A stretch of DNA of 64,000 bases. Source: Antedon mediterranea. Its lineage: Eukaryota; Animalia; Echinodermata. How positions within the stretch are numbered: position 1 is the stretch's first letter; every line of letters starts with the position of its first letter. Under the pieces are notes generated by a model. It was not told the DNA's origin. It saw nothing but the letters and a program-made list of their open reading frames with translations, and searched no databases. The stretch lies in NCBI RefSeq assembly GCF_964355755.1, contig NC_092677.1, forward strand, positions 16,700,101 to 16,764,100, in the 5' to 3' direction. Of this stretch, positions 1 to 64,000 are shown piece after piece. A program made the position numbers and the translations under genes.

Positions 1-477
1 TGAAATACTTTTTATACTTCATACTAACAAAAATATTTTATTAAATTTGTTTTCTAACATTATTTACTTAAGCAGAAGTTTAATATTGAATAAACAAAAA
101 ACGCAATGCAAATTATTGTCGAGAACATAATTCCTTTACTAATTTCGGATCGGTCATGTTACCTCTGGTTAGTGAGTTCAGGGATGTTTTCCTCTGTTGA
201 GAGGTCTAGGAATAGAAAACAGTAAATGATGACAAGGATTCTATACAAAGATGTTACATTCATAAGTGGCAAATCTTTAATCACAATATTCTCATCATAA
301 CATATTAAGCTTAAACTACAGTACATCTGCTACTGCGTTCTATTAACTCTAAAAAAACTAACAATGAAGCATTATAAAATAAGGTCGTGTTAAATAATTA
401 TGGACCTGTAATAATTCTTCACCTTCCTATTATACCAAGGTGAACATCAATATAATATATATGTATATATAATTATA

Positions 478-533
478 TAATAATAATAATAACAACAATA
501 ATAATAACAATAATAATAATAATAATAATAATA
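478..533. repeat. (TAA/CAA)n microsatellite, lying between the two copies of a ~55 bp direct duplication (~224-279 and ~533-588)
   Basis: taataataataacaacaataat... run; aaatgatgacaaggatt(c/t)tatacaaagatgttacattcataagtgg occurs twice. Confidence 0.85.
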
Positions 534-1179
534 AATGATGACAAGGATTTTATACAAAGATGTTACATTCATAAGTGGAAACTCTTTATTGACGCCAGAC
601 CACCCTGTCACCTTGTGCACTTAGATTATCCGGGGGGTGTACACATACATTTTTCTTAGAGCCTGTTTCTGCTGAGCAGCGATTATTAACCGATTTTTTT
701 TTTAATCGATTATTTTGGGCAGCAGAAACGGCGCAAACTGAAATAACCGATTAAAAAATAACCGATTAAAAAACATTCAATCCATTGCGTGTTTTAACCG
801 CTTATTTCTTGTTTTAAACGATTATTGCGGAGCATTTTTTAGCTTCAACACAAATAGCGATTATTGACCACACTTTGACCTCTACAGTTTGGCAACCCTC
901 ATTCACATGCTGTTTCGACGACGAAAAAGCAAAACAAAGATGTGGACCGATATGAGATGATAACAATCAAATGTTAAACATTTGATTGTTATTATTTTAT
1001 GGGTGAGAATTATACCGAGAAACTCTAGGATTCTGCGTTACAAGTACACCGTATATCCCACCAGTCCAGGCTAACGATGTTTTGCATATCCTTTTTTAGG
1101 CCTGTTGTTTCGGTAGAAATATTTAGCCTAGCTAGGCCCTACTAGAGTAGAACCAACGGCGAAACGAACTTTTCTGAAA

Positions 1180-2358
1180 GTGAACTTGAGGTCGAAAGAG
1201 TACATTTTCGTTCCCCAATTGGTGCAAGTGGTCATGCGGTTTTGATGATTATTTTGAGCTAGAGAGTGCTCGTTTGAAGTTGATTCTTCTCTCAAACTTA
1301 ATTATTCCAAAGCTAACTTTTGTTCTATAAACTCATTCTTCCAGGCCCAAAATTGGAATGTTATCCTTGATAAACCCATAAATCAGGCTTGGGATACCTT
1401 TATTAAAAAATACAATAATAAAACCAAATTTGGTTTGGTTTGTATACAATGAGGCTGTTTCTAAATATGTCCCTAAGATTAATATTACCCGTTCTTACAA
1501 ACCTTCGAAACACAAATGGAGGACGTCAAAAGTATTACGCAACATTGAAAAGAAAAATCTCGCATGGAAGCGATACATGAAAAGACGTACTCAGTCTAGA
1601 TATAGGAAATATTGTAAAGCCATAAATGCATCTGTAACTGCAGTGAGGCTAGCTAAAGCTTGATTTTAAAAAGATATTGCGACTAACGTTAAATCTTCTC
1701 CTAAATCTGTTTTCTCTTATGTGAGAAGCCGTACCTCGATTAAATCGAACGTTAGTAATATAAAATGCCATGACGGTTCCTTTGCAAATTCTAATTTTGA
1801 GTGTAGCCAAGTTCTAAACTCCTCTTTTCATGCTTTGTTCGATCCCGAGAATACCACATCCATACCTTCTTATCATTTTCATGGGCCACCACTTGAAAGC
1901 GTCCAGATAACTATGGATGATGTATCTTCTGAATTAAAGAATTTAAAGGCAAACTCCTCTCCTGGACCTGATGGTGTTCATCCAAGTGTTCTAAAGGAAT
2001 GCGTAACGTAACTTACCTTGCCTATTTTTCTTTTATTCCAAAAGTTACCTCTGGAGAGCTCCCTAATGATTGGAAAGATGCTCATATTACACCTATTCAT
2101 AAAGGAAGTTCCCGTGTTGTACCATCTAACTACCGTCCTTTTTAATAAAGCCTTGTGTGTAAACTCCTTGAGAAATTTATAAAAAAAATATATTATGCAC
2201 CATCTTGAATCTAATAATTTACTTAGCAAACACCAACACGGTTTTCGGTCCCGTCGATTCTGTCTTACCCAACTTTTAGAATTTGTTTAAGATTTACACA
2301 ATGCTAAGGACGATGGTGACCCAATAGATTTTATCTATCTTGATTGCAGATAGGTTTT
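1180..2358 (+). mobile_element. Degenerate CR1/L2-group LINE ORF2 fragment (endonuclease end, linker, start of RT)
   Basis: Motifs across broken frames: PIGASGHAVL, SSPGPDGVHPSVLKEC, NLLSKHQHGFRSRRFCLTQLLEF, DDGDPIDFIYLDC; many stops and frameshifts. Confidence 0.85.
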
Positions 2359-3880
2359 TAAACCCAAAGGGTATTACATTTTACAAACAATTTGTATTTA
2401 ATCTTGTAATTACATTTATCAATAATCTTGTAATATTTCTGGGAGATCGTTTAATTTGAATTCAGAAAAGTTATATTAAATTCATAAGAGCATAAATTTT
2501 TGTTCGTCGCCATAGCAGCTAGCGCTAAAAATACAAAATATTAATCATGCCACCAAGAGGTTGTTGAGCATGTGCAGTATAGTAAACAATATATTAGGCA
2601 CGCGACTGTTTCGTTGTTAACGACGGTTAATTAAACTGTGTTTATTTTGTATATGTAGAGTCATGGAAGCTTTGATTTCAAACGGATGAATATCCTTCTA
2701 TTCCTTAATCCATGGGTATATATATACTGGATTATTTAAATTTGAACAGATTATACACAGTATACATCTTTAAATTTATTAGTCACATATTGGCACAGCT
2801 TAGAAATCCAATTTTCACTATTTGTTTGCCATACTATTCTAGGATATCATAAATGGGATTGTTTTGTATTGTCTTTACAATTAAATTTAATTGAATCCTA
2901 AATATGTAATTGTACATCTCCACACACCCAGGTAAAAAAATACATTTCTTACACACTGCATTGGACCTTGATGGAAGATATCCTTCCATTGAAACCAATA
3001 TTTTTTTTCATTTATTTTCACATTCTCAGTGCATTCACGTGGATCACGATTGAAGTCCTCGAACTCATAGATGATTATCTAATTATAAAAAAAATATGCC
3101 TAATGGTAAATAAAATATATATAGATGTGAAAGTCGAATGAAATAAATACACCACAAAATTAGGTGTCAAAAATGTATTTGAATTTGCGATTTAATACTT
3201 TGTTAAAACTGTCAAGTCGATTGAAGTAGTAAAGTACATGTAACGATAGGCCTACACCACTAAGACGTTCATATTTGTTTATAATTAATTATATGTGTTT
3301 ATATATCTAACAGTAGGGCCTACCCACACTCACAGTAATACAGTTTATTTGTATATGTGTTTAAATATCAAACAGTACTCACAGTAAGAAATTTGTGATT
3401 CAAATGGCGACCAAAAATGGTTAATACGTATTTACAGTATTGTCAAAGTATTGCAATACTATATCTAAAGGTTTTAAGTTTATTCGCAAGGACCCATAAA
3501 TTTACTTACTTGTGTTAAACCAAATAATTATACTGAGACCGAGAGATTGGAATCAAAAAACAATTATGGTAGGAGGAGATAGGTAAATGCGAAGCATCCT
3601 CTTATTATTGTGTGCGGGTATTTTTCAAGATGGACATCCATTAGACAGTGTATACCACGATCGGAAAACACCCCTATTTGGTGCAAATCGTTGGACCTAA
3701 ATTCGTTTTTGCCAATAACTAATTATCTAACTCAATTTAATTAGTAAACAGGGTTATACCAGGTGGTTAAAATCAGTACCGAAAGTACGAACCAACTTTA
3801 TATACCATCGAGTAAACATTCTAGAAGTAACGCGCGATTTACCGAATTTTGCCCTTACGTAAATTTATATATATATAAAT

Positions 3881-6150
3881 ACTATTCAAAGTTTTACACA
3901 TCTATTACCGCATTATTTTTAATTAATCTGTTAAGTAATTCACCAAGACTTCATAAGCTTTGTGTAAAATTTGGTTTAGCCAGTGATACCTTGATGAGTA
4001 CTGTTGATAATCTATCACTAGAAAACGTTGTATTAGAGTTAGGTGATCTTGATATCGGAGAAAATAATGTTTCCGTACAATTTGAATGCAAAAGGCTACC
4101 CACAACCAAATGCATTGGAAGCCACGCAGAACGTTTTGACGGCTTACAACACTGCAAAAATCAAATGTTTTGGTACAACAAGAATACATGCTGTTACGAG
4201 AACTCAACATGGTTGAATACCACATTTTTTACCGTTGATGTTCCAGGCCCAGCTGTAATCGGTCTTCCCACATGCAACAACTCCGCATTGTAACACTGCA
4301 TTGTAATATCAACAACACACCAACCAAACACAATCCCGTAGTCAATAACATCGAAGAACTTTACCCGAACTAGTTTGATCATATTGGTGAATTCAAAACG
4401 ATACACAAGCTTGTTGTATGCCAATTGAAGAGCCAACAGAGTGGGTAAGCTCACTAACGTATGTGACAAAAACAGATGGTATCATTCGTTTTTGTTTGGA
4501 CCCCAAATATTTAAACAAGGCACTGGTCCGTCCGCAACACAGAATTCCGACACTTGAAGAAATAAATCATAGACTCGCCAACGCAAAGTTTTTTTCCAAA
4601 ATCGATGCCAAAGCCGGTTATTGGTCAGTAAAGTTAAAGATCACGGCAGCAAGAAACTTACCACTTTTCAAACACCCTTTGGACGCTATTGCTTCCAGCG
4701 TTTCCCTTTCGGATTGTCTGTGAGCCAGGATATATTTTAGCTTGAGATGGATCGAATCATTGGAAAATGCGAAGGTGTTTGTGGAATTGCAGACGACATA
4801 GCAGTATTTGGTTCCACTGAACAAGAACATGATGCTAACCTGATTAACTTCATGAAAGTTGCAGAACAATCCGGCCTCGTTTTAAACTCGACCAAATGTC
4901 ACATCAAACAAGATAATATAAAATTCTTTGGTAACGTCTGCACCAATAAAAGGGAATTAAAGCAGATCCCAAGAAAGTTCAAGACTTAAGAGCCATGCAA
5001 ATAAAACAGAACTTCAACAATTTCTTGGAAATATGAATTACCTTTCGTGTTTCATTAAAGACTATACTTAAGAAGGACGTTGAGTTCCTTTGGGAAACAC
5101 ATCATGCAAAAGCATTTGAAGCTTTAAAACTCGAAGTTTCCGAAGCAACTTTACTACAATATTATGATGTAACCAAACCTGTAATTCTTCAATGCGACGC
5201 AAGCATACTTGGACTAGGGGAAACACTGTTACAATATGATCGTAACGATCAACTAAAACCAAACTTATGCAAGTAAAAGCTTTACAGACACCGAATAACG
5301 TTATGCATGTATCGAGTGAAAACTATTATCAATTGTATTTGGGTACAAAGATTTCACACATTTATTTTGACGAAGTTTCCACGTTATTACGGATCATAAG
5401 CCATTGATAATGATAACAAATAAACCACTAACATCTGCACCTCCTAGATTGCAACGGATTCTGATCAAATTACAAGGATATAATTTTAATTTGCTAACGC
5501 CTGGAGTTTCGATCATACAACTTCTTCACCCAGACGATCCAAAGGTAATGGGTACATCGAACGTCAAATACGGACGGTAAAATCAATATTAAAGAAAGCT
5601 AAACAATCGTCAACCGATTATAAACTTGCATTTCTTCATTGGAGATCAAAGATAATGCACTTGACACATTACGCTCTATTTCCCCTAAATTGAGGATAAT
5701 TTACTTGAGATATTAATTTAAATGGAGATTAGAGTTTAATAATGACAATTCACTGGTATGAACAGTTTGTAATATATCTATTCATATTATGTGATCAAAC
5801 TCCTCCTCCCCTTAGATTATTTTTATGTTTGGAGGAAAACTCCATATTTGTTTCATACTTCATATCCATTTTGATACAGACTATTCTTGGAAATTCTACA
5901 AAATAATGCATGTTTGATTTATATCAAAAAGGTTGCTGTTTCATTTAACGAGAAGGATAACAAATATTTTCTCCATTTAGAATTCATGGTTTATAACACA
6001 GCTATTAATTAACACCCTAAAGTAAACTTTTATTTGATTAATTATTAATTTCGGTTTGGTTTAAATTAAAAATTACTGAGCCGTGAAAAAAGGGTGGTGC
6101 TCAAATTTTGAATGCGGAACAAACCATTAGATATGGCACACTCTACAGCT
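3881..6150 (+). pseudogene. Remnant copy of the last exon and 3' UTR of the LRR gene, with its middle replaced by a Gypsy fragment
   Basis: 3881-4068 is near-identical to 14211-14411; 5646-6150 is near-identical to 15129-15635 (stop codon and 3' flank). Confidence 0.9.
4069..5645 (+). mobile_element. Internally deleted Ty3/Gypsy (K02A2.6-like) pol fragment: protease end, RT, RNase H, part of integrase; no LTRs
   Basis: EEPTEWVSSL, IRFCLDPKYLNKAL, FSKIDAKAGYW, GIADDIAVFG, LQCDAS, TDHKPL, TSSP..SKGNGYIERQIRTVK. Confidence 0.9.
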
Positions 6151-6506
6151 TATATTTGATGTGTCTGGTTTTTTCACATTAAAAAGGGTATGCATAAGTC
6201 GACACGTAACTCAATTTCAGCTGAACGAATAGAAACTACTTGTATATTATTAAGCATCTCACCGCAACTCATGCCAACAAATTTCGCGCAACTGTGAGTT
6301 AATTGCAGTTTCATTCAGTTGCTCTGCACTCATTTCGACCAGTTGTTGAGTTCCGTGTCTCAACGTATAACACCACTTACTACTTTATTTGCACAAGCTT
6401 ATAACACAAAGTAACATTTTAAGAAATTTCAGACACTAGGGTTTTTAAACAGGTTATAATTATTGCAAACTCACAGTAATGTTTCTTTTAATATCTTATA
6501 AATTAG

Positions 6507-8158
6507 ACAAATTAGAAGAGTTTGAGAATGAATGAATCTGTTGAATTAAAAACAGGTAAGATAGTGTTGTTAATATTGTTGTTCTTGCAATTTAAATGTG
6601 GCACTCTAATTATAATCTTGAGCAGCAGTTTTTTTGTTTTTTTGTTATCCAAATAACATTGCAAACAATTACGAACAGCTCAACAACCAGATTGTAACAA
6701 TATTAATAAATGGCGAGATTCATTTCGCTTTTTTTCAGGTGAGTTGAGAAGGTATGTAAAAAGAAAACTTGAACAAAAACAAATTTCTTTAAAAACAGAA
6801 GAATTTGATGAAGCAGTGACAAGTAGCAAATATGTTACAAGTAAAGGTGGGTATAGAAAAAATGTATACACTATATAATGTTTAAAGTGTACTATGACGT
6901 CATATGACTACCATATTGAGGAACATCACACGTTGATAAAAAAAATGAAAGTGTAGACAGGGCTTAAGGCTCAGACAAATAATATAATGAAAGGTTACGT
7001 TTTATCAATAATTTTAAAAATATAAGTGTTCAGATGATTAACATTAAAATTACTGTTACGGTTGTTTGTTGATGCATCGCAAATTAATAAATTATCATCA
7101 TTTATGACATGCTTTTCCAAAATCACTGAGTGTAGTCGCGTCTGTCTATTGGCGAACATAAAAATCACTGCTGCAAATAAAAAAGTGTGTACGACCCAGC
7201 ATTAAACTTGTTTTAAATTTGCCGCGTGCCTTTTTCATTCATTCCATGTATTGCTGCTATGGCTTTAAAAGTGCTGTCGTGGGTTTTCCACGGAGTGTTA
7301 CTATATGGGTTTCAAACGTTTTGTCGGTCATGATATTTAGAATAATATTTACCGTGACTGGGGTTTATGCTTCTTATTTGTTAATGTGTATTCTTTGTTA
7401 AAGGTCTTGATTGATATTACATAGAGGACATATGTACTTCTTTGAGGAGAGTTTGCAGTTACATAATGCCTTATGAGGGTGTGCCCAGAGATACAGATGT
7501 CATAAGATCTTTGAAAAGAATGGAATACGGCTCTGAATTGTTTAAATTGATTGAAAGAACAGAAATAACAGACGATATTGGGAAAATGTTAACTCATTGT
7601 TTGTTTGTTGTAACAAATGAAAGTAACTTTGTATCACAAGTTATTGAATTATGTACCGACGATGTTGTAAAGGGTCTATCTGAAGAATTACACAAATTCA
7701 ATTTCCAATACAATATTCGAGTATTCTCGAATAAAAATGTTACTGAATCATTTTTATTTCATCTACTAAGTAATTCGCTAAGACTTCGTAGGGTTTGTTT
7801 AGGATTTAGGACAATAGCAAGTAAAACTTTGACCAATACTGTTGATGCTCTAGCAACAGAAAAAGTTGGGTTGGAATTACGTCATCTTGATATCAGCACG
7901 AATAATCTTGGTAATATCGAAGGTACCTCACTAGCTATGTTACTGTCTATTTGCCCTAAACTACGATCATTATACATTTTCAACTGTAGTTTATCCGGTG
8001 CTATTATTGATGGTATAATAACCGAGTGTGTTAGTACGGAACTAGTGTTGAACTTAGATAGTCTTGATATCAGCCGTAATGAAATTACGATGCTCGTGCA
8101 GGTTTATTGTCCAAGCATTTATGTATTAGGCTTACTGTATTATTTTACTACATTATAA
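6507..8158 (+). pseudogene. Diverged, truncated paralogue of the LRR gene
   Basis: Exon 6739-6846 (ELRRYVKRKL...) is homologous to 13134-13238. Last exon from 7404 has an in-frame TGA at 7412, then DIGKMLTHCLFV.NESNF and LRRs that break off near 8080. Confidence 0.8.
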
Positions 8159-8309
8159 GCTACCGTATGTATTTTCATCTTTGTACAATAAACTACAACA
8201 AAGGAAGGTTCTTGATTATATATTTCTTTTTCACCACCAATCCATTGGAATATACAACACTGCAGATAATTTACGTATCCCGACGGCCGCGAAAGGCCGC
8301 CGAAGGCAG

Positions 8310-8568
8310 TTATTTTAATTTTATTTTATTACACCTTATTTATAGATGCGGTGACCCTATACAGCGTATACTGACAATCAATGGGCCCTGTTGATGAGTG
8401 ACAGTGGCTGTGTGTACACCGGGGTAACCCCCTACTCGTCTCGAAAGATGTACTAGGTTTTTTTAAAGTGCACATGAACCAGATGTGTACACTGGACCTA
8501 CGGTTTATAGCCTTATCCGAGAAGACTCGTTCTGCCACCAGAACCATGGAGCGAGTGAGGCTCGAACC
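8310..8568 (-). mobile_element. tRNA-derived SINE with Deu/Nin-like core, 5' truncated at the B box
   Basis: Minus strand reads ggttcgagcc (B box) ... cttctcggataaggctataaaccgtaggtcc ... tttcgagacgagtagggggttaccccggtgt, resembling the DeuSINE core; A-rich tail. Confidence 0.7.
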
Positions 8569-10716
8569 ATTGCCGATGTAAATATGGCAATAACTATTAA
8601 CAATAACAATTATAACTTTCTAGACATTTAGTGATGGATTAGTGATTAATGATACACTAGTACTATTTCTTATAGAAGGGCTAAATGCCAATTTACACAG
8701 ACGAGCGGTAATGGTAAGATGAAAATCGCATGCTTATGGCCTGATACTAAGTTGGCGATAGCTTCCGCACAGTACCAGCCGGCTGTCCGCTCCACATTTT
8801 CTATCTGGTGATATTGTTGATTGCATGTGTTAGTAAGAAAATCAAGTTACAATTAGATAACTTTTTTATTCACAATGTACCTTGAATATTAGCTATGTGG
8901 AACCACCTGCATTTTCAAATATATGTTATATTATTGAATAAAAACGGTCTTCCTTTGGCTGTAAAAAAATGTTTAGTACCATAACCACTGCAAATAATGC
9001 TGTACATACAATACAAAATATTTCACAATATTTCCCTTATGTAAAAAATAGGCATTTGAAATAACATGACTCTTAACTTAAGGAATTCTTATTCAAAATA
9101 TATGTTTTATTTCCATGTTTATTTTCAGCAGGATTGTTTACAACTCGTCACGGTTGAAAAGGTGTTTTCACACTGATCGAACAAGCGCGTTGCATTATGA
9201 GATATGTTTGATCGAAAACTTTGACTGGAATTCAAAGTTATTTTTTGAACAAAAAACCTCTGTATTTCAGTTAAATGATTTTTTTTCCGACTAATTTATG
9301 ATACTTCAAAATGACCCACTTTTTTTGGAAATCTTTTTATTTTTTTTGGAATTAGTCAAAGGGACAATACATCTTTAATTAATCGAATTTAAAAAAAAAT
9401 AATACATGACTTGATTTTAAAGATGACTTAAAGAAAGTTAAAGATATACTCTTAAATAGTTATCCACAAAATCTGATTTATCAAATACTGTAATATGCCA
9501 ACGTTAAGATTTCAACATTATGCAAATTAGGCGGAAGAATCAATCAATCAATCATGTCCATAACTACTATTGATGATAATGTAATTAGGAAGGAAGAACG
9601 ACGAAATGTGTGCGAAAGCGCAGTGATTTGTGTACAATTATGTCTTGTATTCATTTCTGTTCGAACGTTTGGTAGTCTAATCAATTATGCCTACACTGAA
9701 GTGTACAACAACTTTGTAAGAAGCTGTCGCCGATAACATAACTTTTCAAACCATAACCATTCATTTGTCCGCCCGAATGGCACCCAAGTTGGTTTCCTGC
9801 TTCATTTCTACAATTAACAAGAATGTCAAATGCTAACAAATGTTGATGAAAATGTGCAATATTTCATACACTATTTGTATTACTATGGTTATTCCTGAAA
9901 GTGTGCGAAATTTAAATGCTGGATTTCAAATCGACTGAAGATATGACTGACAGATAGTATACTGCATAGCTCAGAGTAAGTACAAGAAATTAAAAAAACA
10001 AAGCCATGGGACAAATTTAAAAGCAATTCAAACACTGCATAAGGAATCTAAATTTATCATGGAATATGGCAATGATACAACATTAAAAATATAGATAAAT
10101 AATTCGTAGTAGACACACTATAATGTTGCGTTTTATTAATTTTTGTTTTTGTAATTTTTACATTCTTTTATTTTTGCAAGTTACAAAACATTACAGTTCT
10201 GTTGTTTTATGATTGTAAATAAGCTCATTATGTCGGTGTGTTGGTCGGTCGGTGGGTTGGTCGGTAAACACTAATTTAAGCATGCGACTGCAGCCATGTA
10301 TATGGCCTTGTTAGTTTATATTTGTTAGTATAAAAAACTAGTTTATAGAAGTACAGTAAGTATTGTTATATTTTGGCTCAATTGGCTGTTCATACATTTG
10401 ATCTTTTTAATCATGGACTTTGGTACAATATTATTCAGATAATATTGTTTTTTATCTTTATTCTGAGTCAAAGGTCGTATGTTCAGTTTTTGCTGTACAT
10501 TATTTAATCCACTTGATAAGTATACATGTAAGAATTTCCTGTTATCAGTGGTTTGCAGCTCTTTCTAATTTATTTTTAAAACTGGGTAAATCTACCAAAT
10601 AGAAGGGTTGATGAAATTACAAAGTTGCTTTGTGATTTCTTCTAACTATAATTGTTATAATTATACCCATTCTATTTTGACAGAAATGAAGGCAGGAATT
10701 ACGACTGTTTGACAAC

Positions 10717-13700
10717 ATGGCTAAATCAGGTAGGCCTACAGTATGACTTTCATTATTTAAAGTACTGGCCCTTTAATTTTTTAGATTTTGTCATTTGTCA
10801 CAGATGAAGATTGTGATTTATCTAGGATATTGTGAACTTGAATTCAGTCAGGTAATTGTTTACCATTTAAGCACATGTTATTGTGTTATAGATCTAATTA
10901 ACATATTACCCATTTGGTCATGTACCGTTTGTAGAGTAGAGATTTTGTTGTATTTGTAATACAAGTTAAATCTTTTAAAATCATCAAAGAAGTATTTGTT
11001 GAAAGGTTATTTAAATATTATTTTCTATTTCCTCTAGAAATATCGGACAAATCTTTTAAAGCGGCTTTATTATGTTTCTCAACTTGGTATGATGATCGAT
11101 CACTTATCAGGAAACTGAAAATTTTGTATCAAGGTTATATTGCAGAAGCTGACATACACAATGCCTCTAAAACTATGGACTTAATGAATCAATTAACTGA
11201 TTCTGGACATCTACATCCAAAAGATCTCACTCTTCTCTATGAAACCATAAAGTCCACTAAACAGTTTGCTATTTTAGACAAACTTCAAAATCACATACCA
11301 GTACCATCTTTTTCTAATGTTAAAGACATGATTATTTCAAAATTCAGCCATCATCAACAACAAGTTCTGAATTTAGGAAATGCATTAATAGAGGAGGATG
11401 TGTTAAAAATTGATAATTTGTACAATGATCCACCAAAGAATCATAAAGATGGATGGGATCTTATACTCCATCTACAACACAAAAACATCATTTGTGAAGA
11501 AAATGAAAAAATGGATGAATTTATTGAGACTTTGAAAAGTCTTAAAATTCCTCTAGCTGTGAAAGCTCTTACAAAAGGTATGTTTATGTTTAAAAAAACC
11601 GTTTTAATGCATTTTACAATATTGCAGTATGTAATACAGTAATTTAACAAAAATCAATAACCAATCAGCCAAATAACCAACCAACTAAACAATACTAATA
11701 ACGAAATGAAAGGTTTATAATTTAAAGCTAAATAGTCCAAAATGATTTTGACTATTACTATGAAATTATTACAATGAAATGTACTAAAATATTCAAACTC
11801 TCTAAAATCCAATCAAAAGACAGGATGGCAAAAGGGCCAACACTCTTATCAGTTAGGCATTAATCAATTAATGAAATATAGCTTCAGTTATTGCATTGAT
11901 TGCAGGTATACTATACAAAAGAAGTATATTTTTGAACCATTAAAGTGTCTTTTTATATAGAGGCTCAAGTAAAAGTAGTTCTCAAACGAAAAAGAAAGAA
12001 ATCTAACCCCAAAGATCAACTTCCTCCAAAAAAGGCTCTAAATGAATGCCTACTGTCATCAGAAAGAAGTCCTGATGAGAATCAACCTCCTTGTCAAAGT
12101 ACGAACCCTGTTGACATAATAGATCATCTGGATAAACATAAAGGCAATCTAAAGTTTGGTGATTCATCACAATTTACTGATAAACTGCAAGATCTTGTTA
12201 ACTACTACAGTCGGCATGGTGTAAAATTAACCTGTATGAAAGAAGGATCTATAGTCTTCCACTTATCTGTCATTGATAAATTTGCACTAATAAATCTTTG
12301 GAAAATGGATCAAAGTGGAACTCTGTTGAAAGACCTAGCTGAAATAGTGGTGGCAGAGGAAAACCAGCAGAAATTGTTTCAAGATGAATGGATCACACAC
12401 ATTAATCAACTTGATTACCACAATGCACTTTGTAAGCTCAAAGAAAAAGGTAAAAATAATTAATAATTGTTGGTCAGACCTTTAACTTATAACATATAGT
12501 GTACATGTTTAATATATTTAACATGTAGTTTTAACACAATCCAAAAGTTATCATTTAACACCTACTGGTAATTGAGTTCCACAAGGTTCTATTCCTGGAC
12601 TCTTTCTTTTTAAAATATAAAAAAATTAAACAAATTAATTAACAAAAAAGCACGAATGTGCGATACTCGGGGTGCAGCAAAAGAAGCTGTAATGACGTCA
12701 TAAGACGGGATGTGACGTCACATACACATCAATAACCTACCAAATACGGCTATATGGTACCATCTTCGAGACGTCATATGGCTACATCCGAATTGAAATC
12801 TAAAAATCCGGCTCTATAGATTTGAGGACATGTCCCTGTAGTATATTCATGCTAAATCCCAGCTCAATACTACAACTAATAAGGGAGGAGTACGAGTAGT
12901 ACTTTAAAAATCGCACTTTTTACTCAATAGTGTCCAGATGGAGGAGAAGGAGAAAATGAGTAAGTACTAGACTCGGGTACCCCGAGTAAAAATAATCGTG
13001 GTTAGTGAGAGTGAGAATTGTTTTCATAAACAATTAACATAAACACCCTTCAAGTCGTTAATTTTCTTTTTTTTAGATTGGTATTTATTAATACATTTAT
13101 TATCAAAATTACTGTATAATGATTTTTTAATAGGTGACCTAACAGAGTATGTAAAAATGAAACTCACGGAATCTTTAAAAATGGAAACCAACACACCAGC
13201 AGAAGCAATGGAACGTAGCATGCAGATTGCAAGTGAAGGTGAGTTTCTGAATTATAACTGCATAATTATCAAAAAAAATGTAGTGTGCCACTGAAGGAAG
13301 AATCAATGATATGCATATTCATATATACTTTGAAATACTGCAAATTGATAAATAATGAAATCAAAAAGGTAGGTGAAATTAGAATGTAAAAGGAGTGTGT
13401 GATTCAGAAGCTTTACACATTGTGGGATGGGAAAGTTGTCACTAAAACAAAATACTCCACCGTTAAAAAAAAGGAATTGCCAGTCTGCTTTGAAGAACGT
13501 GTAGAAGTTCCTAGTAACAACATTTTTTTTGTCTGCACTGTTCTAATGATGCAAACTTAGAAACATGGACATACAAATGTTTCTTGGCCGCAGCAAAAGG
13601 GTGGTGCTCAGATTGTGTACATGTCCACACCGTACATGTTTTCGATGGCAATATTCATGCACACGAATCTGTTTCCTTTTTTTATACAAATTATGATCGT

Positions 13701-15200
13701 TGATTAGTATCCTGTACTATTAAATATTACTTTAATACTTAATTAAGTTGGATAAAATAACATAATAACAAATTACATAGAAAATTGACTTAGTGTATTA
13801 TAATGTATGATTTTAATTAGATACTTATTTATTTTTTCAAAGGTATTGATAGTCAGCACTTAACACATCCACAGCTACCCAGTAGGCCTACAATGCCCGG
13901 TGAAGCTTACATAGAGGAAATATGTACTACTTTGAGAAGTTGCAATTACATAAAGCCTTTATATGGAAGTGTACTTGCAGATATCGATATCATAATGTCA
14001 TTTGAAGTAGATGACCAATCTGAATTATTAACTAGCTGGATTGATAGTGAATCAGAAAGAAGACCAGCAGAGGATATTGGAAGAATGATTGCTCATTGTG
14101 TACTTGTTTCTGGAAATGAAAGTAACTTTTTATCACAAGTTGTTGAATTATGTACAAATGATGTGGTAAAGAGTCTATCTAATGAATTAAATAAGTTTAA
14201 TTTAAAATATACTATTCAAAGTTTTACACATCTATTTGATGAAAGTATTACCGCATTATTTTTAATTAATCTGTTAAGTAATTCACCAAGACTTCATAAG
14301 CTTTGTATAAGATTTGGTTTATCGAGTGATACCTTGATGAGTACTGTTGATACTCTATCACTAGAAAACGTTGTATTAGAGTTAAGTGATCTTGATATCG
14401 GAGAAAATAATCTTGGTACCATCAAAGGTACCACACTTTCCATGTTACTGTCTATTTCACCAAAACTAAGAATACTAAACATTTCTTCCTGCAGTTTATC
14501 AGGTGCTATAGCGGATTGCATGATCAGTGATTGTGTTAGTAGGAAACTAGTGTTGGCATTAGAACATCTTGAAATCAGAAATAATAATTTCCGCAATATC
14601 AAAGGTACCTCACTAGCAATGTTGCTGTTTATTTCTCCTAAACTGAGATTTATTTCCATTTCTAATTGTAGTTTATCGAGTACTATTGTTGATTGTATGG
14701 TCAGCGAGTGTGTTAGAAGGCAACTAGTGTTGAAATTAGATCATCTTAATATCGGCGACAACAATTTGAGTGATATCAATGGTACCTCAATTGCTATGTT
14801 ACTGTCCATTGCCCCTAAACTGAAAGTCCTTAACATTTCCTTTTGCAGTTTATCAGGTCCTATTGTTGATTCTATGGCTAGTGAGTGTGTTAGTAGAAAG
14901 CTAGTGTTGGAATTAGATCATCTTGACATCAGCCACAATAATCTGGGTGATATCAAGGGTACCTCTCTAGCCATGCTGCTGTCTATTTGCCCTAAACTGA
15001 GATCATTTTCAATCTCTGATTGCAGTTTATCGGGTGTTATTTTGGATTGTGTAATTAGTGAGTGTGTTAGCAAGGAACTAGTGTTGGAATTGGATAACAT
15101 TAACTTGAGAGGCAATAATCTAAATGATATCAAAGATAATGCACTTGATACATTACGCTCTATTTCCCCTAAATTGAGGATAATTTACTTGAGATATTAA
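10717..15200 (+). CDS. Tandem DED-like + TRADD-N-like + RI-type LRR protein (~834 aa), NLR-related but without NACHT
   Basis: Exons 10717-10729, 11038-11577, 11961-12449, 13134-13238, 13843-15200, all GT-AG and phase 1, join into one open frame of 2505 nt. DED-like: MDLMNQLTDSGHLHPKDLTLLYE, WDLILHLQHKNII. TRADD-N-like: KEGSIVFHL...ALINLWKMDQSGTL. 59-aa LRR doublets. Confidence 0.8.
12640..12992. mobile_element. Probable non-autonomous Helitron/Helentron-like intronic repeat
   Basis: GC-richer island ending in ctag-actcgggtaccccgagt-aaaa hairpin; related actcgggg near its start. Confidence 0.35.
14375..15180 (+). repeat. ~4.5 tandem 177 bp (59 aa) LRR doublet units within the last exon
   Basis: LELxxLDIxxNNLxxIKGTSLAMLLSIxPKLRxxxISxCSLSGxIxDxMxSECVSRxLV repeated. 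Confidence 0.95.
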
Positions 15201-16942
15201 TTTAAATGGAGATTAGAGTTTAATAATGACAATTGACTGGTATGAAAAGTTTTTAACATATCTATTAATATTACGTGATTAAACTGCACCTCCCCATAGA
15301 ATATTTTTATGTTTGGAGGAAAACTCAATTTTTGTTTCATACTTCATAATCATTTTGATACAGACTATTCTTGAAAATTCTACAAAATAATGCATGTTTG
15401 ATTTATATCAAAAAGATTTCTGTTCCATTTAACGAGAAGAATAACAAATATTTTCTCCATTTAGCATTCATGCTTTATAACACACCTATTAATTAGCACC
15501 CTAAAGTAAACTTTTATTTGATTAATTATTAATTTCGGTTTTGGTTTAAATTAAAAATGACTGAATCTTGCAAAAAGGTTGGTGCTCAAATTTTGAATGC
15601 GGAAGAGACCATTAGATATGGCACACTCTACAGTTTGTATAATTTGATGTATTATATTATGATTATAATATTGTTATTAACCTAAACTCCCTTTTTCTAG
15701 TTTTATATTCTTAATTGTCTTATTGCCTACTTTCAATTGCTTTATCATGTTTCTTTTGTTGAAACTGAAATTTTGTTAGCTTTTACTATACTTTTAACAG
15801 TTTACTATTTATTTATCTATTTGCATATGAAAATATCTAAAGGAAAACTGTTAGTAGACAGTAATTGTGGGTTTTTACTTCTTTATGGTTTGATTGGTTT
15901 GATTTTGGAATAATTGAATTATGTGTATGTTCTGACGAGTTATGGGAGTTCCGTGTATATTTTTTTGTTAAAAGCAAACTTTGATGTTATTATTATTATG
16001 GCCAACAATAAAATAAGAATGTCACCGTAAACACAAACATTATGAATGTGGATCAAGTTCGTATTTATGGTATTATCACCTTCAACATAATTGCTAAAAA
16101 TGTCTAGACCTCGTTTTTTAGCCCCGTGATCAGGACTGCTATTTTCGTTTTATCGCTCTTGCCATTTGAAGCGGTGGCTATCATGAATAAATCGAAGCGC
16201 TGCTTCCATCAAAACGTTTGGCCCGTCAACATCAAAACTTTCAGGGGTTTTAAACCTGAACAATAAAATGCAACACTATGAAAAATGTATTATATTGCAA
16301 TTATTAGTTGCGAAAGAAAATGACACGTCCAACTAATTTAGATATCAAGATGAAGAGTCACTTTATTCATGAAGTATTCTGGAAACTAATAACTATGATG
16401 TCATACAAAAATAAAAATACTTTTTAAACAGTCGATATTTGCCAATTTTTTTAGGAAAATAAATCTGTGTATCGACTCTTTAAAAAAAGTATCAAGGTAC
16501 TACTGTATATTTAATTTTTTTTTTAATTGCTAAATTTCGACCTATTTATTTTTTGATAAAATGAAATGAGCAGAAATCATACAATGTGGTCTGCGCATGT
16601 TACCTCAAACATTTTTTTAAACAGACAATGTTTGTCCATTTAAAAAAAAAATCCCTGTATCGTACTATAAAACAGGAACATTTTTTGAAATAATATGTGG
16701 TCTACGCATATTACCTCATCACTTTTTTTTAAACAGACGATGACAAATAAAATCTCTGTACTATTATTATTACCTGTATTATAAATTAATCAATGACTTA
16801 ATTTGCAATATGAAAAGTTAATAGTTAAGTCTAAACAATAATTGGTGGGTGCAAATTAATAACAACATTTCAATATACAAAATAAACAAAGACATAAAAT
16901 ATCACAACAAATATGAAACATTTCTTCTGGTTTCGATTCGTA

Positions 16943-17042
16943 TAATGATATAAGTAGTTCTTTGATAGTAAACCAATAAAACTTACGTTGGCAAGACAGT
17001 TTCGTCTATTGGTTTACTATCAAAGAACTACTTATATCATTA
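16943..17042. repeat. Perfect 36 bp inverted repeat with 28 nt loop
   Basis: taatgatataagtagttctttgatagtaaaccaata (16943-16978) and its exact reverse complement (17007-17042). Confidence 0.95.
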
Positions 17043-18339
17043 CAACTAATATGATTATATCAGAAAATCAAATGACTTGTTTTCCACTACGAAATTTATT
17101 CGCGCAAATTGAAAGTGTTAACTAATTGCAATGTGATTGCGTATTATGATTGTCATCTACTTTTTGTGACGTGAAAAAAATGCGCAACCAGCCAGAACTC
17201 AACAATATTCGATTTGCGCGAATATATATCATATTGCATCGTTATAATAATTTAATTTAATTTAGTTAGTTATTTAGTTTAGTCATTATACAAAGCAGAT
17301 AATAAATAAAGCCATTTTTATCAAAATGAACACAATTAAACAGAACATAAAAAAGACCATGTTGGTGGAGACAGGGACTACAGGAACTGAATTTTACTGA
17401 ATTATTTAGAGAATCAATGTAAGTTACAATTGTTTATAGTTCTTGACATGTTTCAGGCGTCAACTAGTTTATTACAAAGTTATGTTCACATCACATGTTC
17501 TCGGAAAGTTGCACAGTCTAGGTTCTGCCCATACGATGGTTTCTTGTCAATTATCAAGATAACAGGGATAGTGTAGAAAAAACGAACAAATGTACCATAT
17601 TATACGGCTGTTTAAGGTGGTCTCTTAAAACTGGTTGTCGTATTTTGTACAAAATGTTAAAAGAATGTTGGCTGCTCCTCACCATTCAACTCATAAACAT
17701 TCATTATTTGTATACTACTGTATTTAATAGCCAATATTTTGTAGTTTGTCAGTTTAATCATTTTTCCTTCAGAGGTAAAGTTTCAAAAAGTGTAAATTCT
17801 CAAGTATTTTGCTATTGTTTTTCTTCTTTCTACAGTTACTGAACTCAATACTTAAAACCAGTTAGAGGAAAAATGGCAAAATCAGCACCGTGGTCATGTT
17901 ACAAGAGTGGTCAAAACAATATTGTCGTTTTTATTTTATTCATGTGTTTTTTATCAAAATAAATAAAGATTGAATTGATTGAAATGAATTGATTGTTCTT
18001 ACTGCTTTGTAACTTATATATATACTATACTATGTAACAATTGATAGGATATAAACAAATCAAAATATGTTGCATAATTGCAAAGACAAGACAATTTTGA
18101 AACGATTTCCAACTGTCTGTATACTATTAACTAACAACTAACTTCATACCAGCAAATAATACATTTCAGACATCCTGCTGTGCTCGTTATGATGACGAAG
18201 ATACACCTCAAGCAAAAATTTCAAAAGGAAATGTGACGAAACGTGAACCTTGAAAATTTGACGGACAATGAAAACATCTTTTTCAAAAACATTTGACTGA
18301 AGAAATGATAGAGGAGAGTCCAACGACATCTTCCCAGGC

Positions 18340-20151
18340 TGAATACTCCCATTTTAAGAACTTCAAGCAAGGGTATGTCAAACCATTCATGTATTGAAAA
18401 TCATTTTTCTTTGTTTCTCAATCATAATCAATCTAGCCAAATCTATCAATATTACAAAGAGTGGGCAACAGACTTATGTGTTAGTTGGCTTTCATTCTAT
18501 TAATTCTATTCATGCCACTTTTATTAATTTCTTTTGGGTCTGAAAGAACTGAAATCAAGGAAGAATTCATGGCAGAACTTAAAGACATAAAACGTGGAGT
18601 ACAACACATCTATAATCACAGAGAAGGGAGTCAACGAACCTGATCTTACTGAACTAGATGAACTGCCTGTTGATTTACCTATAGTATCTTTGGAGGCATT
18701 GTTAGAGCTATAGGCATTACTGGACAAACCACCATGTAAACAAATGGTAAGTGTATTCTGTGAAGAACAGTACTTTGTTGTGGCCACTGATAATCAGTAT
18801 TGCCTTTATACTGCATAAAATGCATCATTAATATGTTGTAATGCTACTGTGTTTTATACAATTGATGAGTACTTTTATTTTAAATTAGATAGGCGTGCTA
18901 TGGTAAGCATCACCATTGCTTTAACACAGAATATGACCACGTCACACTGAAGATTGTATTAATTATCATAGAGTTCATGTGTTGCATATTGTACAATCAA
19001 TCAAAAGAATCTTCAATGTCTTATTTTACATTAAACATATTTTCAGATCGTAAAACTAGCGCTCATTGGTGGAAAAGATTGCAATTCGACAACCAAATGC
19101 ATTGGACTGTCTTCTCAAGCCAGCTGTGGCAAGACAGTTTAATTGGACTGGGGCAAAGGAAAAGAAGGAGCTTCGAAAACTAAATTTAATGAAAGTGATA
19201 ATAGGAGGTTTAGAGAAGAGCATTAAATTGGTACTCTTTTACGCCAACATTATATTGCAACAATTTCATCAGAAAAATCCTTTTGCAGGTTACAGCTAGT
19301 AACTATAGGACACAATAAATATTCACAAATAAATATTTATATACTGGGTCAAAAAACAATGTGGTCAAGTAAAATATTTTATTAGACAATTTGATTTGCC
19401 CTATTTTTTACAGGAGCAATTCGAAAAAATCCTAAATTAAATGATTCCACAAATGAGGATGTAATTGAGGCAGTAAAGACATATCTGTACAATTCTAGAG
19501 AAAAGGAGGTGGCAGAAAAGACAGACAGTCAAAGCAAATTGTTGTCTTTGACCTAAGTGACATTGTAGACTAATTGTGTTTGTATTTACATACACTAATG
19601 TACTTTCATTTCATATGTTCGATTTGTATATTTAAACAAGAGTCATTGTGTGGGATACAGCCATTTACCTACAGAAAAAGCATACACGATGACTATGGCA
19701 CAACTGGAAGAAAGATCTGAGAATACTGTACATCATACAGAAAGCAATAGACTGGCCAAAAATAAAGGCAGGAGATGCTGAATTATGTGATAATATTATA
19801 TATTCAATGTAATTAATACAACTCTTTAGATTGCTGGTTAAATACTAAAAGTAAAGTGGTACAATTCTTGAAAGTACAAAACATAACATGAACATAATGA
19901 CGATGACGTCATTTCTTATCAAAAGCATTCACATTACTTCGCTCGCATCACGTCAATATGCACAAACTGTTATCGTTATAGTTGAAGATTGAAGAATAAT
20001 TATAATTGTTTGTTAATTGAACGTTTTTGTGATTGATTCTGTTAATGGCACCCTTTGCTGATTCCTAATACTTACAGGACCCATTATGGTTCTTGGGTGC
20101 AACAACAACAGAATCACAATATTTTATTTAGGAATATGGCCCCCATATGGG
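18340..20151 (+). pseudogene. DUF4806 (BEN-like) spliced gene remnant, probably from an EnSpm/CACTA-like element; first, partial unit of the 3.4 kb array
   Basis: Exon remnants LDELPVDLPI, IVKLALIGGKD, LLKPAVARQFNWTGAKEKKELRKLNLMKVIIG, AIRKNPKLNDSTNEDVIEAVKTYLYNSRE..GGRK; stops and frameshifts; followed by cccatatggg subterminal-type motif. Confidence 0.7.
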
Positions 20152-20704
20152 GACTCAAAAGACAAGCTGAAATTATATTTTAATTAGATCGAGACAAGCA
20201 GAAATTTTATCAAATTATTACCATTGGATGAAGACAAAGAAGATAATCGAGGAAGACACAAAAGACAAGCTGAAATTATATTTGAATGAGATCGAGACAA
20301 GCAGAAATTTTATCAAATTATAACCATTGGATAAAGACAAAGAAGATAATCGAGGAAGACCCAAGAAGAATCAAAACAGAAGCAAGCGGACAAGAACTGT
20401 TTCGTTTGGACACTTTCAACTTCACGCCGTTTTTTTTTTCGATCGTTTTTTTTAACATTTACTTTTTGACCATTTTGAACATTGATGAACACCTTTCGCA
20501 TTTTTTGAATTCGTTGTTTGAACATTTATACATTTTTGAACACTTTTTGCTTTCCTTTAATTCATTTTTAATTGGATCCGAAGCATTTGGGGTAAGTCGA
20601 AACCATTTTGATTTTTGATTTGTAACCTTGATTGAAAAAGTGAGAGTTTACATATATATACACTAAATTGTTTTTGATATTTTGATTAATTAATATTATA
20701 AAGT

Positions 20705-21658
20705 ATGGTCGACGTTGTTGATAACGAAGTAATTTTAAATGAGCCCGTCAATCCACACCCCGTGCCCCACCTAAGACAAACCGATTTCCTTCCCAAAAGA
20801 TATGACGGTTCCATAACCGATCACGACCAATGTAGTGCACATTACTTATCGTTTACCGACTACCTTGAGGCCCACACTTTAGAAAACCCTGTAAACAATG
20901 CCCAATTAATTAATGTAATAAGTATTTTCAAACGTAGCCTTCAGGGCCAAGCTAGACTCTGGATTGAGAGAAAGCAGTTCGATTCACTAGAATCCTTAAA
21001 AACCCAATTCATCAACAGGTTTAGTAAAAACAAATCAATCTATGCGCACATAAGAGAATACGATTCAATTACATACACCACTGGCGACAACGCCGAAAAG
21101 CACTTAACCAAAATCAAACAAGCCGCAGACAGAATTGGATACGCTGACCAGCAGATAAAGAATAAATTTATTTCGACCCTTCCACCAAAATGTAGAGCAG
21201 CTGTAGCCATGTCCACCCCAATCGATGCCACTATTGACAATATCGTAAATAGCACACAAAATTACCTTGACCTTTCCGTAGATGATGCCACACGGGAAGT
21301 TTCATTCAACATCAATAAGGAAACAGATAATAGTCTCGAATCGCTCCAACATGAGATAAATTCTCTTAAGTTAGATATAGCCACAACAAAACGATCCCTT
21401 AATGATGATACTCGACGCTCACGTTCCCCCACCCGAAATTATATCCCAAGACGAAACCGAAGCCCAAGCCCCTACAAACCCCGATTCCAGACCCCATCGA
21501 CCCCAAGATATAGACAACCTCCCCCAACCTGTTATTACTGCGGGAAACCAGGCCACATAGCAAGGCACTGCCGACAACAAAACCGTTCTTACGGAAATTA
21601 TCCCCCGCCATACCCATATTCAAACAATTACTACCCTAGCCACCAGCAGGATTTTTAA
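20705..21658 (+). CDS. gag: Gypsy Gag (317 aa) with CCHC zinc knuckle
   Basis: Intact ORF; SLQGQARLW capsid-like motif; CYYCGKPGHIARHC. Confidence 0.93.
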   Translation: MVDVVDNEVILNEPVNPHPVPHLRQTDFLPKRYDGSITDHDQCSAHYLSFTDYLEAHTLENPVNNAQLINVISIFKRSLQGQARLWIERKQFDSLESLKTQFINRFSKNKSIYAHIREYDSITYTTGDNAEKHLTKIKQAADRIGYADQQIKNKFISTLPPKCRAAVAMSTPIDATIDNIVNSTQNYLDLSVDDATREVSFNINKETDNSLESLQHEINSLKLDIATTKRSLNDDTRRSRSPTRNYIPRRNRSPSPYKPRFQTPSTPRYRQPPPTCYYCGKPGHIARHCRQQNRSYGNYPPPYPYSNNYYPSHQQDF

Positions 21659-21694
21659 AAAGGGGACTAGATGCCGCCTATAATCTGGCCCCCC
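21649..21694 (+). promoter_or_regulatory. Putative -1 ribosomal frameshift signal between gag and pol
   Basis: G GAT TTT heptamer just before the gag TAA, 6 nt spacer, stem ggggactagat/atctggccccc; pol lies in the -1 frame. Confidence 0.7.
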
Positions 21695-24600
21695 ATACTA
21701 AATACGACAATTTTAAGGCAAAATACTTAGGGAATTAAGATAATATTGATTTGTTACTTAACGACAGAAATTACGTTAAAGGAAATTTACCAGATGGTAG
21801 AAATGTTTTAACTTTATTTGACAGTGGTTCAACTAGAACTATAATCTCACAATCGTACGTTAATTCCTCACTTTATTTATCGCGTCAAAAACCAATTAAA
21901 GTGAACACAACTAAATTTAGATTAGGTAACGGTGACTTCTTATATTCCAACCACTTAGTGCAATTCGAATTATTTATCCAAGGACACAAATTTAAAATTT
22001 CAGCATTAATCGTAAAAAATTTGACAGGTATTGACCTGATACTTGGAACCGAAACATTGTCTGAACTCGACGGTACTTTAAATTTTAAGGAAAACACCTT
22101 TCGCATTAGACCAAAGATTTTTAGCTTTCGTCCTGTCCACAAGATTTTTCTTAAACCCGGTGATACTAAAACAGTTAAATTAAAAGGAAGGGTTCCCGCC
22201 TTTGTACGCAATTTTGATGTTGTTCTACATACAACTACCCATATTTCAAAACTTTGTCCATCAGATATGTTAGTAAAATTACATAGAGGAGAAACCAACA
22301 TTGATATCACTAACAACACAAACAGAAACGTATCTCTAAATACACATCAACCTATCGCGAGCCTTCACTTAACCAACCTTGTAACAGTTACTAACGACCT
22401 ACCAATAGATAGAATAAAGTTGACCAATGACAACGCAAACAAGTACCCACATTTAGAACGTACAGACCCATTGCTATCTTTAACCGAGGAAGAAATAATC
22501 AGAAAACAAGTTGATTTAACAGACAGCGTTTTAACACATAGAGAAAAAGAAGATTTGTATAAAACCTTACAACAAAACAGAAACGCATTTTCACTTTATG
22601 GTGAACTATCTAGCTGCCCAAACTTCAAAGCTGACATACACCTCTCTAACGATGAACCATTTTTTATTCGACCATACTTCGCGACAGACAAAGACAAACA
22701 TGTTATTGAGGCTGAATTGAACAAATTAGTCAAATTAGGAATCTTAGCAGTAGGACACCAATCGTATACTTCCCCTGTCCTTCTTGTTTCAAAGAAAAAT
22801 TCAAAAGATAAAAGAGTTGTCACAGACTTCCGCTATCTCAATTCCAGGATAAAACGTATTAATCACCCATTCCCATTATTGGCCGAAACTTTGAAAACAA
22901 TAGGTAACGCTAATGCACAGATTCTTAGCGTAATTGATTTGAAATCAGCGTTCCACTGTGTACCATTAGCCGAACATGCCCAACAATACACAGGTATAGC
23001 TTCATATCATGGTGGAAAGCATTATTATTATAAGAGATTAGCACAAGGATTAAACGTTTCGCCAGGTATATTTCAAGCAAAGATTGACGAAATTTTAAAT
23101 GAAATCCCAAATTCTAGAGAATTCTGTATCGCCCATCATGATGATATTATTTTATTTAGCCAAGACAAATTTGCTCATAAGCAGCACCTCGTTTCCGTTT
23201 TACAAGCCCTACAATTAAATGGTTTTAGAATTTGCCCAAAGAAATGTAAGTTATTCAAGAATAAAGTGCAATATATGGGACACACCATCCTGATTAATTC
23301 TTCAGGACACGCATGTATCACACCATTAGGCGACAGGTGTGCAGCTATCCGAAATTTGCCAGTCCCACGAACCCATAAAGAAACTAAACGATTTATTGGT
23401 GCAGTAAATTATGTATCCCATTTTTTCCCTCAAATACAATCAATTTTACGTCCGTTACATACACTCGCAAGTAAACGCCGAAAATTTGTTTGGTCTACTT
23501 AACACCAGAAAGCATTTGACGAAATTAAACAATTAATGGTTAAACCACCAACTCTTCAAATGCCTAGAAAAGAAGGTAGATTTACGCTATATAGCGACAC
23601 TTCCAGAACCGCAACAGGTTCATATTTAACACAAACAGTAAACGGTAAAGAACACATAATAGGTTATTATTCCAAAATCTTACCACAAGCCTGTCAACGA
23701 TATAGCGTCACAGAATTAGAGTTATTTGGACTTTACATTAACGTTTCAGCATTTCGACATTTACTAAAGGGTTGCGAATTTGATGCATTCGTAGACCACT
23801 CAGCAATTGTACAAATTTGGAATTCAAAAGATCAGCCATCCCCGTTTACAGAAACTAATATTACGATTGTCCGGATACATTTTCCAAATTGGTTATAAGA
23901 AAGGAACTGAATTAGTTTTAGCAGATTTTCTCTCCCGAGCCCCTTGTGATGACGATTCCGAAATCGATCAAGTTGTACCCATTGCATTTAATATTACAGA
24001 GACTGAATCTATTAACCCGATTACAAACACATCTACTAGCAGACCAGTAACAAGGTCCTACGCCAAGAAAATGGGAATAAATATACCTGACCTACATAAA
24101 CCCAAACCAGTACAAACGCCCGTCATTAATCAAAATCCAGTGACAACAAACACGCGACCTACACCTCAACCTACCGCTACACCACAGATAATCATGAGAC
24201 AACAAACAAACGCACATCGATCACCGCCTATCATAACGCCACCTATCGTAACACCACCCCCAATACGTAATGTAAACATTCGACAACCTCCAGAGGAACG
24301 ACTAGTAGACAAAAATAAGCTAAGCAAAGATACTACACATCGAAATGTACCAGTTGAATTGTATACATCGCCCAAACCACTAGTACCCAACATAACTGAA
24401 TTTAAGTCAGCACACATCCCAAAACAACAAGACCTAGATAGATTAATGGATGTTATTCAAAGAAAGATAATTAGAGATTATAACCTCCCAGTAGATGTTA
24501 AACAATTACGTGTTGAACAAGAAACTTCACCATTCTTTAAGCCAGTTTACGATTATTTAGCTCATGATATCCTTCCAGCTGATAAGAAAGCAGCTCGTGC

Positions 24601-26358
24601 AGTTCAGAATAAGTCAGAGCAGTACATATTGTGCAACGGTTTACTATTCCGTTTATTTTTCCAAGATAAAGGTGGAGAATTTGTATTGCAATTAGCTGTT
24701 CCTGAAAACTTAGCAGAGACTGTTATTTCTCAGTATCACGACAATTTGTTAAGTAGCCACCAAGGTACGATGCGTACTTACCTTACTATTAGGAAATTAT
24801 TTTACATGCCCCTTATGTTCGAGAAAGTCAACAATTATACCCAAGCGTGTCTTAGATGTCAACAATTTCGTCCCAAAACCGATAAATTACGTCCTTTACA
24901 CGATCGAGTACCAGCAACTTACCGTCCCTTTCATACACTCAGTCTAGATTTTAAGAGTATGCCAACTTCACCTTCAGGTTTTAAACATATTATGGTAGTA
25001 TGTGATGAGATAACTAGATTTTTGATTTGTGTACCTTTGAAATCCATTGATGCCGAAACAATTTGTGAAGCACTAATTCAAAAGGTAATCAGTATTTTTG
25101 GACCCCCATCTCGTCTTATTTCAGATGCAGCAACCTCCCTTACAGGAAAATTATTAACACTATTATGTAACACCCTTAATATTGATAGGAAAATCATCAG
25201 CGTCCACAATCACGGTAGTTTACAAGTTGAACGTCATATCCGCACCGTATCGGACCTGTTAAAGGTCAACCTTAACCAATTCGGAACAGATTGGGTTAGA
25301 TTTGTATCAACAACATGTTATGCTTATAACTCGTTTTCATCCCCACATCTAGGAAACCACTCCCCTTACGAATTAGTTTTTGGCCGCCAACCTCCAAGTT
25401 TGACCTCATTAGCATTTAACCCTATTTCAGGATTGTCTCATTCCTATGAAGAATACTTTGAACATCTCAAGAAGAAATTTCAAAACATTTCACAGACAAT
25501 GCTACAATTACAGCGAACACAACAAAACGTCCAAAACTCAAAGATTTCCCAACGCTTAGAAAAAAGTCCAATTTACTCAGTAGGACAACTCGTATATTTA
25601 TACAAGCCAACATCATCATCACTAACGGCAAATTCAAAGAAAATCGCCGCAGAATGGGTCGGACCATTAGTGATTCATGAAGTACTAGACAGAACACACT
25701 ACATCCTAGCGACGATTAAAGGAGAAATACTTCGCGACGTATTCAATTATAACAGACTGAAACCCTGTTTTATGAGAACGCCTAAAGAACGCAAAAATTT
25801 TACACATCTACAAAAACTTAAACAATTGTTGAATGAACCCACCGATGATAATAACGAGAAAATCCAAAACACCATTAATGTAGTAAATGACGAAACCAAT
25901 GTCGAATTTGTAGACGAACATGATAGGACACCAGCCCAATTGCAATCAGATACCCTTACACATCCAACTAAGATAGACCCCTTAACTTGCAACCTTACAT
26001 TGACTGTGTAGAGAATAACATGGGATTAGCAGCCCCATTCCAAATGAAAGAAGAACAAATTAAGGAACAAACTAATTTAATTATGACAGCACCTAATGAT
26101 TCAAATATGACATTAAACCGAGGTAGATTTAAAGCAGGACATTTCCAAGTTTTAGTTTCGTATTCTAAACCGACTTCAGCCAAACGCAACACCGATAAAA
26201 CAAAACACGAATCTAATGATCGCAAATTTTGGTGGAATATTGACAGATATAACGATACAGATAAATTGATTAAAGAGATCATTAAAGATAAACAGATACT
26301 GATAAGTGGATCGCCAAAACGATTCATAAAACGTTTGTATAATGCAACAAATTACTGA
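21652..26358 (+). pseudogene. pol: Gypsy Pol (protease, RT, RNase H, integrase, C-terminal extension) with few lesions
   Basis: LFDSGS; IDLKSAFH, LAQGLNVSPGIFQ, HHDD; LYSDTS, ELELFG, VDHSA; H-H-C-C and D-D-E. Stops at 21736 and 23500; frameshifts near 23835 and 25985. Confidence 0.92.
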
Positions 26359-27276
26359 TTTAATTTTTTGCAAGAAATTTTTTTTAATTACGACATTTGC
26401 TAAATTAATGATAGCATAGTCTACGTATTTGATGAGATTTGTTAAATAATAATGTGATTTCAGTTAAAAGAGAATTGAATTTATGTTTAAGTATTGATTT
26501 TGTAACGAGTTTTTTGATAATGATTAACTTTGAATTTTGAATGATCGATATATTGAGATATTAAAAGGAACGACAAGCATTTTGTAACAAATATTTTGTT
26601 TAACCTTTGAGTCGTCAATCTCAAGCATTACTTAATTGATATACAATAACAGGAGATTTTCTTAGTACTTTTAATTTCAATTTTTTTTTTAAATTGAGTA
26701 CAAAAGTCGAATTTGTCGACCGATTGAAATCGTAATTACCTGTAAATATAAATGCTTAAATCGATAAAGTTGTGACGATAATGATATATTGTGGATAAGT
26801 TTGTGTCAACAGGACACACACACATTTGTTTCTTTAAAGTTTTAAGTGATTAAGTTTGATATTTGATTTTAGGCTAATCAGCCACAGTTTCTTGAGTTTT
26901 ATGTTTTGATTTGATTGATTTATGTTTGAAGGCCATTAGAACGCGATGAGTTGTCGCACGATTTGATGTATGTTCAATGTAACATACTATTTTTAAGTTT
27001 TGTAATTTTATTTTCAACCGATTTATGTTTGATTTACGCGAATTTTTATACCAAATTCATTTTTAATTTTAATTTTTTTAAAGAGAGAGAAGAGAGAAGA
27101 GAGAGAGTGAAAGTGATAAGGTTACACTTCAGAGTCAATGGTTTTGGCTAACTCAATTTTTGCTTATATGTATAATAATGTTTTTTTTCTTTTATATAAC
27201 TTTAATTTTGCATGCCACTATTATAACCATTTTATATGTTAAATAGATTAGAAAAAAAAAAAGGGAAACAGAGAGA

Positions 27277-27915
27277 TGTAATATAACGATATACTTTTAT
27301 ATTTAAGAAATCGACCTTTGTATCGGAATTCAAATAAGTTCACAAACTTGACCCAGAAAGTCCAGAGGAGAGTTTGTCCAGATGTTTTAATGACCATTTA
27401 GTTTATAATAGAATCCCTAAAGAAAACACTTAGCTTAATTTTGTGACTTTTCCCATCGTTAAACCAGGAGTGATTGACACTATTTAAGTACAGATTTGAC
27501 AGTGTCATCCATCACAGAAATACCTTATTATACCGTTAATCACTCCCACTTAAACACCCCTGGATCAACTTAGGACCAATCGTTACCCTCACAGATTACG
27601 TAGTGACATATGCAAATGAACCGAGGGCCAATATACTCCCAAGTTTCAGAAGGGCCCAGACACACCTTACAGCCACCTCACGGAGCACACACCTTACAGC
27701 CACTTCACGGAGCACACACCTCACAGCCACTTCTTCAGAAGCAGACCTACACACTTCACACCTCACCGACAGCATCATTGACCCTCCGTTCCTTATCTAT
27801 ACTTATAGTTGTATATTGTACTGAAGTATTATACTGAATAAACAATATATGTGTTACGACAGTCAAGCGAGTCAGAGTCTTCATTAGTACCTCAACAACG
27901 CAACACTATATTACA
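27277..27915 (+). repeat. 3' LTR (639 bp)
   Basis: TGTAATATA...TATATTACA inverted termini; polypurine tract aaaaaaaaaaagggaaacagagaga immediately upstream; internal 27 bp tandem repeats (27661-27740); AATAAA near 27837. Confidence 0.92.
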
Positions 27916-28369
27916 GTATGTCAAACCATTCATGCATTGCAAATCATTTTTCTTATGTTTTTCAGCCATTAATATCAAAATGAGTGGGTAACAGACTTGT
28001 GTGTTAGTTGGCTTTCATTCTATTAATTCCATCCATGCCACTTTTATTAATTTCTTTAGGGTTTGAAAGAACTGTGGTTCAGCTACAGAAATCAAGGCAG
28101 AACTTAAAGACATAAAACGTATTAAAGTTGACTATAACACATCTATAATCACAGAGAAGGGCATCAACAAACCTGATCTTATTGAACTAGATGAGCTGCC
28201 TGTTGATTTACCAATATTATCTTAAGAGGCATTGTTGGAGCTATAGGCATTACTGGACAAACCACCGTGTAAACAAATGGTAAGTGTATTCTGGCCACTG
28301 ATAATTAGTATCAGTATTGCCTTTATACTGCATGAAATGCATCATTACTATGTTGTAATGCTACTGTGT

Positions 28370-28680
28370 AGAATATAAATAAACCTGAAATTGTAGAAAG
28401 CACGGAGAAAAACAAATTTCCTAATATTTTTCGGCCTGTGCAGTTACGAGATCGATGAGTTCACGTAACCAAGTTGATATTGATTTATCTCGTATCTTAT
28501 CGGACACTAAATTGTAGTCAAAGACTGTTTCCTAGCTTGCCTTTAGACAGTAAAACCTTTCTACTTGCTCAACGCGAGGACATCTAAATTAAGCAGTATA
28601 CCCGTTGGTTTCTTTTTCCAATCTGATATTTTTATGTGAAAAGGCTCCCGCCGATAAAGGATTGGAGGGTACGAAAATTG
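28370..28680 (+). mobile_element. Short Gypsy pol fragment (Gmr1-like, protease-integrase linker) inside a DUF4806 intron; also ~31790-32139 and ~35218-35567
   Basis: ACAVTRSMS, LPLDSKTFLLAQRED, PVGFFFQSDIFM, PADKDWRV motifs. Confidence 0.65.
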
Positions 28681-30109
28681 TATTTTAAATTTAAGATAGG
28701 CGTCATAGTAAGCATCACCATTGCTTTAACCCAAAATATGACCACGTCACACTAAAGATTGTATTAATTATCATAGAGTTCATGGTGTTGCATATTGTAC
28801 AATCAATCAAAAGAATCTTCAATGTATTATTTTACATTTAACATATTTTTAGATCGTAAAACTAGCGCTCATTGGCGGAAAAGATTGCAATTAGACAACC
28901 AAATGCATTGGACTGTCTTCTCAAGCCAGCTGTGGCAAGACAGTTTAATTGAACTGGGGCAGAGGAAAAGAAGGAGCTTCGAAAACTAATTTTAATGAAA
29001 GTGATAATAGGAGGTTTAGAGAAGAGCATTAAAATGGTACCCTTTTACGCCAACATTATATTGCAACAATTTCATCAGAAAAATACTTTTTGCAGGTTAC
29101 AGTAACTATAGGACACAATAAATATTCACAAATAAATATTTATATACTGGGTCAAAAAACAATGTGGTCAAGTAAAATATTTTAAGACAATTTGATTTGT
29201 CCTATTTTTAACAGGAGCAATTCGAAAAAATCCTAAATTAAATGATTCCACAAATGAGGATGTAATTGAGGCAGTAAAGACATATCTATAACAACTCCCT
29301 GTCTATACAATTCTAGAGAAAAGGAGGTGGCAGAAAAGACAGACAGTCAAAGCAAATTGTTGTCCTTGACCTAAGTAACATTGTAGACTAATTGTGTTTA
29401 TATTTACATACACTAATGTACTTTTATTTCATATGTTCGATTTGTATATTTAAAAAAGTCATTGTGTAGGATACAGCCATTTACCTACAGAAAAAGCATA
29501 CACGATGACTATGGCACAACTGGAAGAAAGATCTGAGAATACTGTACATCATACAGAAAGCAATAGACTGGCCCAAAATAAAGACAGGAGATGCTGAATT
29601 ATGACATAATTGTGATAATATTATATATTCAATGTAATTAATACAACTCTTTAGGTTGCTGGTTAAATACTAAAAGTAAAGTGGTACAATTCTTGAAAGT
29701 ACAAAACATAACATGAACATAATGACGATGACGTCATTTCTTATCAAAAGCATTCACATTACTTCACTCGCATCACGTCAATATGCACAAACTGTTATCG
29801 TTATAGTTGAAGATTGAAGAATAATTATAATTGTTTGTTAATTGAACGTTTGTGTGATTGATTCTGTTGATGGCACCCTTTGCTGATTCCTAATACTTAC
29901 AGGACCCATTATGGTTCTTGGGTGCAACAACAACAGAATCACAATATTTTATTTAGGAATATGGCCCTCATATGGGATTTATATGAGCTAAATGGGCTTT
30001 CCCATATGGTACCCATATGATTATTGGGTTAAAAAAAAATTGGAATCATATGGTACCCACCCATAAGTTGTACCAAGTTGTACAGTACCATTTGGGCTTG
30101 GTACATGGA

Positions 30110-30620
30110 AGTCGTTCAAACCATGCCATTGGAGACCAATGGTCATCATTCAAACCAACAAAATTAAATCTTGCTCCACGTGCGTGTGCCTGCTGTGATG
30201 AAACATTAATAATTCATCTCCTGTGTATTCTAGATAACAGTTAAATCCAGGACATTCACGTCATCTCATGATGGTATCACTGAAATTGTAAAAGGTCTAA
30301 GAAAACCCATGCAAACAATAAAAGAATTTTTTAAGTGGAAACACCAGAATACTGTAAATTTATGAGCAGTTCATATTATAATGAATACCAACTCTGAAGA
30401 GGAACAGATGACATACCTGGATGATGATGAAAAAAAAGGGAAGCTATTACAGAGTCATTGAGTAGGATACAGCCATTTACCTACAGAAAAACATACGCGA
30501 TGACTATGGCACAACTAGAAGAGAGATCTGGTGAATGTATTGCCAGTGAATACTGTACATCATACAGAAAGCAATAAACTGGCCCAAAATAAAGGAAGGA
30601 GATGCTGAAGCTTTGAATGA
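30110..30620 (+). mobile_element. BEL/Pao gag (DUF1759-like) fragment; copies in every unit of both arrays and at ~19640-19780
   Basis: LRKPMQTIKEF.SGN, NTNSEEEQMTYL, GYSHLPTEK.Y.MTMAQLEER, IQKAINWPKIKEGDAEAL. Confidence 0.75.
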
Positions 30621-33600
30621 GAAAGAGAGAAATATTTTTAAGAGAGAAACATTTAAATTTATCAGATGAATAGATGAAACATGTATAATACCATCATCAC
30701 GAACGCTAAACATATCGCACTTAAGACTTCTCCAATCAGAGAGATTATTGTCTATGCATACCAAAGTGTACATAGACTTACTTAGTCTCTTGATCATTGT
30801 CAGATTCGGATAGAGCTCTTTGCTACAGGATATCAAAGTCTAGACGAAGAAGGTTTCCACACCACGTCAAACATCTTCTCTTTAATATAACTGTGCTCCA
30901 CTTTTCCTTGTTTGTGCTGTGTATTCTTATTCATTATAATCTTTATAAGCTGTGCTGCCATATTTTAATGAAATTGATTCTTTTATAATAATGCAATGTT
31001 TTTACTTGATATATTGTATAGAATTGGTTGTGCGTGTTGTAAAGTGATAATTATGTGATAATATTATATTCAATGGAATAATACAACTCTTTATAATTAG
31101 ATTGCTGGTTAAATACTAAAAGTAAAGTGGTACAACTTGAGTACAAAACATAACATGAACATAATAAATGAGACGTCATTTCTTATCAAGAGCATTCCAT
31201 TATTTTGCTCGCATCACGCGAATATGCACAAACAATTATCGATATAGTTGAAGATTAAAGAATATAATTGTTTGTTAATCGTATCTTTGTTTGTGTGATT
31301 CCTGAATACTCCCATTTTAAGAACTTCAAGCAAGGGTATGTCAAACCATTCATGCATTGAAAATCATTTTTCTTATGTTTTTCAGCCATTAATATCAAAA
31401 TGAGTGGGTAACAGACTTGTGTGTTAGTTGGCTTTCATTCTATTAATTCCATCCATGCCACTTTTATTAATTTCTTTAGGGTTTGAAAGAACTGTGGTTC
31501 AGCTACAGAAATCAAGGCAGAACTTAAAGACATAAAACGTATTAAAGTTGACTATAACACATCTATAATCACAGAGAAGGGCATCAACAAACCTGATCTT
31601 ATTGAACTAGATGAGCTGCATGTTGATTTACCAATATTATCTTAAGAGGCATTGTTGGAGCTATAGGCATTACTGGACAAACCACCGTGTAAACAAATGG
31701 TAAGTGTATTCTGGCCACTGATAATTAGTATCAGTATTGCCTTTATACTGCATGAAATGCATCATTAATATGTTGTAATGCTACTGTGTAGAATATAAAT
31801 AAACCTCAAATTGTAGAAAGCACGGAGAAAAACAAATTTCCTAATATTTTTCGGCCTGTGCAGTTACGAGATCGATGAGTTCACGTAACCAAGTTGATAT
31901 TGATTTATCTCGTATCTTATCGGACACTAAATTGTAGTCAAAGACTGTTTCCTAGCTTGCCTTTAGACAGTAAAACCTTTCTACTTGCTCAACGCGAGGA
32001 CATCTAAATTAAGCATTTAGCTGAAAAGGCCCCAAGTGATTTCATGACATTTGTAGTATACCTGTTGGTTTCTTTTTCCAATCTGATATTTTTATGTGAA
32101 AAGGCTCCCGCCGATAAGGATTGGAGGGTACGAAAATTGTATTTTAAATTTAAGATAGGCGTCATAGTAAGCATCACCATTGCTTTAACCCAAAATATGA
32201 CCACGTCACACTAAAGATTGTATTAATTATCATAGAGTTCATGGTGTTGCTTATTGTACAATCAATCAAAAGAATCTTCAATGTATTATTTTACATTTAA
32301 CATATTTTTAGATCGTAAAACTAGCGCTCATTGGCGGAAAAGATTGCAATTAGACAACCAAATGCATTGGACTGTCTTCTCAAGCCAGCTGTGGCAAGAC
32401 AGTTTAATTGAACTGGGGCAAAGGAAAAGAAGGAGCTTCGAAAACTAATTTTAATGAAAGTGATAATAGGAGGTTTAGAGAAGAGCATTAAAATGGTACC
32501 CTTTTACGCCAACATTATATTGCAACAATTTCATCAGAAAAATACTTTTTGCAGGTTACAGTAACTATAGGACACAATAAATATTCACAAATAAATATTT
32601 ATATACTGGGTCAAAAAACAATGTGGTCAAGTAAAATATTTTAAGACAATTTGATTTGTCCTATTTTTAACAGGAGCAATTCGAAAAAATCCTAAATTAA
32701 ATGATTCCACAAATGAGGATGTAATTGAGGCAGTAAAGACATATCTGTACAATTCTAGAGAAAAGGAGGTGGCAGAAAAGACAGACAGTCAAAGCAAATT
32801 GTTGTCCTTGACCTAAGTAACATTGTAGACTAATTGTGTTTATATTTACATACACTAATGTACTTTTATTTCATATGTTCGATTTGTATATTTAAAAAAG
32901 TCATTGTGTAGGATACAGCCATTTACCTACAGAAAAAGCATACACGATGACTATGGCACAACTGGAAGAAAGATCTGAGAATACTGTACATCATACAGAA
33001 AGCAATAGACTGGCCCAAAATAAAGACAGGAGATGCTGAATTATGTGATAATATTATATATTCAATGTAATTAATACAACTCTTTAGGTTGCTGGTTAAA
33101 TACTAAAAGTAAAGTGGTACAATTCTTGAAAGTACAAAACATAACATGAACATAATGACGATGACGTCATTTCTTATCAAAAGCATTCACCTTACTTCGC
33201 TCGCATCACGTCAATATGCACAAACTGTTATCGTTATAGTTGAAGATTTGAAGAATAATTATAATTGTTTGTTAATTGAACGTTTGTGTGATTGATTCTG
33301 TTGATGGCACCCTTTGCTGATTCCTAATACTTACAGGACCCATTATGGTTCTTGGGTGCAACAACAACAGAATCACAATATTTTATTTAGGAATATGGCC
33401 CTCATATGGGATTTATATGAGCTAAATGGGCTTTCCCATATGGTACCCATATGATTATTGGGTTAAAAAAAATTGGAATCATATGGTACCCACCCATAAG
33501 TTGTACCAAGTTGTACAGTACCATTTGGGCTTGGTACATGGAAGTCGTTCAAACCATGCCATTGGAGACCAATGGTCATCATTCAAACCAACAAAATTAG

Positions 33601-36600
33601 ATCTTGCTCCACGTGCGTGTGCCTGCTGTGATGAAACATTAATAATTCATCTCCTGTGTATTCTAGATAACAGTTAAATCCAGGACATTCACGTCATCTC
33701 ATGATGGTATCACTGAAATTGTAAAAGGTCTAAGAAAACCCATGCAAACAATAAAAGAATTTTTTAAGTGGAAACACCAGAATACAGTAAATTTATGAGC
33801 AGTTCATATTATAATGAATACCAACTCTGAAGAGGAACAGATGACATACCTGGATGATGATGAAAAAAAAGGGAAGCTATTACAGAGTCATTGAGTAGGA
33901 TACAGCCATTTACCTACAGAAAAACATACGCGATGACTATGGCACAACTAGAAGAGAGATCTGGTGAATGTATTGCCAGTGAATACTGTACATCATACAG
34001 AAAGCAATAAACTGGCCCAAAATAAAGGAAGGAGATGCTGAAGCTTTGAATGAGAAAGAGAGAAATATTTTTAAGAGAGAAACATTTAAATTTATCAGAT
34101 GAATAGATGAAACATGTATAATACCATCATCACGAACGCTAAACATATCGCACTTAAGACTTCTCCAATCAGAGAGATTATTGTCTATGCATACCAAAGT
34201 GTACATAGACTTACTTAGTCTCTTGATCATTGTCAGATTCGGATAGAGCTCTTTGCTACAGGATATCAAAGTCTAGACGAAGAAGGTTTCCACACCACGT
34301 CAAACATCTTCTCTTTAATATAACTGTGCTCCACTTTTCCTTGTTTGTGCTGTGTATTCTTATTCATTATAATCTTTATAAGCTGTGCTGCCATATTTTA
34401 ATGAAATTGATTCTTTTATAATAATGCAATGTTTTTACTTGATATATTGTATAGAATTGGTTGTGCGTGTTGTAAAGTGATAATTATGTGATAATATTAT
34501 ATTCAATGGAATAATACAACTCTTTATAATTAGATTGCTGGTTAAATACTAAAAGTAAAGTGGTACAACTTGAGTACAAAACATGAACATAATAAATGAG
34601 ACGTCATTTCTTATCAAGAGCATTCCATTACTTTGCTCGCATCACGCGAATATGCACAAACAATTATCGATATAGTTGAAGATTAAAGAATATAATTGTT
34701 TGTTAATCGTATCTTTGTTTGTGTGATTCCTGAATACTCCCATTTTAAGAACTTCAAGCAAGGGTATGTCAAACCATTCATGCATTGAAAATCATTTTTC
34801 TTATGTTTTTCAGCCATTAATATCAAAATGAGTGGGTAACAGACTTGTGTGTTAGTTGGCTTTCATTCTATTAATTCCATCCATGCCACTTTTATTAATT
34901 TCTTTAGGGTTTGAAAGAACTGTGGTTCAGCTACAGAAATCAAGGCAGAACTTAAAGACATAAAACGTATTAAAGTTGACTATAACACATCTATAATCAC
35001 AGAGAAGGGCATCAACAAACCTGATCTTATTGAACTAGATGAGCTGCCTGTTGATTTACCAATATTATCTTAAGAGGCATTGTTGGAGCTATAGGCATTA
35101 CTGGACAAACCACCGTGTAAACAAATGGTAAGTGTATTCTGGCCACTGATAATTAGTATCAGTATTGCCTTTATACTGCATGAAATGCATCATTAATATG
35201 TTGTAATGCTACTGTGTAGAATATAAATAAACCTCAAATTGTAGAAAGCACGGAGAAAAACAAATTTTCTAATATTTTTCGGCCTGTGCAGTTACGAGAT
35301 CGATGAGTTCACGTAACCAAGTTGATATTGATTTATCTCGTATCTTATCGGACACTAAATTGTAGTCAAAGACTGTTTCCTAGCTTGCCTTTAGACAGTA
35401 AAACCTTTCTACTTGCTCAACGCGAGGACATCTAAATTAAGCATTTAGCTGAAAAGGCCCCAAGTGATTTCATGACATTTGTAGTATACCTGTTGGTTTC
35501 TTTTTCCAATCTGATATTTTTATGTGAAAAGGCTCCCGCCGATAAGGATTGGAGGGTACGAAAATTGTATTTTAAATTTAAGATAGGCGTCATAGTAAGC
35601 ATCACCATTGCTTTAACCCAAAATATGACCACGTCACACTAAAGATTGTATTAATTATCATAGAGTTCATGGTGTTGCATATTGTACAATCAATCAAAAG
35701 AATCTTCAATGTATTATTTTACATTTAACATATTTTTAGATCGTAAAACTAGCGCTCATTGGCGGAAAAGATTGCAATTAGACAACCAAATGCATTAGAC
35801 TGTCTTCTCAAGCCAGCTGTGGCAAGACAGTTTAATTGAACTAGGGCAAAGGAAAAGAAGGAGCTTCGAAAACTAATTTTAATGAAAGTGATAATAGGAG
35901 GTTTAGAGAAGAGCATTAAAATGGTACCCTTTTACGCCAACATTATATTGCAACAATTTCATCAGAAAAATACTTTTTGCAGGTTACAGTAACTATAGGA
36001 CACAATAAATATTCACAAATAAATATTTATATACTGGGTCAAAAAACAATGTGGTCAAGTAAAATATTTTAAGACAATTTGATTTGTCCTATTTTTAACA
36101 GGAGCAATTCGAAAAAAATCCTAAATTAAATGATTCCACAAATGAGGATGTAATTGAGGCAGTAAAGACATATCTGTACAATTCTAGAGAAAAGGAGGTG
36201 GCAGAAAAGACAGACAGTCAAAGCAAATTGTTGTCCTTGACCTAAGTAACATTGTAGACTAATTGTGTTTATATTTACATACACTAATGTACTTTTATTT
36301 CATATGTTCGATTTGTATATTTAAAAAAGTCATTGTGTAGGATACAGCCATTTACCTACAGAAAAAGCATACACGATGACTATGGCACAACTGGAAGAAA
36401 GATCTGAGAATACTGTACATCATACAGAAAGCAATAGACTGGCCCAAAATAAAGACAGGAGATGCTGAATTATGTGATAATATTATATATTCAATGTAAT
36501 TAATACAACTCTTTAGGTTGCTGGTTAAATACTAAAAGTAAAGTGGTACAATTCTTGAAAGTACAAAACATAACATGAACATAATGACGATGACGTCATT

Positions 36601-37999
36601 TCTTATCAAAAGCATTCACATTACTTCGCTCGCATCACGTCAATATGCACAAACTGTTATCGTTATAGTTGAAGATTGAAGAATAATTATAATTGTTTGT
36701 TAATTGAACGTTTGTGTGATTGATTCTGTTGATGGCACCCTTTGCTGATTCCTAATACTTACAGGACCCATTATGGTTCTTGGGTGCAACAACAACAGAA
36801 TCACAATATTTTATTTAGGAATATGGCCCTCATATGGGATTTATATGAGCTAAATGGGCTTTCCCATATGGTACCCATATGATTATTGGGTTAAAAAAAA
36901 TTGGAATCATATGGTACCCACCCATAAGTTGTACCAAGTTGTACAGTACCATTTGGGCTTGGTACATGGAAGTCGTTCAAACCATGCCATTGGAGACCAA
37001 TGGTCATCATTCAAATCAACAAAATTAGATCTTGCTCCACGTGCGTGTGCCTGCTGTGATGAAACATTAATAATTCATCTCCTGTGTATTCTAGATAACA
37101 GTTAAATCCAGGACATTCACGTCATCTCATGATGGTATCACTGAAATTGTAAAAGGTCTAAGAAAACCCATGCAAACAATAAAAGAATTTTTTAAGTGGA
37201 AACACCAGAATACTGTAAATTTATGAGCAGTTCATATTATAATGAATACCAACTCTGAAGAGGAACAGATGACATACATTTAACATATTTTTAGATCGTA
37301 AAAAGTGATAATAGGTAGGTTTAGAGAAGAGCATTAAAATGGTACCCTTTTACGCCAACATTATATTACAACAATTTAAAAACACAATAACTATTCATAA
37401 CACCGTGCTGTCCTGTTTAGAGATTATTGTCTATGCATACCAAAGTGTACATTTACTAGTCTCTTGATCCTTGTCAGATTTGAATAAAGCACCTTGCTAC
37501 AGGATATCAGAGTCTAGACGAAGATTTCCACACAATGCTGTCAGTATTGTGTTTGTGCCAAAAGAGTGAGGAATATTGCTAACCAAAAATGGGTAACCAG
37601 CAATGAACGGAAAAACGTGGTGGGGCAAGAAGGAATCCACAATACAACAATCTTTCGGGCCGAATAAAGACCACATTACTAGATTTTAAAAAAAAAAGTA
37701 CCTACAAGATGAACAAAATGTATTTAAGCAAGAAATTGGCAAACAGATGTTCAATATCAATACTATGGAATTTTTATCTTTCATTCGGAAATCCACGGAA
37801 AGATGTACTTGTTTGTTCCTTTTGTGTGAAGAAAAAAAGAAAAATAACAACTGGTCCATTTTGTGGGTTTAGCGGGTGGGAAAAATTGGAAAGATAACAA
37901 TGGAAATTGCTGTATTTTATATGCCAGGATATGACGGTACTCGCGTGAAATTGTCCAATTGCCAGATTGGAAAGAAATAGTGGTTACTACTGAATACTA

Positions 38000-38406
38000 C
38001 CCTGATGAGACCAGTGGCTCAAAGCCTAGAACGTCCAAGACAACCTCTGTTACCAATACCAGTTCAATCAGTACAAGCAACTTCTGTTACCAAGACCAGT
38101 TCAATCAGTACAAATTTACACTCTTTAATATCAATTAAAAGGGGTAGCAATATTCACAGAACAATTACCCAACCTATTAATTGAAGATAGGACCAGAGAT
38201 GTGCAGCACATATTAAGTTGTAGCAATTCCTACAGTTTTTGACGATAGTTCGAAATCTTGGAAGAAGTGCACAAAAACTGATGTTGAACCTGCAAAGAGA
38301 GTGTCAGACACCAGCAAGTGGATTTAAAGAACTGAAAGAACAATTCAAAAATGTGTTCTCTGGTGACCCTTTATTGGATTTTTATCAGAGAATACAAATA
38401 CAGGGC
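38000..38406 (+). mobile_element. PNMA-like Gypsy gag capsid fragment, one per unit of array B
   Basis: IFTGQSSNLMIEDWTRDVQHIL (last-unit variant), IVRNLGRSAQKLML, TPASGFKELKEQF, DPLLDFYQRIQ. Confidence 0.65.
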
Positions 38407-41400
38407 AAATTCTTATTCATTATAATCTTTATAAGCTGTGCTGCCATATTTAATGAAAATGATTCATTTATAATAATGCAATGTTTTTTCTTTATATATT
38501 GTATAGAATTGGTTGTGCAGGTTTTAAAGTAATTATGTGATAATATTATATTCAATGTAATTAATACAACTCTTTATAATTAGGTTGCTGGTTAAATACT
38601 AACAGTAAAGTGGTACAACTTGAGTACAAAACATAACATGAGCATAATTTTGAAACGAAATAAAAGCATTCACATTACTTCACTCGCATCACGTGGATAT
38701 GCACGAACAGTTATTGAGTGAATACTGTACATCATACAGAAAGCAATAGACTGGCCCAAAATAAAGGCAGGAGATACTGAAGCTTTGAATAAGAAAGAGA
38801 GAAATATTTTCAATAGAGAAACAATTAAAATTATCACATGAATAGATAAAAAACATGATCTCTGAATATAGCGCACTCCAATCAGAGAGATTATTGTCTA
38901 TGCATACCAAAGTGTACATAGACTTACTTAGTCTCTTGATCATTGTCAGATTCGGATAGAGCTCTTTGCTACAGGATATCAGAGTCTAGACGAAGAAGGT
39001 TTCCACACCATGTCAAGCGTCTTCTCTTTAATATAACTCTGCTCCACCTTTTCTTGTTTGTGTATTAATTACAAATTAAAAGGTTATGAAAAGGTAAAGA
39101 TTTTAATCTGAGGTTTTCTTATTTTTCTTTTAGGCAACAAACCAAGAGGGATATGGGATTGAAGTAAGACTTTACTGTCAATATTGTGTGTTTGTGCCAA
39201 AAGAGTGAGGAATATTGCTAACCAAGAATGGGTAACCAGCAATGAACGGAAAAACGTGGTGGGGCAAGAAGGAATCCCCAATACAACAATCTTTCGGGCC
39301 GAATAAAGTCCACATTAGTAGATTTAGGGTGTAATAACTCCATACAGAAAGTACCTACAAGATGAACAAAATGTATTTAAGCAAGAAATTGGCAAATAGA
39401 TGTTCAATATCAATACTATGGAATTTTTACCTTTCATTCGGAAACCCACGGAAAGATGTACTTGTATGTTCCTTTTGTGTGAATAAAAAAAGAAAAATAA
39501 CAACTGGTCCATTTTGTGGGTTTAGCGGGTGGGAAAAATTGGAAAGATAACAATGGAAATTGCTGTATTTTATATGCCAGGATATGACGGTACTCGCGTG
39601 AAATTGTCCAATTGCCAGATTGGAGAGAAATAGTGGTTACTACTGTACACTACCCTGATGAGACCAGTGGCTCAAAGCCTAGAACGTCCAAGCCAAACTC
39701 TGTTACCAAGACCAGTTCAATCAGTACAAATTTACACTCTTTAATATCAATTAAAAGGGGTAGCAATATTCACAGAACAATCACCCAACCTACTGATTGA
39801 AGATTGGACCAGAGATGTGCAGCACATATTAAGTTGTAGCAATTCCTACAGTTTTTGACAATAGTTCGAAATCTTGGAAGAATTGCACAAAAACTTATGT
39901 TGAACCTGCAAAGAGAGTGTCAGACACCAGCAAGTGGATTTAAAGAACTGAAAGAACAATTCAAAAATGTGTTCTCTGGTGACCCTTATTGGATTTTTAT
40001 CAGAGAATACAAATACAGGGCAAATTCTTATTCATTATAATCTTTATAAGCTGTGCTGCCATATTTAATGAAAATGATTCATTTATAATAATGCAATGTT
40101 TTTTCTTTATATATTGTATAGAATTGGTTGTGCAGGTTTTAAAGTAATTATGTGATAATATTATATTCAATGTAATTAATACAACTCTTTATAATTAGGT
40201 TGCTGGTTAAATACTAACAGTAAAGTGGTACAACTTGAGTACAAAACATAACATGAGCATAATTTTGAAACGAAATAAAAGCATTCACATTACTTCACTC
40301 GCATCACGTGGATATGCACGAACAGTTATTGAGTGAATACTGTACATCATACAGAAAGCAATAGACTGGCCCAAAATAAAGGCAGGAGATACTGAAGCTT
40401 TGAATAAGAAAGAGAGAAATATTTTCAATAGAGAAACATTTAAAATTATCACATGAATAGATAAAAAACATGATCTCTGAATATAGCGCACTCCAATCAG
40501 AGAGATTATTGTCTATGCATACCAAAGTGTACATAGACTTACTTAGTCTCTTGATCATTGTCAGATTCGGATAGAGCTCTTTGCTACAGGATATCAGAGT
40601 CTAGACGAAGAAGGTTTCCACACCATGTCAAGCGTCTTCTCTTTAATATAACTCTGCTCCACCTTTTCTTGTTTGTGTATTAATTAAAAATTAAAAGGTT
40701 ATGAAAAGGTAAAGATTTTAATCTGAGGTTTTCTTATTTTTCTTTTAGGCAACAAACCAAGAGGAATATGGGATTGAAGTAAGACTTTACTGTCAATATT
40801 GTGTGTTTGTGCCAAAAGAGTGAGGAATATTGCTAACCAAGAATGGGTAACCAGCAATGAACGGAAAAACGTGGTGGGGCAAGAAGGAATCCCCAATACA
40901 ACAATCTTTCGGGCCGAATAAAGTCCACATTAGTAGATTTAGGGTGTAATAACTCCATACAGAAAGTACCTACAAGATGAACAAAATGTATTTAAGCAAG
41001 AAATTGGCAAATAGATGTTCAATATCAATACTATGGAATTTTTACCTTTCATTCGGAAACCCACGGAAAGATGTACTTGTATGTTCCTTTTGTGTGAATA
41101 AAAAAAGAAAAATAACAACTGGTCCATTTTGTGGGTTTAGCGGGTGGGAAAAATTGGAAAGATAACAATGGAAATTGCTGTATTTTATATGCCAGGATAT
41201 GACGGTACTCGTGTGAAATTGTCCAATTGCCAGATTGGAGAGAAATAGTGGTTACTACTGTACACTACCCTGATGAGACCAGTGGCTCAAAGCCTAGAAC
41301 GTCCAAGCCAACCTCTGTTACCAAGACCAGTTCAATCAGTACAAGCAACTTCTGTTACCAAGACCAGTTCAATCAGTACAAATTTACACTCTTTAATATC

Positions 41401-44078
41401 AATTAAAAGGGGTAGCAATATTCACAGAACAATCACCCAACCTACTGATTGAAGATTGGACCAGAGATGTGCAGCACATATTAAGTTGTAGCAATTCCTA
41501 CAGTTTTTGACAATAGTTCGAAATCTTGGAAGAATTGCACAAAAACTTATGTTGAACCTGCAAAGAGAGTGTCAAACACCAGCAAGTGGATTTAAAGAAC
41601 TGAAAGAACAATTCAAAAATGTGTTCTCTGGTGACCCTTATTGGATTTTTATCACAGAATACAAATACAGGGCAAATTCTTATTCATTATAATCTTTATA
41701 AGCTGTGCTGCCATATTTAATGAAAATGATTCATTTATAATAATGCAATGTTTTTTCTTTATATATTGTATAGAATTGGTTGTGCAGGTTTTAAAGTAAT
41801 TATGTGATAATATTATATTCAATGCAATTAATACAACTCTTTATAATTAGGTTGCTGGTTAAATACTAACAGTAAAGTGGTACAACTTGAGTACAAAACA
41901 TAACATGAGCATAATTTTGAAACGAAATAAAAGCATTCACATTACTTCACTCGCATCACGTGGATATTGAGTGAATACTGTACATCATACAGAAAGCAAT
42001 AGACTGGCCCAAAATAAAGGCAGGAGATACTGAAGCTTTGAATAAGAAAGAGAGAAATATTTTCAATAGAGAAACATTTAAAATTATCACATGAATAGAT
42101 AAAAAACATGATCTCTGAATATAGCGCACTCCAATCAGAGAGATTATTGTCTATGCATACCAAAGTGTACATAGACTTACTTAGTCTCTTGATCATTGTC
42201 AGATTCGGATAGAGCTCTTTGCTACAGGATATCAGAGTCTAGACGAAGAAGGTTTCCACACCATGTCAAGCGTCTTCTCTTTAATATAACTCTGCTCCAC
42301 CTTTTCTTGTTTGTGTATTAATTACAAATAAAAAGGTTATGAAAAGGTAAAGATTTTAATCTTAGGTTTTCTTATTTTTCTTTTAGGCAACAAACCAAGA
42401 GGGATATGGGATTGAAGTAAGACTTTACTGTCAATATTGTGTGTTTGTGCCAAAAGAGTGAGGAATATTGCTAACCAAGAATGGGTAACCAGCAATGAAC
42501 GGAAAAACGTGGTGGGGCAAGAAGGAATCCCCAATACAACAATCTTTCGGGCCGAATAAAGTCCACATTAGTAGATTTAGGGTGTAATAACTCCATACAG
42601 AAAGTACCTACAAGATGAACAAAATGTATTTAAGCAAGAAATTGGCAAATAGATGTTCAATATCAATACTATGGAATTTTTACCTTTCATTCGGAAACCC
42701 ACGGAAAGATGTACTTGTATGTTCCTTTTGTGTGAATAAAAAAAGAAAAATAACAACTGGTCCATTTTGTGGGTTTAGCGGGTGGGAAAAATTGGAAAGA
42801 TAACAATGGAAATTGCTGTATTTTATATGCCAGGATATGACGGTACTCGCGTGAAATTGTCCAATTGCCAGATTGGAGAGAAATAGTGGTTACTACTGTA
42901 CACACCCTGATGAGACCAGTGGCTCAAAGCCTAGAACGTCCAAGCCAACCTCTGTTACCAAGACCAGTTCAATCAGTACAAGCAACTTCTGTTACCAAGA
43001 CCAGTTCAATCAGTACAAATTTACACTCTTTAATATCAATTAAAAGGGGTAGCAATATTCACAGAACAATCACCCAACCTATTGATTGAAGATTGGACCA
43101 GAGATGTGCAGCACATATTAAGTTGTAGCAATTCCTACAGTTTTTGACAATAGTTCGAAATCTTGGAAGAATTGCACAAAAACTGATGTTGAACCTGCAA
43201 AGAGAGTGTCAGACACCAGCAAGTGGATTTAAAGAACTGAAAGTACAATTCAAAAATGTGTTCTCTGGTGACCCTTTATTGGATTTTTATCAGAGAATAC
43301 AAATACAGGGCAAATTCTTATTCATTATAATCTTTATAAGCTGTGCTGCCATATTTAATGAAAATGATTCATTTATAATAATGCAATATTTTTCTTTATA
43401 TATTGTATAGAATTGGTTGTGCGTGTTGTAAAGTAATTATCTGATAATATAATATTCAATGTAATTAATACAACTCTTTATAATTAGGTTGCTGGTTAAA
43501 TACTAAGAGTAAAGTGGTACAACTTGAGTACAAAACATAACATGAGCATAATTTTGAAACGAAATAAAAGCATTCACATTACTTTACTCGCATCACGCGG
43601 ATATGCACGAACAGTTATTGAGTGAATACTGTACATCATACAGAAAGCAATAGACTGGCCCAAAATAAAGGCAGGAGATACTGAAGCTTTGAATAAGAAA
43701 GAGAGAAATATTTTCAATAGAGAAACATCAAAAATTATCAGATGAATAGATAAAAAACATGAACTCTGAATATAGCGCACTCCAATCAGAGCGATTATTG
43801 TCTATGCATACCAAAGTGTACATAGACTTACTTAGTCTCTTGATCCTTGTCAGATTCGGATAGAGCTCTTCGCTACAGGATATCAGAGTCTAGACGAAGA
43901 AGGTTTCCACACCATGTCAAGCCTCTTCTCTTTAATATAACTCTTCTCCACCTTTCCTTGTTTGTGTATTAATTACAAATTAAAAGGTTATGAAAAGGTA
44001 AAGATTTTAATCTTTGGTTTTCTTATTTTTCTTTTAGGCAACAAACCAAGAGGGATATGGGATTGAAGTAAGACTTTA

Positions 44079-44580
44079 CTGTCAATATTGTGTCCCAGAA
44101 TGAAAAAACATGGTGGGGCAAGAAGGAATCCCTTAATACAACAATCTTTTGGGCAGAATAAAGCCAACATTAGTAGATTTAGGGCGTAATAACTCCATAC
44201 AGAAAGTACCTACCAGGTGAACAAAATGTACCAGCAACAAATGGGCAAATAGATGTTCAATATCAATACTATGGAATTGTTATGACATCCATGCCATCAA
44301 CCTTTCATTCGGAAACCCATGGAAAGATGTACATGTATGTTCCTTTTGTGTGAAGAAAAAAAAGTAAAATTAGAACCACAGGAAACCCAGAAGTTAAACG
44401 AGAATTGACAACTGAATTAATTCATCACAAAATGAGAGCAAACAAATTATAATCTCTACTGAAGGACATTTATGATGTAACAGTGTTTACAGTGTCATTC
44501 GACTTCATGCTAAATAAGGCACTTCCGAAATATCCGATCGGTAAGCTTACTATGCAAGGCTTGGCATCATTGCTCATTGA
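44079..44580 (+). mobile_element. Sola-like DNA transposase fragment; shorter versions in upstream units
   Basis: EKRGGARR (upstream units), YRKYLP, NLSFGNPWKDV.VCSFC, ELIHHKMRANK, TVSFDFMLNKALPK, AYYAR. Confidence 0.65.
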
Positions 44581-45022
44581 CTAGGTTAGCTTACATGACA
44601 CATAAATTCTTTATCGAGGTTTCCATAACAACTAGCTCATTGTGTGGGTTTAGCGGGTGGGAAAATTGGATAGATAATTAAATTTACAATGGAAAATTTG
44701 CTGTATATAATATGACAGGATATGGCGGTACTTGTGAAATTGTCCGACCAAAAAAATCCCCATATTGGAGAGAAATAGTGGTTACTATACTCTCCTTATG
44801 AGACCAGTGTCTCAAAGTCTAGAAACTCCAAGTCAACCTCTGTTACCAAGACCAGTTCAATCAGTACAAATTTACACCCTAGCATATCAATTAAAAGGGG
44901 TACCAATATTCACAGGACAATCATCTAACCTAATGATTGAGGATTGGACAAGAGATGTGCAGCACATATTAAGTTGTATAGGAACCTACAGTTTTTGACG
45001 ATAGTTTAAAATCTTGGAGGAA

Positions 45023-45324
45023 CTGAAAAAGAACTAGTTGCTGCATCGTTGTCAAAAACCACATCGAAGCAATATACAGCTAACTGGAAATGCTTAGCTT
45101 TACACGGTTTAAAAACACCAAATCACAGCCTGTCGCTACCAGAAAACGGGCATGCCATTATTAGGCAGTACGTTACATATCTTCATACACAAGGGCTTGC
45201 GCCAAGTACCATAAGGACATACCTCAGTGCTGTATCATTCATGCACAATATCAATCTATTTGAAGACCCTACAGCATTTTGTTTAAAAATTCATTTATCA
45301 GCTCTCAAGAATATTTTAGATTAG
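45023..45324 (+). mobile_element. DIRS/Ngaro-type tyrosine recombinase N-terminal (SAM-like) fragment
   Basis: LVAASLSKTTSKQYTANW...YVTYLHTQGLAPSTIRTYLSAVSFMH...EDPT. Confidence 0.75.
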
Positions 45325-45409
45325 TAATTTAGTGCATCGTTTTGTTTAAAAAAATTATTATCTGTATACCAATAACGTAAATTTGACATTATTGGTAATA
45401 ATAAGCATA

Positions 45410-46562
45410 CTCCAAGTAGGAAAAGAAAGTTTTGTGGTAACAGGTATACAAAATTATCAAATGTTCCTGTTGGATAGCCAGAGGAACTACAGCCTGCGCC
45501 ATCTTCTGCATCAGCCAAAAAATTGAAGAATGCCTGAAGAATGTGACATATCAACTTAAGAAGGTTTAACAGGATTCTTATTTATAACAATAGAAATCCT
45601 AACTGTCCTTATAAACCAATGTTCATCATAGGGATTTACAATTAGACATGGCAACGATATCAAGCGCGGGCTTGCCCAACAGTTAGATGTTCAGTGTAAT
45701 TCATGCTGTTACAAAGACACATTTTATAACAGTGGAAAGGTTGGCACAACAGGTGTATTTGAAGTGAACATGCGCATTGTTATGGCATTCTGCAACATTT
45801 CTAAAGGATTTGAGGCCCTGAAATCATTTTGCGGCATTATGAATATGCCAAAATGTCCTCAAGATCATAATACTACCTTGTGACAAAACTTTTAAGTGCA
45901 TTTAATTACCAGGCTACTGAAAGCATAAAGGAAGCTGGCAGTGATGTCCGTAAACAAGGAAAACAAAGTGCAATATCTGTAGCTGGTACATGGCAGCGAC
46001 GTGGCCGGCATCATAACAATTCTATCTATTCTTACTGGCAAGGTTCTTGATGTATATGTAATGTCAAAAAAATGTAAAAGCTGTGAAACATGGGAAAAAC
46101 GGACAAGAACACAATAAAATACTAACAGTGGGCAGCTAATTACAAATGCCCAGTCAACCATAAGGGTAGCTCCGGATCGATGGAACCTGCTGGCGCCAAA
46201 GAGATGTTCCATATGTCAGAATCATTAAATGGACTGCAGTATACAGAATATATTGGAGATGGGGAGTAATTTGGCAGCGGGCAAACAAAACAGTGGAATT
46301 GGCCACAAATTGGGCAGTTTGCAACTTCAATGATGGGAGGGGGATATCGATATTAAAAATGTTAACTCCTTGAACATTATCCCTGGCAGTTACACCAACC
46401 GATTTGTCACAAAACTGGACAATAAGCGGTCAACTATGGCAAATCGCGCTTCTTCGACGCCAGTCAAAAAGCGTCGAAAGCAACTAAGGGCAATTAAAAA
46501 GGGCTTTGCTGACAAAAATGCAGAGAAAGAAGGTGTAACCTACTTAGCTGGTGCATTCTAAA
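45410..46562 (+). mobile_element. Deleted Mutator-like/Kolobok-like transposase
   Basis: RKRKFCGNRYT, SASAKKL, FEVNMRIVMAF, FCGIMNMP, GTWQRRG, TGKVLDV.VMSKKCKSC, NHKGSSGSMEPAGA, YTEYIGDG, C-terminus EGVTYLAGAF*. Confidence 0.85.
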
Positions 46563-47616
46563 CCATTATTCTTAGAAGTTTTCCATACAAATTATTGATA
46601 AACTACATTTGCATCTGTATTAGACTACTTTATAAACTAAAACGTGTGATTTCTCAGTTTCATAAATACTATAGCTCCTACTTGTCTGAAATTTGCTGAG
46701 TATCTTCCCAGTATATGTATAGAGGGCTAAAATAATTCAAATTGTTCAATTCATTAAGAAATTATTGCTTTATGAATACGTAATTAGGCAGGTCAATTTT
46801 ATTTTTTTTATTTATAGAAGAATAATTTTGTTCTGTTACATGTGTTTAATTCAATTTAGTTCAGGACCTGTATCTTTAAAAGAGCTTTAAAATGATATAT
46901 TGTATGACCACTTTCCATTAGCCAATATTTATTTATATTAAAAAAACCAGTATGCAAATTACGGTAATTAATTATGAATATATAATTAGCTAATTTGCAT
47001 ATATTATAATTATTATTGTTCCATTTTACTTGTTCTTTCAATAAATCCAAAAATCTTTGAAAAAAAGTAAAAATTGTGGATTTTTTTTCTCTGTACTGTA
47101 ATACCTTAACTATCTTTATTGTAATGATAGATGCAATACATGCCAAATGAATGAGAGGAAAAGCAATTGCTCAATTATTTGCTGTCCGTATTTACAGTAT
47201 CTCTACACATGCTTTTACTAAATAAATGTTATATTTAAACCCGGTTTCCAAAATGAATTTTTAACATGCTGTAAAGACAGAGTTGGATAAAAGTAAACTA
47301 ATAATTAATGAATGTTTATGAGTTGAATAGAACAATCTTTGATTAAATAGAACATACAATCATTCAACAAAAGAACTATTGTCGCGAGGTGTTTTCCAGA
47401 TTAATCATACGATCAAAACGAAGAAGTACTGATGAAGAACTCAATCTGTGGCGACTGTAGAATGGACCAGAGACCTGACTTTCTTCAACTTTTAAATGTT
47501 GTTGATGTTGAGATACTAAACTAATGCTTTTTAATTGTAGAATTGCACTGTAAACCCTCTGTTGTCAGTGATTCATAAAATTACCTGGTGCAGACAGCCC
47601 TGTGTCTGACTGCATG

Positions 47617-49700
47617 TTATAGTGCTTTCTCGCTGTAGAAAACACCCCAGGTTAGGTCACCATTATCAATTATCTGCACTTTCTTTTTCCAAACATCCAA
47701 CCAATCATCTACAAACGCTTGGTCAAATTCCTGAAAAAAAATGAAGTAGTATTTCAAGGTCCACCACAAGGTTGGGTCTGAGGTAAGAACATTGATGAAT
47801 TTATCATGTTAGCAAATTAAAACTTACTTTTAAAAGGCTTTCTTTTTTGTTTACAAAACTGATATTTTCTTTGACAGCACACTCACGAAAAATGTCATGC
47901 TTAACCTGAACATCATTATTGACAAAACCAGCATCTTTGATCAGCTATAGAGATAAATAGATAAATGAAATTTATGATATTTGTATAAGTTTGACCACGA
48001 AGGTATCGTAGGTGGCATATGTTGGTAGAGCAGACACAAGCATGTGAATTGAGATGCCATCAGAGTGTGACTAAAGCTGCCCTCAAGAGTGTGACTTGAG
48101 GTCATGGTGTGTTACTTAGCCACAAGGTGCCAGATAAGGTGGAAGAAAAGTAACCAAAATTGGAAACAAAAACCACCAAGATAGAAGAGCGGCCAAGTTA
48201 CAATAAAGGAGTTAACTGGGTTGCCTTGTTATTATATCATCTGTTAAAAGGTAAATTAGATACCAATCTTGTTCTTACTTGTCCATATGTGGGTGGTGTT
48301 ATAAGAAACCAGACATTTGCCCTTTTTTCCATATAAGCTTGCATAAGGTCAGAAAATTGTTCATTCTCAGTTTTACAGTAATCAGTGATCAGCAGTTTTC
48401 CACCAGGCTTCAGCCATTTCTAGAAAAAAACATTCACACAATCGATAGATAAAGAAAAGGGTATAAACACATTAAAATACACAAACAGCGAAAATACAGT
48501 ATACTCTCTTGTTTTGTTTTATATTTAGGCAAATTGCCAAGGATAACTAAAGGCGAATTCATTCACTATCCTTCTTAAAAGTGACAATCCTGTTCACAAG
48601 ACAAACATACACAAGATGCTCCACATTAACAAAGTCTTATTACAAGTCTCTATGAGTGGAGTTGTAATTTGTCATTAGAAAAAATCTTGACATGACAGGA
48701 CTTGAATCCATGATACTTGGAATGGTAGCCAAGCCACAACTCCACTCCGCCATTTTTTTAATGTTTGCGCGAAACAAAAGCTTGCATATTCATATTTTCA
48801 ATTGTATACATACAAGAAATTTCTTGAATAGGTCTTTCTTTCTAACAATGTGAAGAATGACATCTTTGCTATAAATAGCATCAAAATATCCTTCTGGAAA
48901 TTCTCGTCGTTCAATATCACACACTTCCAACTCAATCTAAAAAATTAGTAAAGCAATAAATATAATTCAATTGTCAGTTATGTGAGAGAACACAGCGAAA
49001 TGTTACATGGATCAGCATACTCCTTCTGTTTTTTAGTGTACTATTATTATTAAGGTGTTTAGCATACAAACATACACCGTATGTACACAGGGTTACATCC
49101 TATTCAAATGAGAAGGCAGTGAGAGTAAAGCTCGACTAATGATACAATCAATATGACACAATTCATTCCTCAATATGATCCTGATCCAGAATTACTCTCT
49201 GAAATGTCATACAGAACATTCATTTATTTAAGCCATTCCCATATGCCTAAAAAGATGGCTTTAGGAACACTTGCACCTTCTTCCCTCACCATTTCTGCTG
49301 CCAATGCCAATCTGAAGCGTGGTTTCTAGAACTCATAGTGTTTTTATTTTTTATCACAAGAAATATTATTATAAACGAAAATGAAATCTATTTGCAAATT
49401 TTTACGGGATTTAATTCAGTAAGTGCAGAAACATTCTGCATGAGAGGCCAATATAGCAGTTTAAGGTAAACATTCTGCATGAGTGGCCTTAATAGCAGTG
49501 TAAGGTAAACATTCTGCATGAGTGGCCAATATAGCAGTTTAAGGTAAACATTCTTACATTCAAATCTTGTAGCTTTTCAGTTGCTTCTGCTGCTGCGTTA
49601 ATCATGTTAGATGATATGTCAACTCCAATCATGTGCGTCTTGTATTTCTAAATAAAGCACAACAAATATTGTGAACAACATTATCAAACAATTATATATG

Positions 49701-49750
<50 letters not shown>

Positions 49751-52700
49751 AAGGTCTGTCTACACTATCAAAATTGATGTGTCAAAAAATGTGATGTGCC
49801 TATACAGTTGAACCTCTGTAAGCAGTCACCTCCCGTAAGCAGTCACCTCCCGTAAGCAGCCACCTCCCTTAACGGCCTTACCTTTGCAGTTTGTATCAAA
49901 GGTCCACCAGCACCACATCCAACGTCCAGTACCCTTTGACCTGGCTGAAGGTTAAGCTTTTTAAGACATTCCTAAAATGAAAAAAAAAAAAACAATGCTG
50001 AAACTTGGTGAAAATAAAAGAGTTACATTTTGATGAAAATTAGATGGCAGAAGTCACAAGGCATTCCATAGGTACTAATTGCCAGTGATCATTCAACCAT
50101 GAGCATAACATAAAACAAAGCTATGTAGAATTAAAAATGAATTTATCCGAAAATTAAAGTATTTAGAATAGCAATAAGTTCAAAATTATTGTAATTAAAC
50201 AATAATAAAAATAGTTACATGCAAACACAAACAAAAACTAAACTCACTTCTGTTACGTCTGCTCCACCAGTGCTAATAAACCCAGGATCACCCTCACGAC
50301 TAAAGACTTTATCAAAGATGCGTAAAATCTTTGTGGTGTAAGTTCTGTCGTTAAGAACATCTTGCAAACTGTCAAGACGTCTGTCTAGCTTAGGATCCAA
50401 TAGAACCTTCTTGAATACGCTGCTGTAGAGCATGTGATTATCCTAAAAATAAACAAGGAGTAATATTATGAGATGCGTGTACACTATTTTTCTCGTTCCT
50501 ATATTTTTTTCTGCTTTCATAGACTTTATACTTAATAATATATACCCTTCAGAATTGCCTTTGTATAATAAGGCTTAGTAAATATATAAAGTATACTGCA
50601 ATTTAAACAAACAGTGATGTTTGGCAGTTTATAATACCAACTTGTAATGCCATTTTATATTTATCACAGATGATGGTGATGAAGTTGCAGTATAGAAGTC
50701 AAGGTATAAGAATAGTATGTTTATGCTACGAAATAAAAAGTTTGTAGAATGTTGGTCTAGGTGAAATCTACAAGTTTGGAGTAGGTGTCTGGTCTTGATG
50801 GTACAGTACACAATTTTATGTCGGTGATGTATTTCACAAAATAGCTTGTGAGATCAGCCAAATTTAATTTCATCATGCAAATCAAATAACAATGGGTGTT
50901 TTTCAAGGAAGACTAGAGAGATAATGATTTTGTCAGGTAGTAAGAATAACTTATAATATCAATAAATTTAACTCACCTCATATTTTTCTATTGTTCGTGA
51001 TGCCACAAAAACAAATCCAAAAGACTTTACTGATGGTGTTGATTTAAGAACTTTGTCAACACTGTAGGTAGTTGGCTCAGGTTGATTCTCTAAAGCTAAA
51101 ATGCAAATAGTTATTACAATTTAGATTTAGTTTCAATTGTAATCCCACCACACACACTTTTATTAAGTGATTAAAATTAATGATAAACTTTATTTCAGCA
51201 ATAAAAACTCAGAAAGAAGAAAGTGACATAAACATATAGGAGATCAAATACAAATATATTCCCAATTAAGTCAATTAAGTGGAATCTAATAAGAAGTGAA
51301 AATAATTGAAAAAAACTCCACAGTACAGTTAGTATATTCAGGGTTTACAACTCCCTGGTATATTGATGTACATCTCTAAGATGTGACCAAATAGCAAATT
51401 AAATTAATTTTATCGGATTACGAATATGAATACTAATATTTCACTGAATACTATGTTGAATAGTCACATTAAATGTTAGAAACAATAAATCAGGAATTGT
51501 ATGACAATTGTTCTCAAACTATATACTGTACTTTGTTTTGTGTGGTTTAATAAACAACAGTTTGCATTATGATCCATTTTTCAAGTTTATTATATGCGCC
51601 CTTATATAGATTTTACTCCAAATCTGTCATCTTTTTTTTCATTAGGGGCCTTCCATATCTACAGTATCACAAATGTAAATCCATTGTACAAAGAAAAGGT
51701 ATGAAAAGTACAATAATTGGGTCAATAGGGGAAGATTTAATAATAATTATAGTATTATGCTGTTTAATGGTAAATGCTAGTACACCACAATATATCTATC
51801 TATAAATAATAGCACTAAGCCAAAATGTGTTCCTCTATCTCCTCCTAAACCGCACGTCCGATACCAGGACCGTTCGAGCTGGGGCACATTTTAATTCCCT
51901 TTTATCAATTAGTCTCTATTAGAACGGAAAATCCTCGGCCGTTTCCCCGCTAGCAAAATCAATTCAGCATGCAATATACAATTAACAATTAAAAAAAGTG
52001 TCACTCATGCAATTGGCGACCATGCTGTACTGAATTATTTTGAACATAAATCCTGAACAGGATGGAGGTATACCGTAGTTCCCCGGGTATAATCCCACCC
52101 CCCTTGTACGTGAAATTTGCCCGAATTTGGGAGGTGGGACTATACCCGGGGATTTCCCGCTGCATGAACTGAAAATGATATTTCTTCTAGCTACGATTTA
52201 GGCTATCTAAAAGCTATATTCCGATGTAGGCCTAGCAATTAGACGGCCAGGCCATCTAGGCCTAGGCGGCCTAATTGGTCTTACCTGTGCTATGCCTACC
52301 GTATAGATTTTCCCCGAGATTTCTACTTAAAAAATACCCTAAAATGTGATCTAGGCCTAGCTTCCTAAATCGACATGAACTCGATCGATACATGTTCACT
52401 CACACGCTCGAGCTCTCTGTGTAAATCGCATGTTGTTGCATGTGACACAAACTCTACTGTGCACAAGCTGGTCGGTATAGAGGGCGGTGTTTTTTTTTAC
52501 GGTAATCAAGCATGCACAGTAGTGTAAACAACAAGAAAGAATGTACACGACGGCGAAAGGATGTACAGAACGTGACGATCGGGGCCTTAAGGTTGTATTC
52601 AACTTAACAATGTTTGATGAGTTTTAAGTCAGCCAAATTCAGAGAAATCACTATTTTTTTGGTGAGAAATTGACGTCGGCCTAGCTAGCTACAGTAAGCC

Positions 52701-55303
52701 TAGGCCCACCTCTGGCCTAAAGTAAAATTATACACTGGGACTTTGCCCGGGGATATGCTTGCGTGTGAAGGTAATCGTAAAGTCGGGGGTGGGATTATAC
52801 CCGAGGTGGGATTATACCCGAGGAACTACGGTAGTAATCTCATGCCCAATTATTTATTAAAAAATACAAGATAATACCTATCAATCTATAGTAAGTACAA
52901 TATTTATAAGTTTGAATAGTAAACAGACAGGCCGAGCAACAACTGGTGCTCACCAGGGTTTGGCAAGGGCGTATCCCCACACTTCGGTTTAGCTTTTTTC
53001 CTCGGTTTCTACTTTATGATCAGCGCTTAGAAAGGTTTCACAACCTACAGCGCTTTATTAATTCGTGATACTATAATGTAAATACTCTGCGTACTATTTG
53101 TTGGACTCTCACAATGACGCGCCATATACACTATCCATTTCAATGCACTTAATTTATCATGGTGCCCGTCCATTGGACGTCTACCTGCTAGTATCTAGTA
53201 TTGATATTGAATAGGGCTACGTACATTCATCAATTTGAGCACATTTGGTTACAAGCATAACATAGCCATCAGGAAGAAGACAAGACAAACACACTGAAGC
53301 AAACTCAGCATCAATTACTCCATTATAGAGAACAAGCGAACAGCTACATGAAACAAAGCAACAATTAGTACAGGTTTGTGTCAAATTATAACATTAATAC
53401 AGAGAAAATGCAGTGACAAGACATGGAACAAATTAGTATTTAAGGAATGTGTCAAAAGTTAAATAGATATTCCAGAGAACAGGTGAACAGCTACATGAAT
53501 AAAAAAAAACAAATAGTATTTAAGGATTTGTGTCAAGGTCAAATTATAAACTACATAGAGCAGTAAAGGTATGTGTCAAAGGTTAAATTAAAGAAATAAA
53601 AAACTGTATGAAACAAAAAAGTTAAGGTACTTAAAATTATCAATTACAGAAAGATGATACACATTCATGTATTTAAATAAATCATGGATTTATAAACATG
53701 TAACTTTTTCTTTTATAATATATACCTTAGGTTATTTATGTCTTCTGTCTTTATACACTCCACTTCACAGTGCTGAATACTGTCTATAGCAGTAGTCGAT
53801 GATTTGCCATTGTCAAGTACTAGCAATTTGTCAGCTCTATTACTAACCGTGCTTAAAAGATCTCTAAAAAAAGTTTAATTGTTTATTGGTCAGCTACAAG
53901 ATAAGCCTACTTTACTATAGAATTAATAAGGTCATTAATTAACAGAAAATAATGACCAGAGAAAATATGAATATGAGTTAGTGTTTACAGACCGACCGAA
54001 ATTGCTGAAAGTGATTTTAAAAACATTTTTAAAAACATTAATATTTGCCTCCAATATATCCAATGTCAAAATAAAGAAAGAATATGAATATGAATTGAGA
54101 AAAATGTAACCATCGACTTGAGGATGTGTGTTATCTTAAAGACCATATGTCAATTGTTTTTCTAGCCAGTACTAACTACCTATTATTTTTTAAGCTTTAT
54201 TCAGTTTATTGCAATTATTCAGCAAGCTTCTTTTTTTAAACAAACGCCGCTCGACATTTTAAAATGAATCATTGTTTTTTCTTCAGATATTTTTATGATT
54301 AATAAAAAGATGTGGTTTAATCACAAAAGTACATACAAATCAAAGATAGTTCTTTAATTATGATTCACATGCCCATTTAAAAATGGTCAATTTTGAACTT
54401 TAATGTGCTGTGTGTGTGTGACCTCAACATGTTGGCATGCAACTGAATACCCTCTAGAGACAACGTGACTTCACGAAAATTCTTCCCAGTCTGTTGATTC
54501 GCGTCAACCAATCAAAGGGCGAGAATCCAAAATCGTTAACCGTGAGCCCTAATAGACTCTCTTTTCCCAGACGTATTTGGGTTCAGCAGCTGGGATCTAT
54601 AAATTATAGTCGAGTTTACAAAGTCATAAAACTGTCAGCCTTAGATACTATAACTGCTGCTTGCTTTAGCTTATGAATGAGTAGTCCTCATGGGACGTAG
54701 CTGGCTAGAGCTGCAGCATGAAAAATGTTATTATGAACTTGAACTTGAAGTGAAGATAGGCCTAACTAGGCTTAAGAGGTAAACACTTACTTGTTAATTC
54801 CATCAATACAAACAATTAAAGCACTGCCACCCACGAAGTCTCCCGGCAGAAGTGAAATCAAATTTTTAGGGCTCTGTCAAAAAAAACAAAAAACATTTTT
54901 TTTAAATATGACAACACTTCATTTAAATTAAAATTATACACAAAAGCAATCAAATTGATTCCCTTCTAAAAAGTGTCCCTGAACTACTACCACTACTACT
55001 ACCAGGTCTAGGCACAGTCGTCTAGGCTAGGTCAGTTAGGCTAGGCCTAGCATTGCCCTTGGGCCTTAAGTTAGCCTTTTGAGGGCAGGAATGACTCTCT
55101 CTGGGCCACTCACATCACTCACTAATAATAACACTAACAGTACCACGCCCCACCCACCTCGTGTAGGTACGTTTGGCGGCCGCCCGTTTGGCTATTACGA
55201 GTTACTTATATAGGCCTAGGACAAGTACCAAAGTTGTAAAGCCTAAAGCATTATCAAACCAAATACAATAATAACTGACCATTTTAGGTGCTACACAAGA
55301 CAT
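47617..55303 (-). CDS. Phosphoethanolamine N-methyltransferase-like protein (~450 aa); degenerate N-terminal domain, intact C-terminal SAM domain
   Basis: 12 GT-AG exons in consistent phase: 55303-55280, 54873-54791, 53863-53726, 53343-53225, 51095-50977, 50442-50248, 49971-49882, 49647-49558, 48936-48814, 48419-48279, 47944-47828, 47730-47617. Motifs GFISTGG, VLDVGCGAGG, FDAIYSKDVILHI, WLKPGGKLLITDYC, WGVF. Confidence 0.9.
49428..49553. repeat. 39 bp minisatellite, about 3 copies
   Basis: aaacattctgcatgagtggccaatatagcagtttaaggt repeated. Confidence 0.9.
49703..49747. repeat. (TA)n microsatellite
   Basis: Pure AT dinucleotide run. Confidence 0.95.
49803..49877. mobile_element. Solo Tc1/pogo-type TIR end with 17 bp subterminal repeats
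   Basis: ta-cagttgaacctc followed by gtaagcagtcacctccc x3. Confidence 0.55.
52071..52833. mobile_element. Tc1/mariner(pogo)-type MITE in a PMT intron
   Basis: TIRs taccgtagttccccgggtataatcccacc / ggtgggattatacccgaggaactacggta, TA at both ends, internal TIR-motif repeats. Confidence 0.88.
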
Positions 55304-56502
55304 GTTAATTCAGAATTTAGTAGACTATAAAGACTAAACTTTTGCTACACCGTCCGTCGTCTCCACTTCGTGTACTTTTTTGTTTGTTTGTTGTTAAAAT
55401 GTTAATCCTAAAGTTGGTGGCGCTGTTCCTAAATACATTCTAAGTTTTTAGTAGCGTGCTTAGTCGCTTGCAACGCGACTCTATAATATCTCCATGTCGG
55501 TCGGTCGTTATTTTCACAGTGGATATTAATACTTGGAGGCAAATATAAATGTTTTAACACATTTTTTTAACATTAATTTTTGTTAACACTTTAAGCAATT
55601 TCGGTCGATAGGCAAAACACTAAATGTCGGTAAACACTTACAAATTTGCGCACACGATTGCAGCCATGTATATGGCCTTGTTTCTAAATCCTTCTTCTGA
55701 TAGGAAAAAAACAATTACGTCACATTAACAAACCATCCTGCCATAAACAGACAAAAATGGAAACAAATTGTGGAAAGCATAATGTTGGAAGACGGAAAAC
55801 ATTAAGAAGGAGAAAAAGATAATGAATAATTATTAGTCTATAAAACTACATTCTTATTACAAATTAAAATAAATATCAATTAAACCCAGCCCCCCCAAAA
55901 AATAACATTTCTCTGTTAACAACAACTGGTAATAAGAAAGAGTGGAGTAGACAACAGATGCAGAAAACTAAAGACTTTATTACTATTATCATTAATAATT
56001 ATAACTCTTTTTTAATAGCAGTATATGTATTTCATTAAGGAGGGAAAAGATATGAAATTAGTCCCGACATAGATAAACAAATGTATGGGACTAGGTTACA
56101 TTTAAAAAGATTTATAAAACTCGTAGATATTGTTCTTCTTTTTTCTGCCTTTTGACTGGTTCAATGGTTAGTTTCGTCATTTTTAAACATTAATGCGAAT
56201 AGTAGGTCTATTATACCCTATTGATGATTTTATGCAATTTGCTTGTACATTCTATTCGTTATTAACTATTTTCTCTTGTTGAATAAATTCAGCTACTAGG
56301 CCTATAAAACATTTATACACACCTAAAACTGTAACTAATTTAAACAGTAAACATTCTCTAATCTGCATTAAAATATTTACACACCTACAAACGCTGAGAA
56401 TCTGTAGATTATTGCCATAGTGATTATCATACAACTATCGATCGGTTAAGATACTGTATTCAAGCACATTGTACGGTGTAACTGCACGAAGTATTCGTTC
56501 TG

Positions 56503-59500
56503 CTAATAACCGTTTTGATTCCCAAATATTTTTTGGATTTGCTCGTTCATCGAATTGATTTTTCCAAGTTCGGTTGGAAATTTGTCTTCCAGAATATTCC
56601 ATATGTATTCGGCTGCAAGAGCATGCGCATTCTGTAAACATAAAATATTTTTAACATTAATGAATGACTTTCAAATTAAGAACAATGTAATGGACGTATA
56701 AACTAGTCCACGAAAGGCAGCGCAATATAAGTGAACTATGATAAAAGGAACCGTCATAAAATAGTGTAATGAAAAATGTAGTTCATTACAAAATAAATCA
56801 GCAGTTTGTGTGAATCGGTCAGACTTAATACCAATTCGTGTTTTGAACACGATATTATATTATCCGATCGATTAAAACTATGAACACACCTGATTTGGGT
56901 GAAATCCATCCACCGGTTCGATAAGTTGCCAAGCTTCTCCTCCTTGCTTTTCCCATGTGTTGACAACTGGCATAAAAACACATTATAAACGGGTTAGAAA
57001 AAATGTAAGTGTACTAAAAATGGAATGGAATCAGGATGCATTCTTATGTGTTCTAAACTAAGATTTTTTAATTTATTACTATCATTACAATAGTATGAAT
57101 GCATACTAAACAATTCAATGTACAGTAGATGGAAATTATAAAAGATTTCTCATTATCGAAGTCTGTTAAACCATATTCCCGTTTCAATTGTAATTTTATC
57201 TCCTTTTCCTTTCATGTTAAAGCTGTTGGTTGTCGTACTCGTAATTCCAAATGTAATCTTCTTTATGTGCCGTATTGTCGTGTTAATGTTACCAAGAATG
57301 GATTTATTTCACGTATTTGTCTTCTTTTTAATAATTGTGTTGTTAAAGATAATTCTATTGATCTCTTTTTTGACCGTTATAATTGTTTTTGTAATAAAAT
57401 TAGTAAAATTGTATAAATTTGTATTGTTAGATTTTAAGATTTATATATATTTTTATATGGTATAGTTTATTCCATTCTGTAAGGGGCGGGTTTCCCGCTC
57501 TTGAATGAGTTTGAATAAAATAAAATAAAATAAATAAAATATTCAATTGACTATAGTTAAACCTAGTCTATACTGGCAAACTCTGGAAAAACTTTCCTGC
57601 CCAACACACATTTGCAAACTAATGTTTCCTAGAAGAACAAATTGATGTAATTTGGAACTTACTAGCATTAAAGTCGAAATCCGTATATTCTACTTTAAAA
57701 TTGTGAAACGTTTGGCTTTGTGATGCTTCCTTCAGTGCCTCACTAAGTTGTTTTGCTCTCTGAAACATAGAAGTTTTATTCAATGAGAATGTATAGATAC
57801 ATATTAATATACAAGATACAAGTTAAGTTAAAGAAAGTAAGTAAGAATCATGTCAAAATGATTTCATTTTTAAAATAAATATATATTTTATTTAAAAATC
57901 TAAGAAGCTTTTAAGGCAGTCATTGTAAAAACAGTGCTTGTATGATTTCACCAAAAACCCGAAAACAAAATGCAGTTTTTGCAGTAACTGCAGTAGAAGT
58001 AAAACTATCTCTAAAAATGGTTCTTTAACTTTTTCTAATTAATTTCTTCGTTATCACGCTTACCTGTGAAGTATAATTTCTAAGGGTTTCATTGGTGGTC
58101 ATCCAGCCGTTGCATGGTGATACTTGTAGACAAGAGAGAAATTCGTAAACATCTTTGTAACGGATGTCGCTGTTGAGTTGACCGATTGGATGAAACCTAT
58201 CTGCCAATGTATTGTACAGTATTCGTCCGTCTACCATTCCCGTCATAAGAACTACACTGCCATTTGGAAGTACCTTATCCTGTAACAACATGGAAAGTTA
58301 TTGGCTAAAGATGTTATGTGTGTTTGATTCTCAGGACGCAACACAAGTAATGTGACCAATCACAAGCAATGAATTATCCGAACTGTCGCTCTGTCATTGG
58401 TCAACTCGATTGCGTTGCGCTTACGTCCTTTACGTCCTGAAACTGTTGATTTGAATATTTTGTATAGACACGGTTTTACTGCAATGGCCAATCGAAAAGT
58501 ACTTACTAAATACTTCAACGTCGATATTGCACTCGCTTTCATATCGGCTGGTTTTGTCATGTGATCAACAGTGTCCGGATGCCTATAACATAATAAATGG
58601 ATATTTCAATCATGTAACTAAATGATAGATTCCATATAATCATACAAAATTGAAACTACTAAACTATCAAGTATTATTACTGGTTAATATAAATCAGATG
58701 GTTGTTATGCATAGATAAATCAAAATTAGTCACATGAACTCACCCGTTGCATACGTCATTTCCGATTAACGAATAAATCACAATTAATGGATTGTCTGCC
58801 TTTGGATCACGTGCAAGACTAATAACAAAAAGTAAAAAGATAAATTTCTTATGGACATTTGTCGCATCTACGTTGGTTTTAATTACCCTTTCCGTTCTCT
58901 CCACAAAACATAGAAAATGTATGTAGGCTATGTATTAAATGTTAGTGTTATTTTGATTATGTGGCGTCCCGTACATGACTTACCTATATTGGATTGATCT
59001 GTTCATTGAAATAGTATCTGCTCCTGTAGATTGAAATATAATCAATGATTCTGTTTGATTGTAATGTACTTAGCATTAAAAATTATTCTAAAAATAATTC
59101 TTCAGTTTAAAAATGTATATAATTAATTCCCAAAAGTAAGTCGTCCTTACCATTAACACCGATGTTCTGAAAATCTCTGTGATTGCATAAGTTTCGTTGC
59201 CGCATTCGTAGATACAACGAGTCTGTTGGACCTCTGTTGTAGAGATAACGGGTAATTAATTGATGCATGTTACCAAAGGGTTGGGATTTTAAAGCACCAT
59301 CCTAAACCCTTAAATTCTTCTCTTCTCTATTTCTTCTAAATCATCAACATTAGGAATGGAACTCTTCAATGCAAATAGCATGTATACAGTGTATCACAAT
59401 GTTTACTGTGTATCACAATGTTTACTTACTCAATAATATTCCATGCCGATGTATTCAGATGCCCTTTGAAAAATAAAAAATATTACAAAATTCTTTAACA

Positions 59501-62500
59501 ATGTTCAAGCAAAATTTATTCCATTTTCCGCAACAAATAAAATTATAATTATATTCCCTTTTCTGAAAAAAAAAAGTTAATAATAAAATGAAATACTGTC
59601 CTCACCGGTTGAGTAGGAAACTTGTGGCCAATCAAATTCATTCTCTATTACCATAGGGGCATGATCGAAAATACTCTGCAAATAAAAACGAGCTAGTTAT
59701 CATACGTATTTTCTTTGGTGTAGAGTCTGGAAGCATTTTAAAGCTTATAAGTCCCTTGTTACTTATCCAATATCTTTTTAGGACACATACTTTGAAGGGT
59801 GATTTTCCAGTGTATTTCGATTGCTGACTTATAATAATACTACGTCATTATAATACATTTATTAAATGTATCCAGGTAAAGCATTACTTTGATCAACTAT
59901 ATAATACATCTGTGTTCATCCCGTTGGCTATAATGCATTCCTGTTTATGTATCCAGATCATTGAGCGTTGTACGATTATCAAACGCGTTGTGAAAGTTCA
60001 TTGTTTTCTAAATAAGTAATTAGTATAGTATAATAAGTATAGTAATTTTGTCTAATTTTGTATAAAATATATGGCATTGCAGGTATACTTATACAAAATA
60101 CAGGCCAACTGTACCTTAGTTACTTCCGTCGGTGTTAGCCACTTTGGTGGGATGTGAAAGTGTGCAGCAGCCGAGTCGCCTAGTATTGCCAAGCCCATTG
60201 GTCTGGAATCTTTGCAAAACAATTGTTCGTAGGACTTTCCAGATTTCGGATCAACGCCCTATAGAAAACATATTTTTTAATAGTGGTTTTTAGCGTTTAT
60301 TTAATTAAATGCATATGTAATTGATTCCACTTTTTCTTTCCAAAAAGGAAAATTACAGAAAAATGAAACAAAACCAATAAGCGCAATCCAATAATAATAT
60401 AAATTGAATTTTATTTACAAAGAAAGATGCAGTATTTTAAAAACACTAAAATGAGAATGCAAAACCTTGAACAAAAGAAATAAAAAGCGGAAAACTAAGA
60501 GGAAATTTTTTTTTTTTTCAGAGCAATCGTACCATGATTCCATTACAATTTGAGTCTTCAACTATATCATCATCAATGGGTCTGAAAGTAAACAATAAAT
60601 ACAAAATTAAACTGAACTTACTTTAGTATCTTAATTTATGGTTAACATTTCTAAAGTTATACGATTTCGACCAAAGGAACGAAATTCAAAGACTACTGGA
60701 TGCCCAGAGACGGTAACAATATGAAACCCTATATGTAGGACCGTAAAATGGAGAAGAACAAAAGAAATAACTAGAACAAATATTAGGAGGAAGAAGTTTT
60801 ATCAAGTTTTACCGAAATACTACGGTACAGTATTCTTTTGGTAGGATGGACATCAAACCCATGATTACATCATAATTAGTAACTGTATTGAGAATCTCAC
60901 CTTCGTCCGGGATAGAAGTCACTTCTAGCATCGTTACAATCTCTGCCACGCCAATGTGATCCACGTAGCGTCTGGAATGAGGATAGACTTGCAAATAAAC
61001 AACTGCTTTTTATACAATATTATGGACATCTTAGGCCGTGTAAAGAACAATTAAAGTAGTCTAATAGTATTTGAGTTCTAATTTTAAGATTCCGCCTCCT
61101 TCTTTTCTGCATGCAAAACATTATGTTAGAAGTGGAGAGCCAAGGAGGGTCAAGAAGAAAGAGGAATACCACGGAATATGACCAACTTCGACTGTATTCA
61201 AATAAGTCATTTGTATGCAACAACCTAATTTGAATAAATATATCTGTGATTGTTTTCACTACATTTTCTGTGTAAATCCACGTTCCAGAAAAAGGTATAT
61301 ATCATAAGATGCCAACCTCAATTACTCCAAGTCAGTACTATCTCGGAGAAGACGGTTGTGCTTCTTGTGTATTTGTTTCACCTGTACCCCTTGAAAGAGG
61401 TATTAGTCGTTGCTAGTTCACCTTTGAAGTAAATACCACTTGAAATCCGTTCTTCCTTTTGCTAATATAATTTATAAACTCGTCATTCTTTTTAAACACA
61501 TTACCTTTAGGTCACTGAATTTGTCGTTGTCAATGTCCTCCACTGGCAGATAATTGTCTATTTGTCTGTATAAGGCCAAGAAAGAAGTAAGCATCATATT
61601 AATAATTAGAAAACAATGCCTACTGTATTTGCATAAAATGTTAAGACACAATATTTTTTTATTCAAAGACATTACTTACGAATATATATCTTGGCACAAT
61701 GCCTTTAAAACAGGAAGAGAATCGCATATATTATCTCGTAGCTTTTTAACCTGCGAAGTAGAAAAATAAATTTTTTTTTTTTAAAGTTGCATAACAATTT
61801 AGGAGTTTTTATTGGTAAATATATTAGTTCTGTTTACCAGGTAATTAACAAACTCTGTCATTTATCCTGTAACTTAAATTCCTTCAATCACTCACCGCAA
61901 AAACTATTTTAAGAAAAACAAGATAAAGCTTTTTTTCATGGTAATAATAAAATCTTTAATAAAAAAAATAGCCGTATACAGTACTACTCACACAATCAAA
62001 AGTTAGCAATAATTATTTGTATTTTTACCGTATGTGCACTGACTTTCTCCTTCCATTGATCATGTCGGCCAAGACTCTTATCAATGCTGTATGGTGTCTT
62101 TGGATATAAATGACATTCTTTCTGCCCTGGATCGGTTTTGCAGATTCCGAGGGCGTGACAAGCCACGTCGCCATCGACGTCTTTTTCAAAACTGTAAAAT
62201 GCACAACGAAACATCAATAGCTATTGGCTATACGCCGTCGCGATGACTACAAAACCACCATTATCTTTGCACATAAATAATCCACTTACATTTTTATCAA
62301 CGTCGGTGTTGCTATTGCTACAACAATTCGACAAGGGTTGTCAAAACTTTCTGAAAAAAAAGGTACAGCAGTCTACAATAAAACAATATTGTTTACACTG
62401 TTCATAGCGATAGCATATTATTTCTGATAGGTTTGGAGAGGGAGGTACAGACTGTGTAACACAGTAGATATGAACAATAAGTATAAGCTTTTTAAAAACC

Positions 62501-62933
62501 AACAAAGCATAACAAACACTATTTTATAATTTTATATTCATATTATATTCATTCACATTTTTATTTGAAACAGTCCAGGAAAAAATTCATACATTTACAG
62601 TAAGTTAAATGATAACTTAATTTTATTTTGATTTTGAACAAAAAAAACAAGCAAAGGGAACAAGCTATCCGTTTAAACGTGAAGCGGTTACATAATAAAA
62701 ATAATAACTTTATTTAAAAACGGATGCAACACTTGGATCAACAGATTGGTGTTTTCACATCTCCAACTGTATTTATTTAACGGTAAATAAATATTTTTAC
62801 TAGAAAGCTGTATTTCTTAATTGATTAACAAACTTACTTGGAAGTAAATCGCAAAGTTTTAATAACGAATCGACAACCGTCTCATTCTGGATCTGGGCCA
62901 ACTGCTCTCCGAGAGATACCAACAAAGTACAAG
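56503..62933 (-). CDS. AOAH: Acyloxyacyl hydrolase (saposin B + GDSL lipase); 5' exon(s) not located, probably outside the window
   Basis: Many exons: CTLLVSLGEQLAQIQNETVVDSLLKLC, DVACHALGIC, TLRGSHWRGRDCND, DSNCNGI, AILGDSAAAHFHIP, NEFDWPQ, RNLCNHRDFQNIGVN, LIGNDVCN, SPCNGWM, WQLIEPVDGFHPNQ, IFGNQNGY*. Confidence 0.95.
57150..57538 (+). mobile_element. 3' end of a 5'-truncated LINE (CR1/Jockey group) in an AOAH intron
   Basis: RTRNS..LLYVPYCRVNVTKNGFISRIC..FN...IDLF ORF2 tail, 3' UTR stem gggcggg/cccgctc, (AATAA)n tail. Confidence 0.7.
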
Positions 62934-62953
62934 CTATGAAATGGAAATTGTAA

Positions 62954-63314
62954 AGCGTGGTTCCCACTAGCGACGCAACACAAGGACGTAACGCAACGCA
63001 AGTGAATTGACCAATCACAAGCGATGGCTTATTCGCTTGTGATTGCTAAAGCTTGGTTCCCACTAGAACGTAACGCAAGGACGTAAACTCAACGCAAGCG
63101 AATTGACCAATCACAAACGATGGCTTATTCGCTTGTGATTGCTAACTGTCTATAACTTCGCTTGTCATTGGTTAAAACGCTTGCGTTGCGTTTACGTCCT
63201 TGCGTTACGTTCTAGTGGGAACCAAGCTTGACTGTCTATAACTTCGCTTGTCATTGGTTAAAACGCTTGCGTTGCGTTTACGTCCTTGCGGTACGTTCTA
63301 GTGGGAACCAAGCT
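62954..63314. mobile_element. PIF/Harbinger-like MITE containing a nested copy of itself (63050-63228); related remnant near 58330-58440
   Basis: TIR agcttggttcccactag ... ctagtgggaaccaagct on both inner and outer copies; TNA trinucleotide flanks. Confidence 0.85.
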
Positions 63315-64000
63315 TCAAAGTGTAAGTAATAATCTAAACTATAAGCCTACTCGACACAAATAATATCACGAAAGAGTATCATTACTATGTAATTTACTCT
63401 TCTCCTACCAAGCAGTTTCCAACACCCTATTATTCACCAGGAGGTATTTCCTTCTTGAAATTAAATCATCAAGATGGCAGTACGGAAAACATATATGATG
63501 TTTCCGGGTTAATGAAATTATTAGCGAGTCTATAAAGATATAAGAAAAACAAAGGGTATACCCCATCTGAATGTACACGTCATGCATAAAATATATTTGT
63601 TATAAATGATTTCCAACAAATTAAGTTACTTGTTTCATTATTTAGATAGATCATTTAGAAAAATATTCATCTTAAGTCTTTTCTTTTTAACAAGGAACCT
63701 AGTAAAAGTATTGTTAGGCGTTCTGTTCTTGGTAGGTTGCCATATACAAGTCAATTAATAAATACATTTTCTTTTCGTATTAGATAAAAAATAAATTAAA
63801 TTAAATTAGTCGCTTTAATATTGACGTCGAGTTTGGAGTTGTATATTCGTTTTTTAACATATCCTTATTTTTACAGCAACATTTTTCGCAGAACAACCTA
63901 TAGCTGAATTATTGTATGGTTTTACTGTTGTGTTGCCCTAAATCTGCTATCAGAACTCCAATGTAACGACCTATGCACTTATCTAGTTAGTCTTGATGAA

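Follow-up and report, generated by a model that had tools for sequence, protein, structure and literature searches.

The window analyzed here, a stretch of 64,000 nucleotides of Antedon mediterranea (contig NC_092677.1), carries on its minus strand a phosphoethanolamine N-methyltransferase (PEAMT)-like host gene, a lipid-metabolism gene identified through an NCBI-named protein of the same species (P0001), with its stop near 47617. Approximately 1 kb downstream of this stop begins a mosaic stretch of 28 to 29 kb (18340..46800), nearly entirely transposon-derived, whose last transposase piece ends near 46560 (Table 1). Six AATAAA or ATTAAA polyadenylation motifs are found on the minus strand of the spacer, and the array itself shows no shortage of AATAAA on that strand (9 observed versus 9.3 expected). 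An LRR gene on the plus strand lies to the left of the array, and the neighboring LRR genes are likewise duplicated, as seen by self-BLAST.

TABLE 1 Features of the mosaic and of the adjacent PEAMT-like gene
Feature	Coordinates	Strand	Evidence
Older unit A copy, carrying the fullest version of the intron-bearing DUF4806-like gene	17800..20151	+	80-96% to unit A; splice sites
Gypsy retrotransposon, young	20152..27915	+	Pfam zf-CCHC, protease, RVT_1, RNase H, integrase
Tandem array A, ~2.7 units of ~3.43 kb	27916..37277	+	Self-BLAST, 97-98% identity
308-bp insert, younger, units A1-A3	28370..28677	unset	Left copy without insert; CpG 1.23, not yet depleted
U-A4-A5-P-U block (earlier "BEL gag" and "Gmr1-like pol")	29606..31301	+	One pre-joined unit between two U copies
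Tandem array B, ~4.2 units of ~1.63 kb	37538..44376	+	Self-BLAST
Sola-like and gag-like pieces, older, less deleted copy	44098..45035	+	76-83% identity to unit B pieces; translation
Tyrosine recombinase N-terminal piece	45036..45320	+	Phage_int_SAM_4 E 9.2e-4, below cut-off
Broken Mutator-like (PF20700) transposase	45380..46560	+	Pfam E 2.6e-11, 8.8e-6, 1.4e-9
PEAMT 3' UTR and spacer	46561..47616	-	CpG 0.47; no CpG-rich interval on the array side
PEAMT-like host gene, at least 10 coding exons	47617..53865	-	10 exon matches, 91-100%

More than half of the mosaic (14,716 of 28,461 bases, 52%) repeats an earlier copy on the same strand, in tandem units of 3.4 and 1.6 kb. A single young Gypsy takes up another 7,649 bases (27%), and the unique old debris comes to 6,096. 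An assembly artefact was rejected because the array A junction (31330>27916) recurs in runs X1 and X5, which belong to two studies; the array B junction (44362>42760) is present in run X1. The initial annotation had described a mosaic of fragments without termini from at least eight independent transposon families. The old pieces are indeed short and abutting, with no visible termini, but the Gypsy is a near-complete element rather than a fragment, and three families are confirmed by Pfam, one of them weakly, while the rest carry putative names based on motifs, the extensive duplication having been overlooked.

The Gypsy consists of gag and pol (Pfam domains at 20702-26008; pol is interrupted by an in-frame stop around 23500 and a frameshift around 23.8 kb), a small third ORF, a PPT and a 3' LTR (27278-27915) directed into array A; the 5' LTR is absent. 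Relatives were sought in the contigs of sequencing runs at ≥85% identity, with depth in run X1 as a guide to copy number. For the Gypsy, contigs approximately 99% alike reached depths of 1,670 to 2,050, some 40 to 90 times those of single-copy contigs, depth being a rough guide; none of its relatives was found in viral contigs. Unit A (depth of approximately 90 to 100) and unit B (approximately 165) agreed with their local copy numbers, and the recombinase and Mutator-like pieces (38 to 46) were near single copy. Old pieces therefore had no dispersed relatives at ≥85% identity to silence among the contigs of the same organism, and with depths equal to local copy number a dispersed capture element (Helitron or Pack-type) was discarded as the source of units A and B.

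Each unit of array A contains DUF4806-like exons, the 308-bp insert, which may bear a faint resemblance to a hAT C terminus on the plus strand, and the U-A4-A5-P-U block. In the DUF4806-like gene, plus-strand donors and acceptors are visible (e.g., 18747, 19047 and 19414), and stops and frameshifts interrupt the frame. The block had been annotated as a separate BEL gag and Gmr1-like pol; motifs seen by eye do lie on the plus strand, but the two are joined in organism B (a 536-nt contig spanning 30032-30551) and organism C (a single 1,322-nt contig spanning 29660-30845). The block could be a non-autonomous LTR element of small size, or else a local repeat of some age. Units of array B combine Sola-like, gag-like and BEL-gag-like (38280-38408) pieces with U and P pieces, and neighboring units differ by 8 to 27 substitutions per approximately 1,600 sites. 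The names DUF4806, BEL/Gmr1, Sola and PNMA-like gag are putative, assigned from motifs seen by eye on the plus strand. An HMMER search with a single unit B frame gave no match in support of Sola or PNMA-like gag, and protein searches with a DUF4806-like exon and with the A5-P frame gave none either, leaving BEL/Gmr1 unsupported, although such word searches with long proteins are weak when blank. Piece P had no tblastn match to the window's own Gypsy proteins. In Atlas, the Sola-like ORF scored 0.94 to eukaryotic clusters with minority labels DUF4371 or zf-C17orf113 (4/10 agreeing) and the gag-like ORF <0.9, both leads only.

At the right end, Phage_int_SAM_4 matched 45010-45321 with 20 bits against a 27-bit cut-off (E of 0.017 in the read-through scan), in a putatively DIRS-like piece. 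PF20700 matched three times within 45632-46266 (best E of 2.6e-11) in a transposase for which no element termini were found, possibly a "Kolobok". The available excerpt of the Kolobok paper (PMC9587614) does not mention PF20700, so that name stays tentative.

Pfam was run on 199 stop-free ORFs from both strands. The transposon families that it confirmed (Gypsy, Mutator-like and, weakly, the recombinase N terminus) are all on the plus strand, and none of the 199 ORFs gave a transposon domain on the minus strand; six minus-strand ORFs did have Pfam matches, all below curated cut-offs and none to a transposon family. A six-frame read-through with X at stops (units A and B, left copy and tail; 30 frames) added nothing on either strand. 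All identifiable pieces are antisense to PEAMT and none is sense, with tool or splice-site support for four. Comparable numbers of minus-strand transposons were thus not found, and the claim that everything reads on the plus strand holds for each piece whose strand can be set, although several are placed by motifs seen by eye. The debris at 1 to 5.6 kb is also on the plus strand as reported, LINE-like at 1.3-2.2 kb (by eye) and Gypsy at 4.4-5.7 kb, and falls outside the CpG-poor domain described below. Two other indicators of strand were of little use: a k-mer classifier was dropped, and its plus scores for coding-like pieces left unused, because hold-out validation failed (best 27/42 chunks), and the coding-like pieces have a positive AT skew, a sign that minus-strand transcription would yield as well.

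For the four pieces with a tool- or structure-based strand (the three Pfam families and the spliced gene), four of four on the plus strand gives a p of 0.125. Counting the putative names as well, 7 to 8 pieces give 0.016 to 0.008, and the chance of at least one such run, with one try per window, in 77 windows of this genome is 0.45 to 0.70. Co-orientation by itself is therefore not beyond chance. The earlier value of approximately 0.008 for eight independent insertions was too strong, since duplicated and pre-joined pieces (such as "BEL" and "Gmr1", joined in two other organisms) were counted as independent and tandem duplication automatically copies orientation. These figures favor neutral debris, as do the small amount of unique old sequence, the plus orientation of the flanking debris and the duplication of the LRR genes. 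On this view a handful of old insertions happen to lie on one strand, and the look of a large ordered library comes from tandem duplication, deletion and biased recognition. We nonetheless consider this unlikely, given the absence of minus-strand transposon hits from the 199 ORFs and the 30 read-through frames and the loss of CpG throughout the array, which old debris outside has escaped.

The old non-redundant pieces contain 131 CpG versus 275.9 expected (o/e of 0.47), compared with 424 versus 450.8 in the flanks (0.94; p = 7e-13). With values of 0.45 in the PEAMT body and 0.47 in the spacer, this gene-body-like loss runs unbroken from PEAMT through the old pieces, with no boundary at the end of the gene, to a left edge at approximately 17.5 kb; between the array and the plus-strand LRR gene lies a CpG-normal gap (0.98, 15.7-17.7 kb). 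Outside the domain, Gypsy debris that is just as broken retains its CpG (1.03), so transposon origin alone is insufficient to account for the loss. Young inserts inside the domain are undepleted (Gypsy, 0.99; 308-bp insert, 1.23), and CpG transitions between duplicates number 19 versus 9.7 expected (p = 0.005), the controls giving 3 versus 2.5, numbers too small for much weight. In a sea star, methylation reaches 44 to 50% in genic regions and 11.8% in intergenic repeats, according to an excerpt of PMC12550476.

CpG loss leaves the transcribed strand unset, and a plus-strand transcript might begin at the left edge. If the array is, or once was, transcribed from the Gypsy 3' LTR or from a promoter at approximately 17 kb (that of the DUF4806-like gene), methylation would be a product of this sense transcript and any small RNAs would be sense or two-stranded. 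The domain does start right after a CpG-normal stretch, ahead of a spliced plus-strand gene, and the LTR points into array A. However, that gene bears stops and frameshifts, a sense transcript offers no reason for retaining sense insertions, and CpG shows no boundary at the PEAMT end, all of which makes this source very improbable.

We see an even chance that the array is instead a one-strand piRNA source, fed by minus-strand run-on from PEAMT and reading the transposon pieces antisense. In germ-line cells, polymerase would overrun the 3' end of PEAMT and continue to approximately 17.5 kb, which would account for a methylation footprint resembling that of a gene body. Transposons would have inserted singly, with antisense copies retained; deletions would have stripped their termini, tandem duplication would have multiplied and shuffled the remains, and the antisense run-on RNA would be processed into piRNAs. 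Of all the pieces, the Gypsy alone would have an evident target today, the others forming an outdated record. Against such a source stand the undepleted minus-strand polyadenylation signals, the lack of relatives at ≥85% identity for the old pieces and the p of 0.125 for orientation. A rival that accounts just as well for both orientation and CpG loss is transcription of the region as part of the PEAMT unit, in a long run-on tail or an intron, that makes no piRNAs, with sense insertions purged as disturbing the transcript. Insertions in transcribed units tend to be antisense, and close targets of the old pieces were not seen. We still hold it to be improbable, as it does not explain why this stretch is nearly all transposon when the ORFs scanned in the PEAMT introns and right flank have no transposon domain.

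The uni-strand piRNA cluster first proposed is thus strengthened by an adjacent minus-strand gene whose CpG-poor body is continuous with the array, but its portrayal as a compact captured library like CRISPR spacers is not supported: there is no repeat-spacer order (the repeats are entire multi-piece tandem units, shuffled), an intron-bearing piece arrived as DNA, and the old pieces have no close dispersed relatives among contigs of the same organism. Ordinary insertions, cut back by deletion and then shuffled by tandem duplication, are the better reading of the pieces.

Read-through piRNA clusters are already known in mammals and mosquitoes, and we compared them with this locus from excerpts of the reports cited. 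The piC-DoGs of mouse, human and hamster, which are piRNA clusters located downstream of genes (Konstantinidou et al. 2024, PMC11615739), also have dense transposon fragments directly behind a protein-coding gene over tens of kilobases, antisense to the gene there as are the four pieces with tool or splice-site support in our locus; here the host is an echinoderm, half of the stretch is tandem duplication and DNA transposons are mixed with retroelements. Read-through and piRNAs were demonstrated there and are predicted here, and in mouse transposon content behind a gene failed to predict read-through (PMC11615739). In mosquito core clusters the one-strand precursor comes from an upstream gene and crosses trapped antisense sequence, as proposed here for PEAMT, but they are enriched in non-retroviral viral pieces, of which none was found here, and were backed by RNA and knockdown (Qu et al., 10.1101/2022.08.22.504762). 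Drosophila flamenco and flam-like clusters have transposon fragments biased toward one strand, Gypsy included as here (van Lopik et al. 2023, PMC10643416); the syntenic clusters described span 227 to 1,085 kb with a bias from Gypsy alone, and with 29 kb, a single Gypsy and mixed families the array is not of this type. In the slug Arion vulgaris, another non-insect invertebrate, uni-strand clusters give minus-strand output over dense plus-strand fragments, with piRNAs sequenced (PMC11615739) where we have genomic sequence; the excerpt describes no gene that drives them.

Among the titles and abstract openings listed in our searches, none dealt with piRNA clusters in crinoids. If confirmed, the locus would help to decide whether the read-through design is old or arose repeatedly. 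It is conceivable, if rather doubtful, that read-through traps behind housekeeping genes are ancient and animal-wide, crinoids included, and visible in DNA as CpG loss past the 3' end over antisense debris; duplication would then raise dose, and the Gypsy, without its promoter LTR, would have just been trapped. The locus lends itself to a sharp test, since its array junctions are unique, the candidate driver gene has a name and the predicted target is a single young Gypsy family, and the CpG footprint could cheaply locate such loci where small-RNA data are absent. Should no RNA be found, this would be an ordinary duplicated debris field.

Run X5 was rejected as RNA, its contigs covering a PEAMT intron with no spliced joint among the 15 of 48 joints listed. 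The Mutator-like piece is barely covered by organism B contigs, in which holes prove nothing. In organism B the old pieces follow one another in the same order and are single-copy by depth (48.8 and 50.5, versus 48.7 for PEAMT), a point in favor of the run-on source.

A host gene to the right of the transposon patchwork (the array) was identified from a minus-strand exon (50218-50442) whose single protein match was P0001 (NCBI: phosphoethanolamine N-methyltransferase-like, Antedon mediterranea). Comparing P0001 with the window recovered ten exons, all on the minus strand, which places the end of this gene (PEAMT) some 1 kb beyond the right edge of the array and directs it into the array. Other neighbors and minor elements are listed in the table.

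Features of the array and its surroundings (window coordinates)
Feature	Position	Strand	Description
Partial LRR duplicates of the NLR-like gene	near 3.9 kb; 7.4-8.1 kb
DED/LRR gene	7415-15197	+	Left of array; DED-domain and LRR exons (59-aa repeat), NLR-like immune gene
Perfect inverted repeat	16943-17042		36 nt, loop of 28 nt; immediately left of CpG-poor domain edge
Older unit A copy	18339-20151		80-96% identity to A (self-BLAST)
Gypsy third ORF	25972-26355	+	128 aa; no Pfam match
Gypsy 3' LTR	27278-27915
Unit A array	27916-37277		~2.7 copies of 3.43 kb, 97-98% identity (self-BLAST)
Unit B array	37538-44376		~4.2 copies of 1.63 kb (self-BLAST)
Older versions of unit B pieces	44098-45035		(self-BLAST)
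PEAMT exons	53865 to 47620	-	Ten matches to P0001, 91-100% identity
Short repeat, PEAMT intron	48520-48750		Very high copy (X1 depth ~72,000); tRNA-like tail by eye
Element, PEAMT intron	52072-52834		GC-rich, CpG-normal, terminal inverted repeats; likely a young non-autonomous DNA transposon
Element near PEAMT 5' end	53978-55623		1.6 kb, between imperfect inverted repeats
Saposin-like exons	61999-63045	-	Adjoin palindromic tandem repeat 62947-63315

Every long repeat within the array was direct by self-BLAST, and two pieces, P and U, are common to tandem units A and B with their order swapped. These tandem arrays are real, since the unit A junction is present in sequencing runs X1 and X5, from two studies, and that of unit B in X1. 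In total, 14,716 of the 28,461 bases have an earlier same-strand copy, while unique Gypsy accounts for 7,649 and unique old debris for 6,096. A contig of organism C (1,322 nt) covers 29660-30845 and another of organism B (536 nt) covers 30032-30551, so that "BEL" and "Gmr1" had been linked before and enter the count as a single piece, be it a small LTR element or an old local repeat. The array is smaller, with fewer independent pieces, than the co-oriented mosaic of at least eight families described in the initial annotation; the + orientation is established for four pieces.

Among 199 stop-free ORFs from both strands of the non-redundant part, transposon domains were found on + only (the complete Gypsy complement, three PF20700 matches and a recombinase N-terminal domain scoring below threshold); the six minus-strand matches were under the cut-off, none to a transposon family, and 30 read-through frames yielded no further domains. 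The gene at 17.8-19.55 kb carries splice sites on +. The labels DUF4806, BEL gag, Gmr1 pol, Sola, PNMA-like gag, DIRS and Kolobok, assigned from motifs in the translations, were not confirmed by our searches for them. The output of a strand classifier was discarded after it did not pass validation. The proposed chance probability of about 0.008 holds only for eight independent pieces (0.016 for seven), a run that is unremarkable over 77 windows at one try per window, and four independently oriented pieces give 0.125. These values and the duplicated bases count in favor of chance co-orientation plus duplication, the confinement of transposon domains to + counts against it, and we consider this explanation unlikely.

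The CpG observed/expected ratio was 0.47 both in the old non-redundant pieces and in the spacer, and the PEAMT body had 0.45, versus 0.94 in the flanks (p=7e-13); left of 17.5 kb the ratio is back at about 1. Young inserts within this domain had 0.92-1.23, and broken Gypsy debris outside it (4.4-5.7 kb) 1.03. Between duplicates, 19 CpG transitions were observed versus 9.7 expected (p=0.005; controls, 3 versus 2.5, are small). For a sea star, PMC12550476 gives methylation of 44-50% in genic regions and 11.8% in intergenic repeats. We infer that a transcribed unit continuous with PEAMT has long included the array, although its low CpG may also derive from CpG-poor parent sequences. CpG loss gives no transcribed strand; a + transcript seems quite improbable.

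In the Gypsy, pol carries one stop and one frameshift; gag, a PPT and a 3' LTR are also present, whereas there is no 5' LTR, and the element abuts the old A copy at 20151. Contigs ~99% alike to it have an X1 depth of 1,670-2,050 (far higher in the LTR) versus 23-46 in single-copy stretches; depth, although a rough guide only, points to a recently active family.

What is established is where the array lies, that it is duplicated and has lost CpG, and how four of its pieces are oriented. The reading we propose as most likely, at about an even chance, is that PEAMT transcription would continue past the gene through the array, that insertions antisense to PEAMT would be retained by selection and remodeled by deletion and tandem duplication, and that the run-on RNA would enter the piRNA pathway, the Gypsy being the newest captured element. 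Several observations count against this reading: minus-strand AATAAA is not depleted in the array (9 versus 9.3 expected), the spacer holds six polyadenylation signals, debris at 1.3-2.2 and 4.4-5.7 kb is on + yet outside the CpG-poor domain, and the transposon content downstream of mouse genes was no predictor of read-through (PMC11615739). Run-on RNA that yields no piRNAs would account for the orientation and the CpG footprint equally; we think it unlikely. The proposed way of working is that of piC-DoGs (PMC11615739) and mosquito read-through clusters (10.1101/2022.08.22.504762), and the array is a candidate member of this kind. By the size and the Gypsy-only strand bias given in PMC10643416, it falls outside flam-like clusters, and it has no CRISPR-like order; the suggested likeness to a spacer library is not supported. 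Literature searches at the level of titles and abstract openings showed no crinoid piRNA-cluster study.

DIRS-like and Mutator-like contigs had X1 depths of 38-46, and units A and B a depth matching their local copy number; thus, the old pieces showed no relatives with identity of 85% or above, and their lack of targets also counts against the proposed reading. Organism B contigs of single-copy depth carry U, Sola-like and gag-like pieces in the same order, as well as the DUF4806-like to P junction, indicating that the patchwork predates the split from organism B. Their deletions differ, and steady deletion accounts for the lost termini with no need for a capture mechanism. Piece U (43315-43530) reaches a depth of ~4,700 in organism B, versus ~49 for single copy, whereas in organism A its depth matches just the local copy number; one lineage has expanded this family or satellite.
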